This document shows positions 1 through 54,597 of a DNA stretch of 54,597 nt, piece after piece (positions within the stretch are counted from its first letter, which is position 1; each line of letters starts with the position of its first letter). The translations under genes and the position numbers were made by a program. This stretch comes from a virus (Duplodnaviria; Heunggongvirae; Uroviricota; Caudoviricetes): the IMG/VR virus record IMGVR_UViG_3300026097_000012, positions 72,953 through 127,549 of that record; one strand, written 5' to 3'. The notes below the pieces were generated by a model. It was given only the letters and a program-made list of their open reading frames with translations, was not told where the DNA came from and did not search any database.

Positions 1-2
1 TG

Positions 3-191
3 AACGGAGAAATAACAGAACTTCCTCGCTCCATGTGTGATATAACCCAAGAGGAACGAGATGAATTACTTCTCTATTTAATAAAGGAACAGAGAAAGGT
101 TATTAATAAGAAGGATAAAAAGATAGAGGAATTCCAAGGTGTATTTAATGCTATAGGAAAGTTTATTCCTCGAAGTAGTAGATCCTTTTAA
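3..191 (+). CDS. 3' end of hypothetical protein (truncated by window)
   Basis: Open frame from window start to TAA 189-191 (NGEITELPRS...PRSSRSF*). Confidence 0.6.
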   Translation, partial: NGEITELPRSMCDITQEERDELLLYLIKEQRKVINKKDKKIEEFQGVFNAIGKFIPRSSRSF

Positions 192-1450
192 TTTTTACCT
201 AGAGATCCCGTATTTTCCCGGGATTTTTTTTTTCCTCTGGAGAAATTGCTTTTCTAGTACCCGGGCCCTGTGGAAAATTTTTGGCCCGTGGGAAATTCCC
301 GTTTTTTGCCCGTGGCCTTTATATTCACAAAATTCAACTTGACTTCGACCTATCCGCCCATATAGTGATCCTGGTGACCTGTTCTATATAGGCCCCAGGG
401 GGCCCTGAGGGCACCTGGAGGGCCCCTGGTGGCCCCTAGGGCTGCCTGAGTCTGAGAGCCCCACCTCTGGGTACTATATACCCTGCCTGAGAGGTCCACC
501 TTGGCCAGGGGTAGTCTATGGCCGCGTCAGATAGGGATCCCAGCTAGGGGTACCTCGCCCGGTAAGCTAGAAGCTAAAACTAAAAAGTTCGGTTTTGCTA
601 AGATAAGCGGTTTCTCGCTCTTGGATCTGAGCGAACCTTAAGACTTATAAGCCGTATGTAAAGATCCACTCCATATGCAGTTGACCAGGGTTGTGATGTA
701 GAGGTGGGAATTCCTCAAGTAGAGCTTTATAAAGAGTTATAACCTTAACGCTTTGGATCTAGAATTCATCGGTCGCTCAGTGACCTGATGGGGAAAAGGG
801 GAGATAAAGATCCAAAGCTTAAAATCCGTCCCTTTCGACTATTGACCAGGGTTAAAAGGTAGGGACTACATTATCTAAAAACTTAAGATACTCTTATACT
901 CTTCCCTTAGAAGAATACAGTTCCTAGCTCGGATTAGAAAAATAGTAAGTATTCCACCAGGAGCAAGGAAGAAAAAAACAACCTGAATGCTACTACTTTC
1001 TTTTTAGGCCGGATAGGTATAAAAAGTAAGATTTAGGAAACTCCATATTATACGCATTTATGGATTCTCGCTCTGTGACCTTGGTGAAGATTACCGTCCC
1101 TATTGGGCAACCCGGCCAATTGATTTAAAAACACTAAGTTTTTGTGAAAACAATGATCTTTCGCTCGGATGCTAAAATGTGAGAATTCTTTGTAGCATTA
1201 GCACTCTTCGCTCCGTCACCTAGTGGGCTGTAGAGCGAAAGGGATTACATAGCTATTGAATCTAACCGCTCAACTGTTGACCAGGGTTGACGAGTAGAAA
1301 CCCCATTTCTTACTTTTTAAACCTAAACGCGAAGCTCAACTGGATCTAGAAGTCATCGGTCGCTCTGTAAGAAGAGTTCTACTATTGGGAGAAGGGAGCG
1401 AGGCCAGATAGAGACATACACAGACATACCTGATAGAAGCTGGCTCCACA
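192..1450. repeat. Non-coding repeat-rich island with GC-rich core
   Basis: No ORF >=60 aa; GC-rich 390-560; TTGACCAGGGTT at 681, 842, 1277; GGATCTAGAA(T/G)TCATCGGTCGCTC at 755 and 1342; many TCGCTC hexamers. Confidence 0.8.
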
Positions 1451-1508
1451 TTAATTTTAAAATAATGGATTAAATATTTTTTTAATCTAAATAAAATGCC
1501 TATATTTA
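1396..1508 (+). promoter_or_regulatory. Dyad element + TATATTTA early-type promoter
   Basis: GAGCGA 1396, TGGCTC ends 1446; TATATTTA at 1501. Confidence 0.75.
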
Positions 1509-1533
1509 TAGTATAATAATAACAAACAATAAC

Positions 1534-1635
1534 ATGGAACTTAAACAGATAGGATTAGAATGTTTTGATTTTAATAATATTAAAATAGATACAACAGAGG
1601 CTGCACAAGATGCAATGACTCAGTCAGCCAACTAA
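1534..1635 (+). CDS. 33-aa small ORF
   Basis: ATG after A-rich leader, directly downstream of promoter 1501. Confidence 0.4.
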   Translation: MELKQIGLECFDFNNIKIDTTEAAQDAMTQSAN

Positions 1636-1643
1636 AGATAACC

Positions 1644-1741
1644 GTGAGAGCGCCGTAGGTCCTTGAGACAGAAGAGACGGACCCATTCGTAAGATGGGCG
1701 GCATCATGCCTTAGTAGGTTTGAATCCTACCTCTCCAACCA
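1644..1741 (+). tRNA. Atypical tRNA-Tyr(GTA)-like gene with expanded D-loop
   Basis: D stem CCGT/ACGG, anticodon stem CCCAT/ATGGG with loop TCGTAAG, variable stem GGCA/TGCC, T arm GTAGG-TTTGAAT-CCTAC, 3' CTCTCCA-A-CCA; several canonical positions deviate. Confidence 0.7.
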
Positions 1742-1745
1742 ATTG

Positions 1746-1779
1746 AAAAAGGAACACTCGAAATGGGGGTTCCTTTTTT
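1746..1779 (+). terminator. Intrinsic terminator
   Basis: GGAAC..GTTCC hairpin + T run. Confidence 0.7.
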
Positions 1780-1806
1780 AGTATAGTAAGATTTAAATAA
1801 AAAACT

Positions 1807-2253
1807 ATGTGGGCAATATTTGATTTAGACGGTACTCTCGCCGATATTGAAGAGCGAAGAAGGTTAGCTTCTAAAGGCGACGGTAAGATTAATTGGGGCA
1901 TTTTCTTTAATCCAGAAAATATAAAGCTAGATAAACCTCTACTTAAAACTATATTTCTTTTACAGACTTTAAGATCTCAAGGTCTAGGAATCGCGATACT
2001 TAGCGGTAGAGGCGAAGAGACTCGCGCTGCGACAGAACACTGGTTAAAGGAAAACGGCGTAGAATACGATAAGCTAATAATGCGTCCAGTTCAGAACTAC
2101 GAACCTGACGACGAGCTCAAGCGAACATGGCTCAATGCTGAGTTTCCAAACCGTGACCAGATACTTTGCGTGTTTGATGATCGGGACAAGGTCGTGGCGA
2201 TGTGGAGGAGGGAAGGATTGCTCTGTTGTCAAGTAGCACCTGGAGATTTTTAG
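1807..2253 (+). CDS. HAD-family polynucleotide 3'-phosphatase (T4 PseT C-terminal-domain-like)
   Basis: DLDGT motif I, SGR motif II, FDDR..VVAMWRREG..CCQVAPGDF end. Confidence 0.88.
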   Translation: MWAIFDLDGTLADIEERRRLASKGDGKINWGIFFNPENIKLDKPLLKTIFLLQTLRSQGLGIAILSGRGEETRAATEHWLKENGVEYDKLIMRPVQNYEPDDELKRTWLNAEFPNRDQILCVFDDRDKVVAMWRREGLLCCQVAPGDF

Positions 2254-2303
2254 TAGCCGAACCGCGTACATCCAGGCTATGTCCGGTGATGTCTTAATCC
2301 CCT

Positions 2304-2362
2304 TGGCTCTCCACTTTATTTTAGCTAATTGGTAAAAGATATAATAATAATTGTTATATTTA
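2304..2362 (+). promoter_or_regulatory. TATATTTA promoter with dyad right half-site only
   Basis: TGGCTC ends 2309 (46 bp upstream); TATATTTA at 2355. Confidence 0.65.
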
Positions 2363-2384
2363 TAGTATAACTTAAACAAACGAT

Positions 2385-2636
2385 ATGGAAAGGGGACTTG
2401 CTGGATATTGGATATCTACTGATAATTTAAAGTTCAATGCTATGACCAATACTTTTGTTGGAGAAGCTTCTGAACTAGGAATTATAGAGTTTGACAAATC
2501 ATACGTACTCTGGAATCCTAAAACAAACGGTTCTTCTTACCTTGAATTTGATAAGTTCGATAAGAACGGAGAAGAGATATCAGGAGCTCGATACTCCTCT
2601 CATCAAGGTTACAAACTATTAATTATAAACGATTAG
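2385..2636 (+). CDS. hypothetical protein
   Basis: First ORF after promoter 2355. Confidence 0.75.
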   Translation: MERGLAGYWISTDNLKFNAMTNTFVGEASELGIIEFDKSYVLWNPKTNGSSYLEFDKFDKNGEEISGARYSSHQGYKLLIIND

Positions 2637-2743
2637 TATGAAAAGTCTAAAAGAAAAACGAGAAATAGTAAAGAGGGCGAAGATCATAAGACATACGTTT
2701 CTAAGTAGATCAAAGTTCTCAGCCATTAAATACATTTTAAAAT

Positions 2744-2977
2744 ATGACAAGTAAAGTAATAGCAGTAAAGTGGAAGACCGGAAAAGAATGTATCGGTATT
2801 GTTATAGTTGATACTGGATTCGGAATCAAAGGCTACATCAAGAAGGTAGATGGCATGGACCAAGACAGAGACATTACGCAAGTAGCAGAATGGGGAACGG
2901 GCTTGGACTCTTCAGAGATAGAGGGTTTCTTCCCCCATCGATCAGAAGAATTTAGATCAATAGGATATTCAAACTAA
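2744..2977 (+). CDS. hypothetical protein
   Basis: ORF in + operon. Confidence 0.7.
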   Translation: MTSKVIAVKWKTGKECIGIVIVDTGFGIKGYIKKVDGMDQDRDITQVAEWGTGLDSSEIEGFFPHRSEEFRSIGYSN

Positions 2978-2982
2978 AAAAC

Positions 2983-3255
2983 ATGAAGAACTTACAATTA
3001 TTAAAAGACAAGTTAAACTCAGTGCGAGATCGCAACCGTGAAGCTAAAGTAGGAGAGTCTCTTGTTTGTCCTTCATGTGGAACTGGATTTAAGAAGAGGA
3101 GTTATCAACAGGTATTTTGTAAATCTAAAACCGGTACTAAATGTAAAGACAGATTTTGGAATACAGTAGACGAGAGTAAGCGTAACAACCAAGACAGACT
3201 AAGTTTATCGCGCGTCGTTTGGTTATTTGAAAAAGAAATGGAAGATTTAATTTAA
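2983..3255 (+). CDS. Cys-rich (Zn-finger-like) hypothetical protein
   Basis: CPSC..C..C pattern. Confidence 0.7.
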   Translation: MKNLQLLKDKLNSVRDRNREAKVGESLVCPSCGTGFKKRSYQQVFCKSKTGTKCKDRFWNTVDESKRNNQDRLSLSRVVWLFEKEMEDLI

Positions 3256-3265
3256 AATAGGAATC

Positions 3266-3544
3266 ATGGGAAAATACGTAAATGTAAATTTGAACGGAAG
3301 GCCTCTAAATGCTAGAGGTAAAGCTTCTAATCTCGTAATGTCTGGTGCAGAACGCATTGAAGAACCAGAAAGCTTAGCACAACATCCAGGTAAGGCGGTT
3401 CTTTGTGTAGTAGAAAACGGACCTTTTGATGCGGCGGCTTGGGCTTACAGTCAGGACGAACTCAATTGCTTCAAACGCGAAGACGGCCGGCTTAAGTCTT
3501 GGTTGACAGTAGACGAATCTGTAATTGAATCTTTAATCGATTAA
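3266..3544 (+). CDS. hypothetical protein
   Basis: ORF before terminator. Confidence 0.75.
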   Translation: MGKYVNVNLNGRPLNARGKASNLVMSGAERIEEPESLAQHPGKAVLCVVENGPFDAAAWAYSQDELNCFKREDGRLKSWLTVDESVIESLID

Positions 3545-3570
3545 ATCCAGGGTAAACTTAATCTGATAAG

Positions 3571-3595
3571 AGGCCTGCAAACGCGGGCCTTTTTT
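3571..3595 (+). terminator. Intrinsic terminator
   Basis: AGGCCTGC-AAAC-GCGGGCCT + T run. Confidence 0.8.
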
Positions 3596-3610
3596 ATGCT
3601 ATAAGCTCTG

Positions 3611-3803
3611 GAGCCAGTGAGCTTTGTAAGCTACGCTATGCAACTGGCTCAAGCACAGTCGAGCCAAGTCAGAGACAAGGAGTTCGCTCTAAGCTCCCGA
3701 GAGCCAGTGGTCTCTGTTAAGAGGCGGTGCTCATTGGCCCTAAGAAAATTTGAAAAATAAATGGCGAAATATTTTAAGTACCACAATATTATTCTTATAT
3801 TTA
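3611..3803 (+). promoter_or_regulatory. Three tandem dyads + promoter
   Basis: Dyads 3611-3650, 3661-3689, 3701-3740; TATATTTA at 3796. Confidence 0.8.
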
Positions 3804-3825
3804 ACTATAACTTAAAACAAACACA

Positions 3826-4170
3826 ATGATCGTTAAATTAAATGACCGAATAATTAATCTAGACTTAGTAAAAGAAGTCTCGGAAATTACCGCGTATCTT
3901 GTTAATGAAAAACGAGATGGAAACAGTGGATATATCCATATCATACGAACCAAAAAGGATATTGTTAGATGGTTGGATATTTCAAATACTGGAACAGAGA
4001 GTCAACAAGAGTATGAAGTAATCTTTGGATTTCAAATCTTTTATTTGGAAGAGAAATATCCAAAGCACGTAAAGGTTTCTCTCCACCAAAGCGAAGCGAG
4101 AAAGGCGAGAGAGGCGTTCGCAACCCTTTTAAATAATAATAACCCTGTAATACACGAAGTAAAATGGTAA
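3826..4170 (+). CDS. hypothetical protein
   Basis: First ORF after promoter. Confidence 0.75.
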   Translation: MIVKLNDRIINLDLVKEVSEITAYLVNEKRDGNSGYIHIIRTKKDIVRWLDISNTGTESQQEYEVIFGFQIFYLEEKYPKHVKVSLHQSEARKAREAFATLLNNNNPVIHEVKW

Positions 4171-4343
4171 GAGTAATATGTTTAGGAATCGGATTGAATA
4201 TGTTCTTTCAAGAGTGGGTATCAATAATCGACGCTCCACCACAACCAAAGGAAATCTTTCATAAACCTGGCTTTCAGAACCGAGTTTATACAAAGGTAAA
4301 AGGCTATAAAGTTCCGCACTTAACTCGAATGCAGAACAAATAG
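4164..4343 (+). CDS. 59-aa hypothetical protein
   Basis: Start overlaps end of upstream gene; ends before terminator. Confidence 0.5.
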   Translation: MVRVICLGIGLNMFFQEWVSIIDAPPQPKEIFHKPGFQNRVYTKVKGYKVPHLTRMQNK

Positions 4344-4362
4344 ACCTAGTAAGTCTCTCTTT

Positions 4363-4388
4363 AAACCCCCTCTATTGGGGGTTTTTTT
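4363..4388 (+). terminator. Intrinsic terminator
   Basis: AAACCCCC..GGGGGTTT + T run. Confidence 0.8.
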
Positions 4389-4395
4389 GTTTCCG

Positions 4396-4508
4396 GAGTA
4401 AGAAAAGAAGAAAGGAATCTGGCAAGAGGCGGGAGAAGTTCGCTCCTCATAAATTTGAAAAATAATTAATAAAAAGTTTTTTATATCCATCAATTATTCT
4501 TATATTTA
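4396..4508 (+). promoter_or_regulatory. Dyad (50 bp variant) + promoter
   Basis: TTCGCTC ends 4445; TATATTTA at 4501. Confidence 0.75.
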
Positions 4509-4532
4509 ACTATAACTTAAAACAAACAGATT

Positions 4533-4730
4533 ATGAATTGCGACAGATGTCACACAGAATCACCCCGCTTTACGAAAATGAGTTTCTTCAATATGGACAC
4601 AATATGTCCTGAGTGTGAAGCTAAGGAAAAAGCACATCCACAGTATGAGGCGGCGAGAAAGAAAGAAAGAGAAGAATGTTTAAAGGGTAATATGAATTAT
4701 CCTGGAATCGGAAAACCTGCTGACCTATGA
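4533..4730 (+). CDS. Zn-ribbon-like hypothetical protein
   Basis: CDRC..CPEC. Confidence 0.75.
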   Translation: MNCDRCHTESPRFTKMSFFNMDTICPECEAKEKAHPQYEAARKKEREECLKGNMNYPGIGKPADL

Positions 4731-5035
4731 TTAAGAGCAAAGACGAATTAAAGAGGAGACCTATTGAGATAGATCTAACGGGTCCAGATGGTAATGTATT
4801 CTATTTAATGGCTACAGCAAAGCGGTTATCGCGCCAGCTTTACGACTTCGTAACAGAAGAGCTTGAAAATGCTCGAGCAGTAGATGAATCATTAAAGCTG
4901 TTATATGACGGAGACTTTAAAACTCCTGAAAACATGGGAGACTGGATCGTAGAAGAAATGATGAAGTCTGATTACGAACATGCAGTTCAAGTTTTTGATA
5001 AATATTTTGGCGCAGTTGTAACACTGTACCGTTAA
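4727..5035 (+). CDS. conserved phage hypothetical protein
   Basis: IDLTGPDGNVFYLM motif; ATGA overlap. Confidence 0.75.
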   Translation: MIKSKDELKRRPIEIDLTGPDGNVFYLMATAKRLSRQLYDFVTEELENARAVDESLKLLYDGDFKTPENMGDWIVEEMMKSDYEHAVQVFDKYFGAVVTLYR

Positions 5036-5048
5036 CTACGGAGTAACT

Positions 5049-5306
5049 ATGGAAGAAGTAATAAACTTAATATCCGACCGAGACGAGATACTCGAGGACA
5101 AGGTGGCCGAGTTTCAGAAGAAACTAATTGACATACATCCTAAATTTAAAGTCGGACAGGTAATTCTTTTTTGGGGAGGATATAATAACGATATCCGATA
5201 CCGATCTGAAATAATTGGATTTAACGAGGACGGAGAAATCTACGTTATGTGGGATTGTTATTGGTTCCCTATTAGAGATGAAGAATCAAGAGAAATAGAA
5301 TTATAA
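5049..5306 (+). CDS. hypothetical protein
   Basis: ORF before terminator. Confidence 0.7.
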   Translation: MEEVINLISDRDEILEDKVAEFQKKLIDIHPKFKVGQVILFWGGYNNDIRYRSEIIGFNEDGEIYVMWDCYWFPIRDEESREIEL

Positions 5307-5329
5307 ACGGGTTTGTTTAAGTTAGATGG

Positions 5330-5352
5330 AACCTCAACTTCGGTTGGGGTTT
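5330..5352 (+). terminator. Intrinsic terminator
   Basis: AACCTCAAC-TTCG-GTTGGGGTT. Confidence 0.75.
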
Positions 5353-5361
5353 CGTCGTTTA

Positions 5362-5539
5362 GAGCGGTAAGCTTAGCGACGTGCCCGAGGAGGGTTGGCT
5401 CAGAAAGCTTTGACTACGGAGTTCACCGTGCACGCCGGGACCAGTGGGATCCCGGTACACAAGAGCACGGCTGGCCCTTAGAGAAATGCACAAAAATATT
5501 CTCAGGATTTTTTATAATGAAGAATAATTCTTATATTTA
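5362..5539 (+). promoter_or_regulatory. Dyad-decamer-dyad + promoter
   Basis: Dyads 5362-5401 and 5438-5477, ACTACGGAGT 5413; TATATTTA at 5532. Confidence 0.75.
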
Positions 5540-5561
5540 ACTATAACTTAAAACAAACACG

Positions 5562-5771
5562 ATGAGTAATTTTATAGATCACATCAAATTAGCAACAGAG
5601 AATATAGTTCTATGTAGTGGTATATGTTCTAAGAAAGAGCATTACGAGTACGCTGAGAAGATGGAAAAGATGCTTAAGCATCAGTTAAAAGAGGAGTTAA
5701 CTGAAATTGTAAATGATCACGAGATGATGGAAGAAAGACTTTGTGAATTTATTCAAAAACTAGGAGTATGA
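5562..5771 (+). CDS. hypothetical protein
   Basis: First ORF after promoter. Confidence 0.7.
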   Translation: MSNFIDHIKLATENIVLCSGICSKKEHYEYAEKMEKMLKHQLKEELTEIVNDHEMMEERLCEFIQKLGV

Positions 5772-5932
5772 AAAAGAAACCGACAATGACCAAAGCTCAA
5801 TTAACTCAGAGAGTTAATGAAGAAGCAAAGAGAATGCGAGAAGACATTAAAAGACAAGGAGGCAATCTTACCTTTGCTGAATGCAAGAAGGAGGCTCGTA
5901 AAGTATTCATGGAAGAATTCGAAATAGTTTAA
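5768..5932 (+). CDS. 54-aa basic hypothetical protein
   Basis: ATGA overlap with upstream gene. Confidence 0.55.
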   Translation: MKKKPTMTKAQLTQRVNEEAKRMREDIKRQGGNLTFAECKKEARKVFMEEFEIV

Positions 5933-6013
5933 GTCTAGGACACCCAATTCTCTTAGACATTTAATCTTACTTCAAAGAGATTATCTTATCATAGAGGGAC
6001 CCGAGTTAATCAC

Positions 6014-6044
6014 AAGAGGAATCTAAACAGGTTCCTCTTTTTTT
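6014..6044 (+). terminator. Intrinsic terminator
   Basis: AAGAGGAA..TTCCTCTT + T run. Confidence 0.75.
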
Positions 6045-6057
6045 ATCTCTACTTATC

Positions 6058-6209
6058 GAGCAAGTCGATAGGTTTCAAGAGAGAGGAGAGCTCGCTCGTC
6101 TCTGTTTGAGCCAGTGTGCTTTCGATCCTAACCTAGAGACCTCGACCTAGAGTATTTCAAAAATAAGTATAATTATATTTTAGGTTATCAATTATTATTC
6201 TTATATTTA
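6058..6209 (+). promoter_or_regulatory. Two tandem dyads + promoter
   Basis: 6058-6097 and 6108-6147; TATATTTA at 6202. Confidence 0.75.
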
Positions 6210-6232
6210 ATTATAACTTAAAACAAACAGAT

Positions 6233-6388
6233 ATGTATTCATTATATTGTAGCTACTACGACAAAGAGTTTAATTCCCTTGAGGAGCTAATTGAGGACGT
6301 GACCATCAATGGCATGGACCCAAACTATGAGGTGACCAGAGATGGCAAGGGTATTGGAGAGAACGCCATAGATTTTATTCAATTTTAA
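6233..6388 (+). CDS. 51-aa acidic hypothetical protein
   Basis: First ORF after promoter 6202. Confidence 0.6.
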   Translation: MYSLYCSYYDKEFNSLEELIEDVTINGMDPNYEVTRDGKGIGENAIDFIQF

Positions 6389-6398
6389 AAATAATATT

Positions 6399-6611
6399 AT
6401 GGATAAGCCAAAACTATACGTACTTATGTCTTATGATGAAGATGGTACCGACACATCTATATTCTTAGACAAAGATGAAGCGTTAGAAGAATTCGAAAGA
6501 GCAAGTGGAGACGACAAGGTCGTAGGAGAAGTAGAAGAATACAAATCCTTCGGACAAGGAGCATGGGGAGATTGGTATGGAATCAAAATAATTAAGAAAT
6601 CTGATGGTTAA
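6399..6611 (+). CDS. acidic hypothetical protein
   Basis: ORF in operon. Confidence 0.7.
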   Translation: MDKPKLYVLMSYDEDGTDTSIFLDKDEALEEFERASGDDKVVGEVEEYKSFGQGAWGDWYGIKIIKKSDG

Positions 6612-6855
6612 GTGGGATAAGAAAATAGAAGACAGGCACATGAAGGGAAATACTCCCTTCGGTGAGGTCTGGATCCGGTTTGACCGGGAAGGTAAAGCAA
6701 TCGGTTTATATACCTGTTTTGGCGATACTCAGAAATGGATTCCGGACGAAGAGTGGATGCAAGATCTCGAAGGAGCCCAGCTCAGATTAGAGGAACTTAC
6801 AGAAGATACCAAACGTTTACGTGATTGGGGTGAGGGACTACGGAGTAAAGATTAA
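6604..6855 (+). CDS. hypothetical protein
   Basis: ORF in operon. Confidence 0.65.
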   Translation: MVKWDKKIEDRHMKGNTPFGEVWIRFDREGKAIGLYTCFGDTQKWIPDEEWMQDLEGAQLRLEELTEDTKRLRDWGEGLRSKD

Positions 6856-6919
6856 ATTACATTATATTCTAAAACTGAGACCAGAATTACCTGTATAAGA
6901 AATAAATAATACTATAGAC

Positions 6920-7120
6920 ATGGAAAGCCAAATACATTCAATAATCGATCAATGGAAAGAAGAAACTGGTAATCAGAAGTCTATCTCGTCTGACTCGATT
7001 AAGGTTAAGTATGCAGACCGTGAGGTAGGGATATATACTATTTATCTTATGTTAAATCCTACAGTAAGGATTAAAGCATTGCTGAATGGCCCTGCTTGGA
7101 AAATCATAGAATTAAAATGA
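6920..7120 (+). CDS. hypothetical protein
   Basis: ORF in operon. Confidence 0.65.
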   Translation: MESQIHSIIDQWKEETGNQKSISSDSIKVKYADREVGIYTIYLMLNPTVRIKALLNGPAWKIIELK

Positions 7121-7410
7121 GACTTAACGAACCTTTTACTAAACTACTAACGTCAGTAGATGACCAGCTCGGAAGAGACGAAGAATCTATACACCTATTT
7201 GAATGGGTACTAGAAGAACACTATGAATCTAAAATTATAGAGAACATGGATTTTTTTCAAGAAAGGCCTGATCTTCGCTCAATTCAAAACGAACAAATGC
7301 TTCATGAATTAGATGTAATGGAAGCCTACTTCGTATCAAAGGAAGAGTATGAGAAATGCGCGTCAATCGTAAAGATTCGTTCTGATTTAAAACAAATTAT
7401 TTCTGCATAA
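7117..7410 (+). CDS. UVR-motif-containing protein (start reassigned to 7117)
   Basis: C-terminal EEYEKCASIVKIRSDL; ATGA overlap at 7117. Confidence 0.7.
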   Translation: MRLNEPFTKLLTSVDDQLGRDEESIHLFEWVLEEHYESKIIENMDFFQERPDLRSIQNEQMLHELDVMEAYFVSKEEYEKCASIVKIRSDLKQIISA

Positions 7411-7436
7411 TATTTTTTTATTCCAAATAAGTTTCT

Positions 7437-7444
7437 TATATTTA
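7437..7444 (+). promoter_or_regulatory. TATATTTA promoter
   Basis: Followed by TAACTTAAAACAAG leader; degenerate half-site TTCGTTC ends 7382 (55 bp upstream). Confidence 0.7.
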
Positions 7445-7466
7445 CTTTATAACTTAAAACAAGGCA

Positions 7467-7856
7467 ATGGCAAAAGGAACTAATGAATGGATAGGAGGTA
7501 GTTTCCATAACGTAACTATCACTGCCACCATAAACGATCTTATATTAGCATTAGGAGAACCACAGGTCTTTGATAATAGCGGAGAAGATAAAGTAAACGT
7601 TGAATGGGGTGCAGTCACTGAGGCAGGATTCCGTTTCACGATTTACGATTGGAAAGAATACAGAGTTTTAGATTTAGACGAACCTATTACTTTCCATATT
7701 GGAAGTACGAAAGGAGCAATTCAAGAATGGGAAGCAGAAGCTGAAGTAATTGCCGATATAGTAAAAATTAAAAAGAATGAAGAGATGCTTGAGTCAGGAT
7801 TAAGCGAAGAGGAATACGATGCTCTCTCTGAACTAGAAGAAATAAACAAAGAATGA
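7467..7856 (+). CDS. conserved phage hypothetical protein
   Basis: DKVNVEW..FTIYDWKEY motif. Confidence 0.75.
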   Translation: MAKGTNEWIGGSFHNVTITATINDLILALGEPQVFDNSGEDKVNVEWGAVTEAGFRFTIYDWKEYRVLDLDEPITFHIGSTKGAIQEWEAEAEVIADIVKIKKNEEMLESGLSEEEYDALSELEEINKE

Positions 7857-8125
7857 AAGATATAATAATTGAACGAATGTTAAAAGATACTAACAACGAA
7901 GGATTCCATATTCTGGACGAGTATGGATTACAAGCCTTCTTAGATCTTACGGCGACGAGTCATGATCCGATAGAAGGAATTAGGGATCTTAATAAAATGA
8001 AAAATTATTTTATTAGAGAAGAGGATTACCGTAAGTGCGCAAAGATACAAGACTGTATTAATGTCTTATGGGTCGATGGTCCTGAGAAACAAGGTCTAAA
8101 AAAAGAATTAGAAATATTAGTTTAA
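7853..8125 (+). CDS. UVR-motif-containing protein
   Basis: EEDYRKCAKIQDCI. Confidence 0.7.
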   Translation: MKDIIIERMLKDTNNEGFHILDEYGLQAFLDLTATSHDPIEGIRDLNKMKNYFIREEDYRKCAKIQDCINVLWVDGPEKQGLKKELEILV

Positions 8126-8146
8126 ATCCAGCTTGTTTAAGTTAGG

Positions 8147-8172
8147 AAAAGGTCGGAGAAATCCGACCTTTT
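8147..8172 (+). terminator. Intrinsic terminator
   Basis: AAAAGGTCGGA-GAAA-TCCGACCTTTT. Confidence 0.85.
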
Positions 8173-8189
8173 CTTTTTCCTGAGGATCT

Positions 8190-8292
8190 GAGCCAAGTAT
8201 GCCCGGATAATAAACGATCCCGTTGGCTCTAAACAAATTTGCAAAAAAGTTTAAGAAATATTATAATAAGTGGTATATTATTCTTATATTTA
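8190..8292 (+). promoter_or_regulatory. Dyad + promoter
   Basis: 8190-8229 (40 bp); TATATTTA at 8285. Confidence 0.8.
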
Positions 8293-8318
8293 TAGTATAA
8301 CTTAAAAACAAACAAGAT

Positions 8319-8573
8319 ATGGTAATGACACCGATTGACGCAGACACACTGCGAAGCAAATTGAATGAAGGCACAGTGCAATTCGCATTTAAGAAAAAAG
8401 ACGGGACCCTGCGAACTGCAGTGGGAACCACTAACTTGGATACGGTTCCCCTAGAGAGTCATCCATCAGGCGAAGGAGGAGAATCTTCTCGTGCATCAGT
8501 TCGATATTTTGACATGGGCAAGAACTCATGGAGATCATGTTCTGCTGACACTGAAATCTTTTTAGCAGATTAG
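8319..8573 (+). CDS. WYL_2/DUF2693-like SH3 beta-barrel protein
   Basis: VQFAFKKKDGTLRTAVGT..YFDMGKNSWRS. Confidence 0.75.
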   Translation: MVMTPIDADTLRSKLNEGTVQFAFKKKDGTLRTAVGTTNLDTVPLESHPSGEGGESSRASVRYFDMGKNSWRSCSADTEIFLAD

Positions 8574-8574
8574 A

Positions 8575-9294
8575 ATGTACGAAGAGATTTATAACCTATG
8601 TTCCGTAAAGAACAAGGGATCTGTTTTTCAAAACGGATCGGATAAGATTACTCCACGAGTAGAATGGATCTTGAACTTCCTAATGGATAACAAGATGCCA
8701 TTCATACTCGATGAGTTTCCTGTTAAAGACGGAACAGGTTATAATATTATCCTTACTGGAGAGTCAGGTAAATGGGTTACATGCCATCATGATATTGTAA
8801 ACCCTAAGTCTGATAATGCAAATGACAATTCATGTTCTATTATAAATGCTATCTCGTTAAAACAACTTGCTCCTCATATTAATGTAGCAATACTCGATGG
8901 AGAAGAGCCAGGTGGTCTAGGATCAAATCGCCTTTCCTCTCAAATGAAAGCGGGTGACTACGGAGTAATTGATTGGATTCTAAATCTAGAGCTAACAGGT
9001 ATAGGAGGTAAAGATTTTCTGATCTGTAACTCTAATATGGACAAGTCACTAAGTAAACGAGTAAGAGATCTCTTTATATGCGATATCATTGGAGTACCAT
9101 TTAACGACTCAGTTATATTTAGAAAGAACGGTTTTGATTCTATAGTTATTAACCCTCTTCCTAGAATGGAGAACGGAAAATTAGATATGAGTGTCCTATT
9201 TAGATGTCATTCAATGAGTGATTCAGTAGATAAGATCTCAATAGAAGATATGAAAGTATTTACAGAAGAAGTTTTACTTCCGATCGTAAGTTAA
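8575..9294 (+). CDS. M28-family Zn metallopeptidase
   Basis: HHD, NANDN, DGEE..GLGS, NLELTG, CHS..DS ligands. Confidence 0.8.
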   Translation: MYEEIYNLCSVKNKGSVFQNGSDKITPRVEWILNFLMDNKMPFILDEFPVKDGTGYNIILTGESGKWVTCHHDIVNPKSDNANDNSCSIINAISLKQLAPHINVAILDGEEPGGLGSNRLSSQMKAGDYGVIDWILNLELTGIGGKDFLICNSNMDKSLSKRVRDLFICDIIGVPFNDSVIFRKNGFDSIVINPLPRMENGKLDMSVLFRCHSMSDSVDKISIEDMKVFTEEVLLPIVS

Positions 9295-9314
9295 GGCGTT
9301 TGTTTAAGGTTAGA

Positions 9315-9343
9315 GATTCCCTCAACGAAAGTTGGGGGTTTCT
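9315..9343 (+). terminator. Intrinsic terminator
   Basis: CCCTCAAC-GAAA-GTTGGGG + T. Confidence 0.75.
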
Positions 9344-9356
9344 CGTTTTTGGAGGC

Positions 9357-9459
9357 GAGCTAACTTTACCCCTTGAATCCTTGACATCGGAGGGCTCGCC
9401 TCGCTCTAGACTTTATTTAAATCAAATGTGAAATATTTAATTTATTTTGCCTATATTTA
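9357..9459 (+). promoter_or_regulatory. Dyad + promoter
   Basis: 9357-9397; TATATTTA at 9452. Confidence 0.75.
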
Positions 9460-9484
9460 CTTATAACTTAAAACAAATAGTAAT

Positions 9485-9844
9485 ATGGAAGCAATATTCA
9501 ATAGACATCTTAAAGATTTTCATGCGGATTTTACAATAGAATTTGACGTGAAAAATCCACCTCTAGCAAACATATCAGAAGAAGCACATCAGTATGAATA
9601 TGAAACAGGAACTGTAGTAAATGAATTAGGAGATGAATTATTTAATAATCTTAACTATAAGTGGCTGAAAGATTGGAGTTTTGCCGGTCGAAGCAATGGC
9701 TGGTTTGTTTTGTTGTGCGAAGGAGATGAATCCAAAATACAAGCAAAAACACTCAGAAGGCTAGAAAGTCTTGTTAAAGACTACCTAAACAAATACAAAT
9801 TAGCATTGGAGCATGCTTATAATTCGTTAAAAGAAAATGGCTAA
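9485..9844 (+). CDS. hypothetical protein
   Basis: First ORF after promoter. Confidence 0.75.
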   Translation: MEAIFNRHLKDFHADFTIEFDVKNPPLANISEEAHQYEYETGTVVNELGDELFNNLNYKWLKDWSFAGRSNGWFVLLCEGDESKIQAKTLRRLESLVKDYLNKYKLALEHAYNSLKENG

Positions 9845-10022
9845 GAAAAAGAAATACACGATTACTAAAGAACAACAATTGAAGTTCGACCGCAAGGCGA
9901 GCCGCGAGGAAGAGCTTGATAAGAATGGAGGCTGGTGCGCGGTCCATAAAGTCCACAAGTCAGACAAGACCTACTGCCGAACGAAGAAGCACTCGAAGCG
10001 AGACGACGAGCTTGGCTCATAA
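9837..10022 (+). CDS. small basic hypothetical protein
   Basis: RKASREEE..HKVHKSDK; overlaps upstream stop. Confidence 0.7.
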   Translation: MAKKKKYTITKEQQLKFDRKASREEELDKNGGWCAVHKVHKSDKTYCRTKKHSKRDDELGS

Positions 10023-10081
10023 CTAATTCCAAAAATAAGTTCATAAAAGTGTTAAGTATTCAAAGTAAATGCTTATATTTA
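9979..10081 (+). promoter_or_regulatory. Dyad embedded in CDS + promoter
   Basis: GAACGAAG 9979..TTGGCTC 10018 (40 bp); TATATTTA at 10074. Confidence 0.75.
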
Positions 10082-10104
10082 CTTATAACTTAAAACAAAC
10101 ACAC

Positions 10105-10473
10105 ATGAAGCATCTATTTTTTGTAGCACAGGACGGCAACGCAGACGAGTTGTTTGCAATGATTGAGTCAGATCATTTCGACGATCTTGCACTAACTCAA
10201 CTTAAATCAGAATATGAGAATGCAGAGATTGATGATACAGAATTCTGCGAACAAGTACAAGGGTACCTTAAATCCAATATCGTTCTTTCTATCTTTGCGG
10301 TAGTGATGGTGGAAAGAGAAGATTCAGATAATCCAACTCTTAAAATTGTTAGAGCTGAGAACGAAGACGATGCTTACAACAGATTTGCGTCTATGATTGG
10401 TCATACCGGAAGATCATTGAACGAAGGAGAAGAGGAAGGAGAAATTGTAATTCTAATAAGAGAAGTTAAGTAA
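10105..10473 (+). CDS. acidic hypothetical protein (start reassigned to 10105)
   Basis: Track start 10069 overlaps the promoter. Confidence 0.75.
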   Translation: MKHLFFVAQDGNADELFAMIESDHFDDLALTQLKSEYENAEIDDTEFCEQVQGYLKSNIVLSIFAVVMVEREDSDNPTLKIVRAENEDDAYNRFASMIGHTGRSLNEGEEEGEIVILIREVK

Positions 10474-10490
10474 CCGTAAATTAACCAAGT

Positions 10491-10652
10491 ATGAAAAAGA
10501 AAATAATCCAAGTATTCGTTGTAATTTGTATGATTATATCTGCAGTGATACTACACGAATTAATATTCCTACTTACTAAATTTATTCCTTATCCAATTGT
10601 GTTAGGTATGCTCGGAGGATGGGGACTGACCTATCTATACTATAGAAAGTAG
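10491..10652 (+). CDS. 53-aa membrane protein
   Basis: Two hydrophobic segments. Confidence 0.55.
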   Translation: MKKKIIQVFVVICMIISAVILHELIFLLTKFIPYPIVLGMLGGWGLTYLYYRK

Positions 10653-10667
10653 TTTGTTTAAAGTTAA

Positions 10668-10695
10668 ATGAGACCCTGCTTCGGCGGGGTCTCAT
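10668..10695 (+). terminator. Terminator-like hairpin
   Basis: ATGAGACCCTGC-TTCG-GCGGGGTCTCAT. Confidence 0.8.
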
Positions 10696-10701
10696 TGTTT
10701 G

Positions 10702-10885
10702 GAGCCAATTGATCTACGTTCTTCAGACTCTTAATTGGCTCCTCCTATAATATGTTTACTACGGAGTAGTTCATTATACAGACGAGCGAAGCTAATCCGA
10801 TCGCATGTCTGCCGAAGTTCGCTCTAACTTATGTGCAAAATAAATGGACGTTTTATTTTTTATCCAATAAAGTTTTGTATATTTA
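10702..10885 (+). promoter_or_regulatory. Dyad-decamer-dyad + promoter
   Basis: 10702-10741 and 10784-10824, ACTACGGAGT 10758; TATATTTA at 10878. Confidence 0.8.
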
Positions 10886-10911
10886 CTATGTAACCAATTA
10901 ATTTCAAGTAT

Positions 10912-11325
10912 ATGAACAAAGAAGAGTTAGTAACCAAGTTTAAGAAGAGAGGTAGTAAGGACCTATCTAAGAAATTAGATAATCCAAAAACTACAGATTT
11001 GGAAAAGAAGGCAATCACTGAATTGCTCGTCAAGAGAGGAGTAATTAAGGAGGAGGCAAAGAAACCAGTTGCCACAAAAAAGAAAGCGACAAAGAAATCC
11101 CCAGCCAAAAAGAAATCGGCAAACGTGGATGTAATTGCTGACTTCCTAAAAGTAGGAGACGAGGCTAAAATCAAATCTAAGGCTAAGTCCACGTTGGGCC
11201 AAATGATCAATGCAAAGGTCGTGAAGATCTATGCATGTAATCGAACAGGCAAGAATTACGTGAGATTAAAGGCAGATGGTCACACGTACCACAAACGCTT
11301 AAATGCATTTGAACCTGCAGAGTAG
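10912..11325 (+). CDS. Lys-rich probable nucleic-acid-binding protein
   Basis: KKKATKKSPAKKK histone-H1-like linker. Confidence 0.7.
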   Translation: MNKEELVTKFKKRGSKDLSKKLDNPKTTDLEKKAITELLVKRGVIKEEAKKPVATKKKATKKSPAKKKSANVDVIADFLKVGDEAKIKSKAKSTLGQMINAKVVKIYACNRTGKNYVRLKADGHTYHKRLNAFEPAE

Positions 11326-11345
11326 GAATTAAATCCCTCGCATAG

Positions 11346-11372
11346 AAACCCTGGCTTCGGCTAGGGTTTTTT
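11346..11372 (+). terminator. Intrinsic terminator
   Basis: AAACCCTGGC-TTCG-GCTAGGGTTT. Confidence 0.8.
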
Positions 11373-11386
11373 CGTTTACTACGATA

Positions 11387-11489
11387 GAGCCAAGACATCT
11401 CGAAACAGAGGCGGGAGAGCTCGCTCATTGATTTCTTGCAAATGAAATGTCATTTTATTTTTTTAATCCATTGATATTATGTATATTTA
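11387..11489 (+). promoter_or_regulatory. Dyad + promoter
   Basis: 11387-11426; TATATTTA at 11482. Confidence 0.8.
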
Positions 11490-11528
11490 ACATGTAATTA
11501 ATTATTAATCAATTAAAAATTAAAGCGC

Positions 11529-11996
11529 ATGAAAAAACTAATTTTGTTATCAAGTCTTCTTCTTTTAGTAGGAGTAGCATTTTCATCACCATCAATTGAC
11601 ATAGAGTCAACTGATATTACAAGTGTTGATATTGTTCAATCATCGGTCACAAAAGTTCCGGAAGCATCGGTCCCAGTGTTTGATGGATTATTCCATCTAG
11701 TGGAAATCAAGATTTTATCTAGACATTTAGAATACATCACTGATACTGTCTATGATTTGGTCGAAGTCCACAAACCACATGATATATTTTTACGTGTACA
11801 GGTTGACTCCTCTATGTATAAAGACTATATTATACACGATATTGGAAATTTTGAAAATATAGATACCATTCGATATCTTGAGATATATGAGCAGGATGAA
11901 TGTAATCATGCCAATGTCGTACATATCAATTGGTTAAATAAATCGATAGTTGATCTTGTCTATGTACCAATTGACGATATAGAAAAGATTGAATAA
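11529..11996 (+). CDS. secreted hypothetical protein
   Basis: N-terminal signal peptide MKKLILLSSLLLLVGVAFS. Confidence 0.7.
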   Translation: MKKLILLSSLLLLVGVAFSSPSIDIESTDITSVDIVQSSVTKVPEASVPVFDGLFHLVEIKILSRHLEYITDTVYDLVEVHKPHDIFLRVQVDSSMYKDYIIHDIGNFENIDTIRYLEIYEQDECNHANVVHINWLNKSIVDLVYVPIDDIEKIE

Positions 11997-12015
11997 ACGG
12001 TTTACTAAATTTAAG

Positions 12016-12042
12016 AAAAACCCCGCATGGCGGGGTTTTTTT
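12016..12042 (+). terminator. Intrinsic terminator
   Basis: AAAAACCCCGC-ATG-GCGGGGTTTTT. Confidence 0.85.
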
Positions 12043-12057
12043 ATGCTCTGTTGTCTA

Positions 12058-12160
12058 GAGCAAGGGATCCCCGATAATAGAGTTTGTCTCCTCGCTCTAA
12101 TTAAATGCGCAAAATAAATGACGTAAAATTTTTTATATCCAAGCAAATTGCCTATATTTA
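12058..12160 (+). promoter_or_regulatory. Dyad + promoter
   Basis: 12058-12097; TATATTTA at 12153. Confidence 0.8.
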
Positions 12161-12183
12161 CTTATAACTTAAAACAAAGGATT

Positions 12184-12366
12184 ATGAAAATTATGAAAAA
12201 CGTTATGTATATTATTGGATTATTCGCGACACTAGTAATGGTGTTCGGAGGAATCATCCATTATTTTGGTAATGAGCACGGTGACTCAGTTATTCTAGTT
12301 GCCGGGATGGTAGCAGTAGCGTGTTTATTTAGTATTGATGCATTATCTAAAGAGGAGACATTATGA
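12184..12366 (+). CDS. two-TM membrane protein (start reassigned to 12184)
   Basis: Hydrophobic segments; track start lies in promoter. Confidence 0.65.
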   Translation: MKIMKNVMYIIGLFATLVMVFGGIIHYFGNEHGDSVILVAGMVAVACLFSIDALSKEETL

Positions 12367-13022
12367 AGATTACAAAGAAGGACTGGGACAGAATGCTAGA
12401 TTTAATACTCACTAATAATGAAGGAGAGACCGTTGCCAAGTCGATAAAGGATCCAAACAAGGCCGCTGCTAGATTTATATGTGGCCTTAAATTAATGGGA
12501 CTAGACATTGATTACAGAAGCACATGGAACGATCCAGTATATGTAGAAGAATTTTCATGTTTCGGTAATAGAGCTATCGAACTAGGAGGACCTGATTTCA
12601 TCGTCCATATTCTGAATGAGTTTAGAAAAACAGAGATCCCCTTGTATGTCAGAGAGAAGAGAGAAAAGTACATCGGAAAGAATATGAATAATGGATATGT
12701 ATCATTCATATCTAAGGCGATTATTGATGCAGGGTTTGACATTAACTATCTAAACAGCGGAGGATATGCAATGACCTCAGCAGGAAAATACGCAATGGAA
12801 CGTAACGGAAGAAAGTGGACCATTGGATATAAAACAGAAATCCAAATCGGAGAGGAGAAATATACATTCAACTTCGATGCTATTACATGTGAAGGAGGAG
12901 GACCAACGAGTTATGTAGTGCATGAAACAAGCTCTAGCATATTTGATTCAATGATATGGTCTGAGGTTGGTAAGACATCATTTAAATCTCAATTACTCAA
13001 GCAACTAAAAGAAGCTGCGTAA
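12363..13022 (+). CDS. hypothetical protein
   Basis: 219-aa ORF. Confidence 0.8.
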   Translation: MKITKKDWDRMLDLILTNNEGETVAKSIKDPNKAAARFICGLKLMGLDIDYRSTWNDPVYVEEFSCFGNRAIELGGPDFIVHILNEFRKTEIPLYVREKREKYIGKNMNNGYVSFISKAIIDAGFDINYLNSGGYAMTSAGKYAMERNGRKWTIGYKTEIQIGEEKYTFNFDAITCEGGGPTSYVVHETSSSIFDSMIWSEVGKTSFKSQLLKQLKEAA

Positions 13023-13046
13023 AAACAGTGACTACGGAGTAATAAG

Positions 13047-13070
13047 AACCTCAGCAATGCTGGGGTTTTT
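13047..13070 (+). terminator. Intrinsic terminator
   Basis: AACCTCAGC-AAT-GCTGGGGTT + T. Confidence 0.8.
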
Positions 13071-13084
13071 AGTTCCGATAGCGG

Positions 13085-13174
13085 GAGCCAATCTCCTCCG
13101 TGCTTGTCACTCGACATTTAATTTTAAATAAATGTCAATTTATTTTTTAGATACACAAATTATTCTTATATTTA
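13085..13174 (+). promoter_or_regulatory. Short dyad variant + promoter
   Basis: GAGCCAA 13085..TCACTC 13112; TATATTTA at 13167. Confidence 0.65.
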
Positions 13175-13197
13175 CTTATAACTTAAAAAAACAGATT

Positions 13198-13497
13198 ATG
13201 TGGATTCAATCAGTAATTAATGCAATGTCTCAAGTCGACGAAAACAAACTTAAAAGAGTAATATCACTTAACCCCGATGGGGATTGGAGTGAAGAGGAAT
13301 GGAAAGAGTATAACTATGTAGCAGGCGCAGTAGTTGAACCATTTACTTTTCCAGGATGTGAATCAGAAGAAGAGGATTTATTCTATGAAAAATCAGATGA
13401 GTTCGGACCAGACTTTATTAAGTCTATTACAGATGGTCTTGATAACCGAGACGAGTGGAATAAATTAATTGATTTAGTAGACGTAATAGGATATTAA
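13198..13497 (+). CDS. highly acidic hypothetical protein (start reassigned to 13198)
   Basis: D/E-rich; first ATG after leader. Confidence 0.7.
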   Translation: MWIQSVINAMSQVDENKLKRVISLNPDGDWSEEEWKEYNYVAGAVVEPFTFPGCESEEEDLFYEKSDEFGPDFIKSITDGLDNRDEWNKLIDLVDVIGY

Positions 13498-13522
13498 GAT
13501 GGAGAAGAAAACATCAGTAACG

Positions 13523-13547
13523 AGACCGGCGAAAGTCGGTCTTTTTT
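13523..13547 (+). terminator. Intrinsic terminator
   Basis: AGACCGGC-GAAA-GTCGGTCT + T. Confidence 0.8.
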
Positions 13548-13560
13548 GTTTCTGATCCTC

Positions 13561-13663
13561 GAGTAAGCTGTGTCCAGATTTAAGGCGATCCCGCTGGCTC
13601 CACATAATATGTAAAACTTTTTTAAAAAGATTGCAATGGATTAAAAGATAATTCGTATATTTA
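13561..13663 (+). promoter_or_regulatory. Dyad + promoter
   Basis: 13561-13600; TATATTTA at 13656. Confidence 0.8.
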
Positions 13664-13736
13664 CTTATAACATTAAAACAAACAGTATGATGACTCCTTT
13701 AAATTATACGCTAATTAACACATTAAAAGAGCAACT

Positions 13737-14066
13737 ATGAAAAAGACATTATACCATGGAACCTCAATTAAGAATGTGGAATCCATCTTGGAGACGGGCC
13801 TGAAGAAGTCAATCTTTGAACAGGCTGTATACCTCACAGAGTCGGCAGAGTCCGCTGCACGTTGGACCGGATTTAAACTACAAACAATGGGAGAAGAAAC
13901 TCTTGCAGTAATTGAGGTTACAGTTGATGAAGACCGGCTTTCACCTGGGTGTGACCATTCTCCCCTAATGCAGAGTATGTTTGGAGCCGGAGAAAGTATC
14001 TTACACGAAGGGGATATAACACCAGAAGAAATAATACGTGTAATATACTTTGGTAAAAAAGTATAA
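13737..14066 (+). CDS. ADP-ribosyltransferase-fold protein (Tpt1/DarT-like)
   Basis: LYHGT..SILETGL..AVYLT. Confidence 0.65.
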   Translation: MKKTLYHGTSIKNVESILETGLKKSIFEQAVYLTESAESAARWTGFKLQTMGEETLAVIEVTVDEDRLSPGCDHSPLMQSMFGAGESILHEGDITPEEIIRVIYFGKKV

Positions 14067-14198
14067 TATAATTCCCTAATAAAAATGAAGAAGCTAATAT
14101 AGAAATAAGCTGCCCTAACCAGTGGGTGTAACTGATAAACAGGTTGATAGGCATTTCGCGATAAACCTATCAATGTAGAGATAACACTTTCAATTTTT

Positions 14199-14225
14199 AC
14201 CCAGTCAGAAATGACTGGGTTTTTT
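14199..14225 (+). terminator. Intrinsic terminator
   Basis: ACCCAGTCA-GAAA-TGACTGGGT + T. Confidence 0.85.
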
Positions 14226-14239
14226 GTTTTTGAGGATCA

Positions 14240-14341
14240 GAGCAAGATCAGTCGAAGAAGAACGCGATCCCGCTGGCTCTGATTTATTTTCAAATCAGTT
14301 GTGAAATAATTTTACGGTATGAAATAAATTTCTTATATTTA
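14240..14341 (+). promoter_or_regulatory. Dyad + promoter
   Basis: 14240-14279; TATATTTA at 14334. Confidence 0.8.
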
Positions 14342-14367
14342 TAGTATAATATATAAAATGATAAAAC

Positions 14368-14907
14368 ATGGGATTAGATATAACAGCAATTAGCGGAGTA
14401 GTAACTAAGAATACAGATCCAATTGCATATGACTTTCACTCTCTACTTGATGCAGAGACAAATACGTTTTATGTTAATCCTGATTTTCCAGAACATGGGG
14501 CTGAGTTTGAAGTTAGCAATGGTGAAGTGGAATATATCAAATCGGACGAAGCAGAGGAATTCAACTTTAGAGTTGGCTCATATAGTACGTATAACAAGAT
14601 TCGTAACTTAATCTGTTTGGCAATTCATGGTGTAAAAGTAGAAAACGCATGGGATAATCCAGGTAAGTATTCTACAATGGCTCTCTGGGATTTACTTAAC
14701 TTTTCAGATTGTGAAGGAGTTATTGATTCTGTAACGAGTGAAAGTATTTTAACAGACCTTAAAGAGAACCGAGAAAAATTCGTTAACTATATAAAACAAG
14801 ATACAGATATTGGAGACATGGATACGGAACACTACATTGATTCGTATAATAGCTTTATTAAATGCTTTGAATTAGGAGCAGACAGTGGAGTTGTAATATT
14901 TGGATAA
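14368..14907 (+). CDS. conserved phage hypothetical protein
   Basis: MGLDI start; LLNFSDCEGVI motif. Confidence 0.8.
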   Translation: MGLDITAISGVVTKNTDPIAYDFHSLLDAETNTFYVNPDFPEHGAEFEVSNGEVEYIKSDEAEEFNFRVGSYSTYNKIRNLICLAIHGVKVENAWDNPGKYSTMALWDLLNFSDCEGVIDSVTSESILTDLKENREKFVNYIKQDTDIGDMDTEHYIDSYNSFIKCFELGADSGVVIFG

Positions 14908-14925
14908 AAACTAAACGAACAAAAT

Positions 14926-15177
14926 ATGACAGGACAAGATGTTGATTCACTAATAAGATACGGAGCTACTGACCGAGTACGCAAACATATTAAAAAACTA
15001 GGTATGAAGTCTAGAATGCGTCTGCTTAGAGACTGTGTACCTAACGTTAATGCTACTACGGAGTCACTTAAATTCTTTAAAGAAAACTTCTCAAAGGAAA
15101 TAGGAGCTCTAATGATGGCGGAACAAGACATAGATAAAGCCGTGGCCTTATATAATGAGGCAAAAAAATTAAAGTAA
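14926..15177 (+). CDS. hypothetical protein
   Basis: ORF in operon. Confidence 0.7.
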   Translation: MTGQDVDSLIRYGATDRVRKHIKKLGMKSRMRLLRDCVPNVNATTESLKFFKENFSKEIGALMMAEQDIDKAVALYNEAKKLK

Positions 15178-15491
15178 TGAAAAATACTCTTACTTATTTC
15201 GATGAAATACTTCAAGCAGATTTTAAAATTCCTGCATTCGAAGAAGTAACTCCTTCTATTTTACGAGAAGAATACGATGATGAGGTTTATAGATCCATCT
15301 ATGCCTCGCTTGCAAGATTAGAAGTTAACCCTGATTGGGCTAACATTCCTTGTTTTTCTATGAATGGAGTAATTTTTGAAATAGACAGAGGAGACCACAT
15401 CGAACATTTAAATAATTGTTTAGACTATTTTACAAAGAGCGAAGAGTACGAGATCTGCTCCCACCTAGTTCGGCTCAAGAATACTTTATAA
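15177..15491 (+). CDS. UVR-motif-containing protein
   Basis: SEEYEICSHLVRLKNTL. Confidence 0.7.
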   Translation: MKNTLTYFDEILQADFKIPAFEEVTPSILREEYDDEVYRSIYASLARLEVNPDWANIPCFSMNGVIFEIDRGDHIEHLNNCLDYFTKSEEYEICSHLVRLKNTL

Positions 15492-15538
15492 ATTATTTCC
15501 CCTAGATTTTTTTAATCCAAATAAGTTTCTTATATTTA
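15437..15538 (+). promoter_or_regulatory. Dyad embedded in CDS + promoter
   Basis: GAGCGAAG 15437..TCGGCTC 15476 (40 bp); TATATTTA at 15531. Confidence 0.8.
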
Positions 15539-15556
15539 ACTATATAATTAAACAAC

Positions 15557-15868
15557 ATGGATAAAGAAAGATATAAATTAGTAGAAAGACAATGGGAAGG
15601 CTGGAATTTTCAGTCTGTTCAAGAAACTTCTAGAGATACTATGGTAAGTTACTATAGAGTAGAGGACAATAACGGAATCAGAGAAGGACTTGAAGTTTAC
15701 ACTGGAGAAAACTATGTAGTTGGATCCAAAAAGAGAAGCTATTCACGTCACTATCCAATCACAAACAAACATTCTATTTTAGAACTACCAGTAGATAGAA
15801 GAGAAAAGGTCGTTGAGATGCGAGCTGCTCTAAAAAGAATGTTAGGAAATAAACTTTTAAAGATATAA
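15557..15868 (+). CDS. hypothetical protein
   Basis: First ORF after promoter. Confidence 0.75.
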   Translation: MDKERYKLVERQWEGWNFQSVQETSRDTMVSYYRVEDNNGIREGLEVYTGENYVVGSKKRSYSRHYPITNKHSILELPVDRREKVVEMRAALKRMLGNKLLKI

Positions 15869-15870
15869 TT

Positions 15871-16074
15871 ATGGGACATAGAAGAAGAGGAGATAATACA
15901 ATTAGAGGATTTTTAACCTCTATCTTATATTTTGCCCTAATAATGGTTGTAATATACGTATTACTCGGATGGGCATATGCTAAAGAATCAGGAGAATCAT
16001 TTAACATTGTTTATGAATTTGGAAAGGCAGTTAAACTATTTTGGACTCATTTAAAAGATGGATGGAATAGTTAA
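15871..16074 (+). CDS. single-TM membrane protein
   Basis: Hydrophobic segment. Confidence 0.65.
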   Translation: MGHRRRGDNTIRGFLTSILYFALIMVVIYVLLGWAYAKESGESFNIVYEFGKAVKLFWTHLKDGWNS

Positions 16075-16138
16075 AACTTAACCTCTTCTTGTAGTATAAG
16101 ATAGTAATGTATGTTATTACTTATTTCCCCCTCACAAT

Positions 16139-16159
16139 GGCTCGCTTCGGCGGGCTTTT
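16139..16159 (+). terminator. Intrinsic terminator
   Basis: GGCTCGC-TTCG-GCGGGCT + T. Confidence 0.75.
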
Positions 16160-16175
16160 ATTGTTTCTAGAGGCG

Positions 16176-16278
16176 GAGCCAAGCTAATCCGATCGCATGC
16201 CAACAGGAGTTCGCTCCGTAATAAATAAAAAATAAATGTGAAATAATTTTTTTTATTCAAATTAATCGCTTATATTTA
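16176..16278 (+). promoter_or_regulatory. Dyad + promoter
   Basis: 16176-16216; TATATTTA at 16271. Confidence 0.8.
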
Positions 16279-16306
16279 CTATATAATCTTAAACAAATAA
16301 TATCCA

Positions 16307-16465
16307 ATGAAAAAAGGAAAATCTACAAAATCTTTAAACTGCAAATTCTGTGGTGATGAAGTAAAGAACGTAGGACACTATACGGTTAAAGTAACTTGCT
16401 GGAAATGTGTTAACCTATCAATGCAAACTACCGTTCCACTTGCCGATGAAGGGGACGATGACTAA
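16307..16465 (+). CDS. 52-aa Zn-ribbon protein
   Basis: CKFC..CWKC; first ORF after promoter. Confidence 0.6.
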   Translation: MKKGKSTKSLNCKFCGDEVKNVGHYTVKVTCWKCVNLSMQTTVPLADEGDDD

Positions 16466-16511
16466 TAAATGATCTAAAAATAAATTACTTAAAAACAAAC
16501 TAAAAAGTACT

Positions 16512-17240
16512 ATGAAAAATTACAAGCAAAAATCAGAGAGTTTAGATAGATATTTCAAATCTATCCAAGACCTCAACCCATTAGCTAAATCCGAAGAAAT
16601 CGAATTAGCGAAAAAAGCAAAAGCTGGAGATACTCGAGCTATGAACAAGCTAGTTGAGCACAACTTAAAAATTGTGGTAACAATAGCTAATAAGAACGTA
16701 GGTCGTGGAATCGATGTGGACGACTTGATCCAACAAGGAAACTTAGGATTATTCGAAGCGGCTCAACGCTTCGATCCTGAAGCAGGTGTTAGATTCTCTA
16801 CATTCGCAGGAACTAGAGTCCTAAAGATGATGAATCAATTAATTGACACGTGTGGGAGAGTCGTACGAATCCCCGTAAACCAGGAATATAAAAGATATCT
16901 TGCTTTGAAAAAAGGTGAAGAGGTTGAAAACCTTAATCCTGTAAAGATTGATGACTTTGTTCAAGATGACAAAGGTAAGTCTAAAGCAGATTCTGGAATA
17001 CTATCGGTGGGGCCATCGATTGAAGAAGAGCACAACATTGAAGACTTCAAAGTTCGTACGACAACGCTTCTATCCGGTCTAAAAGAACGAGACAGAAAGA
17101 TTATAAAGCTTTACTTTGGAATCGACTGTCCTGATGCTTTGCCTACTAAGGAAATCGCGGAAGAGGTAAACTTAACTCAAATCAGAGTATGTCAGATTAT
17201 CAACTCTGCGAAGAAGCAACTTCAATTAGCCATCCAGTAA
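16512..17240 (+). CDS. RNA polymerase sigma factor, RpoD/sigma-70 family
   Basis: Region 1.2 (LDRYF..I), region 2 (DLIQQGNLGLFEAAQRFDP..RFSTFA), region 4 HTH (EIAEEVNLTQIRVCQI). Confidence 0.92.
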   Translation: MKNYKQKSESLDRYFKSIQDLNPLAKSEEIELAKKAKAGDTRAMNKLVEHNLKIVVTIANKNVGRGIDVDDLIQQGNLGLFEAAQRFDPEAGVRFSTFAGTRVLKMMNQLIDTCGRVVRIPVNQEYKRYLALKKGEEVENLNPVKIDDFVQDDKGKSKADSGILSVGPSIEEEHNIEDFKVRTTTLLSGLKERDRKIIKLYFGIDCPDALPTKEIAEEVNLTQIRVCQIINSAKKQLQLAIQ

Positions 17241-17250
17241 ATCATAGATC

Positions 17251-17526
17251 ATGAGAGAGAAAGTATTAATATTCGACGGGAAGGACTTACATGAAATTGG
17301 CGCTGAATACTTCTTCCAACATCCGGTTATAAGAGACCTGAAGAAAGATGATGTATTACATATATACCAACACACTATGTTTCTCAATTATTCAGCAGAA
17401 CAAAATGAGGAGGATAAAATCAAAATGGAAAAGGGTTCCAATATCCTAGAACAAATGGTTTTAGATATGTACGGCAAAAAGGAAGGTCAACCTCATATTG
17501 ATCGAGTAAATTACATGATTACATGA
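17251..17526 (+). CDS. hypothetical protein
   Basis: ORF in operon. Confidence 0.7.
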   Translation: MREKVLIFDGKDLHEIGAEYFFQHPVIRDLKKDDVLHIYQHTMFLNYSAEQNEEDKIKMEKGSNILEQMVLDMYGKKEGQPHIDRVNYMIT

Positions 17527-17981
17527 AAAAGCTATTAGCAATATCTATCCTCGGAATACTGTGTTACTACGGAGTAACGTATTATAACTACATGAACAAT
17601 GGAGTTACGTATGTTGATCCTAACTTAGAGACCTTGGTCGAAGAGTGGAAGTCTGAAGTGGAAGAGCACGGCATCGACCTGAAAGATAGGTATCATAGAA
17701 TCCGAAGGATAGAGATTGTTAGTGACTACGGAGTAAAGAACCTGGCAGGTCAATGTAACTACACAACAAGAGAGATAGGAATAGGTAAAGAACAAGTATT
17801 AAAAGGAAGGTATACTACAATGACAGTACTTTGGCACGAGCTCGGACATTTTGTATTCGAACTCGAGCATCAAGATAGAATCTCTATCATGAATTCCGAA
17901 ACCTTAAGTGAAGAGTATTACAGAAAGCATTGGGAAATACTGAAAGTCAATTACATAAAACAAATCAAAGATGGAATATAG
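17523..17981 (+). CDS. membrane-anchored zincin (matrixin-like) metallopeptidase
   Basis: N-terminal TM; HELGHFVFELEH..IM. Confidence 0.75.
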   Translation: MKKLLAISILGILCYYGVTYYNYMNNGVTYVDPNLETLVEEWKSEVEEHGIDLKDRYHRIRRIEIVSDYGVKNLAGQCNYTTREIGIGKEQVLKGRYTTMTVLWHELGHFVFELEHQDRISIMNSETLSEEYYRKHWEILKVNYIKQIKDGI

Positions 17982-18282
17982 TTATAACAGCGAAGAGATA
18001 CTAAAGAAGTTAGAAGATCTAAAGAACCGAGATGTAGAAGCATTTACCGATTTAGTATTGAAAGCTTTCCGTATCGCGCCAGACCATATTCTTGAAGACC
18101 CACATCCTTCGGCCAATAAGATTAGAGCTTTGAAAGCTATGTTAGAATATTTAGAGACGACTGAACGATATGAAGACTGTGCTTTTATAAAAGGAATCAT
18201 GGATAACATAGAAACCAAAAAGGAAGACATTACTCTATGTGGAGTGTGTGGAGGAGATGCCTCAATTTGCGACGGATGTTAA
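17971..18282 (+). CDS. UVR-motif-containing protein
   Basis: TERYEDCAFIKGIMDNI; C-terminal CGVC..CDGC. Confidence 0.7.
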   Translation: MEYSYNSEEILKKLEDLKNRDVEAFTDLVLKAFRIAPDHILEDPHPSANKIRALKAMLEYLETTERYEDCAFIKGIMDNIETKKEDITLCGVCGGDASICDGC

Positions 18283-18283
18283 T

Positions 18284-18547
18284 ATGAATACCAAGAAAGA
18301 GACATATCTTATTATATCTGAAGCGACAGACCCTCGTCTGTCGTTCGGTCAGGCTATTAGAGCTACAGTTGCAGTAGCAAGTAATTTTAGAAAGGCATAC
18401 GACTTGGCTCTAAGCATGGGCGATATTACTGATCCGAGCCTCGGATATCGCGCCGCCCTTGAACGAACTAACGGAGAGCTGGCATTCCAATTGGAAGAAA
18501 AAGACGGCTCAAAGAAAGTTACAATTGCTCTCATAAAAAAGTACTGA
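18284..18547 (+). CDS. hypothetical protein (start reassigned to 18284)
   Basis: ATG 1 nt after upstream stop. Confidence 0.65.
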   Translation: MNTKKETYLIISEATDPRLSFGQAIRATVAVASNFRKAYDLALSMGDITDPSLGYRAALERTNGELAFQLEEKDGSKKVTIALIKKY

Positions 18548-18575
18548 TTAATTTTTTTAACCCAAGAATTTTACG

Positions 18576-18583
18576 TATATTTA
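18576..18583 (+). promoter_or_regulatory. TATATTTA promoter
   Basis: T-tract about 17 bp upstream; A-rich leader. Confidence 0.65.
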
Positions 18584-18611
18584 TATTATAAACCAATAAA
18601 CAGCTAATATT

Positions 18612-18860
18612 ATGAAAAAGATAATTTTAACAATAGCATTAATGGTAATAGCAATCTCATGTGATATGTCGACTGAGCCTGATGTATCATACGATGAGAT
18701 TCATAATTGCCTACCAATTCCTAGTGATGTGCCACATGTGTATAAGAGTGGTTCCCCTATCGAATGGGATTGTGAAATGAATTCGTATTACAAAAACGGA
18801 GATCTCATTTTACATTACGATAGCGATAGCAACCTCATCATGATTGAAAAGATCTGGTAA
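18612..18860 (+). CDS. putative lipoprotein
   Basis: Signal peptide ending AISC. Confidence 0.7.
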   Translation: MKKIILTIALMVIAISCDMSTEPDVSYDEIHNCLPIPSDVPHVYKSGSPIEWDCEMNSYYKNGDLILHYDSDSNLIMIEKIW

Positions 18861-19042
18861 TGGATAAGGTAGAACGAATACTTAATCTGATATCTGAGAA
18901 ATCGAGAGGATTACAGGAAGAACTGGACTCAATGTCTCCTATCTCTTTAAATGAAGATGCGAAGGCGGAGTTATTTACTCAAATTTCAACACTGGATGAA
19001 TTATACAATGAGGTAAAACTAATACAGAAACAAGATGATTAA
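18860..19042 (+). CDS. coiled-coil hypothetical protein
   Basis: TAATG coupling. Confidence 0.65.
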   Translation: MDKVERILNLISEKSRGLQEELDSMSPISLNEDAKAELFTQISTLDELYNEVKLIQKQDD

Positions 19043-19376
19043 ATTTATAAAGACATACTTTAAAGAAAAGGCGGAATCTAACCTGATCCAAGAGCAAGAA
19101 GCCAAGGATAAGGCAAAAGCTAATGCTGCTCGAAAGAAGAAAACCTTTGTAAACGAAATCAAAGCTCTTAGACTTATAGCAATTAATAATGCAAGGTATA
19201 TAAGAGCAAGTATTAACACCTTAAACGGATCAGTGAATCATGCTAAAGGATCAAGTGCAGCGGAGACCAAAAAAAAGAGAGCTGTTCTTCGTGAAAGATT
19301 AGAATGGCTCAAAAGTAAGAAGGACGAAGAGGAAGTAATGGTAGATTACTATAACTCTCTTTTAGGAAAAAATTAA
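19035..19376 (+). CDS. basic coiled-coil hypothetical protein
   Basis: ORF before terminator. Confidence 0.7.
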   Translation: MIKFIKTYFKEKAESNLIQEQEAKDKAKANAARKKKTFVNEIKALRLIAINNARYIRASINTLNGSVNHAKGSSAAETKKKRAVLRERLEWLKSKKDEEEVMVDYYNSLLGKN

Positions 19377-19401
19377 AGGAAATCATAGTTTAGTTTGTTT
19401 A

Positions 19402-19425
19402 GACCCTGCTTCGGCGGGGTTTTTT
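19402..19425 (+). terminator. Intrinsic terminator
   Basis: GACCCTGC-TTCG-GCGGGGTT + T. Confidence 0.8.
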
Positions 19426-19439
19426 GTCTCGGTAACTAG

Positions 19440-19592
19440 GAGCCAAGCTCAGAAATCACGTTAGCCTTGACACTCGCTCTGGATCTTGGAGCCAGTTACT
19501 ATAGGCATGCAAGACGTCGGCGTTGGCTCCCGATAAATGTTGAAAATTGTTGGGTAAATGTCGAAAGAATCCCAACATTATTAGTATATTTA
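19440..19592 (+). promoter_or_regulatory. Two tandem dyads + promoter
   Basis: 19440-19479 and 19489-19529; TATATTTA at 19585. Confidence 0.8.
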
Positions 19593-19615
19593 TAATAACC
19601 TTAATATAAAACAAA

Positions 19616-20065
19616 ATGAAAAAACCCATATTCATATTACGATTAGGAATCGAGACAATAGTAGAAATAGACAAAGTATCAGTAGGTCATTTACAGGAGG
19701 AACTTGAAGACATTGCAGGATGTTCTCTTCCATTCGGTATATTATCTATCATTAATACTGATCTGTCCCCTAAAGAGCTCAAGGATTTATACGTTCAAGC
19801 AGCTGAAGAACTAGGAGACCATGCTCCAGTTGTAGTGTGGGATCCTTCTAGTAAGGATGCAACGTTTGACCTAAGAGATTTTCCCCAAGTAAAAGACATG
19901 ATAGATGCCTGGGAAGCGCATTATGATAAGGACCTTATTCCTCAGAAAAATGATATGTGCAACATGACCCTAGAAGAGCTTATCGACAAAGTCGGCAGAA
20001 CGGGCCGGGATTCGCTAACTCCTCTGGAGTTTGCACGACTAGAATTTTTATCAAAAAACTACTAG
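19616..20065 (+). CDS. hypothetical protein with DUF6576-like C-terminal tail
   Basis: LIDKVGRTGRDSLTPLE. Confidence 0.65.
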   Translation: MKKPIFILRLGIETIVEIDKVSVGHLQEELEDIAGCSLPFGILSIINTDLSPKELKDLYVQAAEELGDHAPVVVWDPSSKDATFDLRDFPQVKDMIDAWEAHYDKDLIPQKNDMCNMTLEELIDKVGRTGRDSLTPLEFARLEFLSKNY

Positions 20066-20091
20066 AATTTTTTTAACCCAAATTAAATTCT

Positions 20092-20099
20092 TATATTTA
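20092..20099 (+). promoter_or_regulatory. TATATTTA promoter
   Basis: T-tract upstream; leader TATCTTAATTAATAACTT. Confidence 0.7.
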
Positions 20100-20136
20100 C
20101 ATATCTTAATTAATAACTTATAAAATAATAAACAAC

Positions 20137-21279
20137 ATGATTGAATTAAAAGGATCTAAAAAGGAACAATCGGTAAGAAACTGGTTTAATAAAAAGCATA
20201 ATGGAGTTGTGCCTAACTCAAAGGTGATTGACCTATTTAAAGTATTCGAGGTCGAAGTACCTGGAATTTCTTATGGCTGTCTAAACGGTACCATGAAAAA
20301 GATCGTGGCAGAAGGTCACGTTGACATGTCAGCTCCACAAAGTAAAGGTGGGACTACGGAGTCCACTACTCCAGTTGAGCCAGTAGAGGCAGAAATTGTA
20401 ACAGTGGAAGACATGGATTTTCCTGACTTCGGTCTACATAGAACCGGTAAAGAAATCGATCATCTATTCTCAGATCATGAGGAAGGTGGAGGTCAATACG
20501 GCGGTACGGTAACCATTATAATTGGAGAGTCAGGAGTAGGGAAGTCTACCTTATTATTAGACGCTCTTGCTTCAATACAAAATGTAAACCCTGAAGCTAA
20601 GGTATTATATGTATCTAGTGAGATGACGAAAAATGATATCGGATTCTACTACAAAAAAACTCCGGCAATTGGAAAGGTACCGACCCTTCTCTTAATGAGC
20701 CATGTAAAGGACGGAAGCATGGATCAGGTAATTCAAGACGAGTTCAATAAGGACTATGACATTATCTTATTAGACTCTTACCAAGATGTTGTTGTGAAAC
20801 TGAAAGAGGTTAAGGGATGGAAATCTACTTACGCTGAGTCTTGGTTAACTAACATCATGATCGATGCGGCAGAGAATAATGGTGCTGCGATCTGGGCAAT
20901 TCAACACATGACTAAAGGAGGTCAGTATGTAGGGTCAACTTACCTAAAGCACGCAACTACAGCCATGCTTGAGATCATGTTCGATGAGGCTGGACAGAGA
21001 TACGTAGAGTTCTCAAAGAACAGAAGAGGTGGATCAGCTGTTGGTAATAGACTTTACTTTAGACTGATCGACGGTGATGTAGTGTACGATGCAAATCGAT
21101 TTAAAGAAACTAAGGAGCTCAAAGAAATGGAGGACAACGAGTCTATACGTCAAACTGATCTCTCTAAAAAGTTCGAAGAGATATTTGTATTTGGAGCTAA
21201 TGAAGCGTCTAAGGACGAGGAATCAGACGAAGGCGCCAACAAGATAGAGCTAGAAATAGTTGAACCTTCTGAAGAATAG
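20137..21279 (+). CDS. RadA/Sms-like RecA-superfamily ATPase
   Basis: Walker A GESGVGKST, LYVSSE, Walker B IILLDS, QHMTK..G...LKH, SKNRRG. Confidence 0.8.
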   Translation: MIELKGSKKEQSVRNWFNKKHNGVVPNSKVIDLFKVFEVEVPGISYGCLNGTMKKIVAEGHVDMSAPQSKGGTTESTTPVEPVEAEIVTVEDMDFPDFGLHRTGKEIDHLFSDHEEGGGQYGGTVTIIIGESGVGKSTLLLDALASIQNVNPEAKVLYVSSEMTKNDIGFYYKKTPAIGKVPTLLLMSHVKDGSMDQVIQDEFNKDYDIILLDSYQDVVVKLKEVKGWKSTYAESWLTNIMIDAAENNGAAIWAIQHMTKGGQYVGSTYLKHATTAMLEIMFDEAGQRYVEFSKNRRGGSAVGNRLYFRLIDGDVVYDANRFKETKELKEMEDNESIRQTDLSKKFEEIFVFGANEASKDEESDEGANKIELEIVEPSEE

Positions 21280-21344
21280 TTGAAATTATAAAACCAAATT
21301 GAGTATAATAGATATAACCTTATAAAAACAAATCAAATATTATT

Positions 21345-22535
21345 ATGGGAAAACGAGAAGTAACGGACGCACAGTTCCAAGAAATTAAAAACAAAGTCGG
21401 CCAAGCTGAGTCGGCTGTAAAAAGAGTACCTATATCTGCGATCTCCGTAGATCATGAGACTCTTAGACGAGGAAGAATCCTCGTTGGTGGTCAGCCGGTT
21501 AAAGTAAGTTCAGGCTTTTTCTCAAAGCTCGGACAAATGCTAAAGATCTCTACTTCTCTTACGAGAAAGATGATTGAGAAAGGAGACACGCAGATTGCGG
21601 CTGCTCTTATTAATGGTCTTAAGGACTATTCAGTTAAGAACAAAAAGGACAACGACGTAATGTTAATTGCAAACGTTAACTCTAAAGAAATCGTTGACAT
21701 TTGTACTCCTAATAGATATAAGAGAGTTACGAATGATACTTTGTTCGATGTAACAGAACGCATCTTGAACGACAACTCTTCTCTTATCTTAGAGACAGTG
21801 GACTTCAATCCGAATACCGGTAAAGCATCAATTAACTTTCTTAATCAGGAAGAGGTTGGATTTGCACAGGCAGGTAAAGATGAGTTCTTTAAATTCGGGT
21901 TCTCTCTTATTCAAACGAACAAAGATACCATTGTGGAATCTTACAATCAACGTTTGATCTGTACTAATGGACTCCGTACTTCACTAGGTGGAGGGGTTAT
22001 TGGGGGAACTTCAAACAAGGGAATGAGTTTCGACGATAAGTTCAGACTAGGCGGAACCTCAACTGAGGATATTCGAATCTTCTTGAACAAAATCGAAGAC
22101 ATGAAGAAAGCTAACTTCGTACCTGGTACATTTGAAGGAGCTATCAACCGTGCAGTAGGAACTAAAGCTTCGTACCTTGAAGTTGAAAAAGCCTGGAAAG
22201 CTGCACATGCCAAAGTAGAGGATATTAATCCTGATATGCGAAAGCAATATCAAGCTGCGATGGCAAGAGACTTCTTCCATGCTTATGGAAACACAATGAA
22301 TCGAATTAAGAACAAAGGAACTGATCCATTGGGTCTTAATGAAAAGCAAAAGTCATTCATTAAAACTGACATGTCGATCTGGGATGTAGTTAATTCAATG
22401 ACATTCCTAGGTTCAAATAACTCAGGGTTCGAATTGGCAAACAAGCACGAACTAAAGTATTCAGCTGGGGAGCTGTTCGCGAAAGGCACAAAGGAAGGTT
22501 ACGACCTGGAATTTGCGCAATACGCAAACCTATAA
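21345..22535 (+). CDS. DUF932-like protein
   Basis: GFSL..RLICTNGL motif. Confidence 0.6.
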   Translation: MGKREVTDAQFQEIKNKVGQAESAVKRVPISAISVDHETLRRGRILVGGQPVKVSSGFFSKLGQMLKISTSLTRKMIEKGDTQIAAALINGLKDYSVKNKKDNDVMLIANVNSKEIVDICTPNRYKRVTNDTLFDVTERILNDNSSLILETVDFNPNTGKASINFLNQEEVGFAQAGKDEFFKFGFSLIQTNKDTIVESYNQRLICTNGLRTSLGGGVIGGTSNKGMSFDDKFRLGGTSTEDIRIFLNKIEDMKKANFVPGTFEGAINRAVGTKASYLEVEKAWKAAHAKVEDINPDMRKQYQAAMARDFFHAYGNTMNRIKNKGTDPLGLNEKQKSFIKTDMSIWDVVNSMTFLGSNNSGFELANKHELKYSAGELFAKGTKEGYDLEFAQYANL

Positions 22536-22559
22536 AATAGGTTGTTTAATTAAGGTAGA

Positions 22560-22586
22560 AAGCCTGGCGAAAGTCAGGCTTTTTTT
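22560..22586 (+). terminator. Intrinsic terminator
   Basis: AAGCCTGGC-GAAA-GTCAGGCTT + T. Confidence 0.85.
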
Positions 22587-22668
22587 GTGTGTAGAATCGG
22601 GAGAGATCTATCTTGTACTAAGATGTACTGGCTCGCTCCGTGCCCGCCGAGCCCAGTGGACCGTTTTG

Positions 22669-22956
22669 CTACTCCCGGGACGGGGGCCCATCGGGAAATA
22701 GACTTTTTTCTAATTTGTCTACTTCAATGGATTGACTATGCATCTTAGCGCAAGTCTCATATAGCTCTAGATCTGAATAGTAATCTATCAAGGCCTTCAT
22801 AAATTCCTGACCGTGTATAATCCTAATAGTTCCATAGTTTTCGGTAACCATGTTAATATGTAAGCTCTTTACTGTGGACTCTGTTATCTTAACAGGTACA
22901 TCTATTTTAGCTCTAATTTCTAACATTAGTATTCTTATATAGGTTAACTCATTCAT
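22669..22956 (-). CDS. UVR-motif-containing protein
   Basis: LELYETCAKM. Confidence 0.65.
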   Translation of the reverse strand: MNELTYIRILMLEIRAKIDVPVKITESTVKSLHINMVTENYGTIRIIHGQEFMKALIDYYSDLELYETCAKMHSQSIEVDKLEKSLFPDGPPSRE

Positions 22957-23163
22957 TTAATTCTTGCCTCCTAATAGGTCATCAATATGATCCTCTAGGG
23001 TTTCATATAAAGGCTCCATCTCTTCTGGACTATATGTACACAGAATAAGTAAATCGCAGACCACTCCCATGTTACTCAGATTCACGTCCTCATGTCCTTC
23101 ATATCGATCTTTAATAGTATGTAAGGTCTTTCTTATATTGTCCCATTCCTTATCTATGTTCAT
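22957..23163 (-). CDS. hypothetical protein
   Basis: Coupled to downstream gene. Confidence 0.65.
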   Translation of the reverse strand: MNIDKEWDNIRKTLHTIKDRYEGHEDVNLSNMGVVCDLLILCTYSPEEMEPLYETLEDHIDDLLGGKN

Positions 23164-23229
23164 AATAATTCTTTTTTATTATTTATTCGCAATATGAAAT
23201 AATGGAGATACTAGTGGTATAATAATAAT

Positions 23230-23382
23230 ATGAAAGACAGATGGAGAGCCTTAACTATAGAATTAGAATCCTTAATAGGATATGACGCGACAACCGAGGT
23301 AACTGCTAGAATTACCGCCCGCAAAACAGGTGCTACTGCCAATCTTGAATCATTAGATAAAATAGTTACGGAGCTCAAGTAA
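23230..23382 (+). CDS. 50-aa hypothetical protein
   Basis: TATAAT-like box upstream, terminator downstream. Confidence 0.55.
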   Translation: MKDRWRALTIELESLIGYDATTEVTARITARKTGATANLESLDKIVTELK

Positions 23383-23404
23383 GCTCGAACAAATTCCATT
23401 AGAG

Positions 23405-23432
23405 AACCTCAGCACGAAGCTGGGGTTTTTTT
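23405..23432 (+). terminator. Intrinsic terminator
   Basis: AACCTCAGC-ACGAA-GCTGGGGTT + T. Confidence 0.8.
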
Positions 23433-23549
23433 GTGTCTTCTCCTGGGCGAGCTTTTCTTAGTTCTCCTACCTGGAGGAGATAGCTCGCTCCGACTCGAGC
23501 GAACTTTAAATATAATAACTCCTTTGGAAGAAGTAAAATTTATGGCCAT

Positions 23550-24143
23550 TTAATCCTTCTCGCTCGGTAAGGCTCTCGCAAGCTTAGCTTCTTCTATTAG
23601 CTTAGCCAAATCCTCGCTCTGTTCTTCTAGATAATAGGGATCAGTTAACACGGGATTCATTATCACAACATCTGTTCCATGGTACTTGCATAATTCGGCA
23701 AAGAATTCGTATGCCACACGTGATATCCTACACTTAGTATCGACCACCACTGCGTCTACCTTTCCGGCCATAATATCTCTTAGTAGCTGGTGGAACTGAG
23801 GGCGTCCAGACTGCGAGTGATCGGTGCTACTACCAATATCCTCATATATCTTCTCTAGGGAAATACCTCGCTTGGTACAGAAGTGTCGCATTAGATTCTT
23901 CTGAGCCTGTAGCTGGCTCGAGTCCGGCTTAAACCTTTTACCTACCCTTACATAACCTACTATCCAGTGTTCCTTGGTAATTCTTTTACCTACCATGGCG
24001 TAAACATCCTCGTCCCAGTAATTATTCTTACCTTTCTTTCCGTACATCTCGTATTTGTATACACGGATCTTTCCAGATTTAGCGTATCTCTTTAGAGTAG
24101 AATAACTACATCCTAGGACTCTTAGTGCCTCTGTCTTAGTCAT
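23550..24143 (-). CDS. IS607 TnpA-like serine recombinase (MerR-HTH + resolvase domain), catalytic Ser replaced by Gly
   Basis: N-terminal EALRVLGCSYSTLKRY; GYVRVG in place of YxRVS; EDIGS..RPQF; no TnpB nearby. Confidence 0.85.
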   Translation of the reverse strand: MTKTEALRVLGCSYSTLKRYAKSGKIRVYKYEMYGKKGKNNYWDEDVYAMVGKRITKEHWIVGYVRVGKRFKPDSSQLQAQKNLMRHFCTKRGISLEKIYEDIGSSTDHSQSGRPQFHQLLRDIMAGKVDAVVVDTKCRISRVAYEFFAELCKYHGTDVVIMNPVLTDPYYLEEQSEDLAKLIEEAKLARALPSEKD

Positions 24144-24179
24144 ATATGTCTGATTCTTTTAAGTGTTACTACGGAGTCC

Positions 24180-24700
24180 CTATACACGGACAGGGGAATC
24201 CTTTTAGTTATTTATCAGGAGATAGTGGTTCAAAAAATTAGAAATGAACCTCAGCTGAGCACCAGTCATGATATGTACCTCTACTTCGTCGTCGTCGCCA
24301 ACGTTTGTCCTGGAGCCCGAGGGAAGACGCCCAACCCACGCAACTGTTGACGTTGCCCCCAAACAGGCCGAACGGGCACACGTCGAAAGGGCACAGGCCG
24401 AACGGGCACACGCCGAACGGGCACACCTGGTACAGGAGGACAAGGGACTAGGTGGTATCGGGACCGTAGGTCCACGATCACCAGCTGTACTACGGAGTAA
24501 AACGTGTAGGAGAGGGGGACCAGGTGACGTGTGGCGAGGCCACGGCTGGCCCTGGAGGTCTATAAAAAGGTCTTATACGTCAAGTAACTAGGTCAGTACA
24601 ACTGAGCTGTACTACGGAGTAAGGAGGTATAGGAGATTCTTTTATTTCTTTATTAGTTTATATAGGAGTAGACATAATAGAAGGGTCTATAGTAGTTTTA
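24180..24700. repeat. GC-rich non-coding island with tandem repeats
   Basis: GCCGAACGGGCACAC-type units 24367-24426; AGCTGTACTACGGAGTAA at 24483 and 24606. Confidence 0.8.
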
Positions 24701-24708
24701 TTATTTCT

Positions 24709-24912
24709 TTAATTAGTGGTACCGCGCGGTGACTGGAAAGGGGTGTGAGAAAATCCGTGCGTTAGGAGTGGTAGGCGCTCTAAAACACTCTCAATTCCGA
24801 CAGGAAATATGTTGCCGTGGTTTACAACATAGGCGAGCTTTCCCTTGACTTTATACAATTCTGCGCCTGTACCTCTATAATAGAATTCTAGTCTTGCTCC
24901 CTTATCTCGCAT
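24709..24912 (-). CDS. hypothetical protein
   Basis: Last gene of - strand block. Confidence 0.55.
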   Translation of the reverse strand: MRDKGARLEFYYRGTGAELYKVKGKLAYVVNHGNIFPVGIESVLERLPLLTHGFSHTPFQSPRGTTN

Positions 24913-25130
24913 TCTAATATTTTTAATTGGGTTCCGATAGATTTGAGTCTCTCTTCCATTGTGATTAATAAATGAGGTGGAATTCTCTTCTTTATAGAGT
25001 AACCGGTTCCTGCGTTTTTAGTATACATTATTCCGTGGACTTTGAGTCTTAATACCCCTACTGATGTCAAACTATGTTGGAATAAGAGTTGCTCTATTAT
25101 GTGACCCTTTGTCTGATCTACTGGTGTCAT
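24888..25130 (-). CDS. hypothetical protein (DQTKG motif variant)
   Basis: ATGA coupling. Confidence 0.65.
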   Translation of the reverse strand: MTPVDQTKGHIIEQLLFQHSLTSVGVLRLKVHGIMYTKNAGTGYSIKKRIPPHLLITMEERLKSIGTQLKILECEIREQD

Positions 25131-25324
25131 TTGCGTATAATATTATCTTGAGTATTGGGGACTACGGAGTAAACTACAGGCAAATACGGTTCTATAGAAA
25201 AGAGGATACGATCTGCCTCACCGTATATTCCAGTCATAGTAGCCATTCTACCACGAATCTTTATCTCTTCAAATCCATTCCTATTGGAGAAATGTTCCTC
25301 TATTCTCTTACCTAGATCTTGCAT
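25127..25324 (-). CDS. hypothetical protein
   Basis: Coupled ORF. Confidence 0.6.
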   Translation of the reverse strand: MQDLGKRIEEHFSNRNGFEEIKIRGRMATMTGIYGEADRILFSIEPYLPVVYSVVPNTQDNIIRK

Positions 25325-25463
25325 TATATTCCTTTAATAGGATGAGTCTCATGTATGCCAATAATTGATATCATTACCCTATTGTTGGGTTTTATCTTTA
25401 TCCAAAATATCCGGCTTGGAGCCGTCTCTTCGAAGTGAGCTTCTATTAATTGGCCTTGGTTAT

Positions 25464-25691
25464 TCATCTCTTTTTATGTAACGGTGGTGGAACATTATAG
25501 AGTTTGCTTAGTGAGAGTAAATAACTATAAGAAGAAGGCATGCCTCCTGTAGCGACTTCCCCTATATGTAGATAAAATCCTTCCCAGTCATTGAGGTAAT
25601 AACCTTTTTCTTGCGGTCTAGGATCCGGGCTATACCTTACCTTGGTCCAGTCATAATCAAATGCTAATCTCATGTCGTCTTCTTCGGCCAT
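25464..25691 (-). CDS. hypothetical protein (PQEKG motif)
   Basis: Coupled ORF. Confidence 0.65.
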   Translation of the reverse strand: MAEEDDMRLAFDYDWTKVRYSPDPRPQEKGYYLNDWEGFYLHIGEVATGGMPSSYSYLLSLSKLYNVPPPLHKKR

Positions 25692-25955
25692 TTAATCTTC
25701 AAATAGGTCATTTAAGTAATCATCCCTAAAGCTCATGCCCCCTAATTCGGACTCTTCTGGTGCCTCGAGAACCGGGTCCTTCTTTAATTTAAAATCTGGA
25801 TAGATATCCTTTATGGTTTTAACTGCCATACGTACGGTAGATGGAGCCATTGTATGTCTTCCATGAGCATATCTAATAGCCATCCATGTGATATCATCTA
25901 AGACCTCCTTTAGCTGGTATCGTTCCACTTGAGATAATCCTTTTCTATGTTTCAT
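25692..25955 (-). CDS. conserved phage hypothetical protein
   Basis: WMAIRYAHGRHTMAPSTVR motif. Confidence 0.7.
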   Translation of the reverse strand: MKHRKGLSQVERYQLKEVLDDITWMAIRYAHGRHTMAPSTVRMAVKTIKDIYPDFKLKKDPVLEAPEESELGGMSFRDDYLNDLFED

Positions 25956-25958
25956 AGT

Positions 25959-26303
25959 TTACTTTTTTAGAAACCATTTTTCTCGATGGCTCTGGATAAT
26001 AATAAATAGTTCTTTTTCCCCTATTGGCTCTAGGTCCGATGGATCATCTGGTTTTACCAATTCGCGATATCTTTCCTTAAAATCTCCCTCGTGTATTAGT
26101 TGATATTTGTCTACATTATTTACTGTAAAAGTAATTAGCAGGGTAAACGGATTAATGAATCTACTGGACGGATTAGAGACGGTCTTAGGTGTTCCGGATT
26201 TCAGGAGTCTAGTTGCTCGCTCTTCCATTCTTTTGGCTATACCAAGCCAAACTCTTCCCAGTCCTGCCTTTAATCTATTACCTCCTATTTCAATTGTCTT
26301 CAT
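25959..26303 (-). CDS. hypothetical protein
   Basis: ORF in block. Confidence 0.65.
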   Translation of the reverse strand: MKTIEIGGNRLKAGLGRVWLGIAKRMEERATRLLKSGTPKTVSNPSSRFINPFTLLITFTVNNVDKYQLIHEGDFKERYRELVKPDDPSDLEPIGEKELFIIIQSHREKWFLKK

Positions 26304-26320
26304 CCTTATTGGTTTAATTT

Positions 26321-26656
26321 TTATACATCTGGATATTCTTTTGCCAATCCCTTTAATTGAGGATATCCCTTTATCCTTTTTATTTCTGAATGATACATAC
26401 TCGAACCGGTATCATAACTGTCGATCTCCCCTGTTGCTATTATTATACGATCAAATTTTATATTTAACATCGATGCCAGTTTCATCGGAATCGGTCCATT
26501 CAAAATAGAGTTTTCTATCTTAATATCCTCCTTGCATACTCTACACCAAATATGTTTTTCCCATTCTGACCAAGTAATGTCGTGTCCGCTATCACTCGGA
26601 CATTGGATGTCATATTCAAACGGATGATATGCATAGTGCCAGGTTCTCTTTTTCAT
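26321..26656 (-). CDS. Cys-containing hypothetical protein (PQLKGL motif; start reassigned to 26656)
   Basis: IQCP..WSEWEKHIWCRVC. Confidence 0.7.
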   Translation of the reverse strand: MKKRTWHYAYHPFEYDIQCPSDSGHDITWSEWEKHIWCRVCKEDIKIENSILNGPIPMKLASMLNIKFDRIIIATGEIDSYDTGSSMYHSEIKRIKGYPQLKGLAKEYPDV

Positions 26657-26660
26657 GTGA

Positions 26661-26987
26661 CTACGGAGTAACAATTTTAAGTATAGAATCCGACAGATCC
26701 AATTGTCTGTCCAGTTTTTGCTCCAGTTCTGAAACTCTTTGTGCCAGTTCCAAGTTTTGTTGTTGCAACACTTCAATTACACTGACACCTGAATAAGATG
26801 GATAAGATTGAATGGATGATAATGTTTCTCCAGCAGTATGATGAATAAATATAGTATCGTCATATGGATTCCGTCTAAATCCTCTAGTTTGAGGGCGATT
26901 ATTCTCGTGCACCGCTTTATTCAAACAATGGACCTGATTAGAACATCCCCTGATAATATCCAGTATTGGAGGTAAATTAAGTTCCAT
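26661..26987 (-). CDS. hypothetical protein (PQTRGF motif)
   Basis: C-terminal coiled coil. Confidence 0.65.
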   Translation of the reverse strand: MELNLPPILDIIRGCSNQVHCLNKAVHENNRPQTRGFRRNPYDDTIFIHHTAGETLSSIQSYPSYSGVSVIEVLQQQNLELAQRVSELEQKLDRQLDLSDSILKIVTP

Positions 26988-27255
26988 GGTCGAATGTTAC
27001 AGTATATTTCATTTTTAATTCAGTTAACATTGAGCTGAGATCATCAATTGACTTTCTATTGAAGGTATAGTTTTGTTTATAAGTATAATCTGTTTCAAGG
27101 TCATAATATCTAACGAATTCCTTTTCTCTAATACCTTTTGTATGTGGACGACAGGCTTTAAGTATTTCGTTAAATTTTGCACTCTCCTCTTCATTCCTTC
27201 CTGATTCGAGGCAAAGGAGTTTATACATTCTTCCTGTTATTGGCTTATCATTCAT
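26977..27255 (-). CDS. hypothetical protein (PHTKGI motif)
   Basis: Coupled ORF. Confidence 0.7.
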   Translation of the reverse strand: MNDKPITGRMYKLLCLESGRNEEESAKFNEILKACRPHTKGIREKEFVRYYDLETDYTYKQNYTFNRKSIDDLSSMLTELKMKYTVTFDHGT

Positions 27256-27778
27256 GTCTCTTTAGTTTATTTGGATAAGAAGTCAGTCCACGGTTCTGCG
27301 GGTTAACATCAGGTTTCCATTTGTTCTTTAATACTTCATTCCAGTAATTTGTTACAGTTTTAGTTCCATTCTTATGACTTGACCAAATACATGGATGTCT
27401 TTCTCTTGCAAGTTTAAGTCTTTCTTTTTTAGGGAGAGAATGATCTGTGTCTAGTTCATATGCTAACCAACATTCCCAATAATGATTTTCATGTTGAGCT
27501 TTAATAATTACGGCAATTTGCCATTTAAGGAATACAAATGATAACACAGGAGCCCATTCAAATCTAAATTCATCGTATTTTGTTTTCCATCCTAATGTAA
27601 CCCAATCGAATCCTATCTGCTTTGGAATCGCTTTTTGATGTCCAGGTTTATCCGGATTATCCACCCATCGTCTTGGTAGAAAATAAGGAGTTCCAATTGC
27701 TACCTTACCCATGTACCATTTAAGTTTAGGTCTCTTAAATGGGGAGCAAAATGCCTTTAATGGAGTGAACTTTTTCAT
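27248..27778 (-). CDS. Trp-rich conserved phage protein (PQNRGL motif; start reassigned to 27778)
   Basis: GKVAIGTPYFLPRRW..LGWKTKYDEFRFEW. Confidence 0.75.
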   Translation of the reverse strand: MKKFTPLKAFCSPFKRPKLKWYMGKVAIGTPYFLPRRWVDNPDKPGHQKAIPKQIGFDWVTLGWKTKYDEFRFEWAPVLSFVFLKWQIAVIIKAQHENHYWECWLAYELDTDHSLPKKERLKLARERHPCIWSSHKNGTKTVTNYWNEVLKNKWKPDVNPQNRGLTSYPNKLKRHE

Positions 27779-27780
27779 AA

Positions 27781-28071
27781 TCAATGTATGTATTCGCTTT
27801 GGTCTATTCCATATAGATTGTCTCTGTTTTTTCCTTCTATTTGAGCTTCGTGTTTCCACCCAGGAGTTAAATCTGATATATTAGTCAATGCTGACGTATA
27901 GTCCCGAAAATTGTCCCAATCACCTGCACAGTTATAAACTACTCTTACTGCAGAATTGGTGTGAGTAGGGATCTCCTTAACCATCCCGTTTTCCCACTTA
28001 CCTTCCGACATGTAGTGTTCAGGCTGGTAACATACTCTATCTCCGATATTTAATTTACTAATGTCTATCAT
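27781..28071 (-). CDS. SH3-like hypothetical protein
   Basis: IGDRVCYQP..ENGMVKE. Confidence 0.7.
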   Translation of the reverse strand: MIDISKLNIGDRVCYQPEHYMSEGKWENGMVKEIPTHTNSAVRVVYNCAGDWDNFRDYTSALTNISDLTPGWKHEAQIEGKNRDNLYGIDQSEYIH

Positions 28072-28080
28072 TTGCTCATA

Positions 28081-28320
28081 TTAAAATGGTAAATCAAGTG
28101 CTAGCATTTTACAATGTTCAGGATTAACTTCAAACTCTTCCATGACTTTTAGGATATCTTCGTTACTTGCTCCAAATGTAGAACACAGTTCAACTATCAT
28201 TGGGTCTTCATCCTCATCTGTGTCAGCTTCTTTGAATACGTCTATGAAATATCCAAGTACATGATCGAATCCATATGCTACTATCGTATCTCCGTCTATT
28301 TTTTTGCTATATCTACTCAT
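28081..28320 (-). CDS. hypothetical protein, paralog of 31735-31952
   Basis: TIVAYGFDHVLGYFIDVF. Confidence 0.75.
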   Translation of the reverse strand: MSRYSKKIDGDTIVAYGFDHVLGYFIDVFKEADTDEDEDPMIVELCSTFGASNEDILKVMEEFEVNPEHCKMLALDLPF

Positions 28321-28649
28321 AATCTTTCTATTGCTACTTCAAATGATTCAACTGTTCTTTGAGCAGGAAACTGATATGTGGTTTGACTTAAGGTATCAGA
28401 AGATCCGCTTATGGTTTCTTCATGGACGTAATCGTAATTGCGATATGATCTTTGAACTGAAATAACCTTAAACTTTCCACGTATTCCTTTTCTAAATAGT
28501 TTTCTATTTGGAAATCTAGCGTCATGCCAGTGTTCATCCATTAGGGTCGTTATCCAAATCTCTTCTCCTATTTCTGGAACCTTGTGAGTTGGAACAGTTA
28601 GAACATTATCTTCGCCTAACCAATAAGATATTTCTGATTTATCTTTCAT
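28317..28649 (-). CDS. hypothetical protein
   Basis: ATGA coupling. Confidence 0.7.
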   Translation of the reverse strand: MKDKSEISYWLGEDNVLTVPTHKVPEIGEEIWITTLMDEHWHDARFPNRKLFRKGIRGKFKVISVQRSYRNYDYVHEETISGSSDTLSQTTYQFPAQRTVESFEVAIERL

Positions 28650-28945
28650 ACGATTTCTCCTCTTTTAATTTCTTTCATTCGATTAATAAAATTAACTTCT
28701 TTTTGAATAAGAGATTTTACTTTCTTTTTAGAATGATTTGGATTAGTGATATCAATAGGAATTGAAAAAAGTTCGTTATACGTTACAACCTCTACATCTG
28801 GTCCAAATAGTATAAATTTTTTCTTCTTTTTTACAATAGGCGCAGTATCATAAAAATGAGTAATTTCCGAATCAAATGTTTCAGCTCCAGTCAGATCATA
28901 TGATTCATAGAAAAATAAACGTCCGTTAAATTCTAATTCTTTCAT
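28646..28945 (-). CDS. hypothetical protein
   Basis: Directly after - strand promoter. Confidence 0.7.
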   Translation of the reverse strand: MKELEFNGRLFFYESYDLTGAETFDSEITHFYDTAPIVKKKKKFILFGPDVEVVTYNELFSIPIDITNPNHSKKKVKSLIQKEVNFINRMKEIKRGEIV

Positions 28946-28949
28946 ATGT

Positions 28950-28957
28950 TAAATATA
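28950..28957 (-). promoter_or_regulatory. TATATTTA promoter without dyad
   Basis: TTTTTA-N17-TATATTTA on - strand. Confidence 0.7.
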
Positions 28958-28989
28958 CTAAATTAGATCGGGATTAAAAAATTAATAGA

Positions 28990-29172
28990 CTATAAATATT
29001 TAATTATTTTCACTGCCTCGTCATGAGGGTGCACGTCAAATACATTTTTCTTACATTTTTTACATTCAACCTCCCATTCTGATCCGTAATATACGTTTCT
29101 AAATTCATGTTTACATGAATTGGCAAGTCCACGAGTTTGAGGACGGAATATGACAGTTTGTCTACGTTTTCC
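28990..29172 (-). pseudogene. Start-less frame continuing in-frame after the TAA of 29173-29382 (PQTRGL, CxxC)
   Basis: GKRRQTVIFRPQTRGL..ECKKCKK..YL*. Confidence 0.55.
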
Positions 29173-29382
29173 TTAAACAGGATCTTCAATGTCAACATTG
29201 CCATCTCCTATTTGAATTCGTTGTCCATCCTCTACCACTAAAATAGTTTTAGTAACGTTCCACTGTCCGTCTCCTTTAGGAGCGTATTCAGGTTGAATGT
29301 GTACGTCGATTCGTAATTCACCATTAGCGAACATTTCTACAATCGCGTCTCGTACTTGTTTTCTAGATAATTTCTGTTCCAT
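29173..29382 (-). CDS. hypothetical protein
   Basis: ORF in block. Confidence 0.65.
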   Translation of the reverse strand: MEQKLSRKQVRDAIVEMFANGELRIDVHIQPEYAPKGDGQWNVTKTILVVEDGQRIQIGDGNVDIEDPV

Positions 29383-29412
29383 CTTAAATTGGGTTTCCTA
29401 GTTGTTCTCTCT

Positions 29413-29646
29413 TTACTCAGCCCCTTCGTCTGCGAACGGGTTTTCTTCAAAATGTATATGCGTGTTTCCATTAGCGTCAATCGATTCCAAAACTTTAACA
29501 TCGTCTATTGTATATTTCTTAAACTTCTTATTAAGATCTGTTAAGTCCTCGACTTTTACGATCTTTGATTTCTTTACAAAAACATCATCTAACAGTGCGT
29601 GGCCTGAATCTTCCCATCTTGAATATTTTACAAATACTGTCTTCAT
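29413..29646 (-). CDS. hypothetical protein
   Basis: ATGA coupling. Confidence 0.7.
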   Translation of the reverse strand: MKTVFVKYSRWEDSGHALLDDVFVKKSKIVKVEDLTDLNKKFKKYTIDDVKVLESIDANGNTHIHFEENPFADEGAE

Positions 29647-30455
29647 GATGTGAACCAGTTTAGTATACGTCTAAAGAATCCAGGATTCTTAATTGGCTCC
29701 GATTTTACTGGATCCTTGAACTCAGTTTCACCTTTATATTTCTTAACTGCTTTCTTAAGGTTCTCATTAGGAGGCTTAGGATTTTCAATAGATTCACAGA
29801 ATAATTCAGCATCCTCTTCAGATTTAATTATACTATCATCCCATTCATCGATTGCATCACGATCATCATCATCAAGATCAGGAAGACGTTCCACTGATTC
29901 AGGCTCAGTGAACATTAGAGATTCTTGTACTTTATCCATTTCTTCAGTATTTCCCTCTTCAATTCCAAGTAGTTCTCCAATTCCATCACCAATTATCTTT
30001 TTTCCTTTAGCAATATTCTCTCTGTCTACTTTGATATGGTTCTCACAATAGTCAGCCATCCATGCTAATTTATAAGGATCAGTAATTCCTTGTGCTTCTA
30101 ACATTGGTCTCCATTTCTCAATAAGATATGGATCATTAGATGTACCAAATGAATCTGCTGGCTTATCGAATCCTTCATGCATTACTACGGAGTCAACCTT
30201 TGGCTCTTCAGCTTCAACTGGCGCAGTATCATACACGTTTGGATCATCAGTTTCAATGATAACAAAACACTTGCTACTTCCTGGATCCTTAGGAGAGTAC
30301 GCATGATATCCATTACAATATTTGTTAGGATTCTTAGTAGACAAACACATGTCACCCTTATGAGCTACGATGTGTTCGTACCAATATCTAAATCCATTCA
30401 TTGATACTATCCCCTTTTCTGGTAAAATTTCTGTCACTTCTTTATTCTCTTCCAT
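29643..30455 (-). CDS. acidic mosaic protein with segment resembling a capsid-protein N-terminus
   Basis: LIEKWRPMLEAQGITDPYKLAWMADYCENH; ENPKPPNENLKKA. Confidence 0.7.
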   Translation of the reverse strand: MEENKEVTEILPEKGIVSMNGFRYWYEHIVAHKGDMCLSTKNPNKYCNGYHAYSPKDPGSSKCFVIIETDDPNVYDTAPVEAEEPKVDSVVMHEGFDKPADSFGTSNDPYLIEKWRPMLEAQGITDPYKLAWMADYCENHIKVDRENIAKGKKIIGDGIGELLGIEEGNTEEMDKVQESLMFTEPESVERLPDLDDDDRDAIDEWDDSIIKSEEDAELFCESIENPKPPNENLKKAVKKYKGETEFKDPVKSEPIKNPGFFRRILNWFTS

Positions 30456-30457
30456 TA

Positions 30458-30827
30458 TTCTGGTATTTCTAAATCTGGGTACATTTTACTTTCTATGTTA
30501 TGGTTTACCCAACCCATTAGTCTTGCAGTAGGGATCATTAAACGACATCCTTCCGGTAGAAGAATATAATATCCTCCATAGAAATGCACTCGGCTATTTC
30601 CAAAGTGTTCTTCGATCTTTTCGTATTCTTACTTGTTTAAGAATAATTGGAACCTTAATCCATTTCTATTTTGAACTATATGTACTCTTGAACCGAATGG
30701 GAAATCACAAGTTTCACGCCAATTGGAAGTAGTTTTTGGTCTACACAATACATATATAGATGATGTTTGTAATTAAAATATGATATGTCAGTTGCTTCAC
30801 AATGTGGGCATTTTTCTAAGTCCTTCA
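30458..30827 (-). pseudogene. Fragmented coding region
   Basis: MKDLEKCPHC.. start, frame change, in-frame TAA at 30629-30631 before EYEKIEEHFG..LEIPE*. Confidence 0.4.
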
Positions 30828-31088
30828 TTCTTTTACTCCTTTAATTCTGTCCAGTGATGTTTTCACACTTGATACAAATTCTCTAAGAACGACGATACGC
30901 CTCATATTATACGAAGGATGGTTCTCCCACTTAGATACTCGTATTAAATTGTCCGCGACAACATGCGCCATTTTAATAGCACGTCGATGTTTGTTATATC
31001 TAAATTGCCTTCTGCATTCTAAGTATATCTCATCAGCATACTTATCTACCTTCTCGTAGATTGGTGGTGCATATTCTCTTTCTACCAT
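30825..31088 (-). CDS. hypothetical protein
   Basis: ORF in block. Confidence 0.65.
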   Translation of the reverse strand: MVEREYAPPIYEKVDKYADEIYLECRRQFRYNKHRRAIKMAHVVADNLIRVSKWENHPSYNMRRIVVLREFVSSVKTSLDRIKGVKE

Positions 31089-31089
31089 G

Positions 31090-31518
31090 TTAATGTGCGC
31101 TCAAGTATTCTTCTTCTATTGGTAACTTTAACCATTCCTTTTTGATTATCTTAGACCCAGATCGAGGCTGACAATACCATCCGTATTCTGATTTATGAAA
31201 CCTGAGGTATTTAAATTGCCAGTTAGTTCCTACAACATTATTTCCTTCTCTGAATGATATCATTCTCCACTTAACATCAGGTCCACCAGATCGCTTCCTA
31301 AGATCATATAGGATCTCCTCTACTTCTTCGATAGTCATAAAGAATCTATCTCGATACTTTGCAACTTTTCCTAAGTATGGAATATTATCTCTATCATCTT
31401 CGAGTTTCCATCCACAGTGAAAATCTCGTGTATCGCAATTGATACTAACTATTTTATCTGATTTGAATGGTGTTGTTTCCAATGGTTGCCATTTATCTTG
31501 TTCTTCGTCTGATATCAT
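31090..31518 (-). CDS. hypothetical protein
   Basis: ORF in block. Confidence 0.7.
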   Translation of the reverse strand: MISDEEQDKWQPLETTPFKSDKIVSINCDTRDFHCGWKLEDDRDNIPYLGKVAKYRDRFFMTIEEVEEILYDLRKRSGGPDVKWRMISFREGNNVVGTNWQFKYLRFHKSEYGWYCQPRSGSKIIKKEWLKLPIEEEYLSAH

Positions 31519-31522
31519 ATCT

Positions 31523-31732
31523 TTAAAATTCGTGCACGCTTCTTATTGCTAAAGGATATCCATTCTCATCTGGTTCATCAATTTCGTCAACTATACTATA
31601 ATTTCTATAGTAACTTTCTTCAAACTCCTCTAATATATTTTCTAATTGCTCATCAGTTAAGATGGGTATCTTCGACATTAGAACTGCCATTGCAGTTTCT
31701 CTAGTTATATCGTGTGTTGATTTAATTCCCAT
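31523..31732 (-). CDS. conserved phage hypothetical protein
   Basis: MGIKSTHDITRE..YYRNYSIV. Confidence 0.7.
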   Translation of the reverse strand: MGIKSTHDITRETAMAVLMSKIPILTDEQLENILEEFEESYYRNYSIVDEIDEPDENGYPLAIRSVHEF

Positions 31733-31734
31733 GA

Positions 31735-31952
31735 TTAAAATGCTAAATCCATTGCTACTAATTCTCGATGTATTTCATCGACCCCATACTCTTCCATGAT
31801 ATTAAGTATATCTCCATTACTTGATCCAAACATAGAGCATTTTTCTAATATGACCTCATCTTTTTTGAGTCATCTTTTGCTTCTCGAAATACATCAATAA
31901 AAAATCCTAATGCGTGGTCGTGACTGTATGCTACGATCGTTCCATCTTTCAT
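31735..31952 (-). pseudogene. Frameshifted paralog of 28081-28320
   Basis: MKDGTIVAYSHDHALGFFIDVF..|..CSMFGSSNGDIL..MDLAF*; one base short in T run 31861-31866. Confidence 0.75.
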
Positions 31953-31990
31953 GATATTAATATACCATAAAATGTGAAACTTATAAAACT

Positions 31991-32599
31991 TTACAGTGCT
32001 GTGATTGTAGAATTATATTTCTTATAAACCTTTTTTGCTTCAGATTTTACATGAGAATAATAGTTAGGACTTTCGGCATAAGTTGAAGAAAGAGCAGATA
32101 GATATTGCTCTTCTGTCTTGGCTTTCCTCATGTATGTAGTTTGATAAAATGCATAATCTATTACACATTCTTGCCATGTATCATACACTGCATGTCCACT
32201 ATTTTCTCCCCTGTGTGTAGTCGCTCTTGATCTAGCACACTTCATTCCAAACATGTTATTATTATGTTTAAAGATATTACTCATGTAATGACCGGATTCT
32301 ATTCTAGCTTGTGCAATTACAATATGAGGAAATCTTACATTCATCCCGACTAGTAAATCATACATTGACTTTTCAGAAAAAGCTAAGTTACAGTCGACTA
32401 TAATTGGAACTTTTTCGTAATCAACTGTCTTTTGTTTATAAATGACGATATCAGTTGAGCTAAATAGTGATGCTCCTAAAATAAAGAATATAATTGCTGA
32501 GAGAGATATGTATAGCCAAATTGGACGTCTCACTCTCTTGTATTCTAATGATTCATTATCAATTGAATACACAGGTTTTGGTTTTCGTATCTTTTTCAT
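31991..32599 (-). CDS. GH73-like glucosaminidase-domain protein with N-terminal TM
   Basis: IAQARIESG..NNMFGMK..YDTWQECVIDY. Confidence 0.8.
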   Translation of the reverse strand: MKKIRKPKPVYSIDNESLEYKRVRRPIWLYISLSAIIFFILGASLFSSTDIVIYKQKTVDYEKVPIIVDCNLAFSEKSMYDLLVGMNVRFPHIVIAQARIESGHYMSNIFKHNNNMFGMKCARSRATTHRGENSGHAVYDTWQECVIDYAFYQTTYMRKAKTEEQYLSALSSTYAESPNYYSHVKSEAKKVYKKYNSTITAL

Positions 32600-32729
32600 A
32601 TTATTAAGTTTCTAATGAGTTAGTTTGAAGTCGATCTCTATATCATCTCGATCACACGAGACACCACATAGAAGATTCCGAATATAACTATCATAAATAT
32701 TAATCGTTTCCACAATGGTTGTTTATAAT

Positions 32730-33029
32730 TCATCTACGTCTATGATTAAAGTTTCGCTTATTGAAATTGCCTTTGTTGTAGTTTTGCTTTGGATTATATC
32801 TTTTGTGAAAATTAGGAGTATGTCTTGTAACAGGTTTAGTTGGAGGTTCTTTTTCTACTTCATCGATATCTACATAGTCATTTTCCCATATAGTATATTC
32901 CAGATTTGAGAACCTCATTCCTACTATAACTTCACCTTTTAATCCGCTTGTTCGCGGATCATCTGGCCAAGTATCTTTGTCAAACTCTGCCCATCTTGCT
33001 TCTATTTCGTCGTCAGGATTAAACTCCAT
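32730..33029 (-). CDS. hypothetical protein (PRTSGL motif; N/R-rich tail)
   Basis: Coupled ORF. Confidence 0.65.
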   Translation of the reverse strand: MEFNPDDEIEARWAEFDKDTWPDDPRTSGLKGEVIVGMRFSNLEYTIWENDYVDIDEVEKEPPTKPVTRHTPNFHKRYNPKQNYNKGNFNKRNFNHRRR

Positions 33030-33273
33030 CTCTTCCTCTAGTTTTAGGGTCTTGTGCTTTTTCTATTTCGTATCTTATCCACTTTTCTTCCCATTCAGTT
33101 TGAATTTCAGCGGCATCAGATAAGGCAAAATCTCCGCCTTTTTCTTTGAGTCTCTTTTGAACCGTGATGATTAAGTCTGCATGTTTATAATCCATACCCA
33201 TTCCACAAGATCTCAACGCTAAGTCAAGATACTTTGTATCGTCGTCGTTCTTATATTTATGATCTACCTTCAT
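33019..33273 (-). CDS. hypothetical protein (PKTRG motif)
   Basis: Coupled ORF. Confidence 0.7.
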   Translation of the reverse strand: MKVDHKYKNDDDTKYLDLALRSCGMGMDYKHADLIITVQKRLKEKGGDFALSDAAEIQTEWEEKWIRYEIEKAQDPKTRGRDGV

Positions 33274-33538
33274 TGTATTTTAATATTGGTGAATATATGT
33301 TTCCTGTAAAAACTGGATGAATCCCAGGTTCAGATATTGATGTCGATGTCGGAACCCTATGATGTATGTGTCCTGCAACTACAGTTTCAAATCTAGTTTG
33401 AAGTCCCTTTGTTTGGGGTCTTATGTCAGGAAATGGTAATACACAATCTTGATCTTCACCTAATGAAATCTCTGAACATGGATTAGTTCCAAAATCAGGT
33501 TCTGATAATAACCCCTTGATATGTGGACAGTGTTCCAT
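33257..33538 (-). CDS. small protein with RNR-active-site-like segment and two PxxKG motifs
   Basis: GTNPCSEISLGEDQDCVL; PHIKGL, PQTKGL. Confidence 0.65.
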   Translation of the reverse strand: MEHCPHIKGLLSEPDFGTNPCSEISLGEDQDCVLPFPDIRPQTKGLQTRFETVVAGHIHHRVPTSTSISEPGIHPVFTGNIYSPILKYNEGRS

Positions 33539-33606
33539 AGTTTTATTATACTCTACACAATTATTAATTTTAATCTAATGGTACCATTCATCACCAATGT
33601 AAGTCA

Positions 33607-33939
33607 TTACCAAAGAAGCGGCCCACCAACTAGAGCAACTGATGCTCCTTCTATGTTATGTTCTTTAATGAATGCTTCAAGTTGATCCCACTGTTTCATC
33701 ATCTGCTCTTTGCTTGTAGCATCCTGTGATGCGACGATGGCATACGTATGGTTTCCTGAATATGAATTACCCCAGTATGTGTAGCCAATTCCATCAGGAA
33801 GGTTTAGACATTCCATTACTTCTATATCATCCATTTCATCGATGACACAGTCTTCGTCCTGTTCATACATTAAATGCTTTACATCACTAGGATCTACTGT
33901 GAATCCTATTCCAAAATGTGCGTCGTGATCTACTCCCAT
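33607..33939 (-). CDS. acidic hypothetical protein
   Basis: Coupled ORF. Confidence 0.7.
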   Translation of the reverse strand: MGVDHDAHFGIGFTVDPSDVKHLMYEQDEDCVIDEMDDIEVMECLNLPDGIGYTYWGNSYSGNHTYAIVASQDATSKEQMMKQWDQLEAFIKEHNIEGASVALVGGPLLW

Positions 33940-34184
33940 TATCCTCTTCCTGAATTTAAAATTAATACTTGTGGTGCGCTGTCGTAATCCGGATCTCCGT
34001 CTTCATCCTTTGGCATATTAGCCTCTTCCCATGCAGTACCATCTGCACAGTTTCCAAAATAAGCTCGGTCTAAATAAACGGATTCCTTTGTTATAAGGTA
34101 ATCGTCCTTTGCTCTTACTGCGATCTGAGTGTCGAAGCTAATCCCTGCTTCAGTACACTGATCAATTAATTCCTGTATTGTCAT
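33939..34184 (-). CDS. acidic hypothetical protein
   Basis: Coupled ORF. Confidence 0.7.
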   Translation of the reverse strand: MTIQELIDQCTEAGISFDTQIAVRAKDDYLITKESVYLDRAYFGNCADGTAWEEANMPKDEDGDPDYDSAPQVLILNSGRG

Positions 34185-34498
34185 TATTCAAATTTAAAAA
34201 AGTTTATGTCATATGCTCTCATTCTCTTTCCATTATCATTGATCACTGGCACATACCAGTAAATGCAATATGGATCGTAGACAGGAGGGCCAGTCATTCT
34301 GTATTTCTTTCCTCGAGTTAAAACTTTAGTGTAGCTTGTGTCAATACATTCTATCCAATCATTTCTCTTGAATTGAGCCATGAATTCTGCCTTAGCCTTG
34401 TGACGCTTGACATTCTCTACCGATTCATATTCAGATATAATCTTCTGACACTCTTCTCTAAGTTCTAACGCTTTCTCGTATTGTCCTTTAGTAATCAT
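34184..34498 (-). CDS. hypothetical protein (SH3-like C-terminus)
   Basis: IECIDT..LTRGKKY..INDNG. Confidence 0.7.
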   Translation of the reverse strand: MITKGQYEKALELREECQKIISEYESVENVKRHKAKAEFMAQFKRNDWIECIDTSYTKVLTRGKKYRMTGPPVYDPYCIYWYVPVINDNGKRMRAYDINFFKFE

Positions 34499-34531
34499 TT
34501 AAATCCTTTCTTTTTACGATATAATATACCA

Positions 34532-34876
34532 CTATAGTGTGACTCTTTTCTTTTCAATTACTCCTCTAGTTTCTGCATATTCAACAGTGACTTCTAACCA
34601 ATTAGAATGATAAAGCTTTGTGTGAATTGATTCAGTGGCATTTCCATATGATGGAACGGTTCCCCAAAGTAACCTTCCGCTATCAGTATCTACATGGAAT
34701 ATTACATTTTCATTTAGATAATTTATAACTCTCACTCGAGTAACAGTACTTCCATTCATGTCGATGAAAATAAAACAGTCTTTTTTTGATCTGAGTCCCT
34801 TTGTATGTGGAGTTCCCTTTTTCAATATTCTAGTTATTTTCACCATCTTCTTCATCGGTATCATCTCCATATACAA
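34532..34876 (-). CDS. hypothetical protein (PHTKGL motif; true start probably 34855 or 34846)
   Basis: ORF in block. Confidence 0.65.
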   Translation of the reverse strand: MYMEMIPMKKMVKITRILKKGTPHTKGLRSKKDCFIFIDMNGSTVTRVRVINYLNENVIFHVDTDSGRLLWGTVPSYGNATESIHTKLYHSNWLEVTVEYAETRGVIEKKRVTL

Positions 34877-35027
34877 AATCCATGTAAAATAAATGTCCTA
34901 CTGGAGCTGACATTGGTTGGACTGAAACTAGCTCAGTTGCTATCAACGTTGGATCAAACAATGGACGTGTTTCAAGCCCTTTCGTTTGAGGACGAGTATA
35001 TTCTTTACCTGTCTTATCACATATCAT
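34830..35027 (-). CDS. 65-aa protein carrying a T4 gp23-like (Gol-region) segment after PQTKGL
   Basis: PTLIATELVSVQPMSAPVGHLFYMDFVYG. Confidence 0.75.
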   Translation of the reverse strand: MICDKTGKEYTRPQTKGLETRPLFDPTLIATELVSVQPMSAPVGHLFYMDFVYGDDTDEEDGENN

Positions 35028-35271
35028 ATCTCTCGTTCCATTGTGTAACTACTGAAACTACTTGATCCTCAAAGAATGGAACATTGAATTCGTCACATAG
35101 TTTTTTAATATCTCCGACGTGAATTGGTTTTGCGATAATCAATAGCTTGTCCATTTCCTCATTATATCCATCCCAATCGGCGGATCTCACACCTTTGGTA
35201 CGAGGATCCAATTTTCTTAGGATTCTAGATTCAACTTGAATATAGTCTATTAATTTTTCAGTCTCAGTCAT
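35017..35271 (-). CDS. hypothetical protein (PRTKGV motif)
   Basis: Coupled ORF. Confidence 0.7.
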   Translation of the reverse strand: MTETEKLIDYIQVESRILRKLDPRTKGVRSADWDGYNEEMDKLLIIAKPIHVGDIKKLCDEFNVPFFEDQVVSVVTQWNERYDM

Positions 35272-35283
35272 ATTAAAATTATA

Positions 35284-35478
35284 CTACAATTCACCCTCTT
35301 CTTTTAATTGATTAATAATCTGAGCAGCGGCGGCAGACGTGACGAAATAATTAGAGTTAGTCTTTCTTCCACGTTCAGCTATGATGTTGGCAGTCTCCTG
35401 CACCTTCGTCATTAATTCTTTACGCCTAGCAATTTCCCTAGTTTCTCCTTTCTTCTGAGGCTTAAACATTAACTCCAA
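35284..35478 (-). CDS. hypothetical protein (PQKKG motif)
   Basis: Coupled ORF. Confidence 0.65.
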   Translation of the reverse strand: MELMFKPQKKGETREIARRKELMTKVQETANIIAERGRKTNSNYFVTSAAAAQIINQLKEEGEL

Positions 35479-35786
35479 AGTTTAGATTCAGTGATTAGTA
35501 TTTTAACAGGACGTTCATGATGATTCGATAAATATTCTTGAATTGCATCGAGCGTACTTCCAGCCTTTCCGATTAAAATACCAGGACGTTCGAGCGTGAT
35601 CATCATTTCAGTTCGTCCATCAACTTCTGAGAATTCCAAGTTAGTAACTCCGAATCTAGAAATAGGAATATCAATCACTGGATTATATCCATTCCATCCT
35701 TCAAAGAATAATCTAAATGCATTCTTAATGCTTCTATATTCCGATTTCAATCGTGCTATATCAGCCCCCTTTGTTTGATTCCGCAT
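35469..35786 (-). CDS. type II KH-domain protein resembling ribosomal protein S3 KH
   Basis: ITLERPGILIGKAGSTLDAIQEYL..VKILITE. Confidence 0.75.
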   Translation of the reverse strand: MRNQTKGADIARLKSEYRSIKNAFRLFFEGWNGYNPVIDIPISRFGVTNLEFSEVDGRTEMMITLERPGILIGKAGSTLDAIQEYLSNHHERPVKILITESKLWS

Positions 35787-35931
35787 CTTGTATCTTTTTA
35801 ATTTCCTATTCTATTTCTTCTAATGTGTAGGCTACTTTTAACGTATTCCAGTATTTAAATATCCAAAGGAATGTGTGACGTTTCTCAAGATAATAAAACG
35901 GTTAGATATAGTTTAGCCTATAGTTATCCAT
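35761..35931 (-). pseudogene. ORF interrupted by two in-frame stops
   Basis: MDNYRLNYI*PFYYLEKR..EEIE*EIKKIQDAESNKGG*; stops at 35902-04 and 35806-08. Confidence 0.55.
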
Positions 35932-36613
35932 TGAAGATAATGTTTCCTAATCTCTTAGCTTTTACTTCGAACTCTTCTAAAGTTCCGTTGTTAGAAATCA
36001 AGATATCAGCGCTCTTTGTTGTGATATTGAAAGAATCTTTTGGTTCCCTTGGTAGACGATTAGATGCGTCAACCCAAATAATAAGATCAAATACTCCTTG
36101 ACGTAGACACTCATCTATCTCTTCTTTGTCTCTCATTCCAACGTAACAGTCAGACGACTTCATGATGTCTTTTGCTAAACGAGCTTTATCACGTTTGTTG
36201 TAAAGACAAATTAGATCATACCATTCAGATCTGTGATTTGCGCGATCATTGAAGCATTCTTCTGGAGTTTCATATCCGTACTTGTCTTTAAGAACTCGAT
36301 AGATAAAAATCTCAGATGCAGCCATTGAAGATGCTTTGAATTTCATTCCATGGTCTAGGTTGAAGATCTCAGCAAGGGTATCTTTACCATGACGTCCATG
36401 TCCAATGATAAGAAGACGTGGCATCTTCTTAGGTTTAGGAGCTGGCTTCCTCTCTTTAACTGGACGGTATTTTGGAGCATTTGATTTTGGCTCCTCCTTC
36501 TTAGTTTCTTTTTTAGGTTCATCATCGTTCCCTCGATCTTTAATATCTTTAACGATTGATGCTGCTCCTTTAATTGCTAGTACGTTTCGTACGAAATTGA
36601 ATCCTTCACTCAT
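35924..36613 (-). CDS. dNMP-kinase-like P-loop protein with N-terminal extension
   Basis: LLIIGHGRHGKDT..HRSEW..GMRDKEE..IWVDA. Confidence 0.75.
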   Translation of the reverse strand: MSEGFNFVRNVLAIKGAASIVKDIKDRGNDDEPKKETKKEEPKSNAPKYRPVKERKPAPKPKKMPRLLIIGHGRHGKDTLAEIFNLDHGMKFKASSMAASEIFIYRVLKDKYGYETPEECFNDRANHRSEWYDLICLYNKRDKARLAKDIMKSSDCYVGMRDKEEIDECLRQGVFDLIIWVDASNRLPREPKDSFNITTKSADILISNNGTLEEFEVKAKRLGNIIFNG

Positions 36614-36616
36614 AAT

Positions 36617-37093
36617 TTAATGTAATTCTACGATTGTTAATTTTACGTCAGTTAATGTTCGCTTTAAAATATCAGCGACTTTATTCTTATCTCCACCTGC
36701 TAATCCACATCCAATCCAAGGTAAACCAACATGTTTTCCTTTAAAGTAGTGGTTGATCTTCTTCATACACATTTCAAGTGCAACGTAATCAAGGGGAGTT
36801 TGTGATCCGTTTTTATGGTTTCTTCCAAATCCAAATTGGGTATATGCATTCACTACAACTAATTCATTATCTCCAATTGGTATTTTTGCAAAATCAATTT
36901 GACCTAATTTATTATATACTCCACGTTGCATTTCATTTTCTAAGTGAAATTGATTTGCTCCAAATGCTTTAGCCATTTGAGGCGCGATACCTGCACCCAT
37001 TGTGCAAAAACAATTGCAACCATGTGCAATCACATCGAATTCACAAGCTTGTGCTAGAGTGATTAGGTTTCCTTTAATTATTTCCATCTTCAA
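36617..37093 (-). CDS. macro-domain (ADP-ribose hydrolase/binding) protein
   Basis: IIKGNL..IAHGCNC..MGAGIA..PWIGCGLAGG. Confidence 0.88.
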   Translation of the reverse strand: MKMEIIKGNLITLAQACEFDVIAHGCNCFCTMGAGIAPQMAKAFGANQFHLENEMQRGVYNKLGQIDFAKIPIGDNELVVVNAYTQFGFGRNHKNGSQTPLDYVALEMCMKKINHYFKGKHVGLPWIGCGLAGGDKNKVADILKRTLTDVKLTIVELH

Positions 37094-37322
37094 TTTGATA
37101 ATTTACGTAGTCGCACATATGTGAAACTTCTTGCTGTTGGTAATCTCCTTCGACATTACTTGATATTTCTTTTCCAATTTCCTCCTTGAAGTCTTGTATT
37201 ATTTTAGCAATGTCATCTTCACTTAGATGATGATAATTACTAATATGAGTAAGTTTCACTTTGAATTTCAAAGTTACTTCAACTTCTTCGTTTTGTGGAT
37301 AGTGTCTATTTGCCATTACCAA
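37074..37322 (-). CDS. hypothetical protein
   Basis: Coupled ORF. Confidence 0.6.
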   Translation of the reverse strand: MVMANRHYPQNEEVEVTLKFKVKLTHISNYHHLSEDDIAKIIQDFKEEIGKEISSNVEGDYQQQEVSHMCDYVNYQIEDGNN

Positions 37323-37717
37323 TCTATTGCGAATGAATCAACGTTGTCCTTCATAATGTGCTCACATGCTGCTACAAAGATAGGATCCTCTCTTAACTTA
37401 TCTGCTTCTTCAACACATCCCCATTCTATGAGTTCATCATCGCTTGCTGCCCATAGATCAAAGTCACCATCATTATCGAATAGTGTAACTACTCCACGTC
37501 TATCATCTATCATGCCATGCACATCAACATATGCTCTAAGTGCTCCATCTGGAAGCCAATTAAGTTGAGTCTTTGGTAGACCATTATTTGCCCACAAATA
37601 AAACTTCTTACGAACGTCAGTTTCTTGATCTGATTGCTTCTTTAAAAGCTCCTTTAATCTTTCCTGCTTTGATGAAATTGTAGCTTTAAGCTGGCTTATT
37701 TCTTGTTTTAATGTCAT
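37316..37717 (-). CDS. hypothetical protein
   Basis: ORF in block. Confidence 0.7.
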   Translation of the reverse strand: MTLKQEISQLKATISSKQERLKELLKKQSDQETDVRKKFYLWANNGLPKTQLNWLPDGALRAYVDVHGMIDDRRGVVTLFDNDGDFDLWAASDDELIEWGCVEEADKLREDPIFVAACEHIMKDNVDSFAIDW

Positions 37718-37718
37718 A

Positions 37719-38417
37719 TTAATCGTCTGATACTCCTAAGAATTGGAGTAAGTGAATGAATATATTAATGAAGTCTAGATATAAATCAAGTGCTCCCCGT
37801 ATTGCAAGCTTCTTTGTCTCGTCGCTTCCATAGGTAATCCTTGATCCAATATCTTTTAGTTTCTGTGTATCATATGCAGTAAGTCCTAAGAATACAATGA
37901 TGGCAATCCCTGATATAATGTAATGCATAGTAGGACTCTGCACAAACCAATTGGCAATCATAGCGATTATAATTCCTACGAGTGCGAACATTAAGAATGT
38001 ACCAAAATTAGTTAAGTCCACTTCAGTCTTGAGTCCAACAAGTGATAGAATCAGGAATAAGGCGGAGGTTATAAAGAATGTTAGAACAATACTTGCTCCT
38101 GTATAAATTAAGAATATGTAGGACAAACTCATTCCTATCATGACGGCAAATACAATGAGTCCCATAAACATTATGGTGGCCGTTGATCTCTTCAACATAC
38201 TTGCTAATCCGAAGATCATTACTAATGGAGCAAGGGTTACAATCCATCCTAGAATTGTCATTGACATGTGAGTTCCATCACCTTCTTCGTTTGGAACGAT
38301 TTCATACATTGTATGAATTAATTCGGTATTTCCGAATATGTATGACGTAAATCCCGTCACTGCTAACGCAATGGTCATGTAGAAATATACACCTGATAAA
38401 AACTTGTTTTGTTGCAT
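37719..38417 (-). CDS. Bax inhibitor-1/YccA family membrane protein
   Basis: 7 TM; LTAYDTQKLK..ALDLYLDFINIF. Confidence 0.9.
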   Translation of the reverse strand: MQQNKFLSGVYFYMTIALAVTGFTSYIFGNTELIHTMYEIVPNEEGDGTHMSMTILGWIVTLAPLVMIFGLASMLKRSTATIMFMGLIVFAVMIGMSLSYIFLIYTGASIVLTFFITSALFLILSLVGLKTEVDLTNFGTFLMFALVGIIIAMIANWFVQSPTMHYIISGIAIIVFLGLTAYDTQKLKDIGSRITYGSDETKKLAIRGALDLYLDFINIFIHLLQFLGVSDD

Positions 38418-38440
38418 GGTTTTATTTTAACTGTTCAGTT

Positions 38441-38755
38441 TTATTTTACTCTAAAGAACGGATTATTTTCTAAATCCCCTCCGATTGTTTGTTTAGGCCA
38501 GCCTAATTTAATACATTGGCTTATTTTCATCTTAGCTTTTTCGCTCACTCGACCTGCAATCGCTCTTTGGTGCCAAATGTCAAACATTCTAATTATTTTA
38601 GCAACACTTTGAGGAGAACATTGAAGAGGTTCAATCACTTCTAGTTTCTCTGTAACATAAGTTGTCTCTTCTCCATGTGTCTTCCATAGTCTGATAGATG
38701 TTTCTTTAATCTCGTTAAAGATCTCTTCTGATATTATAATGTCTTCAAGCTTCAT
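38441..38755 (-). CDS. hypothetical protein
   Basis: Coupled ORF. Confidence 0.7.
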   Translation of the reverse strand: MKLEDIIISEEIFNEIKETSIRLWKTHGEETTYVTEKLEVIEPLQCSPQSVAKIIRMFDIWHQRAIAGRVSEKAKMKISQCIKLGWPKQTIGGDLENNPFFRVK

Positions 38756-39155
38756 GTCTGTTCCAATTATACTCAGTTACTTTACCGTCTTTAAATTCTT
38801 TCCATGTTTTATTCCAGCGTCCTGACAATAGAAGAGTTGCGCAGCCATTAGAATTTCCAATTTTATGATAGGAATCTCTAGGAAAGAATTTAAAGAATTT
38901 AGTTCTTCTTGTTACGCTATATGCTCCAGTATTTTCGTCAAGTAATTCATACTCTGTATATCTTCCAAATAATTTAAAAGATAATGCGTTGAATGCATGG
39001 GTGTGATATCTGTCTTGAGATCCGTTTGATCTCTCAAAATAGAAGATGATGATGGAGAATAAGTATTTGCACTCAAAGATTACGTACTGTTGAACATGCT
39101 GATCTCCAAATTCGAATCTATTCTTTTTAAATAATGTAAGCCATGATGTTTTCAT
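38745..39155 (-). CDS. cupin-like hypothetical protein
   Basis: YHTHAF..YTE..SYHKI..TLLLSG. Confidence 0.65.
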   Translation of the reverse strand: MKTSWLTLFKKNRFEFGDQHVQQYVIFECKYLFSIIIFYFERSNGSQDRYHTHAFNALSFKLFGRYTEYELLDENTGAYSVTRRTKFFKFFPRDSYHKIGNSNGCATLLLSGRWNKTWKEFKDGKVTEYNWNRHEA

Positions 39156-39188
39156 ATGTCAAATGTTTTTTGACACCGAAGTAATCTA

Positions 39189-40082
39189 TTAGTTGAAATT
39201 AACCATTAGATTTTTCATCACAATTCCATTCTCAATTCCTTCAATAGGTTTTGGAAAGTCTATATCTCCGTATCTCTTTCTTGTCTTCAAACAACTCACC
39301 AATACTTTTGAAACTGCTTTAGCTCTATCTTTAACTTCAGAACTTAGAGCCATTTCATATGTCCCATCCATTCCACAGTTATGTGCAGAAGATCCTTTTC
39401 CCCAATGTAAAACTGGGGTATCAATCCACTTTCCATCTTTATGATATCCAAATTTAAAGTTGAATCTCTTCCACTTCTTACTGAACCATCTTTGATATTT
39501 CCTTACATATTGAGTCTCTTCCACTTCTGCTTGATATATTCCTTCTGGCATTTTGATCTGAGCATAAAAAGTATCGACGATATTTGACGTTACTTTATCT
39601 TTTCCTCTAATCCATTCACCTGGGTGGAAACTTCCGCTTCTCCATTTTGGAACTGAACTGTCCCAACTATTATCATCTCTCCAAATATTCCACCACATTG
39701 CGTAATTATGGAATATTATACTCGTTTTTCGATTCGCAGTTCTGATCCAACCTTTATCTCGAGTTCTCAATTTTCTTGAAATCTTTTTATTTTCGTTAGG
39801 CTTTGAATCCTTATCTGCGAATTGATTATATTCTCTTACATAAATCCATTCAGGAAATATTCTTGAGAATCCAATATAGAATTTAAAGATGAACCAGAAG
39901 TAAATTAAGACACGGTGTTCATCGCCCTCAATATCTAATCCCCATCCAAAATTAGGACGTGAACATATTTCAAGAGAGATATCCTTATTTCCATGTTCTC
40001 CTATATGCCAGAACCAACGGTGATAGAATAAGTATTTTCCAGGTTCTCTCTTTCCTTCGTTTATGTGATGTACCCAGCCCAT
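39189..40082 (-). CDS. aromatic-rich hypothetical protein
   Basis: 297-aa ORF. Confidence 0.8.
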   Translation of the reverse strand: MGWVHHINEGKREPGKYLFYHRWFWHIGEHGNKDISLEICSRPNFGWGLDIEGDEHRVLIYFWFIFKFYIGFSRIFPEWIYVREYNQFADKDSKPNENKKISRKLRTRDKGWIRTANRKTSIIFHNYAMWWNIWRDDNSWDSSVPKWRSGSFHPGEWIRGKDKVTSNIVDTFYAQIKMPEGIYQAEVEETQYVRKYQRWFSKKWKRFNFKFGYHKDGKWIDTPVLHWGKGSSAHNCGMDGTYEMALSSEVKDRAKAVSKVLVSCLKTRKRYGDIDFPKPIEGIENGIVMKNLMVNFN

Positions 40083-40258
40083 TAATAGTCCTTTACTTTT
40101 TCTTTTAGAGATTCTAAAGTTTCTTTAACTTCAGGTTTATGATCGCCTTTGTCCCAGTCTACTCCTTTTAGATATAATTCAGATAGGACCTTCATTGCGA
40201 TCAATTCGTTTTTTGTAAATTTAGGCTGCATACCTAATGCTTTTTTAATTGAGTTCAT
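40082..40258 (-). CDS. hypothetical protein (start reassigned to ATG 40258)
   Basis: Track start overlaps upstream gene by 122 nt. Confidence 0.55.
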   Translation of the reverse strand: MNSIKKALGMQPKFTKNELIAMKVLSELYLKGVDWDKGDHKPEVKETLESLKEKVKDY

Positions 40259-40259
40259 T

Positions 40260-40682
40260 TTAACTAGTTTGAAATATGGTTTTGTCCTTATGGACAATTC
40301 TTGTGAAGCAACCTTGCCCACAATAAGTTTTAAACATATAACCTCTAAACGATGCTCCTCCTGAAAAGAAATCTTCGTCAAACTCTAGATCAGTATCTCC
40401 TGCCATTTCCCATGCGCTTTGTATGGCAGTCATTACATTTGATTGAGTTAGTATTCCACGATCGTAAAACATATCCTCATATTTCTTTTCCCATTTAAAA
40501 AACTTTAAGAATTCTTCATGAAGTTCATCATCAGATAAATCTTTAATCTTACGGATGATTCTCATAGCATTTCTATTTTTACATCGGTCTGCGTTTTCAA
40601 TCTCTTTATGAAATCTCTCAATTGCTTTTTCTCCTTCTGGAGAATCTAAAAATGCTTCAAGGTTATCTAATGGGTTGCTCAT
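40260..40682 (-). CDS. conserved phage hypothetical protein
   Basis: FKTYCGQGCF motif. Confidence 0.75.
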   Translation of the reverse strand: MSNPLDNLEAFLDSPEGEKAIERFHKEIENADRCKNRNAMRIIRKIKDLSDDELHEEFLKFFKWEKKYEDMFYDRGILTQSNVMTAIQSAWEMAGDTDLEFDEDFFSGGASFRGYMFKTYCGQGCFTRIVHKDKTIFQTS

Positions 40683-41128
40683 GACATGGTAAGTTTATCC
40701 ATCAGGCTTAGTTCAAAAGTAACCTTACCTGCAATTATTTTTTTAGCAGCTCTTTTCTGCGGTTTTGGTAATTTTATTAAACGCTTACCATCGTTCTTAA
40801 TTTTAAGATTATGAATTTCAGATCTGTAGAAATAGATTAGTTTATCCATATCATTCATTTCAGGATCTGAGAATTTCCACCAACCATTTAGCATCCATCT
40901 ATGTAATTGTTCTTGTAAGTGAACTGGTTCTTTTCTGGAACATTTGTTTATGATTTTGTATAGACGATCACATAGTGCTTCCTTAGGAACTCCATGTTTA
41001 ACTGCACTCCATCCACAGAACCCTGCTTGAATTCTACCTAGGGCATCAATGGCACTTACTCCCTTAACATCGTACCAACCTTTGCAAGCTAATATTAAAT
41101 GTCCGTCTAAGTTGTCTACTTCTATCAT
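40679..41128 (-). CDS. hypothetical protein
   Basis: ATGA coupling. Confidence 0.7.
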   Translation of the reverse strand: MIEVDNLDGHLILACKGWYDVKGVSAIDALGRIQAGFCGWSAVKHGVPKEALCDRLYKIINKCSRKEPVHLQEQLHRWMLNGWWKFSDPEMNDMDKLIYFYRSEIHNLKIKNDGKRLIKLPKPQKRAAKKIIAGKVTFELSLMDKLTMS

Positions 41129-41311
41129 AACTTAATAAATTCCAAGTGTTTTACATAATTCTACTAACTCTTCCGTACTTTTTTCGTATTTTTTAGCAAG
41201 TCTTCTAATATCTATGCCCTCACAATCAACTAGCTCATCTTGTAGCTTTTCGTCCCTGGTAAGCCTAGGACTCTTTTTCCACCTTCTGTCGAGTTTGCTC
41301 ATAATGTTTAA

Positions 41312-41566
41312 TTAGTTAATACAAATTGCATTGATCTCTTCTTTCGTGCAAGTATCTTCAGGATCTATGTCAGGATCTGAGTTGAATGCAGTGAATCCCC
41401 CATTATATTCACCATCATGGTGTCCAGCTGCTGGAGTATAATGAACTTTATTAAATCCGTTTCCTTCATCATCTCTTGAATAAACCACATCTAATGTGGC
41501 GTATTCTGGATTATCTTTAAGTATTTTGACTAAGTTGTCAACGTATTCTTTTAATTTAAGACTCAT
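41312..41566 (-). CDS. conserved phage hypothetical protein
   Basis: VVYSRDDEGNGF..ICIN. Confidence 0.75.
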   Translation of the reverse strand: MSLKLKEYVDNLVKILKDNPEYATLDVVYSRDDEGNGFNKVHYTPAAGHHDGEYNGGFTAFNSDPDIDPEDTCTKEEINAICIN

Positions 41567-41624
41567 AATGCTATATTTTTAATATTTTACTAAAACCAAT
41601 CACTATATTTCTAATAAATAATAT

Positions 41625-41632
41625 TATAAATA
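41625..41632 (+). promoter_or_regulatory. T4-type late promoter TATAAATA
   Basis: Exact gp55-type consensus about 20 nt upstream of ATG 41652. Confidence 0.65.
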
Positions 41633-41651
41633 ATAAAAAGAATTTCACATT

Positions 41652-44600
41652 ATGGCTAAGAATAAGCACATTAAGAGAATATATGAGGATTTTATGATGG
41701 CGGAACCTACAAAAACTCCGACTAAAACTCCGACTAAAACTCCAAAAAGAAGGGGACCTTCTCCAATAAGAAGAGACAAACCCGGAGTTAAACCAAAGCC
41801 AATGGCAGCAACTGCTGAAGAAGTTTATGATAGATTTATTAATGAACTAAAAGAGGCAGACGGAGAAATAGATTTTGATTTAAAATTCCTAGCATCTAAA
41901 TATAAAATGGAAGAATCTCAAATAGTTAAGGGATTCGCTCAATATATCTATGAAGCATCTCTTGAAGATAATCCAGGAATACCAGGAGAAGGAGAGAACG
42001 ACGATGCTGATAAGTACTTAAGTGATGTTGAAGGTAGAGCAAATCAAATGAAGTCTGATACTAGAGAACGTTACGGACGTAAGATTCCTCAGTTTATGGC
42101 TACTGTACAAGAAGTTCAAAGATTACAAGCAGGTCACGAAACACAATTAGAACAACTAGCAACCGATGCTATTAAAGAAATGTATGGCTCTATTTTAGAT
42201 GGAGTTAAATTAGATATCAAATTTCCAGAACAAGAGGAAATGAAAGATACTATGGATCCTGTTGATATGGATCCACCAGAAATGGAAGAGATCGAAGATG
42301 AAAACATCAAAAATGAGATCAGCAAGAGAAAAATCGCAAACAATATTACACAAGGTGAAGCTAAGAATACTAAACTTATTCTTAATATGCCATTTATTGC
42401 AGACGGTTTAAAAGATATATTAGGAGAAGAAGATGGAGCTAAAATGGTAGAGCTTCTTACTGAAATTACAAATATTGCTTCATTCTTTGATTGGGAGATT
42501 CCAATTGACGTTCAAAAACAAATGTGGCAAACCAAAGAAGGTTTCGCTGGAACTGTTGAAGTTGATTGGGAAGAACCAGAAGATGATCAAGCAGAAAAAA
42601 CAGCAGAAGATATTATTGCTAGTTTAGAATCAGGAGACGATCTTCTTGATAACGGAGATGAATTAGAAGATTTATTTAATGAGACTACTCCAGTTATTAA
42701 AGCAAGAGGAAAAGATTTTGCAATGCTAATTCATGAAACTGTTAAAGGTATTTATCAATTAATTTCATCTATTGGGATCCCAGAAGACGAGCAAGTTGCT
42801 CAAACTGTTATTATGAATACTGATACTCTTTCAGGAGAATTAGAAGATTTAAGATACGGACCATATATTGCATCTGATTTACATAGATTTATTGCAGGAT
42901 TCGAAGAGAATGATAGTATTGATAACCTAAAAGAGCATTTCTTTGGAAAAATGATGTCAATGCCAGCTGCTGAATTTTTACAATTCATTAGAGATATTTT
43001 AATGAACGATGACAAAGCAACAGAACAAGCTCAAGAAATAATTGATGAAATTGCAGAAGAAATAAGAGACTTTGAAGTCGATGGAATATCTTCTTATGGA
43101 GATGATGAATATGATGAAGAAAATTTTGAAATAGATGACTATGGTAAACCATCGCCAACTCCACTTGTTGGCGATGACGAAACATATAAAGCAATGTCTA
43201 ATGTTGAGTTACAGAGTTTAATTGATGATGCATTAGACAATGGAGACATGGAAGAAGTTAGAAGATTAGCTTCTTATCTTAAAGAATCGCTAAGACTTAA
43301 ATTAGAAGCTAAGTTAGAAGCTATCAATGAAGCTAAATATTCTCACATTAATTCATATTCTACTTTTAAAAAAAAAGAAGTAATATCATTAAATGAGAAT
43401 ATTAAAGATGCTAAAAACTTCTTTATTAAACGTAAAGCAGAAGACGCAGGATTTGATTTTTCAGGATTAACGGAAGAGGAGAAAGAGAGATTAGAAAAAG
43501 ATCCTCAATGGGTTACTCTTAGAAAAATGATTGAAGATGCTGGTAGAGTCGGAGACGCAGTTGCTTTTGTAAAATTCATGATGGATCAAAAGGCATCATT
43601 AGATATTTTACAAACTCTAATGGACTTATTAAGAGATCCTGATAATAAACCGATACTTAAAGATCTACCTAGAAAATCAGTATCAGCATATGCTAAGATT
43701 CCACTTAAAGATGGAGAGAATCCAGGATATGAGATGCTAATTGATGATATTTCAAAACTAAAAGAGCAGATGGCGGGTAGGTGGATAGTTAAGGCTTTAG
43801 TAAATAAAGCAGGAACTAGAGATTATCGTGGAGTTGAAATACCAGGAGCTGAACCATTTAATCAAAAACAAGCATTTAAAGAAGCTAGTCCAGAAGTTCA
43901 AAACGAATTAATAAACGTAGCATATCAACTGCATCAAGCAGATCCAACTGGACGCGAAATTCACGGATTCAAAAGAAAACTAGGTAAATTTAAATCTCTT
44001 GAAGAAATTAAACAGGGACTAGAAAATAAAGTAGCAGGATTAGGATCTGACTTAAATGATATTACTGATAGGGTTGAAAAAAGCGACCCAGGTGCAAGTG
44101 TTATATGGGAAGGTAAAAATAAATTACTTACTGTATTTAGATCACCAGAAACATTAGGAAATATATGCTCATCAACATCATGGTGTTTATTGCCATCTAG
44201 ATATCCAGGAGGACATGGAATGTTTTATTCATATGTTAATAAAGACGATAGTGGAACGGTTCAATATGTATTCTTTGATCATACTAAACCAGCATCCGAT
44301 CAAATGCACTTAGTTGGAGTTACAGTAGATAAGTATGGTAAGGTAACACATGCTCACCGAAAGGATGATGGAGATATTAAACGTCATTATGGAAGCGATT
44401 TTTCAACATATTTAGATTTATTCGGTATTCCAAAAGATGAACAAGAATTAATTCTTAATGCTATTCCAAGTGAAGCTGAGCTAATTAAAGATGTTACTCC
44501 GTTTTATAAAGAGATTCAGCAAGGTAGAGGAGATCTTGGAAAGATCGCTACTAATATGATTATTAGAACAGAGAAACGAGCTAATCAAGCTAAATTCAAA

Positions 44601-45017
44601 GGAGAAGAATTCGTAAGAAACTCAACAACTGATAGATTATTAACAGTTGAAATGAGGAATTCAGAAAAAGTAGATTCTGCAAGAAAGGCGGTATTAGAAA
44701 GATTCTATGACATGGGATGTTCTAATGTAGAAGCAGCTAGATATTTTAAGATGTTATTCGAAGGTTCTGATATGTATACAGATGAGATTATTGACAAAAT
44801 AATAGCTGCATCTAGAAGACGTAGTGATGGATTTACAAAACTAATAAGAGCGATGTCGAATGCATCAGCAACAGATAGAAAACGATTTGTTCAGAAAGCA
44901 AGAGGTAAGGATTTAAATCAAATTAAAGAGCATTCAAAACTTATGATTGAAAGTATTGAAAATGCGGTAACATATTTACAATCATTAAAAAAGTCTAATA
45001 AAGATGGAAGCAAATAA
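41652..45017 (+). CDS. 1121-aa acidic probable capsid-internal protein with PcfJ-like segment
   Basis: N-terminus KHIKRIYEDFMMAE; internal YE/LNE motifs; STSWCL..QYVFFD..VGVTV segment. Confidence 0.75.
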   Translation: MAKNKHIKRIYEDFMMAEPTKTPTKTPTKTPKRRGPSPIRRDKPGVKPKPMAATAEEVYDRFINELKEADGEIDFDLKFLASKYKMEESQIVKGFAQYIYEASLEDNPGIPGEGENDDADKYLSDVEGRANQMKSDTRERYGRKIPQFMATVQEVQRLQAGHETQLEQLATDAIKEMYGSILDGVKLDIKFPEQEEMKDTMDPVDMDPPEMEEIEDENIKNEISKRKIANNITQGEAKNTKLILNMPFIADGLKDILGEEDGAKMVELLTEITNIASFFDWEIPIDVQKQMWQTKEGFAGTVEVDWEEPEDDQAEKTAEDIIASLESGDDLLDNGDELEDLFNETTPVIKARGKDFAMLIHETVKGIYQLISSIGIPEDEQVAQTVIMNTDTLSGELEDLRYGPYIASDLHRFIAGFEENDSIDNLKEHFFGKMMSMPAAEFLQFIRDILMNDDKATEQAQEIIDEIAEEIRDFEVDGISSYGDDEYDEENFEIDDYGKPSPTPLVGDDETYKAMSNVELQSLIDDALDNGDMEEVRRLASYLKESLRLKLEAKLEAINEAKYSHINSYSTFKKKEVISLNENIKDAKNFFIKRKAEDAGFDFSGLTEEEKERLEKDPQWVTLRKMIEDAGRVGDAVAFVKFMMDQKASLDILQTLMDLLRDPDNKPILKDLPRKSVSAYAKIPLKDGENPGYEMLIDDISKLKEQMAGRWIVKALVNKAGTRDYRGVEIPGAEPFNQKQAFKEASPEVQNELINVAYQLHQADPTGREIHGFKRKLGKFKSLEEIKQGLENKVAGLGSDLNDITDRVEKSDPGASVIWEGKNKLLTVFRSPETLGNICSSTSWCLLPSRYPGGHGMFYSYVNKDDSGTVQYVFFDHTKPASDQMHLVGVTVDKYGKVTHAHRKDDGDIKRHYGSDFSTYLDLFGIPKDEQELILNAIPSEAELIKDVTPFYKEIQQGRGDLGKIATNMIIRTEKRANQAKFKGEEFVRNSTTDRLLTVEMRNSEKVDSARKAVLERFYDMGCSNVEAARYFKMLFEGSDMYTDEIIDKIIAASRRRSDGFTKLIRAMSNASATDRKRFVQKARGKDLNQIKEHSKLMIESIENAVTYLQSLKKSNKDGSK

Positions 45018-45366
45018 TATTAAAAATTTTAAAGAATTCTCTAAACTTAACGAACAGGATGAAGAAGAAAGACCATTTAGATTATATGGAACTGGGTCTA
45101 CGCCTGAAGCTGAATTAATAGATTCACTTAAGTCATTAATCGAGGATATTAGAAAAGCTAATCCAATTGATCAAGAAAGTTATGATGCCATTAAGGCAGA
45201 TATTAGAGCTAAATCAGCTGCTATTAAATCTCATAAAAGCTATCCAGAACTTAAAAACGGTATTCCATGGCAAGATGGATTTATTAAACTAAGTGATTGG
45301 TCTGCTGAGTTAAAAGACGCAGTTAATGGACTAGCACAAAAAGCTAGTAAAAGAGGATTAGTATAA
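45004..45366 (+). CDS. probable capsid-internal protein
   Basis: N-terminal IKNFKEFSKLNE. Confidence 0.7.
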   Translation: MEANNIKNFKEFSKLNEQDEEERPFRLYGTGSTPEAELIDSLKSLIEDIRKANPIDQESYDAIKADIRAKSAAIKSHKSYPELKNGIPWQDGFIKLSDWSAELKDAVNGLAQKASKRGLV

Positions 45367-45872
45367 TGCTAAAACATCGAGCAAAAACCTTTAAGATATG
45401 GGAATCACTTCAGCCTGGAATGAGAATTCCAGATCAAGTTATAGTGTCAGATGAAGATATAAAAGATATTAAGCAAGTTCAATGGACTGATTTAGATTGG
45501 GAGCAAATCGGAGATGATGGAAATACTATGATATGGCTGAAGATGGTTCAGCCATTTACAGATAAAATAAGCAATGGAGTAGTTGTAGATATTCAATTAA
45601 TCCAAGATACATTTTATCAAATTCATATTAGTATAGCAGAAAATCTAAGAGGAATAGGACTAGGTACAAAAATATATAGAAGCATTATAGATTGGGCTGG
45701 ACATTTATATTCAGGAAAAGGTAGACGTCAAAATCCAATTATTAGTAACGTATGGAACAGTCTTAAATATGATAATGATGTAACATGTTCTAGTAATGAA
45801 ATTGGAGATATATGTGTAAGCAATAGGAATCCAAAAGGGGATGAATTGTTAAATATATTTAATTCAATTTAG
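45366..45872 (+). CDS. GNAT-like acetyltransferase with capsid-targeting-like N-terminus
   Basis: KTFKIWES; HISIAENLRGIGLGTKIY. Confidence 0.65.
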   Translation: MLKHRAKTFKIWESLQPGMRIPDQVIVSDEDIKDIKQVQWTDLDWEQIGDDGNTMIWLKMVQPFTDKISNGVVVDIQLIQDTFYQIHISIAENLRGIGLGTKIYRSIIDWAGHLYSGKGRRQNPIISNVWNSLKYDNDVTCSSNEIGDICVSNRNPKGDELLNIFNSI

Positions 45873-45873
45873 A

Positions 45874-46197
45874 TTATATAGATATCCATATTTTATTTGG
45901 CATCTCTCCAAACACGAACTCAGTGACGTGACATAACCAAACCGGGAACTCAAATAAATCCGATTTTAGATTATACCATGCTCCTCCATCATATGGCTTA
46001 TCATATGTCAAGCATATTCCATTCTCAATTGGTTCTAAACTAAGAGTAGTGTGAACTTCAGTTTCTCCCTGTGCAAGAATATCAAGCATAGTATCAGCTC
46101 CGCATACCATTTCAAGCTCCCAATGTTCTCCTTTCCATTCAGGAAGAACCACGTACCATTTATTATCTGCTTCTTTTTCAAACTTAAAGTATTTCAT
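45874..46197 (-). CDS. DUF6717-like protein
   Basis: WYVVLPEW..LEMVCGADTMLD. Confidence 0.7.
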   Translation of the reverse strand: MKYFKFEKEADNKWYVVLPEWKGEHWELEMVCGADTMLDILAQGETEVHTTLSLEPIENGICLTYDKPYDGGAWYNLKSDLFEFPVWLCHVTEFVFGEMPNKIWISI

Positions 46198-46381
46198 TAT
46201 CTAGTTTTATTATGATCTCATCCTCTTTTCTTTCATTAAGGAGAGTCAAAACATCAGAAGTAAAATCATCTTCTACAAACAGTGCATCTGCTCTAAAATA
46301 TTGTTTGACTCCTTTTAGTCCGTCTCGTTTATAATATACTATTAGACTTTCTTTGTTAACAAATCTTTTATTGAATCCCAT
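46184..46381 (-). CDS. conserved phage hypothetical protein
   Basis: MGFNKRFV start. Confidence 0.7.
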   Translation of the reverse strand: MGFNKRFVNKESLIVYYKRDGLKGVKQYFRADALFVEDDFTSDVLTLLNERKEDEIIIKLDNEIL

Positions 46382-46406
46382 TACTTTGTATTATTTTTTA
46401 TTTGTA
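46366..46406. repeat. 41-bp direct repeat, copy 1
   Basis: TTTTATTGAATCCCATTACTTTGTATTATTTTTTATTTGTA, identical to 48849-48889. Confidence 0.9.
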
Positions 46407-46446
46407 TATATACCATTATCTTCTAGATATTTAATACCGTCTTCCA

Positions 46447-46778
46447 TTATTTTGGTAAATTTTTAAAATAAAATGTAGTAGGTAATTCCTCTACATTATA
46501 ACCCTCTTTAATAATTTTCCTAGTTAGTGTATCTAAAATACTTACAGTATATCCACTACACACCCCATAATACGTCTTTTTACAATGGTATTCTGATCCC
46601 GAAACCCCATGAAAAATATACTTATCATCTGTTTCCTCTACTCGTTTAATACCTGAGTTGAGTTTCCATGATTCTCCATCTAGGTATCCCCTTTCCATGA
46701 GGCAAATATCTTATACACATTAGGTTCATCTTCTTTGGATATTTTTAAAACTATCCACCCGTGGGGTGTTTCTACCAT
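46447..46778 (-). pseudogene. Conserved T4-like small protein split by a 1-nt frameshift
   Basis: MVETPHGWIVLKI..YKIFASWK|GGYLDGESWKLNSGI; C run 46688-46691 one base short. Confidence 0.7.
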
Positions 46779-46781
46779 AAT

Positions 46782-47027
46782 TTAATCTAATTGAATATTA
46801 TAACCATTTAATATTTCTCTAATCCCCTCTCTAAGTCTTTCAGCTACTTCATATTCTATTTCAGTTGCTGATTCATTGTGTTTTAATATAGATACATCAT
46901 ACTTTGTAGTTGAGCGTAATAATTGGTCAATATCCCAAACTGCAAGTTTCCATTTATAACCGTCTAATGCTTCTTTAATTTCTACTTGTTCCTCAACACT
47001 ATCAAATTCTAATATTACTTTTCCCAT
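46782..47027 (-). CDS. conserved phage hypothetical protein
   Basis: ALDGYKWKLAVWDIDQ.LR. Confidence 0.75.
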   Translation of the reverse strand: MGKVILEFDSVEEQVEIKEALDGYKWKLAVWDIDQLLRSTTKYDVSILKHNESATEIEYEVAERLREGIREILNGYNIQLD

Positions 47028-47072
47028 AATTTTTTCTTTTAATATACGAAAAATATTTCAAATTTCCTAATT

Positions 47073-47555
47073 TCAGTTATTTATATAGTTTTCAATTGTT
47101 TTTAAATCTTCTTTTAAAAATTTAATTTTAGCTTTACCAACAAACCCGCTAGCAACCGATTCAACTGGTTTGCTATTATAATAAGCAGTATAATACATTT
47201 TTATTTTATTTTGCGTTTTCTTTACCTTTGAAACACTTCCGTATTTTTTAGATAGTTTATATATACCATCTTCCATCACAGATATTCTAATCAATTCTTG
47301 ATAAAAATCGATTAATTCATCACCTCTTACAAAAATACTTTGTGAATAAAAACCTTCTCTGATGGTTGGGTATTTATAACCGCTATAAATGACATGTTTA
47401 TAATAGGTATCACTGGTACTCTTAATCACTTCAAAATCTAATGTTTTAAGATTTAGGATATCATTTGTATGTTTTTCTACTCTTTCTTGTCCAAAAGAAA
47501 ATGTTGTTATTAAGGCAAACAACATAACCATCATTACTTTTAAATTTTTCATCAT
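47073..47555 (-). CDS. secreted hypothetical protein
   Basis: Signal peptide ending TFSFGQ. Confidence 0.7.
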   Translation of the reverse strand: MMKNLKVMMVMLFALITTFSFGQERVEKHTNDILNLKTLDFEVIKSTSDTYYKHVIYSGYKYPTIREGFYSQSIFVRGDELIDFYQELIRISVMEDGIYKLSKKYGSVSKVKKTQNKIKMYYTAYYNSKPVESVASGFVGKAKIKFLKEDLKTIENYINN

Positions 47556-47585
47556 TTTTTATTTTTTATTTACTTACTCTTTTAC

Positions 47586-47858
47586 TTACTTATTTTTTAT
47601 AGTTTCAATCAAAACTTGGCTTTCTTTAATACAACCATTCTTGTTAGAATTTCGTATTCTTTTAACTTTACATGTTTCATCAATAATCACCTTTATATTA
47701 AACTTCTTTACATGATAATCTTCTACTAAGCCTTTGAATTTATCTTTAAGTTCTACAACATACTCGCATATTTTTGATATATGTGAAATATGTTCTTTGT
47801 GGATTTTTATTGAAACTTTACCACCTTTACTTACTTTAATCTTTGTTTCTGCTTTCAT
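47586..47858 (-). CDS. basic hypothetical protein
   Basis: ORF in block. Confidence 0.55.
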   Translation of the reverse strand: MKAETKIKVSKGGKVSIKIHKEHISHISKICEYVVELKDKFKGLVEDYHVKKFNIKVIIDETCKVKRIRNSNKNGCIKESQVLIETIKNK

Positions 47859-47886
47859 TACTTATTTGATATAGTTTATCATTTAG

Positions 47887-48813
47887 TTAATTTTTCATCA
47901 CTTTAAAAAATTGGTTATTAACTTTAATAATATATGCTCCTGGTTTTAAACCAGCAACATCTATTTCTTTATAGATTATATTTGAATCATTATAAAAGTT
48001 ATCTGAATATAAAGTCTTTCCCGACATATCTAAAATTTCAATATCCAAATCTTGTGATGAATTTCCAGTTATGCTAATTTTATCAGTTACAGGATTAGGA
48101 AAAACTTTAAACTTATCAGTTTCACAATCTGTGGATAAAGGTCCAAAGTATTCATATTGCCCATCAAAATCAATTTGCTTTAAACGGTAATAATTATATT
48201 CTGTTTTACTTCTATAAGTATAATTGCTTTCAGAAGTTTTATTTCCTTGTCCTGATAATGTATCAATAATTATAAAGTTTTCACCATCATAAGATGCTTG
48301 GATTTCCCAATGTGAAGAATTATTTTCTGATTCTGTGGTCCAATTTAAAGTGAGAGTGGATTCACAATTAAGAGTGAAAGATGAAAGTTCAACTGGTAGC
48401 ACAGAACCTATGCATGCAACTGCTCTAACACTATTAGCGGTATTAAAATTACATCCACTATTCAGATGTGAATAGAATCTAATAGTACCCGTGAATGGTG
48501 AAACCCATTGGAGTGGATTTCCAAATGTTGGAGTACCGAAAGTATAAATTATATTACCTATATTATCTGCTATTGTAACAAAATAATCATTAAAAGAGGA
48601 ATACGCATCAAATAAGTAAATATTTCCTTGTACCACATTAACAGTTGAATATTCACCCGACCATGCATTTCCTACCCCATAAAAAGTACCATCACAACTT
48701 TGGTTTTGGGTTTGAATATTAAATGTTGGCCATTGCCCGTACGGAGCATTAGTACATTGTGAATACACAACACTTCCAATAAATAACACTAATAATAATA
48801 ATAGTTTTTTCAT
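47887..48813 (-). CDS. secreted protein with T9SS C-terminal sorting domain
   Basis: Signal peptide; LPVELSSF..YYRLKQIDFDG Ig-like domain; FKVFPNP..LKPGAYIIKV..KVMK CTD. Confidence 0.85.
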   Translation of the reverse strand: MKKLLLLLVLFIGSVVYSQCTNAPYGQWPTFNIQTQNQSCDGTFYGVGNAWSGEYSTVNVVQGNIYLFDAYSSFNDYFVTIADNIGNIIYTFGTPTFGNPLQWVSPFTGTIRFYSHLNSGCNFNTANSVRAVACIGSVLPVELSSFTLNCESTLTLNWTTESENNSSHWEIQASYDGENFIIIDTLSGQGNKTSESNYTYRSKTEYNYYRLKQIDFDGQYEYFGPLSTDCETDKFKVFPNPVTDKISITGNSSQDLDIEILDMSGKTLYSDNFYNDSNIIYKEIDVAGLKPGAYIIKVNNQFFKVMKN

Positions 48814-48848
48814 AATTCATTTTATTTTATTTTTACTTTTAACCCATT

Positions 48849-48889
48849 TTTTATTGAATCCCATTACTTTGTATTATTTTTTATTTGTA
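48849..48889. repeat. 41-bp direct repeat, copy 2
   Basis: Overlaps 3' end of CCA-enzyme gene and an MGFNKKWV stub. Confidence 0.9.
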
Positions 48890-49599
48890 GGCATTAACCA
48901 AAATCCTTCTCTCATCATGATATGTGCAAACAGTTGCGGGTTCCATTCCTGTAGCAAATTTAATATTTTGAAAGAGTTAAAAGTGTCATGCTTAAACATT
49001 TTTGTTAATTCCTCTCTTATTCTGTCGTCAGACACAACGATCATTAATCTAAAATCAAATGCTTTAATAGCATCTATGATTTGATCACTAAATCCAAAAC
49101 TTTTAGTTACTGAAAATCTGAGCGCTCTGATGATTCGCAATGGATCATCATTAAAACTTATAGCAGCATCACTTGGGGTTCTAAGGATCATGTCATTTAA
49201 GTCCCTGGCACCATTAAACGGATCAACTACTGTTCCATCTAATCCTTTTGCCATAGCATTTACTGTAAAGTCTCTTCTGTCTAGATCATCTTGTAAAGTT
49301 CCTATTTCAACTACTGGTTTTCTAGTTCCAGTTATGTAACCTAATTCTTTTCTAGCCATTACGAAATCAGCAACTCCAGAATGTTCATGATCTTCTGGAA
49401 ACATTGCCCTAACTGTAAAACAATCTACTGTTTCTAGAAAGATTTTGAATCCATCGTCTTTTAATCTCATAACCATTTGATCAAATGCTTCTACTGGATT
49501 TCCCCAGTCTCCTTCCATTACAACTGTGTAATCGATATCCTTACTTTCGAATCCTAGTATTCCATCTCTAATATGTCCGCCTACTTCGTATAATTTCAT
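48874..49599 (-). CDS. cca: CCA-adding tRNA nucleotidyltransferase / poly(A) polymerase family (no HD domain)
   Basis: VGGHIRD..DIDY, RRDFTVNAMA, DDPLRIIRALRF. Confidence 0.88.
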   Translation of the reverse strand: MKLYEVGGHIRDGILGFESKDIDYTVVMEGDWGNPVEAFDQMVMRLKDDGFKIFLETVDCFTVRAMFPEDHEHSGVADFVMARKELGYITGTRKPVVEIGTLQDDLDRRDFTVNAMAKGLDGTVVDPFNGARDLNDMILRTPSDAAISFNDDPLRIIRALRFSVTKSFGFSDQIIDAIKAFDFRLMIVVSDDRIREELTKMFKHDTFNSFKILNLLQEWNPQLFAHIMMREGFWLMPTNKK

Positions 49600-49606
49600 A
49601 ACTATA

Positions 49607-50065
49607 TTATACTATTTTAAATATCAGTGTTTCTATTAAATCATCTAGATCTTTTGCCTGTGGTATGTTATATTTAGAACATACAATATCAACATTTCCT
49701 TTTCTCCAGAATCCATTGGGACAGCATACTATTACTTTGTCAGATTTAGCGTGAAGTCCTAATTCAAGCATTGATATTGGAGATTGAGTATCAGGATCAA
49801 AGTATATAATAATCCAATCGGCTACTTCAAGTGCATTCAATTCCCAATTTACCTGTTGACTAAATTGAGGATCTCCTATTTCTTGTTTCCATTTCGAATC
49901 CCAACAGTCTCGTCTAGGATTAAAAAAAACTATCGGATGTACCGATAGTTTTCTTATTACTTTTTCTTGCCACCTTTCAGCTTTTCCCATTTCTATACTT
50001 CCAGCTAAAAATACAGAAGTGTGATATGATGGATAAGAAAGTGGATGCGGTGCTTGTATTTCCAT
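49607..50065 (-). CDS. nucleoside 2-deoxyribosyltransferase-like protein
   Basis: VFLAGSI..NPRR..QVNWEL..SPISMLELG. Confidence 0.85.
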   Translation of the reverse strand: MEIQAPHPLSYPSYHTSVFLAGSIEMGKAERWQEKVIRKLSVHPIVFFNPRRDCWDSKWKQEIGDPQFSQQVNWELNALEVADWIIIYFDPDTQSPISMLELGLHAKSDKVIVCCPNGFWRKGNVDIVCSKYNIPQAKDLDDLIETLIFKIV

Positions 50066-51798
50066 TATGCCACATCTGGTATTTTAGTCAATGAATCAAT
50101 TCTAGATCTAACTTCTGTTAAAGTAGTCTCATTATAGAATTTACCATCTTCATAGATCACCTGAAGGATTCCTTCGGCTTCTTGTTCTGGAGTACATTCT
50201 GTAATTACCTCATGATCCTCAGTTACACAGATCATTCCTTTAAGAGACTTCTTAGTTCCATCATCCGTGATTGGATCCTTAAAGATATTATGTCCAGTTC
50301 GAACTCCATTCTCAAGAATCTCAAACCAAGCTCCTTTGGCCGCGAATCCGAAAGTATCTCTTGTATTCATTTGATAAGTGTACGATCCGATTCCTAATAC
50401 AATATTAGTTGCGGCAAATCCTTTTGCTTCTAATCTCTTATAGATTTGAACCTGACGATCAAGTGTAATTGAATCTCCGTAGATTGCTCCGATATGAGAG
50501 TCTAATACTTTATAACCATTTTCATTTGTAGTTCCACTGAAGATGTTCCACAATAATTCGATAACTCCAATGTCTGCTGGAGTTGGAGTATATTCTACAG
50601 CTTCAACTTTAGGATCAGAATAAGAAAGATCCATGTAGTAATATTGCTTATCGTGGCGATTCCATTCAATACCACTAACTGTGATGTCGTAATATTTGTC
50701 TCCTAATTTGAATCTCATTGTATGCTCAGTCGGTCCCATCTCTCCATGCGGAGTATCTTCTGCGATCCAATCTGTGATTTCTTCTTTTGCATACTCCTTT
50801 AGAGTTTCAAGATCCTCTACTCTTGGGCCATAATCTACTACGTTAGATAAGGTTCCACAAAGAATATCTACTGGATCTCCTGAATCAGGACGGATAACTA
50901 ATTTACCATCTCTACTCATGATTTGCTCTTTGTTGGCAACTAAGTATTCGGTAATTAATTTCCACAAGTCAAACGTATCAGATACAACAGATAAGATTCC
51001 ATTTGGAAATTTATCCATGAAGTATTTAAGCATCTCGCTTTCTCCCATTGTAAAGATACAAGTAGTAGAAACTGAGTGTTCTGATGCGTTAACTGAATTG
51101 ATACATACTTCGTTATCTGGTTCCCCATAGAAATAACGAGCAGCTGGGATAACAGCTAAAGTATCTGAACCTCTAAATGAAGTTGCATGTCCTAATCCAG
51201 ATGCGATCATATCCCATGGACTTAATCCTCTTGCTGAGAAATCATGGCACATAAACGGAATAAGGAATGCAGATGCTGGATCTGTTTTCATTACCCACTC
51301 TTCCAATACTCTTCTATATTGTAAGGCAATAGTTGCGGATGTTGTTGGCTTCCAAGCAAGAGACGAAATTAAAGTCTCTAAGAAAAGAGTCAACCATGCG
51401 AATCCATCAACTGTGTTAATGAACGTCATATGAGGAACGTTAGGTAAAGTCTCAATTCCTTCAGGAAGAGATTTAATTCTAACTGGTAAGTAACCTAAGT
51501 CGTGAAGTTCAGCGAAGTGATCTCCGTTGAAGTCCATCCCAAGATACAATGACATATCACTTGCAAATTTCATTGCTTCTTCTTTTGGAAGATTAAAGAA
51601 ATTCTCTGTGAACTCATCATGTAACCATCTCATCATCAACGATTGACCGAATGAAACGATCTTACTGATTCCTTTTGGTGCATGCTTTACACTTCGCGGA
51701 ATCCATGTCCCATAGAGACGAGACGTTCCAGGTGCTAGCATTAATTTGTGACCAATCTTGTAGCCATCTGTGTAGAACAAACTATTTGGTGAAAACAT
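50065..51798 (-). CDS. nicotinamide phosphoribosyltransferase-like (NARP1 Namat candidate)
   Basis: TDGYK, HDFSARG, ASEHS, SVVSDTFD, IRPDSGDP, IYGDSIT, TRDTFGFAAK. Confidence 0.9.
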   Translation of the reverse strand: MFSPNSLFYTDGYKIGHKLMLAPGTSRLYGTWIPRSVKHAPKGISKIVSFGQSLMMRWLHDEFTENFFNLPKEEAMKFASDMSLYLGMDFNGDHFAELHDLGYLPVRIKSLPEGIETLPNVPHMTFINTVDGFAWLTLFLETLISSLAWKPTTSATIALQYRRVLEEWVMKTDPASAFLIPFMCHDFSARGLSPWDMIASGLGHATSFRGSDTLAVIPAARYFYGEPDNEVCINSVNASEHSVSTTCIFTMGESEMLKYFMDKFPNGILSVVSDTFDLWKLITEYLVANKEQIMSRDGKLVIRPDSGDPVDILCGTLSNVVDYGPRVEDLETLKEYAKEEITDWIAEDTPHGEMGPTEHTMRFKLGDKYYDITVSGIEWNRHDKQYYYMDLSYSDPKVEAVEYTPTPADIGVIELLWNIFSGTTNENGYKVLDSHIGAIYGDSITLDRQVQIYKRLEAKGFAATNIVLGIGSYTYQMNTRDTFGFAAKGAWFEILENGVRTGHNIFKDPITDDGTKKSLKGMICVTEDHEVITECTPEQEAEGILQVIYEDGKFYNETTLTEVRSRIDSLTKIPDVA

Positions 51799-51808
51799 AA
51801 CTCTGGTT

Positions 51809-52216
51809 TTAAAAGTTAACTTCTTGTAATTTTACGTCTTCTGCAGAATACGTCACATTAACTGATTCGCAAATTCGACATACATACCATTCAGAGTAAC
51901 CCATAAGTTCTCCTGCAAGTTCCATAACGTAGTCGTATTTTTCGTCATCTGACATTCCTTCCTTTGGAAGGATTGCTGGATTCTCATCTAGATAATCTAT
52001 GATGATTCTCTCAGCTGTTGACTCTTTACCTTCACATAGGTTTCCGATTCCTCCTCCACCATTGTTGTTTGAAGCAAATACAGATTTACACAAATCAACG
52101 ATTGCTTTTGCTCTATCTTCTGATTGAACTGTTTTAAATTTTGTACGGTAGTTGTCTCCATCATTTTCCCATGATGTAACTTCCAACGTATACCCTTTTT
52201 TTACTACTGTTTTCAT
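51809..52216 (-). CDS. conserved phage hypothetical protein
   Basis: VTSWENDGDNY motif. Confidence 0.75.
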   Translation of the reverse strand: MKTVVKKGYTLEVTSWENDGDNYRTKFKTVQSEDRAKAIVDLCKSVFASNNNGGGGIGNLCEGKESTAERIIIDYLDENPAILPKEGMSDDEKYDYVMELAGELMGYSEWYVCRICESVNVTYSAEDVKLQEVNF

Positions 52217-52218
52217 CC

Positions 52219-53082
52219 TTATATGATTTTTTGTTGATGTACTAATTCTACGTCATCAATATCTCGAACTGAGTTCGTACAAAAGATTCCGTCTAAGTAT
52301 TCACTTAGTTTGTCAAATCCACCTGAGAAAATTCCATGTGTTACCACCAAGAAGATTTTATCATCTGGATGTTCTGATGTTGGGCGCTCTTCCTTGATTA
52401 CTTTTGCAAGTTCAATGAAGGTTCTTCCTCCATCACAGATATCATCTACGATAACGAAATTCATAGGATCTTTTACCCTGTCTAATCCGGGAACTGATAT
52501 GTGAGTGATTCTGCCGGTCTTGATATCTCGATGCTTATTTGCAATAATAAGATTATCGAGTGAGAAGTGAGCGGCAACTTCGTAAATTTTCTTTAAAGCT
52601 CCAGCATCTGGGCTAACTAATGTGATACGTTCTTCAGCATCGTAGGCACTATCAATTTGATTCAATGCAAACTTAACTAAAGAGATATTATTTATCTTGT
52701 AGTAATTGTTTAGACATGCTTCTAATACATCAGAGTGCGCATCAACTACCATCACCTCCTCATAATTCTGAGAATTAATAATTGGACAAATTACTGTCTT
52801 CAAATAGTTTGAACTACCTTCGATAAACTTTCGATCTGATCTTGCTCCTAAGAAATAAGGAACATAAAGTGAGATTCGCTTAAATCCTAATTCTCTCAAT
52901 GCAGACGTCGCACTTAAAATAAGTTCTAAATCAAGAAATGAATTTAGATGAGAGTGTATTACGATGTTTTGTTCGCTTTCTTCCTGTGGAAGTCGAATAT
53001 GGACTGTTACTGATTGCTGTCCATCTGGAAATCTAGAGATTGTAAAATCTTCGCTTCCTTCGTTATTTAGTTTTAATAACAT
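52219..53082 (-). CDS. ribose-phosphate pyrophosphokinase-like (NARP1 Adps candidate)
   Basis: FPDGQ, PYFLGARSDR, DAHS, SPDAGA, IVDDICDGGRTF. Confidence 0.9.
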   Translation of the reverse strand: MLLKLNNEGSEDFTISRFPDGQQSVTVHIRLPQEESEQNIVIHSHLNSFLDLELILSATSALRELGFKRISLYVPYFLGARSDRKFIEGSSNYLKTVICPIINSQNYEEVMVVDAHSDVLEACLNNYYKINNISLVKFALNQIDSAYDAEERITLVSPDAGALKKIYEVAAHFSLDNLIIANKHRDIKTGRITHISVPGLDRVKDPMNFVIVDDICDGGRTFIELAKVIKEERPTSEHPDDKIFLVVTHGIFSGGFDKLSEYLDGIFCTNSVRDIDDVELVHQQKII

Positions 53083-53242
53083 CTTTTCCGGCTTTAGTTA
53101 CTTCGTTAGCAGTTTTTGGATCAAATAATATGAAATGATTATTCGCAAATGTACCATGTGCTCCACTATTTAGAGCAATCTTCTTCTTGAATCTTTCAAA
53201 TTCCTCTTCTTTAATCTTTCCCCTTGTTTGTTTACCTGCCAT
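53063..53242 (-). CDS. 59-aa hypothetical protein (KQTRG motif variant)
   Basis: TAATG coupling with 53242-53586. Confidence 0.5.
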   Translation of the reverse strand: MAGKQTRGKIKEEEFERFKKKIALNSGAHGTFANNHFILFDPKTANEVTKAGKDVIKTK

Positions 53243-53586
53243 TAGTCTTCAGTTGGTGTACATAAAACATGACCGAACATTTCGAATGCTTCTGGATTAT
53301 GCGAGTTTAATAGACTTGCACAACTAGGACAATAATGCTTTCTAGTTGAATGATTGTAGAAAGTTGCTCCTGGTTGTTGACATGCAGATCGATTGCAATT
53401 TCCACCTTTAACTCCCTTTAAAGCAGGATTTGGATTAGATTCATATTCTGATAACTGCTGTGCAGCTTTGTTAATCATACTCGAGATAGATCCTCTATAT
53501 CCTCCTCCTAATATTGTAGTCATCGTTAGAAATGTCTTTTGAGTTTTTACTTCTCTCTTTTCTCTTCGGTTGTGTTTGTCTCCCAT
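53242..53586 (-). CDS. Cys-rich hypothetical protein
   Basis: CNRSAC..YCPSC. Confidence 0.7.
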   Translation of the reverse strand: MGDKHNRREKREVKTQKTFLTMTTILGGGYRGSISSMINKAAQQLSEYESNPNPALKGVKGGNCNRSACQQPGATFYNHSTRKHYCPSCASLLNSHNPEAFEMFGHVLCTPTED

Positions 53587-53615
53587 AATTATATTATACT
53601 AAACATTTAATATTT

Positions 53616-54419
53616 TTAAATTGGAAGATTAACCTTAGACAATAATTGATTTGAAACATGTGTATAAATTTCAGTAGTTTTTGAACTCGAGTGACCTGCG
53701 ATTTTCTGAATAATTCTCAAATCGGTACCTGATTCTAATAAGTGTGTAAAACTCGAATGTCGTAAAGTATGAATAGATGATTCGTTATCAATGTACTTTT
53801 TGTAAATCTTCTGACAACTTCCAACAGAATACTGTATTTTACTTTGACCATTAAATAGATATTCTTTAGGTCTATACTCTTTATAGTAGTTACGTAACAA
53901 GTCTAAGACTACCTCAGATAAAGGCACAATGCGATCCTTTTTACCTTTAGCATTTTTAATGTGAATCATCATTCTCTTTGAATCAATGTCTTCAATTTTA
54001 AGATTAACAATTTCAGATACTCTTAATCCCACTGAATAGGTTAGACTTAAGATTGTTTTATGTTTTAAGTTGGTAATTTTAGATAATTGTGCTTTTATAA
54101 ACTCGCCGTCAATAACTCTTGGTAATTTCTTTTCAGATTTCGGTCTTTTGAAAGATACTTTATCGTATTTTTTACCTAACACTTCTTTGTATAGAAACCG
54201 TATTGCATTAATTACTTGATTCTGTTGTGATACAGAAGTAAATTTGTAATTATCTAAATATGATTGAAAATCAGAAGAGTTACAATGTATGATTTGTTTA
54301 TCACTTAAACTTTCTAAAAATCTTTTGATATGGGATAAGTAATTATCCTTAGTTCTAGTAGAATAGTTTAGGTATATAAACTTTTGTTCACAAATCTTTA
54401 TAATTTTTTGATTTTTCAT
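53616..54419 (-). CDS. tyrosine recombinase (XerD/phage-integrase family)
   Basis: GLRVSE, KGKKDR, HTLRHS, GHSS..TT.IY catalytic R-K-H-R-H-Y. Confidence 0.92.
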   Translation of the reverse strand: MKNQKIIKICEQKFIYLNYSTRTKDNYLSHIKRFLESLSDKQIIHCNSSDFQSYLDNYKFTSVSQQNQVINAIRFLYKEVLGKKYDKVSFKRPKSEKKLPRVIDGEFIKAQLSKITNLKHKTILSLTYSVGLRVSEIVNLKIEDIDSKRMMIHIKNAKGKKDRIVPLSEVVLDLLRNYYKEYRPKEYLFNGQSKIQYSVGSCQKIYKKYIDNESSIHTLRHSSFTHLLESGTDLRIIQKIAGHSSSKTTEIYTHVSNQLLSKVNLPI

Positions 54420-54420
54420 G

Positions 54421-54478
54421 TTATAACTTATTGATAGTTAATGTTTTATAACTTATTACATATATAATATAGTTATGT
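54421..54478. other. Candidate recombination site(s) abutting the integrase start
   Basis: TTATAACTTATT x2 (54421, 54446); TAACT-N7-AGTTA dyad 54424-54440. Confidence 0.45.
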
Positions 54479-54597
54479 ATCATTTAACCCAATTCTTATG
54501 CATTTCACTTTCTCTGTGTACTCTTATCATATTAGTTTTTCCACATCTACACTGTGTTATTAGAAAATTTGTATTGTTTTCCATAGGTATATTATAC

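Follow-up and report, generated by a model that had tools for sequence, protein, structure and literature searches.

A split dyad in helical phase with early promoters, a candidate operator in a family of uncultured Bacteroidota phages

Background

What function could keep a short split dyad at a nearly fixed distance upstream of one early promoter after another? The question is raised by a stretch of 54,597 nucleotides, here called the window, from a 127.5-kb IMG/VR contig. Terminase and baseplate genes mark this genome as that of a tailed phage, and its host is probably a member of the Bacteroidota, since a T9SS sorting domain is encoded. To our knowledge, almost nothing has been learned about early-gene timing in Bacteroidota phages, and we know of no cultured relative of this phage family. 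The answer that we find best supported, with a probability of about 0.5, is that the element is a helically phased bipartite operator for a regulator of the early regulon, which would probably be phage-specific.

Split dyads in the early region

The exact pattern GAGCNAR-N26/27-YTNGCTC matches the window 11 times, while 0.01 matches are expected from 100 dinucleotide shuffles of the same sequence, and the 40-41-bp dyad proposed in a sequence-only reading of this DNA is thus real. About 12 additional copies are degenerate or measure 28-29 or 50-51 bp, and every copy in the window is confined to the co-directional early-promoter array at 1.4-19.6 kb (Table 1), in which the promoters form one 19-kb series and about 30 of the 38 early ORFs are without a Pfam match. 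Exact copies occur nowhere else on the 127.5-kb contig. A looser search of the entire contig returned 13 matches, 11 of them inside the window at 1396-19529. All of the copies which the sequence-only reading had listed do exist, although seven (3701, 5362, 5438, 6108, 9979, 13561 and 15437) carry one to three arm mismatches each.

Left and right half-sites are most often 40 (8 cases) or 41 bp (3 cases) apart, with one case each at 29, 50 and 51 bp. The four helical turns of the earlier proposal describe the whole 40 bp, but the half-site centres of a 40-bp dyad are 33 bp apart, or approximately three turns. Tandem dyads occupy five junctions of the array. As had been described, the interiors are non-palindromic and divergent, with a pairwise identity of 28% (25% after shuffling), even if those of the 10784 and 16176 dyads are 81% identical; their GC content is 52%, compared with 34% for the genome and 21% for the spacers between dyad and promoter.

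Table 1. Coordinates of dyads and predicted early promoters in the window
Feature	Position	Strand	Promoter distance and context
51-bp dyad GAGCGAG...CTGGCTC	1396-1446	.	54 nt before promoter box 1501
Lone right arm TTGGCTC, without left arm	2303-2309	+	45 nt before promoter box 2355
40-bp dyad, distal copy of triple array	3611-3650	.	exact pattern match
29-bp dyad, middle copy of triple array	3661-3689	.	
40-bp dyad, right arm TTGGCCC	3701-3740	.	55 nt before promoter box 3796
50-bp dyad, left arm GAGTAAG	4396-4445	.	55 nt before box 4501; terminator stem 4363-4384 upstream
40-bp dyad, distal copy	5362-5401	.	
Degenerate 40-bp dyad GGACCAG...CTGGCCC	5438-5477	.	54 nt before promoter box 5532
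40-bp dyad, distal copy	6058-6097	.	terminator stem 6014-6039, 19 nt upstream
40-bp dyad, right arm degenerate	6108-6147	.	54 nt before promoter box 6202
40-bp dyad, arms perfect	8190-8229	.	55 nt before promoter box 8285
50-bp dyad with nested 41-bp version ending at 9397	9357-9406	.	right arms 45 and 54 nt before box 9452; terminator stem 9319-9338
40-bp dyad, left arm GAACGAA	9979-10018	.	within ORF 9837-10022; 55 nt before box 10074
40-bp dyad, distal copy	10702-10741	.	exact pattern match
41-bp dyad	10784-10824	.	53 nt before box 10878
40-bp dyad	11387-11426	.	55 nt before promoter box 11482
40-bp dyad	12058-12097	.	55 nt before box 12153; terminator stem 12016-12040
28-bp copy, right arm degenerate	13085-13112	.	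54 nt before promoter box 13167
40-bp dyad, left arm GAGTAAG	13561-13600	.	55 nt before box 13656; terminator stem 13522-13543
40-bp dyad	14240-14279	.	54 nt before box 14334; terminator stem 14199-14220
40-bp dyad	15437-15476	.	within ORF 15177-15491; 54 nt before box 15531
41-bp dyad	16176-16216	.	54 nt before box 16271 (sigma-factor operon promoter); terminator stem 16139-16156
40-bp dyad, distal copy	19440-19479	.	terminator stem 19401-19422
41-bp dyad	19489-19529	.	55 nt before promoter box 19585
Array of 21 co-directional predicted promoters, cTTATATTTAnnTATAACTTAAAACAAACA..ATG	1501-20099	+	
TATATTTA box starts	1501, 2355, 3796, 4501, 5532, 6202, 7437, 8285, 9452, 10074, 10878, 11482, 12153, 13167, 13656, 14334, 15531, 16271, 18576, 19585, 20092	+	

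Spacing between dyad and promoter

Each predicted promoter consists of TATATTTA and an A-rich leader in which there is no Shine-Dalgarno sequence. A scan for the sigma-70 consensus showed no enrichment (57 found, 62.8 in shuffles), and the promoters appear to be of the Bacteroidota rather than the sigma-70 type; their positions, like that of the transcription start, are predictions from sequence. At 17 of the 21 plus-strand promoters, the end of the right arm lies 53-55 nt from the T of TATATTTA, which is the same spacing as the 54-56 bp reported earlier, and the fixed arm-promoter distance therefore stands, with degenerate dyads at three of the 17 (promoters 6202, 7437 and 13167). Dyads embedded in upstream ORFs (9979 and 15437) keep this spacing too, in agreement with the earlier observation. 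Upstream of promoters 2355, 9452 and 18576 in the array the right arm is found at 45 nt, and no right arm was found upstream of promoter 20092.

The minus-strand promoter at 28957, which had been singled out as belonging to the same class but having no dyad, was searched and indeed has none, and neither do two plus-strand promoter copies elsewhere on the contig. Since five promoters (7437, 13167 and 20092 in the array, plus these two plus-strand copies) are without a full dyad, the element is not essential for a promoter. Where the distance from dyad to TATATTTA is 53-55 nt (14 promoters compared), the intervening sequences are 49% identical in pairwise comparison, against 33% when shuffled; the spacing is kept far beyond the conservation of the sequence.

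Helical phasing across the phage family

Comparison with relatives, all of them metagenomic contigs, shows that at least 12 IMG/VR contigs have the same promoter with an upstream box, [C/G]GCTC or GTCTC, at 35, 45 or 55 nt. For 208 non-identical promoters, 137 upstream boxes were located, with 6 at 35-36 nt, 67 at 44-46 nt and 51 at 54-56 nt (Rayleigh R = 0.84 at period 10), and these counts are not fully independent because some of the relatives are closely related. The 10-bp steps recur within single genomes: in L032, distances of 35 (five times), 36 (once), 45 (five times) and 55 nt (once) were observed, and in G003 there are 14 boxes at 45-46 nt and five at 54-55 nt. Both in the family set and in single genomes the box is thus limited to one helical face relative to the promoter, although part of the 10-bp steps could have come from slippage in the AT-rich spacer.

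Dyads likewise come in discrete lengths: those of three clades measure 29, 40-41 or 50-51 bp, while a fourth clade has the promoter-proximal box only. The GTCTC clade has a single asymmetric box. The box sequence is clade-specific (GCTC types versus GTCTC), and the rest of the promoter is common to the clades. One 41-bp element is flipped relative to its promoter in L041 as compared with L023 and L051, at 89-93% identity, and the element is therefore orientation-independent. In several relatives, boxes in phase with the promoter lie within coding sequence that has no terminator.

Alternative explanations

Most promoters of the array have a canonical terminator upstream, with a GC stem and a T-run; it is directly upstream at 13-14 of the 17 dyad-bearing promoters, and at seven of the eight intrinsic terminators scanned the element begins 18-20 nt past the stem, so that terminated transcripts do not contain it. 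A hairpin formed in RNA or single-stranded DNA, whether as a 3′ stabiliser, as a processing site or as an additional terminator, would be in line with the location of the element at the 3′ side of transcription units, with the ability of its arms to pair as a 7-bp stem, and with a few copies that fold well (z = -3.4 at 3611 and -4.0 at 10702). Nevertheless, most copies fold no better than shuffles (z averages -0.55 for complete elements and +0.24 for interiors), no T-run follows the dyad, and a partner-shuffle test on 44 elements found no arm-arm covariation beyond the half-site consensus: arm position 5, often mismatched, is complementary in 27 elements (28.8 with shuffled partners), and one of the six inner arm positions reaches p = 0.02, uncorrected. 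Moreover, one clade retains a single arm, and length steps of one DNA turn would be meaningless for RNA, which makes a hairpin function very improbable. Identity with an intrinsic terminator fails on the same folding values, the missing T-run and the true terminator 18-20 nt upstream, and identity with a REP/BIME-type palindrome fails on the 7-bp arms, the non-palindromic interior and the location beyond terminators. The terminator-to-dyad distance, together with the tandem dyads at five junctions, would suit an insulator or roadblock, in which a dyad-bound protein mainly stops read-through polymerase and shields the next promoter from occlusion, its fixed distance to that promoter being secondary; it would also fit that crossovers in close relatives leave the dyad with the upstream cassette. 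However, promoter phase is kept inside coding sequence without a terminator (9979, 15437 and several relatives), the 35/45/55 steps run to the promoter and not to the terminator, and a binding protein is required just as it is for an operator. We regard insulation as unlikely to be the principal role.

The dyad had also been suggested to provide sites for cassette shuffling, a suggestion not borne out for the dyad itself: between L023 and L041, which are 97% identical, eight of the nine internal block boundaries map between -49 and +44 relative to a TATATTTA box, which places them in the promoter core or leader and not in the dyad arms. A site for site-specific recombination or inversion, either integron-attC-like or invertase-type, could be recognised in the inverted 7-bp arms that enclose a variable interior on the 3′ side of each cassette, and in the inversion of one 41-bp element between relatives. 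It might be served by a resolvase-domain, serine-recombinase-like protein encoded at the array boundary (23550-24143) with a dyad-like site beside it. Yet this protein may lack the catalytic serine, its homologues are present in GTCTC-type relatives without a dyad, and none was found in the dyad-bearing G001, which is a fragment; the distribution of the protein does not appear to follow that of the dyad. An extended attC-type stem is absent, and a recombination site would not be expected to keep helical phase with a promoter, which, along with the position of the crossovers, leaves this explanation with little probability. If the dyad has no function of its own, it would be a hitch-hiker in a terminator-promoter cassette that duplication and homologous recombination have spread, in the way of the promoter-early stem-loop (PeSL) cassettes of T4-type phages, and its geometry would reflect common descent. 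The same crossovers fit this reading. The array is PeSL-like in having terminators and strong promoters between ORFan genes, one terminator-dyad module adjoins different genes in L023 and L041, and some interiors are shared between copies, as at 10784 and 16176. However, interiors are close to random and spacers 49% identical, yet lengths vary by no more than 1 bp or else by whole turns; arms and GC-rich interiors are maintained in an AT-rich setting; and neutral decay should have blurred spacing and arms alike. Hitch-hiking is accordingly an improbable account.

A candidate operator for the early regulon

The operator reading, raised previously as a phased operator for a protein, draws on the one-turn steps both from box to promoter (35/45/55 nt) and from arm to arm (29/40/51 bp), on half-sites that are conserved on one helical face with neither covariation nor folding, and on a location beyond terminators. 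The part of it that found no counterpart is the protein: Pfam searches of the approximately 38 early ORFs revealed no helix-turn-helix domain except in the sigma factor, and Pfam and PHROGs together yielded no candidate cognate DNA-binding protein. Against it, some promoters have no full dyad, and a strictly dimeric binder would not explain the single asymmetric box of the GTCTC clade.

In this family, the operator would be built into the upstream part of early promoters. Its promoter-proximal arm, which reads YTNGCTC in this phage and CTCGCTCC or GTCTC in relatives, may represent an ancestral promoter-distal box, placed on one helix face 35, 45 or 55 nt before the -7-type TATATTTA box, at about -70 from the predicted transcription start and directly upstream of an AT-rich, UP-like tract. 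The present clade would have added a second, inverted half-site two, three or four turns upstream of the first, with GC-rich DNA of unconstrained sequence in between. A sequence-specific protein may bind both arms on the same face and modulate RNA polymerase at the adjacent promoter, so that some 20 early transcription units would be switched together. Because the box varies by clade and the promoter core does not, the protein would most likely be phage-encoded or co-injected. It could act by class-I-type activation or recruitment, or by early shut-off in the manner of phi29 p4, and, given a site that begins 18-20 nt beyond the preceding terminator stem, it may also insulate the promoter from read-through.

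A more specific version, which we put forward tentatively and consider rather less likely than the operator as such, is that one phage-specific protein reads 7-bp inverted half-sites two, three or four turns apart around a free GC-rich interior, 3.5, 4.5 or 5.5 turns from the -7 box, switching the complete early regulon in a widespread family of uncultured Bacteroidota phages and insulating cassettes after their terminators. If true, this would parallel, in a bacterial virus, the promoter-proximal terminator sites known from eukaryotic rDNA. The 7-bp core, the three arm spacings and the three promoter distances predict which spacing mutants should work or fail, and the dyad is an evident bait for isolating the regulator. 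Recombination in promoter cores can shuffle cassettes without disturbing the operator geometry.

Comparison with known systems

TTF-I and Reb1 have promoter-proximal sites in rDNA repeats, to which an insulating dyad would be comparable. Integron attC sites have the core sites RYYYAAC and GTTRRRY and an extended imperfect hairpin. They share with the dyad 7-bp conserved inverted ends, a variable centre and an occurrence of one per cassette at its 3′ side, but their long hairpin, tyrosine integrase and promoterless cassettes have no parallel here. Identity with attC was rejected, as the arms are GAGCNAR and YTNGCTC, the interior is unstructured with no covariation, and block boundaries lie in promoter cores rather than at the site.

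Class I CAP sites are centred at -61.5, -72.5, -82.5 and -92.5, and P2 Ogr and P4 Delta use a dyad, TGT-N12-ACA, at -55. Dependence on helical face, whole-turn steps in position and dyad symmetry without a base-pairing requirement are common to these systems and the present one, although theirs are compact 16-22-bp sites for a known protein, whereas here 22, 33 or 44 bp separate the two half-sites. The phi29 p4 sites at A2c, A2b and A3 are inverted repeats approximately 70-80 bp upstream of the transcription start, from which p4 contacts polymerase and activates or represses. Their upstream position is similar, but p4 half-sites are separated by 15 bp around an interior of constant length, and the sites are few, not about 20, in a phage of a Firmicute host. 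For T4-like cyanophages, Doron et al. (2016, ISME J 10:1437) are reported to have described a regulatory element that precedes early genes. It too is conserved upstream of host-type early promoters and common to one phage clade; its sequence and host differ, and it is reported to be a compact motif, not 7-bp arms around a free 15-, 26- or 37-bp interior.

In T4-type phages, PeSL cassettes are repeated modules of a terminator and a strong early promoter. They lie between the ORFan genes of a plastic region, and where close relatives differ by an indel or a replacement, the modules form its limits (Arbiol et al. 2010, PMC2839356; Comeau et al. 2014, PMC4122927). The PeSL stem-loop is itself the terminator, while here a terminator is followed by a separate, non-folding and helix-phased split dyad. 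The predicted promoter appears to be of Bacteroidota type, the crossovers lie in its core, and the sigma-70 consensus that marks early promoters of T4-type phages is not enriched. The array as a whole nevertheless resembles PeSL cassettes: each complete cassette is a terminator-promoter composite, with the dyad as an extra element in between; the region is a plastic one of small ORFan genes; and replacements are bounded by cassettes, as observed in the relatives L023 and L041 rather than in the phage of the window.

Phage and probable early promoter array

The window makes up the final 54.6 kb of an IMG/VR virus contig of 127.5 kb (GC 34%) that CheckV estimates at about half a genome. Among the proteins encoded on the contig are a large terminase, a baseplate wedge protein and one with a C-terminal T9SS sorting domain, and the contig is therefore assigned to a tailed phage with a Bacteroidota host. 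Between 1.4 and 20.1 kb the window carries 21 copies of the module cTTATATTTAnnTATAACTTAAAACAAACA..ATG, all in the same direction; the promoter box TATATTTA is similar to the Bacteroidota -7 box TAnnTTTG, the leader behind it is A-rich and has no Shine-Dalgarno sequence, and the genes served are for the most part small ORFans, plus a sigma-70-family protein. On account of this box, leader and gene content, the copies may reasonably be regarded as early promoters. Few early ORFs have family matches: these are weak ADP-ribosyltransferase-like matches under the Pfam cut-offs (PARP, Tpt1, DUF3990), which recall T4 Alt/Mod, a PNKP-type phosphatase domain, a WYL_2 domain and an M28-peptidase-like protein.

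When an 8-kb part of the array was compared with 50,697 phage records by megablast, no match was returned, and no related loci were found in IMG/VR with the sigma factor as query. The nearest cultured phage, judged by NAPRTase (61% identity), is Tenacibaculum phage PTm1, which was rejected as a carrier of the promoter motif (11+11 matches versus 19+18 in the reversed control). It was the promoter pattern that led to the relatives described below.

Geometry of the dyad

The sequence-only reading had placed a split dyad upstream of the early promoters, and this was borne out in all parts: the window has 11 exact matches to GAGCNAR-N26/27-YTNGCTC versus 0.01 expected, the other copies listed there are present with one to three arm mismatches each, two dyads lie within ORFs, and a promoter-like site on the minus strand is without a dyad. 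Two plus-strand promoter copies elsewhere on the contig also lack one, and across the whole contig such dyads are limited to the array. The distance from left to right half-site is 40 bp in eight cases and 41 bp in three, with single cases of 29, 50 and 51 bp. At 17 of the 21 promoters, 53-55 nt separate the end of the right arm from TATATTTA; at two or three others this distance is 45 nt. The intervening spacer (21% GC) is 49% identical between copies and varies in length by at most 2 nt; the dyad interior (52% GC) has a pairwise identity of 28%, versus 25% for shuffled sequence. In the -115 to -50 zones of the promoters, which take in the dyads and their surroundings, GATC is enriched 2.8-fold (14 observed versus 5.1 expected from composition), with no consistent position found, and relatives have GGATC..GATCC dyads alongside the GTCTC box.

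According to folding and a terminator scan, the intergenic order is stop codon, intrinsic terminator, 18-20 nt, dyad, spacer and TATATTTA, sometimes with two or three dyads about 10 bp apart. The terminators are canonical (GC stem, tetraloop, T-run), and in seven of the eight scanned the stem ends 18-20 nt before the dyad, which is thus locked on both sides. Many terminators are preceded by GTTTGTTTAAGTTAG; as this is the reverse complement of AACTTAAAACAAAC, the conserved 5′ leader, cassette mRNAs have complementary ends. A further recurrent sequence, located between the terminator and the dyad or box, is the decamer ACTACGGAGT, either as such or as its complement within TTTACTCCGTAGTA. It is conserved throughout the phage family, usually right behind the terminator T-run.

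Features of the array, its surroundings and related contigs (window coordinates unless a contig or locus is named)
Feature	Position	Strand
Scanned terminator stems	4363-4384, 6014-6039, 9319-9338, 12016-12040, 13522-13543, 14199-14220, 16139-16156, 19401-19422	
GTTTGTTTAAGTTAG	3′ untranslated regions ahead of terminators upstream of promoters 5532, 8285, 9452, 10878, 19585	
Decamer ACTACGGAGT / TTTACTCCGTAGTA	5401-5438, 10741-10784, ~13040, 11375; relatives L012, L024, L032	
Early ORFs with family matches	13737-14066, 1807-2253, 8319-8573, 8575-9294	+
42-bp GAGC...GCTC dyad	23449-23490	
Resolvase-domain protein	23550-24143	-
Promoter-like site	28957	-
41-bp dyad element, L023	promoter at 3175	-
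41-bp dyad element, L051	18-58	
41-bp dyad element, L041	5332-5372	
Array, G001	105.7-135.2 kb of 136.7 kb	
Array, G003	0.1-16.6 kb of 140.2 kb	

Helical phasing in relatives

The promoter pattern was found in further IMG/VR contigs, at least 12 in number and 8-140 kb in length, with 208 non-identical promoters in the set. Three long contigs (G000, G001 and G003) were inspected over their full length, and each has one co-directional promoter array; in G001 and G003 the array as a whole is terminal, with transcription running towards that contig end, which might correspond to the first-entering end of the genome. The promoters are preceded by a GC-rich box that differs between clades: this phage has YTNGCTC, two clades have CTCGCTCC, and the largest clade has GnGTCTCynGA. 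Gaps between this box and TATATTTA fall into three classes, 35-36 (6 cases), 44-46 (67) and 54-56 nt (51), with a Rayleigh R of 0.84 for a 10-bp period, and identical steps are found within single genomes. For the GCTC clades, this box coincides with the right arm of a dyad, the total length of which is 29 (8), 40-41 (15) or 50-51 bp (8), the preferred length differing from clade to clade; upstream of the GTCTC boxes, no GAGAC partner was found at a preferred distance. Box-promoter and arm-arm distances thus shift by whole helical turns only, as expected for protein contacts on one face of double-stranded DNA, and neither neutral descent nor an RNA role would readily explain such steps.

A putative operator and its binder

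We favor a reading, with a probability of about 0.5, in which the dyad is a helix-phased bipartite operator and a putative bound protein acts on the polymerase at the adjacent promoter. If transcription starts about 7 nt past TATATTTA, the proximal half-site would be centered at about -72 and the distal one at about -105, which is where class I activators typically bind, as do phi29 p4-type regulators that hold the polymerase via its alpha subunit. The combination of a clade-specific box with a common promoter core suggests a phage-encoded, co-evolving factor. With a co-injected protein, action could begin at time zero; shut-off would suit an early gene product.

When about 38 early ORFs were searched with Pfam for an HTH or another DNA-binding domain, the sigma factor alone was returned, and Pfam together with PHROGs gave no further DNA-binding domain on these ORFs. 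The recombinase-like, resolvase-domain protein that the sequence-only reading had named for EMSA is not supported as the binder: homologues with 41% identity are present in two GTCTC-type contigs (L084, L085) and none were found in the dyad-type fragments G001 and G002, so that its occurrence does not follow the dyad. Just downstream of its gene, at the array boundary, is a 42-bp dyad with extended arms.

Alternative readings

Inverted arms could also form an RNA hairpin, which we consider very improbable. Neither the whole element (mean z -0.55) nor its interior (+0.24) folds better than shuffled sequence. Among 44 non-identical elements from three clades, arm complementarity was no higher than when right arms were swapped within the same clade (27 versus 28.8 at arm position 5), and one of six inner arm positions reached p=0.02, uncorrected; the arms therefore behave as independent draws from a single half-site consensus. 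Throughout one clade the promoter-proximal arm alone is kept. Folding, arm exchange and the one-armed clade all argue against a hairpin, and, as the terminator lies upstream of the dyad, terminated transcripts lack it. An added insulator role is plausible because of the fixed distance to the terminator stems; insulation as a separate reading, with promoter phasing secondary, is unlikely.

The dyad might instead be a passive part of the cassette, which we likewise doubt, or a recombination site, for which the odds are slim. Comparison of two related loci, L023 and L041, about 97% identical with several gene replacements, bears on both: eight of nine internal block boundaries lie at -49 to +44 of a TATATTTA box, one is in a terminator region and none falls within the dyad arms. 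Cassette exchange therefore runs through the conserved promoter core and leader, and the dyad moves along with the upstream cassette. One 41-bp element (89-93% identity) has opposite orientations relative to the promoter in L041 versus L023 and a third locus, L051, with the same terminator just upstream in unchanged orientation and different flanking genes; this single case is consistent with an orientation-independent site, and compatible also with an inversion mechanism.

Comparison with known systems

In the literature on Bacteroidota phages we found no equivalent of the dyad element, nor any description of it or of its phage family. The general design is not new, as promoter-early stem-loop (PeSL) cassettes are already published, and Doron et al. 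in 2016 reportedly described an element upstream of early promoters in T4-like cyanophages. What is new is the geometry: the arms are short, the interior is GC-rich but free in sequence, and three arm spacings and three promoter distances are allowed. New too is the comparative evidence that this geometry is under selection. The differences between L023 and L041 suggest that a Bacteroidota phage family shuffles its modules in a PeSL-like manner, exchange via the conserved promoter region having been described for the PeSLs of T4-type phages (PMC2839356; PMC4122927). The array as a whole shares three of four tested features with PeSLs, and the dyad is an extra part of this phage's cassettes that PeSLs do not have.

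Follow-up and report, generated by a model that had tools for sequence, protein, structure and literature searches.

Complementary ends in selected early mRNAs of a large uncultured phage of Bacteroidota type: a probable intramolecular helix with a possible role in message stability

Few long-range interactions within bacterial mRNAs have been described, three of them being named in PMC12697547, and the earlier cases all concern cellular Firmicutes genes or toxin messages. The closest to the one discussed here is found in the hbs mRNA of B. subtilis, where a 5' UTR segment pairs over about 14 bp with its complement just upstream of the terminator, restricting RNase Y cleavage and stabilising primary transcripts (PMC5737220). 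The Fst message of par is made more stable by an intramolecular upstream helix in which its extreme 5' end is hidden (PMC7472228). In hok and in H. pylori aapA, the full-length message closes end to end, and does so only after transcription (PMC6733600). Finally, in icaR of S. aureus (PMC3868564) and in the case of distant anti-Shine-Dalgarno sequences (PMC12697547), it is the initiation region that base-pairs with a 3' segment of its own message.

The window analysed here, i.e. the whole stretch of 54,597 nucleotides, comes from a large uncultured aquatic phage of Bacteroidota type, a host assignment that we infer from the type of its promoters and leaders only. In five of its transcription units (A, B, C, D and F, listed below) the two ends of the message match over 13-20 bp, the 5' strand being made of the first mRNA bases and the 3' strand lying between the last stop codon and the terminator. 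These units span 0.6-2.4 kb and hold two to three genes each, including an ATPase, a WYL_2 protein and a peptidase; their leaders (20-38 nt) are unstructured, A-rich and without a Shine-Dalgarno sequence, and their 3' UTRs measure 20-30 nt. Such complementary 5' and 3' UTR segments within one transcript occur beyond chance. Promoters of the TATATTTA type number 18, all within 1499-20090, and the element is used on a chosen subset of the early units, with five or more units per phage genome. The +1 positions are predicted, placed by the promoter spacing from PMC6847099.

4501-4508 (+): promoter box TATATTTA of unit A, a variant of Bacteroidota TAHHTTTG; predicted +1 at 4513-4514
4513-4527 (+): helix A 5' strand in the mRNA leader, -20 to -6 from AUG 4533
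4533-5306 (+): three ORFs of unit A (65-aa zinc-ribbon-like, with weak zinc-ribbon matches; 102 aa; 85 aa)
5311-5324 (+): helix A 3' strand, -12.9 kcal/mol; complementary without mismatch to the leader at 2368 as well
5328-5354 (+): unit A terminator hairpin, predicted
7437-7444 (+): unit B promoter box; predicted +1 at 7449-7450; terminator shared with an upstream promoter at 6200
7450-7463 (+): helix B 5' strand, variant ACAAG, -17 to -4 from AUG 7467
7467-8125 (+): two ORFs of unit B (129 aa, 90 aa), no family
8132-8144 (+): helix B 3' strand, CTTG variant, -12.4 kcal/mol
8145-8178 (+): unit B terminator, predicted
8285-8292 (+): unit C promoter box
8298-8313 (+): helix C 5' strand, -21 to -6 from AUG 8319
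8319-9294 (+): WYL_2 (Sm-like, PF10902) and peptidase M28 genes of unit C
9298-9312 (+): helix C 3' strand, -11.2 kcal/mol; kept in the related locus L128
9315-9348 (+): unit C terminator, predicted
10074-10081 (+): unit D promoter box; terminator shared with an upstream promoter at 9450
10086-10100 (+): helix D 5' strand, -19 to -5 from AUG 10105
10105-10652 (+): two ORFs of unit D (122 aa; 53 aa, hydrophobic)
10652-10666 (+): helix D 3' strand, -13.8 kcal/mol
10667-10698 (+): unit D terminator, predicted
16289-16298 (+): possible but weak 5' strand for the 19393 element, in the leader of the sigma-factor operon; not significant
18597-18607 (+): alternative 5' partner of the 19393 element, in the leader of the nearer promoter 18576-18583
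19390-19403 (+): weak partial 3' element before terminator 19401-19426
19585-19615 (+): promoter box and leader of a 149-aa gene, whose transcript reads into the ATPase operon
20092-20099 (+): unit F promoter box; predicted +1 at 20104-20105
20102-20121 (+): helix F 5' strand, -35 to -16 from AUG 20137
20137-21279 (+): RadA/RecA-like ATPase gene, 380 aa, below the RadA cut-off
21301-21344 (+): internal promoter GAGTATAAT and leader of the DUF932-like gene
21345-22535 (+): conserved 396-aa protein, DUF932-like by fold (TM 0.54, weak); no match in the PDB fold search
22537-22557 (+): helix F 3' strand, -15.7 to -17.1 kcal/mol
22558-22586 (+): unit F terminator, predicted

Complementarity, compensatory change and RNA-strand pairing, by which bacterial 5'/3'-UTR interactions of the hbs and icaR type are recognised, are all found here. 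That said, the arrangement differs from each of its relatives. The hbs mRNA is a single cellular message that encodes one gene and pairs through an internal part of its long, structured leader, whereas the phage helix begins at +1 of a short unstructured leader and is found in operons, in five or more units and at nested promoters. The Fst message is a toxin mRNA of 230 nt that has an antisense antitoxin, as well as a hairpin of its own over the Shine-Dalgarno sequence; we saw no counterpart of these here, the antitoxin being looked for by promoters of one type (below). In hok and aapA, metastable 5' hairpins keep the nascent mRNA silent until it is activated by 3' trimming, whereas the phage leaders are too short and A-rich for metastable hairpins, so that nascent translation is probably open. 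In icaR and its like, a Shine-Dalgarno sequence is targeted; the phage leaders are A-rich and have none, which sets aside repression of this type, and in the conserved case the helix mostly stays clear of the initiation region. A type I toxin-antitoxin mRNA does not fit either: instead of a single small membrane toxin ORF there are two to three genes per unit, the only small hydrophobic ORF in the paired units being the one of 53 aa at 10491. For an antisense antitoxin RNA with a promoter of its own, the minus strand of the region was scanned for the TATATTTA type, and none was found in AT-rich surroundings. Rfam gave nothing at gathering score in positions 1-26000, and a literature search, with subscription journals mostly outside its reach, brought up no phage paper that describes this layout.

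All six pairs reported by the sequence-only reading were located, and five of them are strong, with shuffle p-values of 0.009 or less and energies equalled by 0.08-1.2% of background 34-mers. The sixth (16288-16298 with 19393-19403) reaches just -7.5 and does not pass the shuffled control (p 0.12); what is more, the nearer 18574 leader pairs with the 19393 element equally well, and neither this pair nor the element is seen in the orthologous units. The 20-bp helix F has the composition first reported for it, namely 17 Watson-Crick and 3 G-U pairs with one bulge. The common leader finds just four partners at -9.5 or better in 22 kb, and three of the four sites matching it adjoin the 5' side of a terminator, a zone that makes up 3% of the region. 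When the units are folded at full length, the mean helix probability is 0.83-0.92 in these five and 0.02-0.30 in seven that lack the element, and net closure remains at -3.8 to -8.8 kcal/mol even with the interior fully unfolded. Within the window, partner specificity is clear for the 20102/22537 pair only. The other 3' elements pair about equally well with 13-16 of the 19 leaders, the own leader ranking 1st to 11th; in the small cassettes, whose leaders are nearly identical, pairing strength does not separate own from foreign partners.

The relatives are where the covariation is seen. Of the 39 non-redundant loci of the operon with the ATPase and the DUF932-like gene, 35 keep the helix, which comes in at least seven sequence versions among orthologues (one of them, TAACCAAT, in L025 and L026) and persists across phages down to 45% protein identity. 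Cognate ends of these loci pair at -15.0 kcal/mol and non-cognate ones at -9.2, the cognate mean being reached in 0 of 100,000 permutations, although such p-values overstate independence, as the loci are related. Non-Watson-Crick positions are G-U in 17 cases and A-C in 5. Over two promoter classes, the pairing frequency is 0.88-1.0 at +1 to +10, compared to 0.12-0.69 at -10 to -1. Leaders of nested promoters match the 3' element that they share with the main promoter: that of the 149-aa gene pairs partially with 22537-22557 (-11.8), as does that of the DUF932-like gene (-11.0), and the leader of the 9450 promoter pairs with the helix D element (-11.5). In 40 kb of G002 and 80 kb of G005, the GTCAAAC leader occurs only at the two nested promoters that share the 3' end of the ATPase operon. 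The start at the predicted +1, the excess of G-U over A-C and the nested leaders matching the same 3' element together argue for RNA pairing in cis and not for a DNA repeat. Thus, an intramolecular RNA helix closing selected phage mRNAs is strongly supported by these comparisons, and that such an end-to-end helix is real and under selection we hold to be very probable. The opposite reading, of DNA-level inverted repeats as ends of mobile or invertible cassettes or as paired protein sites, is largely refuted: gene cassettes of a shuffled early region do have inverted repeats on either side, but the versions share no sequence and are wholly rewritten between orthologues, the G-U bias lies on the coding strand with a boundary at +1, and in none of the loci shown is the operon inverted relative to promoter and terminator.

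In the small cassettes the comparative record is narrower. The presence or absence of the element in each cassette is the same in L128, and the WYL_2 units of G003 and G004 have a 3' element too. Among cassettes of the window there is one two-sided change, in unit B, where ACAAG and CTTG stand opposite ACAAAC and GTTTG of the orthologous L128 cassette; covariation is otherwise that of the ATPase operon. In L127 and L130 an uncompensated change is found near the 5' end, and the 3' element has stayed complementary to the common leader rather than to its own, drifted one. What L127, L128 and L130 conserve best is the core AAACAAAC/GTTTGTTT, which overlies the initiation region. Across orthologues, contiguous cores measure 8-19 bp, mostly 10-13. 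A bulge at a fixed place is not the rule, as some relatives have perfect helices, and a relation between leader and helix length was not established (rho 0.35, p 0.05).

We consider stabilisation of the mRNA the main function of the helix, with a probability of roughly one half. Namely, with the polymerase at the terminator, the U-rich stretch past the last stop codon would pair with the first 10-20 bases of the transcript, and a helix would form beside the terminator hairpin. This helix would hide the 5' end and both single-stranded A/U-rich ends, the targets of RNase Y and RNase E/G-type endonucleases, so that the finished message would be sealed against them and selected messages from early promoters would probably live longer. 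No local 5' hairpin that would hinder initiation would be needed in a host that presumably lacks Shine-Dalgarno sequences. In addition to the hbs and Fst precedents, BsRppH requires two or more unpaired 5' bases (PMC3997798), and a 5' exonuclease is missing from the Bacteroidota tested, which do have RNase Y and RNase E/G (PMC10234816). End protection, one of the functions first suggested, may fit all units, and the initiation region of the ATPase gene, being mostly free of the helix, counts in its favour. As for observations that weigh against stabilisation, the conserved core of the small cassettes and the 5' change in L127 and L130 would equally fit repression, the same operon runs without the helix in L044 and in the relatives of 32-35% identity, and distant pairing to a ribosome binding site promotes decay in B. 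subtilis (PMC12697547).

A translation timer or damper, also suggested by the sequence-only reading, is possible, if rather doubtful. It would be a Bacteroidota counterpart of the distant anti-Shine-Dalgarno, with the first gene translated only while the message is nascent, then silenced and perhaps degraded faster, in the manner of icaR, hok and aapA. The small cassettes would accommodate it well: their helices span -21 to -4, ending 4-6 nt before the AUG, and would cover the -12/-13 and -6 adenines, which drive initiation in Flavobacterium (PMC6847099), so that initiation of the first gene is probably lowered after completion of the transcript. Furthermore, the core over the initiation region is what these cassettes conserve best, and repression by a distant segment that pairs with the binding site is known from B. 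subtilis (PMC12697547) and from icaR (PMC3868564). The ATPase operon fits less well. In this best-conserved case the helix leaves a median of 14.5 nt free before the AUG, and 12 or more in 28 of 32 loci, the fixed anchor being +1 and not the AUG.

Closed-loop coupling appears improbable to us. Here, the ribosome of the last gene would melt the AUG-proximal half of the helix and restart on the first gene, or initiation there would depend on the last gene being translated. To our knowledge, this has no bacterial precedent. The 3' strand does often start 0-2 bases past the stop codon, and in the antiparallel geometry the end nearest the stop codon meets the end of the leader that lies nearest the AUG; however, the distance to the stop codon is no steadier than that to the terminator (SD 4.6 vs 4.1 nt), and anchoring of the element to the stop codon is not supported.

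Action in trans, whereby 3' ends or small RNAs cut from them would shut down many early mRNAs together, we judge decidedly improbable. The breadth of pairing in the small cassettes would suit it, as would the exact match of 5311-5324 to the 2368 leader, whose unit is without the element, and the fidelity of the L127 and L130 elements to the common leader. Against this, the ATPase operon match is private to its own leaders, ACAAG/CTTG tracks its own leader, and the predicted cis pairing would occupy the element.

Least of all among the RNA-level alternatives do we favour a stem for RNase III or other processing, or a circularisation scaffold, in which the helix would stack on the terminator and be cut or have its ends ligated; this we consider very improbable. 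RNase III usually needs roughly two helical turns. Many orthologous helices, at just 8-12 bp, fall short of that, which disfavours the RNase III stem named at the outset, and most orthologous cores lie 4-12 nt from the terminator stem, without a conserved two-turn length. Helices of 18-20 bp do adjoin that stem in the window's clade, and icaR pairing yields an RNase III substrate (PMC3868564). The RNA ligase family searched for matched in none of the controls, and the record covers about half a genome.

Searches for the host and for relatives added little. No cultured close relative was found, a genome pattern scan returned one unrelated locus, and a sigma-factor scan of genomes none. Neither 300 kb of a Persicobacter replicon (23 units, p 0.21) nor 100 kb of Cellulophaga phage phi4:1 (6-12 units, p 0.41) showed enrichment in a test whose positive control reached just p 0.017, both comparisons being small and crude.

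If the helix does act as we suggest, then this interaction, held by selection over the 2.4 kb of a two-gene operon and in phages sharing as little as 45% protein identity, would give a phylum that does not initiate at Shine-Dalgarno sequences a modular means of tuning how long an mRNA lasts or how much its first gene yields. As an unlikely generalisation, large Bacteroidota phages might have a sequence-free device for closing mRNAs, combining a self-made cap with a closed loop of ribosome feedback; any chosen operon would then receive a 3' complement of its own first bases, to be opened by ribosomes of the last gene. The natural sets of compensatory variants offer a test of whether the ends of translated bacterial operons meet, and the element may serve as a design part for expression in Bacteroidota.

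In several early transcription units of this phage, the first bases of the mRNA are complementary to bases between the last stop codon and the terminator, and we put at about 0.92 the probability that the resulting end-to-end RNA helix is real and under selection. The six pairs claimed in the sequence-only reading were all found where it had placed them, on the plus strand:

4513-4527 with 5311-5324: small cassette, unit A
7450-7463 with 8132-8144: small cassette, unit B
8298-8313 with 9298-9312: small cassette, unit C
10086-10100 with 10652-10666: small cassette, unit D
about 16288-16298 with 19393-19403: sixth pair
20102-20121 with 22537-22557: ATPase operon, unit F

Five of these pairs, at -11 to -17 kcal/mol and with a shuffle p of <=0.009, are strong, and whole-transcript folding gives their end-to-end helices a mean probability of 0.83-0.92, as against 0.02-0.30 in seven element-less units. 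The sixth is weak; its 3' element matches the nearer 18574 leader equally well, and the pair was missing from orthologous units. Only 4 sites in 22 kb pair equally well with the common leader, three of them directly 5' of a terminator. In a simple loop model, closure with the interior fully unfolded is still favourable by 4-9 kcal/mol. The common leader has a further potential partner (-11.0) inside a 119-aa ORF at 9485, in a U-rich run that follows a hairpin (together 9683-9720); this may be coincidental or mark an internal pause.

The earlier preference for RNA pairing over a DNA inverted repeat is supported by a G-U excess over A-C and by a drop in pairing at +1. Namely, internal transition mismatches, counted with a symmetric alignment, take the G-U form in 17 contexts versus 5 for A-C (p 0.017, the contexts not being fully independent), while the pairing frequency in the helix register, across two promoter classes, is 0.88-1.0 at +1 to +10 versus 0.12-0.69 at -10 to -1; the high values are partly due to the choice of register, the drop is not. 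A second promoter class, RGTAYWWT, is located upstream of the DUF932-like gene; some relatives have it in front of the ATPase gene too. The DUF932-like gene has its own promoter, whose leader likewise matches the shared 3' element, and three nested leaders in the window pair with 22537-22557 (-11.8, -17.1, -11.0). Copying between promoters could partly explain this match; in related genomes G002 and G005, the GTCAAAC leader is found only at the two nested promoters sharing the 3' element.

Covariation across related phages is seen in the orthologues of the ATPase operon, where the leader is rewritten and the pairing retained. The operon encodes a RadA-like ATPase and a conserved 396-aa protein, whose DUF932-like fold match is weak; the pair (20137-22535) is conserved down to 32% identity and ends the cassette array in all relatives. 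Among about 75 loci gathered, 39 are non-redundant with both ends, and 35 of these keep the helix (-10.5 to -25). Mean pairing is -15.0 kcal/mol for own ends versus -9.2 for others, and 0 of 100,000 permutations attained the mean for own ends, a figure inflated because the loci are related. The leader versions TATCTTAAT, CCCTAAAA, TAACCAAT, ATCAAAAC, GTCAAAC, GTCTAAC and ATCAAAT, each matched by its complement downstream of the stop codon, fall on separate branches of the protein tree. The helix is absent from one locus (L044) and from relatives at 32-35% identity with the same operon. In another locus (L030:424-1186), about 760 bases separate the ATPase match from the DUF932-like gene, versus 30-100 elsewhere, and its 3' end carries a short palindrome.

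This preference for the own leader does not extend to the four small-cassette elements, since at least 11 leaders are nearly identical; among 19 leaders, an element's own one comes anywhere from 1st to 11th, and 5311-5324 is perfectly complementary to the leader at 2368. In a close relative (locus L128), the small-cassette units agree with those of the window in having or lacking the element, including where the last gene is a different one. There the 3' partner again follows the leader, unit B having ACAAAC/GTTTG instead of ACAAG/CTTG; loci L127 and L130 show a leader change without compensation in the element. The WYL_2 units of two related genomes (G003, G004) also bear it.

The phage element would act like known 5'/3'-UTR interactions and has their sequence-level features, but its helix begins at +1, encloses whole operons, is common to nested promoters and is repeated across the early region. 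We found no paper on this mRNA layout in phages. Three other identities were considered and rejected: a type I toxin message for the paired-end units, an anti-SD element for the 3' element (the leaders have no Shine-Dalgarno) and a mobile-DNA end for the pairs.

The window forms the end of a 127.5-kb virus record that is about half complete; contigs as large as 284 kb carry identical proteins, and no close cultured relative was found. From 1.5 to 22.6 kb it is a run of short plus-strand cassettes with A-rich leaders, and this array holds all 18 copies, in AT-rich settings, of the promoter box TATATTTA (0 elsewhere in the record), a variant of TAHHTTTG, the Bacteroidota element located 4-5 nt upstream of the start site (PMC6847099). 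This box, together with the A-rich leaders devoid of Shine-Dalgarno, points to a Bacteroidota host. Two sigma-70-type factors are encoded by the phage (window 16512-17240 and G000:C1:48150-49052). The outer start (230-1450) and the meeting point of two early arms (22600-24700) are GC-rich, mostly non-coding and contain repeats; the terminator-promoter spacers are likewise GC-rich, with recurring words GAGCC/GGCTC and GCTCGCTC. The decamer ACTACGGAGT occurs 16 times at 5035-30184 (0.16 expected), always on the plus strand and with no copy elsewhere in the record, spanning coding and non-coding DNA and both converging arms; in relatives its reverse complement is on the coding strand, often within terminator loops. 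Further along lie a plus-strand 1121-aa ORF (41652-45017) without a match in PHROG and NCBIfam families, and a gene (50065-51798) for nicotinamide phosphoribosyltransferase, an NAD-salvage function and known phage counter to NAD-depleting defences.

Every function assigned to the helix is one that we infer. The nascent leader would be free because its 3' partner is made last, and the completed message would then close into a helix adjoining the terminator hairpin. The main rival to a protective role is the translation timer proposed earlier, in which the helix lowers first-gene initiation of the finished mRNA. Small-cassette helices stop 4-6 nt before the AUG and therefore should also lower such initiation, and in B. 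subtilis distant pairing to the binding site causes both repression and destabilisation (PMC12697547), so the timer stays in contention; against it, the ATPase operon leaves a median of 14.5 nt unpaired before the AUG, and the -12, -6 and -3 adenines, which drive initiation in Flavobacterium (PMC6847099), are therefore mostly open. The small-cassette elements may also have a role in trans. Closed-loop restart of ribosomes on the first gene gains no support from the spacing, and an RNase III stem is disfavoured because the helices are short. Since those adenines are mostly open, protection is favoured over silencing. The B. subtilis hbs helix, which matches the phage one in size and in 3' position, slows cleavage by RNase Y (PMC5737220), the Fst upstream helix conceals the 5' end and stabilises its mRNA (PMC7472228), BsRppH requires unpaired 5' bases (PMC3997798), and the Bacteroidota tested depend on RNase Y and RNase E/G (PMC10234816). 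The feature common to all the phage helices is the burial of the first mRNA bases.

Follow-up and report, generated by a model that had tools for sequence, protein, structure and literature searches.

To our knowledge, strand-polarised exact words are rare in phage DNA, and 60 years of work on T5 have not settled what they are for. The PeSL cassettes of T4-type phages are promoter-early and stem-loop units in hyperplastic regions. In phage tf, 14 sites of an exact 9-mer, which are the sites of single-strand nicks, are all on the top strand and 11 of them lie in the early left half; their positions are similar in relatives, and sites with single substitutions are not nicked (PMC3517423). The nick consensus is 5'-TACT/RTGMC-3' in tf/LUZ24-like phages and 5'-CGACxxxxxCCTA/CTCCGG-3' in phiKMV-like phages (PMC3517423). 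On the protein side, TnpA of the IS607 family binds cooperatively to multiple short repeated motifs, and the resulting filament can capture another DNA (PMC6188088).

The stretch of DNA analysed here (the window, 54,597 nt) is part of a 127,549-base (127.5-kb) contig of a phage designated G000. The decamer ACTACGGAGT occurred in the window as 16 exact copies, all on the plus strand and none on the minus strand, whereas shuffles gave an expected count of 0.05 and a maximum of 2. No one-mismatch copy was found on the plus strand of the window. The sequence-only reading of this DNA had listed the same 16 decamers; every coordinate was exact, and the strand-wise k-mer count that it had proposed returned only these 16 for the whole contig, with no copy in the other 73 kb. 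ACTACGGAGT is also the commonest 10-mer of the contig, and identical sites were present in L241, an independent assembly of this phage from another run. The copies and the neighbouring features are as follows.

3792..20120, plus strand: early cassette array 1; its recurrent promoter/leader motif, TTCTTATATTTA-NN-TATAACTTAAAACAAAC..ATG, is common to the whole phage family
5035..5044, plus strand: copy 1; its first A also closes the stop codon of ORF 4727-5035, and the ATG at 5049 follows 4 nt downstream
5413..5422, plus strand: copy 2, about 115 nt before the promoter at 5530, probably in a spacer
6837..6846, plus strand: copy 3, at the 3' end of ORF 6604-6855
8957..8966, plus strand: copy 4, within a peptidase M28-like ORF (8575-9294)
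10758..10767, plus strand: copy 5, intergenic
13031..13040, plus strand: copy 6, between a stop codon (13022) and a terminator hairpin
15055..15064, plus strand: copy 7, within ORF 14926-15177
16512-17240, plus strand: sigma-70-type factor, within early cassette array 1
17566..17575, plus strand: copy 8, in a 152-aa HELGH-motif ORF, coding for CYYGV; same orientation in relatives L236 and L238
17725..17734, plus strand: copy 9, in the same 152-aa ORF, coding for DYGV; in L236 the reversed word (DSVV) is at the identical aligned position
20137..21279, plus strand: RadA-like/AAA_25 P-loop ATPase, a syntenic neighbour in most relatives
20353..20362, plus strand: copy 10, coding for GTTES within the RadA-like gene, in its variable linker
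21345..22535, plus strand: DUF932-like protein (language-model look-alikes only, no Pfam match), a syntenic neighbour
23550..24143, minus strand: IS607-type TnpA-like gene with N-terminal HTH_17 and resolvase catalytic domain, nucleophile Ser replaced by Gly; candidate decamer binder
24168..24177, plus strand: copy 11, operator-like, preceding the ATG of the TnpA-like gene by 25 nt; reversed in L236 with identical flanks
24363..24426, no strand assigned: 4.3 tandem copies of a GC-rich 15-bp repeat, within the decamer cluster
24489..24498, plus strand: copy 12, cluster
24611..24620, plus strand: copy 13, cluster
25161..25170, plus strand: copy 14, cluster
26660..26669, plus strand: copy 15, antisense within minus-strand ORF 26321-26776
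30184..30193, plus strand: copy 16, antisense within minus-strand ORF 29643-30455

Copies were found in frames 0, 1, and 2 of plus-strand ORFs, in intergenic DNA, and, at 26660 and 30184, antisense within minus-strand ORFs, in agreement with the sequence-only reading except that the "ORF" around the copy at 5413 is probably a spacer upstream of a promoter. The extended consensus it had proposed, with G or T before the word and A or C after it, held in part: the 5' base was G or T in 15 of 16 copies, and the 3' base was A in 11 and C in 4 but T in 1, and the consensus of the family differs. Its "near 2 kb" spacing was reduced to a weak tendency, the copies being placed only slightly more evenly than at random, with P of about 0.04-0.5 per genome. 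A protein with a T9SS sorting domain gives a hint at a Bacteroidota host.

In total, 180 copies were present in 20 related IMG/VR contigs, with one copy against the majority strand of its record. The exact 10 bases recurred in 171 distinct contexts, and one-mismatch versions were almost absent across the family. A logo of 126 distinct copies consisted of two positions that are not A, ACTACGGAGT, and then A-A-A-(C), and no second conserved promoter or partner element was found in it within 25 nt. In every related record the copies, spaced about 0.3-4 kb apart, were limited to one zone of 20-27 kb, i.e., about 10% of a genome of about 270-284 kb, and in a relative contig of 269.7 kb this zone was internal (73-94 kb) and not terminal, a placement that lends no support to the marking of early-entering DNA proposed by the sequence-only reading. 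It contains the early-gene cassette array, a sigma factor, the RadA-like ATPase, the DUF932-like gene, and the IS607-type transposase-like gene, around which the density of ACTACGGAGT was highest. Map positions were similar among relatives (the RadA-like linker, upstream of the TnpA-like gene, and after homologous genes), and some copies were in hypervariable protein linkers with unalignable surroundings. Since the exact 10 bases occur in intergenic DNA, in all frames, and in hypervariable linkers, with near-misses almost absent, selection acts on the DNA, as the sequence-only reading had supposed. ACTACGGAGT is thus a selected directional DNA signal and a family trait of large uncultivated phages, and it is probably a protein docking or nicking site. 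No directional decamer signal of this sort was found described in the literature searched.

In most relatives, hereafter ancestral-type, ACTACGGAGT is antisense to the array genes. G000 is collinear with the relatives G003 and G009 over more than 100 kb, with ACTACGGAGT on the opposite strand, and the clade of G000 is reversed with strand counts of 16/0, 9/2, and 6/1. Three sites were reversed at or near the same position, two of them (copies 9 and 11 against L236) at the identical aligned position. The third, in the RadA-like linker, was in an adjacent register, the reversed word (H/DSVV) almost abutting copy 10 in the alignment with four relatives and lying further on in G009. Reversal in place corresponds to exactly two substitutions, at the asymmetric positions 4 and 7 that break the palindrome of ACTACGGAGT, and the cluster sites were also flipped in place between clades. 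In L236, intact words stand on opposite strands 156 bp apart, both orientations within one ORF. The reversed clade, despite collinear genes, and the flips in place indicate a DNA-level signal whose orientation is selected and not tied to transcription or local gene order; what is conserved is the relative orientation of the copies only.

The TnpA-like protein matched Pfam HTH_17 at residues 1-30 and Resolvase at 61-163, and its best PDB matches were the IS607-family catalytic domains 3lhk, 3lhf, 3ilx, and 6dgc. The HTH was conserved among the homologues, whereas the full catalytic set (the nucleophile Ser of YxRVS and the Asp of DRLxR) was present in none of those inspected: G000 has RVG at the nucleophile motif, other Ser-less homologues have RVA, RVP, RVD, RVN, or RVG, and L236 and L238 keep RVS but have Cys instead of the motif Asp. 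With HTH kept and catalysis incomplete, the protein looks like a binder rather than an enzyme. In all 12 genomes examined, 3-5 copies of ACTACGGAGT were within about 2 kb of the TnpA-like gene; one copy was at a fixed spot 25-34 nt upstream of its ATG in the clade of G000, and one was within the gene in most ancestral-type relatives. As this association of the gene with the motif consists in synteny inside a single phage family, it is not independent of common descent. The RadA-like and DUF932 pair, which the sequence-only reading had named as a possible binder, is not required, since L238 keeps both ACTACGGAGT and the TnpA-like gene without the pair at the syntenic place. The "dead recombinase" of that reading, i.e., the TnpA-like protein, stays the best candidate binder.

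We therefore tentatively favour, at somewhat less than even confidence, the reading that ACTACGGAGT is an oriented double-stranded DNA docking site for this phage-encoded protein (23550-24143). The most likely reader would be the IS607-type transposase-derived protein, whose gene is amid the densest group of copies. It would bind the copies cooperatively, like IS607-family TnpA on its repeated end motifs, and the bound copies would be paired or stacked into a higher-order complex over the 25-kb early region, which might serve early-gene shut-off, early-gene organisation, or the recruitment of a nicking activity; the copy 25-34 nt before the TnpA-like start codon may act as an operator. The synapses of serine recombinases are known to discriminate between relative site orientations, and such orientation-selective synapsis would explain why copies are co-oriented in each genome while their absolute direction varies by clade. 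The phage protein shares with IS607-family TnpA (IS1535/IS607; PMC6188088) the N-terminal HTH and C-terminal serine-recombinase domain. Both systems have short repeated DNA motifs, cooperative multi-site binding and DNA pairing being properties of TnpA, and the central GG of ACTACGGAGT is the dinucleotide of IS607 strand exchange. However, all inspected phage homologues have an incomplete catalytic set, and IS607-type elements have two ends terminating in GG, usually with tnpB. The called genes flanking the TnpA-like gene in one independent assembly of this phage and four relatives were short ORFs without a Pfam match, none of them tnpB-sized, and no transposon ends were present around the decamers. 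Moreover, the phage sites are dispersed over 25 kb at 0.3-4 kb, whereas IS607 motifs are packed within about 80 bp of the element ends.

Several points weigh against docking. Co-orientation at a spacing of 1-3 kb would not be needed by simple docking, and the topological filter is borrowed from resolvases; a change from all-plus to all-minus under a relative-orientation rule would have to pass through mixed states. In addition, the same 13 bases stand in 20 cassette leaders of G023 and 14 of G026, two unrelated huge phages, and the TnpA-like gene was not detectable in either, which would be either coincidence or the work of another reader. Finally, an exact word, one strand, early bias, and conserved positions would fit the nick sites of phage tf equally. 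The main rival, possible though rather doubtful, is that ACTACGGAGT is the site of a phage nickase cutting one strand of the packaged DNA, as happens in T5, phiKMV-like, and tf/LUZ24-like phages; the shared direction of the copies would keep one strand continuous. The decamer resembles these sites as an exact word of 9-10 bases on a single strand, commoner in the early half and intolerant of substitutions, with similar positions in relatives as in tf. Its reverse strand, TTTACTCCGTAGT, contains the TACT of the tf site and TACTCCG of the phiKMV site CCTA/CTCCGG, the seven consecutive bases to which the sequence-only reading had rightly pointed. The nicked strand in known systems is coding (tf early genes) or non-coding (phiKMV), so that a change of strand between clades is conceivable, and three contig ends at most 25 nt from a copy point weakly in the same direction. 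However, no nickase candidate was identified, and the family logo shows nothing that corresponds to the CGAC element upstream in the phiKMV consensus. Known nick systems are genome-wide, whereas no copy is found here outside 25 kb; L236 retains its intact sites on opposite strands; and, unlike nick sites, the decamer is linked to a transposase-derived gene and reversed between collinear clades by substitutions in place.

With the reversed clade, a direction shared among the copies can be told apart from a direction fixed in the genome. This speaks against a reference set by transcription, replication, packaging, or end-entry, unless these changed too. A polar signal for a tracking machine with a fixed genomic direction (Chi-like exonuclease protection, KOPS-like orientation of a translocase or terminase, an ejection pause, or lagging-strand primase sites) would account for the strict polarity and the spacing, and Chi and KOPS are likewise short, over-represented, strand-polarised words. 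Theirs have 5-8 bases, occur genome-wide, serve host machines, and follow replication in their orientation, whereas the decamer is local, 10-13 bases long, specific to a phage family, internal in the 269.7-kb contig, and reversible where gene order and orientation are collinear; this reading is improbable, and the fixed polarity (Chi, KOPS, ejection, packaging) suggested by the sequence-only reading is hard to keep. Still less credence is given to a transcription or RNA signal, such as a sigma-factor promoter or activator box, a polar terminator, or an RNase or ribosome-binding element: the word is sense in array 1 but antisense in array 2 of G000, its strand switches between clades of identical gene order, both orientations occur within one ORF of L236, it has no second promoter element within 25 nt, and one copy is directly before a terminator hairpin. 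This stands against the facts that the zone is the early region and that the reverse word of ancestral-type genomes runs in the direction of nearly all zone genes, often upstream of cassettes. The gene co-orientation and fixed start-codon distance of a promoter or leader element were found only in G023 and G026, where the word is part of the 5' leader and a GGAG precedes the ATG by 7-8 nt. It is improbable, to the same degree as the tracking signal, that ACTACGGAGT is a crossover or junction where early cassettes swap between co-infecting relatives by a site-specific recombinase or microhomology, as with integron attC or T4 PeSL. Only relative orientation would count in such exchange, a serine-recombinase-type gene is linked (its nucleophile Ser kept in L236 and L238), many copies in ancestral-type relatives are exactly between a cassette terminator and the next cassette, and 16 of 195 left ends of pairwise homology blocks were 0-4 nt before a copy. 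However, right-hand ends do not fall on the word (3 at its last base vs 16 left), and the left-end pattern would arise trivially wherever a homologous cassette is bordered by a conserved island. At least half of the array copies of G000 are within ORFs, away from cassette borders, all inspected recombinase homologues are without Ser or the motif Asp, and 16 direct repeats would delete early genes. The array does resemble PeSLs in its many small early-gene units, each with a repeated promoter and terminator hairpin, shuffled among relatives; PeSLs, however, are promoter/terminator repeats co-oriented with genes, whereas the decamer is a separate word on a gene-independent strand.

Docking by the TnpA-like protein admits a bolder form, which we consider unlikely: a transposase that lost catalysis would have become an organiser of the early region, the co-oriented decamers tying about 25 kb into an orientation-selective nucleoprotein complex; a lineage could reset the common direction of the sites through paired point mutations that change both asymmetric bases of the quasi-palindrome. 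The family offers a large natural data set, with hundreds of copies across dozens of large phages that are uncultivated, and also a natural experiment, since the entire set of one clade is reversed in place with its genes unmoved. It supplies precise reagents as well, namely the word and its reversed form, the two palindromic intermediates between them, and a named candidate protein. Should nicks be found, programmed nicking would be extended to a new phage group and tied to the early region. If the TnpA-like protein is the reader, this would be a clear case of viral domestication of an IS607-type enzyme, and the organiser, if true, would represent a chromatin-like viral element of a new kind, and binding sites would be seen to evolve in a new way.

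An exact match count over the whole window found the decamer ACTACGGAGT 16 times on the + strand (5035-30193) and 0 times on the - strand, in agreement with the number, strand and positions given by the sequence-only reading, whereas dinucleotide-preserving shuffles of the window gave an expectation of 0.05 copies and a maximum of 2. No single-mismatch copies were found on the + strand of the window. The window is the final 54.6 kb of a 127,549-base IMG/VR viral contig (hereafter G000; CheckV completeness 51%), in which the decamer was the most frequent 10-mer. The strand-specific k-mer count suggested earlier was run on the full contig and placed all 16 copies within the window, the remaining 73 kb containing none. 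Because L241, an independent assembly of the same phage from another sequencing run, had sites identical to those of G000, the pattern is not an assembly artefact. As previously described, some copies fell between genes, others within + ORFs in more than one frame, and the rest antisense within two - ORFs; the spacing of about 2 kb was at best weakly supported as a regularity by a spacing test.

A logo of 126 distinct copies showed ACTACGGAGT preceded by two non-A positions and followed by AAA(C); no other element was conserved within 25 nt of the decamer. The decamer is a quasi-palindrome, the symmetry of which is broken only at position pair 4 and 7 (A..G). An extended palindrome for a symmetric dimer was rejected, since the flanking positions -1/+1, -2/+2, and -3/+3 were complementary no more than by chance. 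GGGCAC, tried as a second motif, stood beside the decamer in only 7 of 171 contexts.

Features of the window around the decamers
3.8-22.5 kb (block), + strand: array of small early-type cassettes, each with a repeated promoter/leader and a terminator
3792-20120, + strand: promoter/leader TTCTTATATTTA-NN-TATAACTTAAAACAAAC with an ATG within a few bases, e.g. at 3794, 4499, 5530, 6200, 7435, 8283, 10072, and 13165
16512-17240, + strand, in the array: sigma-70-type factor
20137-21279, + strand, in the array: RadA-like/AAA_25 ATPase
21345-22535, + strand, in the array: DUF932-like protein
23550-24143, - strand: TnpA-like protein, 197 aa; HTH_17 at the N terminus, plus a resolvase catalytic domain
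24363-24426, within the decamer cluster: GC-rich 15-bp tandem repeat, 4.3 copies of the unit ACACGCCGAACGGGC
Beyond the TnpA-like gene: four decamers in 1 kb, then a second array of small genes (- strand)

Many IMG/VR phage contigs that have otherwise diverged carry a near-identical promoter/leader (one scan gave 32 stretches). This element matched neither the consensus promoter of sigma-70 nor that of Bacteroidota. A Bacteroidota host is hinted at by the T9SS sorting domain of one protein. The tandem repeat coincides with a local GC maximum (about 41%) and may act as an additional binding motif or as an origin element; in some relatives (G012 and G005), GGGCACGG directly precedes a decamer. 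In the related contig L052 (G012), the reverse complement of the leader core, TGTTTTAAGTTATA, was observed between the stop codon and the cassette terminator (5240-5300, 6498-6560, and 7887-7945 in the decamer frame). Since TGTTTTAAGTTATA stands ahead of the terminator, the 5' and 3' ends of the mRNA are complementary, as an earlier proposal of a 'panhandle' had it. Further along the window, NAMPT (nicotinamide phosphoribosyltransferase) and ribose-phosphate pyrophosphokinase genes form an NAD+ salvage pair (50065-53082), and a tyrosine recombinase gene (53616-54419) lies at the contig end.

Relatives were found by scanning IMG/VR with 14-22-base words from the decamer or the promoter motif, which yielded many contigs with the same promoter array. 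Twenty array-sharing records held 180 decamers, all on one strand within each record with the single exception of one stray copy in G007, and restricted in each to 20-27 kb. In the relatives, this zone contained the cassette array, a sigma factor, and the TnpA-like gene with 3-5 decamers clustered round it; RadA-like and DUF932-like genes were present in the zone of most relatives, not all. The zone occupied 73-94 kb of a 269.7-kb contig of one relative, away from the contig ends; the longest contigs available for the two orientation types measure about 284 kb and 270 kb. The family relative G011 had no decamer, but its contig stops inside the array, which makes it of no use as a negative control. 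Megablast against cultured or deposited phages turned up no close relative at the DNA level, tblastn with two proteins gave distant matches only, and an IMG/VR scan with the RadA-like protein as a single query gave no matches.

Genome comparison indicates that the family is strongly mosaic. G001:1-42742 and G003:59034-10495 showed 70-93% identity over 43 kb in mosaic blocks, after which similarity was wholly lost, and the CheckV value of '100% complete' for G001 (140 kb) is doubtful. The family member L238 (GCA_048885015.1, JBHLQG010000001.1) is a 22.5-kb contig in a bin labelled Thorarchaeota archaeon, probably as a result of a binning error. Some contigs began or ended at or near a decamer, which lay at position 1 in G026, at position 6 in G017, and 21 nt from the end in G020, with further values of 169 (G001), 158 (L240), and 187 (G016). 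Three of about 20 in-zone contig ends were no more than 25 nt from a decamer, against about 0.7 expected, which could reflect repeats, micro-diversity, or fragile nicked DNA.

In each of six phages, the RadA-like gene carried the decamer in the linker that joins two conserved blocks, and apart from the decamer this linker was unalignable among the six. The decamer was likewise kept amid unalignable surroundings in a 152-aa ORF with a HELGH motif. The encoded residues varied with frame and orientation (GTTES, HSVV, DYGV, and DSVV). These alignments indicate that selection acts on the decamer DNA.

In most relatives, the decamer was antisense to the array genes, that is, on the strand of the TnpA-like gene, and often directly followed a stop codon or the terminator of a cassette. 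In G000, it was sense to the first array and antisense to both the TnpA-like gene and the second array. Inversion of the module as the source of this reversal was rejected, because G000 was collinear with both G003 and G009, in the same orientation, throughout the array and the flanks on either side (>100 kb), and because the spacing between the cluster decamers and the TnpA-like gene was similar in G000-type genomes and in those with the usual (ancestral-type) orientation. Nearer relatives, found via the TnpA-like protein (70-81% identity), had a reversed majority with few exceptions (majority/minority counts of 9/2 in L236 and 6/1 in L238), and the next outgroups (52% and 47% identity) had the usual orientation. 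The three reversed genomes formed one well-supported clade in a protein tree.

The reversal could be followed at individual sites. Upstream of the TnpA-like ATG, within identical flanks, the gene strand read ACTCCGTAGT in G000 and L238 and ACTACGGAGT in L236, and the HELGH ORF alignment gave DYGV in G000 against DSVV in L236. The differences at these two sites were confined to positions 4 and 7; therefore, both were turned in place by two substitutions. The palindromic intermediates ACTACGTAGT and ACTCCGGAGT were absent from the zones. In the RadA-like linker, G000 had the forward word and four relatives had the reverse word a few bases on, almost abutting, with that of G009 about 30 bases further; at this site the reversed word is shifted to a neighbouring register rather than occupying the same aligned position.

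Our best explanation, which remains tentative and which we rate at somewhat under an even chance, is that the decamer is a putative site at which the TnpA-like protein docks. Among solved structures, those closest to this protein are IS607-family catalytic domains, and its gene lay within the densest decamer group in 12 of 12 genomes examined. In the G000 clade, one decamer keeps a constant place 25-34 nt ahead of the TnpA-like start. Most ancestral-type relatives have a decamer inside the gene, where it encodes TTES beside the point at which the nucleophile Ser is missing; this copy lies about 190 nt after the start in L233/G003, L234/G007, G010, G019, and L242 (TTES of YCRVAGTTESD vs YxRVS). 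The gene of the ancestral-type protein thus carries that protein's presumed site beside the dead active site. The HTH was well conserved, and most homologues had G, A, P, D, or N where the nucleophile Ser is expected. In the two homologues that retained Ser, the Asp of the motif was a Cys, and the full catalytic set was found in none of the homologues inspected. L238 has the decamer and the TnpA-like gene, and both the RadA-like and DUF932 genes are missing at the syntenic place, which weakens the earlier suggestion that this pair binds the decamer.

Resolvase synapses select the relative orientation of their sites. By analogy, only relative site orientation would count here, which is what the clade reversal shows. 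In the IS607 family, TnpA dimers bind cooperatively to several short repeats, building a filament that captures a second DNA (PMC6188088). Following that model, a domesticated TnpA-like form could tie co-oriented decamers together.

Among known systems, the decamer comes closest to the nick-site words of tf, phiKMV, and T5 and to the end motifs found in IS607 elements. Programmed one-strand nicking at the decamers is the main rival reading and is rated somewhat below docking. Phage tf has 14 exact 9-mer copies, all on the top strand and 11 of them in the early half, at positions similar to those in its relatives, and single-substitution variants are not nicked (PMC3517423); the decamer resembles this pattern in its exact word, single strand, early bias, and kept positions. 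phiKMV-like phages are nicked at CGACxxxxxCCTA/CTCCGG (PMC3517423), and, as pointed out earlier, the reverse strand TTTACTCCGTAGT shares TACTCCG with the phiKMV site; the CGAC element of that site has no counterpart in the decamer logo. The docking and nicking readings are not mutually exclusive. That decamers are junctions of cassette exchange is improbable: some homology blocks begin exactly at a decamer, but the block-end pattern is one-sided, as a conserved island would give.

An equally low probability is given to signals tracked in a fixed direction, primase words included. Chi, KOPS, packaging, ejection, or fork direction would need the reference to be flipped in a collinear genome, and no sign of such a flip was seen in 128 kb of synteny; a direction tied to the genome, as in the Chi, KOPS, ejection, and packaging signals mentioned earlier, is thus hard to reconcile with the strand reversal in the collinear G000 clade. 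A transcription or RNA signal appears very unlikely, since the decamer is both sense and antisense inside G000, and even inside one L236 ORF, its strand switches between clades with the same genes, and no partner promoter element lies near it. An element linked to RNA hairpins or terminators was rejected: a hairpin follows about half of the ancestral-type copies but is absent after most G000 copies.

The word also appeared outside the family, as ACTACGGAGTAAA in two unrelated huge phages, where it lies in the 5' leader of 20 early cassettes of G023 (327 kb in all; G023:C1:77594-100243) and, with the same leader, of 14 in G026 (G026:C1:1-16339). This leader follows a TTGACA-N17-TAnAAT promoter overlapping a GGGTAC/GTACCC dyad, and has GGAG as a Shine-Dalgarno sequence 7-8 nt ahead of the ATG. 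Direct comparison of G023 with the window revealed almost no detectable shared proteins, and no TnpA-like gene was detectable in G023. A coincidental match is unlikely but not negligible, because GGAG- and A-rich leaders occur frequently; both contigs were left out of the family counts. A literature search found no paper describing the decamer or the system, and a search on the word itself returned PCR primers only.

What is new here is the clade-level reversal of the word, its flips in place, the incomplete and variable catalytic sets of the TnpA-like proteins, and a family member without RadA-like and DUF932 genes at the syntenic place. The complex of TnpA-like protein and decamers may serve in early-gene shut-off, organisation, or nuclease recruitment.

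What the first reader, a model, noticed from the sequence alone, without database searches (positions are those of the whole stretch)
25101..35780. Shared P-[QHRK]-x-[KR]-G-hydrophobic peptide tag in about 15 unrelated small proteins
In-frame hits on the - strand: PQEKGY 25602, PQLKGL 26345, PQTRGF 26877, PHTKGI 27130, PQNRGL 27284, PQTRGL 29125, PRTSGL 32940, PKTRGR 33031, PQTKGL 33401, PHIKGL 33509, PHTKGL 34793, PQTKGL 34974, PRTKGV 35188, PQKKGE 35443. Variants: DQTKGH 25101, NQTKGA 35763, KQTRG in 53063-53242. Third codon positions vary freely, which points to protein-level selection. The tag sits N-terminally, internally or C-terminally on otherwise unrelated sequences, several of which carry pieces of core proteins. 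Inference: docking, cleavage or conjugation signal that addresses a diverse cargo set to one partner. I do not recognise it from any described system. Ascertainment caveat: I found it by reading proteins.
Basis: partly seen in the sequence, partly recalled or inferred. Interest (0 to 1): 0.85.

Follow-up and report, generated by a model that had tools for sequence, protein, structure and literature searches.

The report
Shared peptide handle on small phage proteins
About half of the small accessory genes in one block of an uncultured large T4-type phage of Bacteroidota carry the same short peptide, P-Q/H-T-K-G-L. It sits on unrelated protein bodies, is preserved in related phages by selection on the protein, and looks like an undescribed handle read by a partner I could not identify.

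Summary
P-[QHRK]-x-[KR]-G occurs 13 times on the minus strand of window 24.7-35.8 kb. Shuffles expect 0.2-0.4, and there are no hits on the opposite strand. The tighter form P-[QH]-[TI]-[KR]-G-[LIVF] occurs 7 times there and nowhere else in the 127.5 kb record. Every DNA-level match lies in the coding frame.

In nine ortholog families from related metagenomic phages the tag persists while codons change freely. The Gly column shows 9 extra synonymous codons and no amino-acid change. Selection therefore acts on the protein.

The bodies differ: a beta-sandwich, a helical bundle, a KH domain and three fragments of Gp23-type capsid protein. In two models the tag lies in a disordered N-terminal tail or a loop. 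Real capsid proteins lack the tag, so it is an add-on.

Best reading: a short linear docking motif for one common partner. Cleavage, modification and nucleic-acid-hook readings are not excluded. A 104-aa protein inside the block (82-87% identical across relatives) is a candidate receptor; the one complex prediction gave no verdict.

C-terminal copies are poorly conserved. I found no description of the motif. The scan has seen other shared peptide tags on other phage DNA, with different peptides.

The parts
35469..35786 (-). 105-aa KH_2-domain protein; tag variant NQTKGA at residues 3-8 (35763-35780)
   Evidence: Pfam KH_2 1e-05, 25.7 bits against a cut-off of 22. Orthologs read TQTKGQ and IQTKGQ.
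35284..35469 (-). 61-aa protein matching Gp23 profile positions 218-260; tag PQKKGE at residues 4-9 (35443-35460)
   Evidence: Pfam Gp23 0.0037 and phrog_138 0.003. Orthologs read PQNKGE, PYQKGE and PQQKGL.
35017..35271 (-). 84-aa helical protein; tag PRTKGV at residues 23-28 (35188-35205)
   Evidence: AF2 model with four helices; the tag lies in the loop between H3-15 and H30-46. D-P-R-T-K-G is invariant in 4 orthologs.
34830..35027 (-). 65-aa stand-alone copy of the most conserved (Gol) region of Gp23-type capsid protein; tag PQTKGL at residues 13-18 (34974-34991)
   Evidence: Pfam Gp23 1.4e-08, profile positions 17-48. The full capsid proteins inspected lack the tag; other mini-proteins carry it upstream of the capsid-like part.
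34532..34870 (-). 112-aa protein with a beta-sandwich body; tag PHTKGL at residues 21-26 (34793-34810)
   Evidence: P-H-T-K-G-L is invariant in orthologs of 46-53% identity. In the AF2 model residues 1-3 and 8-28 have pLDDT below 50 and residues 32-111 form seven strands with pLDDT about 87.
34184..34498 (-). 104-aa protein, far more conserved than its neighbours; begins MITKGQ; candidate common partner (inference)
   Evidence: 82-87% identity in every relative, where tagged neighbours fall to 24-39%. The family is confined to this clade. The complex prediction gave no verdict.
33257..33538 (-). 93-aa protein with two tags: PHIKGL (33509-33526) and PQTKGL (33401-33418)
   Evidence: Both tags are kept in the L010 ortholog as PHTKGL and PQNKGL. 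RNR-like hit phrog_367 at 0.0045 only.
33019..33273 (-). 84-aa protein with C-terminal PKTRGR (33031-33048)
   Evidence: Orthologs read PRTKGR, PRTTGN and PRTEGK, and PKPKE in L103. The tag is weakly conserved here.
32730..33029 (-). 99-aa protein; PRTSGL at residues 25-30 (32940-32957)
   Evidence: Orthologs read PQTKGL (L016) and PRTKGL (L103).
30825..31088 (-). 87-aa conserved protein ending in the variant DRIKGV (30837-30854)
   Evidence: 90% identical to the L010 ortholog, which ends NRIKGI.
29418..29435 (-). SQTKGL in an alternative frame, across the end of the 77-aa gene
   Evidence: PSSM score 19.1. The maximum in 60 shuffled genomes is 17.0. Unexplained.
28993..29172 (-). 59-codon open frame without ATG, GTG or TTG, in frame after the TAA of gene 29173-29382; tag PQTRGL (29125-29142)
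   Evidence: Two assemblies of this phage differ at 29159-29175, just upstream.
27248..27778 (-). 176-aa protein with PQNRGL near the C-terminus (27284-27301)
   Evidence: The L103 ortholog ends before the tag.
26977..27255 (-). 92-aa protein; PHTKGI at residues 36-41 (27130-27147)
   Evidence: Shares about 20 residues around the tag with the 112-aa protein.
26661..26987 (-). 108-aa ORF, not called by the gene finder; PQTRGF at residues 32-37 (26877-26894)
26321..26656 (-). 111-aa protein; PQLKGL near the C-terminus (26345-26362)
25464..25691 (-). 75-aa protein; PQEKGY at residues 25-30 (25599-25616)
24888..25130 (-). 80-aa ORF whose ATG overlaps the upstream stop codon (ATGA); variant DQTKGH at residues 5-10 (25101-25118)
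   Evidence: The gene finder started this gene further downstream.
53063..53242 (-). 59-aa protein outside the block; variant KQTRGK at residues 4-9 (53216-53233)

Best explanation
The peptide [R]-P-[Q/H]-[T/N]-[K/R]-G-[L/I/V]-[R/E]-[S/T] is a short linear motif. It is displayed on flexible N-terminal tails or surface loops of many unrelated small accessory proteins, all encoded in one co-oriented gene block. It most likely works as a docking handle: one phage or host component binds the peptide, so a diverse and fast-evolving set of small proteins, including mimics of the conserved core of the major capsid protein, is handled as one group.

Shown: the enrichment, the coding frame, protein-level purifying selection, different bodies, exposed position, and absence from genuine capsid proteins.

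Inferred: that the peptide binds something, and that there is a single partner.
For: - Enrichment: 13 hits against 0.2-0.4 expected. The tight form has 7 hits in the block and none in the other 116 kb.
- All 12 DNA-level matches are in frame 0 of the containing ORF.
- Across nine ortholog families the tag columns show 43 extra synonymous codons against 24 amino-acid variants. Gly shows 9 against 0.
- P-H-T-K-G-L is invariant in orthologs of 46-53% identity.
- The tag persists in more distant relatives. L016 carries tags on neighbours that are only 24-39% identical; L103 also carries four.
- In the 112-aa model the tag lies in a stretch with pLDDT below 50, ahead of a confident beta-sandwich. 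In the 84-aa model it lies in a loop of a helical bundle.
- hhalign aligns only the 11-24 columns around the tag, and tblastn finds no other similarity between carriers.
- The full-length Gp23-type capsid proteins inspected read FTKFIFP..RRVFPNLIA at the corresponding place and have no tag. Stand-alone capsid-core mini-proteins of several lineages carry it upstream of the capsid-like part.
- One protein has two copies.
Against: - No partner is identified, and nothing measures binding.
- Position independence is weaker than it looks. In every family with orthologs the tag is N-terminal or in the first loop. The C-terminal copies lose the basic residue or the Gly, or are absent, in relatives.
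- A basic residue directly before an invariant Gly also fits a protease site.
- The strict pattern occurs no more often than its control in four Bacteroidota genomes of the likely host groups, so there is no host protein model for the handle.
- The alignments behind the two structure models are shallow (4-6 rows).
Confidence: 0.5

Rival explanations
1. The tag is a processing site. A sequence-specific phage or host protease cuts at the [K/R]-G or G-[L/I/V] bond. This removes short N-terminal leaders, and cutting after Gly would expose Leu, Phe or Tyr, which could act as N-degrons.
For: - The layout P-x-x-[K/R]-G-hydrophobic, with invariant Gly and a basic residue before it, reads like P4-P1/P1'-P2' of a specific protease.
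- In the conserved families the tag lies within the first 3-28 residues, after leaders of variable length and sequence.
- T4-type phages do process many head proteins (PMC3012670).
Against: - No protease was found in the 127.5 kb record, though about half of the genome is missing.
- In the 84-aa family the tag follows a well-conserved helix that a cut would discard.
- The KH protein has only two residues ahead of the tag.
- The C-terminal copies would release only 3-11 residues.
Confidence: 0.2
2. The tag is a nucleic-acid hook. It would be a small basic turn, comparable in logic to an AT-hook, that tethers each carrier to DNA or RNA such as rRNA. The common partner would then be a nucleic acid rather than a protein.
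For: - The context is basic: R before P, and RS[KR] or xTR after it.
- The setting is disordered, the position is variable and the tag can occur twice, as with AT-hooks (my own knowledge of AT-hooks).
- Ribosomal protein uS12 of candidate-host-type Bacteroidota reads CPQ[KR]RGVCTR, which fits the tag regex including the x-T-R extension.
- One carrier is a KH RNA-binding domain.
Against: - The uS12 likeness was recalled first and checked afterwards. It is 9 residues with a large look-elsewhere effect.
- Several tags have acidic or neutral surroundings (PQKKGE, PQEKGY, NQTKGA-D).
- The AT-hook core R-G-R-P is absent.
Confidence: 0.12
3. The tag is an acceptor site for a post-translational modification, for example on the Lys/Arg or Thr, written or erased by a phage enzyme.
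For: A Macro-domain protein (36617-37087) and a P-loop kinase-like protein (35924-36613) lie directly upstream of the tagged genes. The kinase-like gene stays adjacent in all relatives whose contigs reach it.
Against: - Thr is replaced by N, K, E, L, I or Q in conserved copies.
- The basic residue is either K or R, and the invariant residue is Gly, which cannot be modified on a side chain.
- The kinase-like protein's only family match is a weak one to dNMP kinases, E 0.0032 and below the Pfam cut-off.
Confidence: 0.08
4. The tag is the capsid-targeting signal of this phage clade. On this reading the carriers are internal proteins that are packaged into the head and injected.
For: - In T-even phages a very diverse set of internal proteins shares only a short capsid-targeting sequence (PMC3012670).
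- This is a T4-type phage: T4-type terminase, Gp23-type capsid pieces and a BGT-like gene.
- Capsid-derived fragments are among the carriers.
Against: - The sequence is unlike the T4 signal.
- The 1121-aa protein next to the block starts with a segment ending in IYEDFMMAE, which resembles the T4 signal far better.
- No TATAAATA late-type promoter motif lies on the coding strand of the block.
- Some tags are internal.
Confidence: 0.07

Closest known systems
Capsid-targeting sequence (CTS) of T4 internal proteins (PMC3012670)
   Same: A T4-type phage in which many small, unrelated and fast-evolving accessory proteins share only one short peptide, mostly near the N-terminus.
   Different: The sequence is different: basic P-Q-T-K-G-L, against the hydrophobic and acidic MKTYQEFIAE type that ends in a Glu cleavage site. 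The tag is not strictly N-terminal and can occur twice. No late promoter motif lies in the block. A better CTS look-alike sits on the neighbouring 1121-aa protein.
Hub-docking short linear motifs such as the beta-clamp-binding motif QL[SD]LF and the PIP box (my own knowledge)
   Same: A 5-9 residue peptide in disordered regions of unrelated proteins, at N-terminal, internal or C-terminal positions, read by one hub.
   Different: The consensus is different, with no Q-x-x-L-x-F pattern. No hub is identified. The carriers are small accessory proteins rather than replication or repair enzymes.
Leader and cleavage motifs ending in a basic residue plus Gly, such as the type IV prepilin leader, and sortase LPXTG (my own knowledge)
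   Same: A short N-terminal basic leader ending in [K/R]-G. The letters P-x-T-(K)-G recall LPXTG.
   Different: There is no hydrophobic segment after the Gly, no Glu at +5, no signal peptide and no C-terminal membrane anchor. An extra residue stands between T and G.
Shared terminal peptide tags on phage accessory proteins noted earlier in this scan (e1-4772764, e1-1618766, e1-831089, e1-3433680; unpublished AI notes)
   Same: Many unrelated small proteins of one phage clade carry one clade-specific short peptide, and the receptor is unknown.
   Different: Those tags are C-terminal tails with other sequences. This one is mainly N-terminal or in a loop, and it is fused to capsid-core mimics.
Gol region of T4 gp23, the most conserved part of the capsid protein, which binds EF-Tu (PMC3014915)
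   Same: The 65-aa carrier is a stand-alone copy of this region.
   Different: This concerns the body of one carrier, not the tag. The genuine capsid proteins inspected lack the tag.

Membership tests
T4 capsid-targeting sequence | Lies directly at the N-terminus of every carrier | tested here: not met
   The tags start at residues 3 to 160, and one protein has two.
T4 capsid-targeting sequence | Consensus of the MKTYQEFIAE type ending in an (L/I)-x-E protease site | tested here: not met
   The tag is P-[QH]-T-[KR]-G-[LIV]. The T4 consensus is from my own knowledge.
T4 capsid-targeting sequence | Carriers are found inside virions | not testable with these tools
   Needs virion proteomics.
Sortase LPXTG sorting signal | LPXTG followed by a hydrophobic stretch and a basic tail, on proteins with a signal peptide | tested here: not met
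   No Leu stands before the Pro, a K/R stands between T and G, and no hydrophobic segment follows.
Type IV prepilin leader | G|F-T-L-x-E followed by about 20 hydrophobic residues | tested here: not met
   The residues after the Gly are polar or basic (RSKK, ETRP, QTRF).
Beta-clamp-binding motif | Q-L-[SD]-L-F or Q-x-x-L-x-F | tested here: not met
   Q is followed by T-K-G, and there are no paired hydrophobic positions.
AT-hook | R-G-R-P core | tested here: not met
   No R-G-R-P occurs in any copy.
Gp23 major capsid protein (PF07068), for three of the carriers | Match to the family profile | tested here: met
   65-aa: 35 bits against a cut-off of 24.4. 61-aa: 17.1 bits, below the cut-off. A third piece lies at genome 72472-72585.
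Gp23 major capsid protein (PF07068), for three of the carriers | Full-length HK97-type capsid fold of about 400-500 residues | tested here: not met
   The carriers have 48-65 residues and cover 32-43 of the 376 profile positions. They are fragments, not capsid proteins.
KH_2 domain (PF07650), for the 105-aa carrier | Match above Pfam's gathering score | tested here: met
   25.7 bits against 22.
Ribonucleotide reductase, for the 93-aa carrier | Significant match to an RNR profile | tested here: inconclusive
   phrog_367 at E 0.0045 over 22 residues. No Pfam hit at E up to 1. The PDB search returns only repeat proteins, through summed weak matches.

The most novel reading that the evidence does not exclude
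The block encodes a family of modular adaptors or decoys. Each joins one common handle (the tag) to a different bait. Several baits are mimics of the most conserved segment of an essential protein, such as the Gol core and two other segments of the capsid protein, and a KH domain. Through the handle, a single hub could be brought to many targets. That hub might be the 104-aa protein that barely changes across the clade. Alternatively, the mimics could jam capsid-sensing host immunity or the head assembly of rival T4-type phages.
Probability: 0.15. Interest if true: 0.85.

Novelty: new variant of a known kind. Interest (0 to 1): 0.62.

Why it matters
Most small accessory genes of large phages have no assigned function. 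A peptide that is shared and strongly conserved on about half of the genes in one block gives a single experimental entry point. One peptide pull-down could name the partner and so place some 16 orphan proteins in one pathway.

The link between the tag and stand-alone copies of the capsid protein's most conserved segment is of wider interest. That segment is a known trigger of abortive-infection immunity in T4 (PMC3014915). Free-standing, tagged copies of it have not, as far as I could find, been described. It would also add a mainly N-terminal or loop-borne example to the shared peptide tags this scan keeps finding on phage DNA.

Tried and rejected
- A DNA- or RNA-level motif (promoter, repeat, recombination site, slippery site) is rejected. 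All matches are in the coding frame, the flanks are unalike, and third positions and codon families vary.
- An alternative genetic code as the cause of the small ORFs: no stop-codon reassignment stands out. TGA=W and TAG=Q leave the longest frames almost unchanged.
- Paralogy of the carriers is rejected. tblastn and hhalign align only the tag.
- Inheritance of the tag from the capsid protein is rejected. The full-length relatives inspected lack it, and in P0083 and P0023 it lies upstream of the complete capsid-like segment.
- A copy of a conserved host motif: the strict pattern gives 1 hit against 2 control hits in four Bacteroidota genomes.
- Complex prediction of the 104-aa protein with the tagged tail of the 112-aa protein gave no verdict, score 0.01.
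- Searches that found nothing: INPHARED phages by DNA and by protein; IMG/VR by protein and by pattern; longer relatives of the 65-aa protein by word index; the literature for the hexapeptides.
- The whole records behind L014 and L103 could not be searched, so the phage's own capsid protein and prohead protease were not seen.
- The match of the 93-aa protein to 'Pizza' propeller designs is a sum of weak repeats and is not evidence.
- Of the 8 metagenome pattern hits, about 3 (L097, L101, L104) are judged chance matches in unrelated high-GC DNA. L100 and L102 are undecided. L103 is a new relative, and L098 and L099 repeat contigs already held.


Full report
SETTING. The window is the last 54.6 kb of a 127,549-base virus record that CheckV rates about 51% complete. 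The record carries a T4-type large terminase, two sigma factors, a T4 beta-glucosyltransferase-like gene and a PurA-like gene. It also has a CHAP-glucosaminidase lysin, a DNA ligase, NAD-salvage genes, a tyrosine integrase and a protein with a type IX secretion sorting domain. The nearest bacterial relatives of that last protein are in Saprospiraceae and Cytophagales at 27-48% identity, so a Bacteroidota host is likely but not shown. The same phage lies on a 283,971-base NCBI contig that I could not search as a whole. No cultured phage and no IMG/VR contig is related.

Every listed hit is present on the minus strand, with PQEKGY at 25599, 3 bases from the stated place. A six-frame scan of the whole record finds 25 matches to P-[QHRK]-x-[KR]-G. 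Thirteen of them lie on the minus strand between 25599 and 35460.
- In that 11.1 kb stretch, nucleotide shuffles give 0.38 hits (at most 3 in 500). Shuffling residues within the 36 proteins gives 0.20 (at most 4 in 2000). The opposite strand has none.
- The tighter form P-[QH]-[TI]-[KR]-G-[LIVF] occurs 7 times in the block and nowhere in the other 116 kb, on either strand.
A degenerate DNA form of the motif, searched without regard to frame, hits 12 times in the block, and all 12 are in frame 0 of the ORF that contains them.
- Counting loose variants, 16 of the 36 ORFs I listed for the block carry a tag.

SELECTION ACTS ON THE PROTEIN. Among the copies in the window, Leu is written with both CTN and TTR codons, Arg with both AGA and CGT, and all four bases occur at the third positions of Pro, Thr and Gly.
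- Relatives came from one protein search and from contig look-ups: L002-L010, L016, L018 and L103.
- The 112-aa family is only 46-53% identical overall, yet P-H-T-K-G-L is invariant.
- Across nine ortholog families, the six tag columns show 43 extra synonymous codons against 24 amino-acid variants. The Gly column shows 9 against 0, and the Pro column 8 against 3.
- In L016 the tagged neighbours have fallen to 24-39% identity, and the tags are still there.
All of them fail to materialise.

ANATOMY OF THE TAG. Aligned copies give [R]-P-[Q/H]-[T/N]-[K/R]-G-[L/I/V], often followed by R-S-[K/R] or E-T-R. Gly is invariant, apart from a few decayed C-terminal copies in relatives. Pro and the basic residue are nearly invariant. 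Thr can be N, K, E, L, I or Q.
- In the 112-aa protein the AF2 model has pLDDT below 50 for residues 1-3 and 8-28, which include the tag at 21-26. Residues 32-111 form a confident seven-strand beta-sandwich. Foldseek finds only generic sandwiches for it.
- In the 84-aa protein the tag at 23-28 sits in the loop between the first two helices of a four-helix model.
- Both models rest on shallow alignments.

THE CARRIERS ARE UNRELATED. Their mutual tblastn matches are confined to 10-26 residues around the tag, and profile-profile comparison aligns only 11-24 columns there. The bodies differ.
- One carrier has a KH_2 domain above Pfam's cut-off.
- The others include a beta-sandwich, a helical bundle and a coiled-coil tail.
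- Three are pieces of Gp23-type capsid protein. The 65-aa protein covers profile positions 17-48 (1.4e-08), which is the Gol region, the most conserved part of gp23 (PMC3014915). The 61-aa protein covers positions 218-260 (0.0037). A 48-aa ORF just upstream of the window reads PRIKGL, followed by a Gp23-like segment as judged by eye; an HMM match to positions 273-310 lies just upstream of that ORF.
- The RNR reading of the 93-aa protein rests on one PHROG hit at 0.0045 and stays open.

THE TAG IS AN ADD-ON. A profile of the 65-aa family, searched against 1.8 billion representatives, found 512 proteins at E up to 0.001. The full-length capsid proteins inspected read ..FTKFIFP..RRVFPNLIA..VSVQPM.. 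and have no tag. Small stand-alone versions do carry it: RPQTKGLETHP, RPQTKGIETHP and WPHNKGYRENP. In P0083, and in P0023 with its degenerate PQEKEGL form, the tag precedes the complete capsid-like segment. So the tag was not inherited from the capsid protein.
- Gain or loss is also visible. The L103 ortholog of the 176-aa protein ends before the tag.
- The C-terminal tag of the 84-aa family degrades to PRTTG, PRTEG or PKPKE.
- In L008 and L009 the capsid mini-gene carries a premature stop, and in L009 its tag has drifted to NQTKGF.

WHAT IT MOST LIKELY DOES. A conserved, exposed peptide of 6-9 residues on unrelated bodies is what a short linear motif looks like. I rate the readings as follows.
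- Docking to one partner is the most likely, about 0.5. It accounts for tails, loops and double copies alike.
- A processing site is the main rival, about 0.2. A basic residue before an invariant Gly, and N-terminal leaders of variable length, fit it. The conserved helix ahead of the tag in the 84-aa family does not. No protease is in the part of the genome I could read.
- A nucleic-acid hook is about 0.12. The tag regex, with its x-T-R extension, fits CPQ[KR]RGVCTR of ribosomal protein uS12 in three Bacteroidota genomes. I recalled that likeness before checking it, and it is only nine residues.
- A modification site is about 0.08. It is weakened because the only invariant residue is Gly.
- The T4-style capsid-targeting reading is about 0.07. 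It is weakened by the different sequence, by internal copies, by the absence of TATAAATA on the coding strand of the block, and by a much better look-alike of the T4 signal at the N-terminus of the neighbouring 1121-aa protein.

A CANDIDATE PARTNER. The 104-aa protein at 34184-34498 sits in the middle of the tagged genes. It is 82-87% identical in every relative, even where its neighbours are barely recognisable, and its family does not extend beyond this clade. Its C-terminal half may be a small SH3-like barrel, but that is a weak lead with TM below 0.5. The single complex prediction, with the tagged tail of the 112-aa protein, gave no verdict and counts neither way.

KNOWN RELATIVES AND NOVELTY. 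The closest described analogue is the capsid-targeting sequence of T-even internal proteins, a diverse set of small proteins sharing only one short peptide (PMC3012670). Hub-docking motifs such as clamp-binding peptides share the logic. The tag fails the defining features of each family I tested. The hexapeptides appear in no relevant paper of the library. Earlier notes of this scan report other shared peptide tags on other phage DNA, all C-terminal and with other sequences. This is therefore a new variant of a known kind, and its receptor is unknown.

LIMITS. The host is unknown and about half of the genome was not seen. Nothing here measures binding.

Noticed in passing
window 34184-34498 (-): This 104-aa protein is 82-87% identical across all relatives, while adjacent genes drop to 24-60%. 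It has no Pfam family and its relatives are confined to this clade. Its C-terminal half may be SH3-like.
   Followed up: partly
window 29159-29175 and 28993-29172 (-): Two assemblies of the same phage are 99.95% identical over 20.6 kb. They differ in only two places: here, with three changes just upstream of a tagged open frame that has no canonical start and follows a TAA in frame, and in the tandem repeat at 24383-24403.
   Followed up: partly
window 29418-29435 (-): A strong tag copy (RSQTKGLSKER) lies in an alternative frame, overlapping the end of the 77-aa gene. It could be a relic, an overlapping ORF or a frameshift product.
   Followed up: no
window 36617-37087 (-): This 156-aa protein matches the Macro (ADP-ribose binding or hydrolysing) domain at Pfam's cut-off. 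It lies just upstream of a P-loop dNMP-kinase-like gene and the tagged block. The phage also carries NAD-salvage genes (NAPRTase and a PRPP-synthetase-like gene).
   Followed up: no
window 31735-31952 (-) and 28081-28320 (-): A second copy of the 79-aa gene is split into two ORFs in different frames. This is a frameshifted paralog.
   Followed up: no
window 53616-54419 (-); L014: The 267-aa protein is a tyrosine integrase. On the 284 kb NCBI contig, lambdoid-type genes (ERF, NinB, SSB, NinG) follow beyond the end of this record. The large contig may therefore join two elements, or the phage may be temperate.
   Followed up: no
P0006-P0155; L017:10001-10231: Stand-alone mini-proteins consisting of the Gol region of Gp23-type capsid protein occur in several unrelated phage contexts. 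One sits among glycosyltransferase and sialic-acid genes. Some have the tag and some do not.
   Followed up: partly
L094-L096 (uS12 genes of Bacteroidota genomes): Ribosomal protein uS12 reads CPQ[KR]RGVCTR, which fits the extended tag regex P-[QH]-x-[KR]-G-[LIV]-x-T-R. This may be coincidence.
   Followed up: partly
genome 68494-68934, 71982-72203 and 72592-72738 (+), just upstream of the window: Weaker tag copies (RPQEKGL, RPQSTGI, PRIKGL) lie on plus-strand small ORFs. The last ORF also reads, by eye, like a capsid-protein segment; the Gp23 HMM match lies just upstream of it, at genome 72472-72585. Individually their scores are within the range of shuffled genomes.
   Followed up: partly
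window 41652-45017 (+): The N-terminus of the 1121-aa protein contains a segment ending in IYEDFMMAE that resembles the T4 capsid-targeting sequence. A proline- and lysine-rich stretch follows.
   Followed up: no
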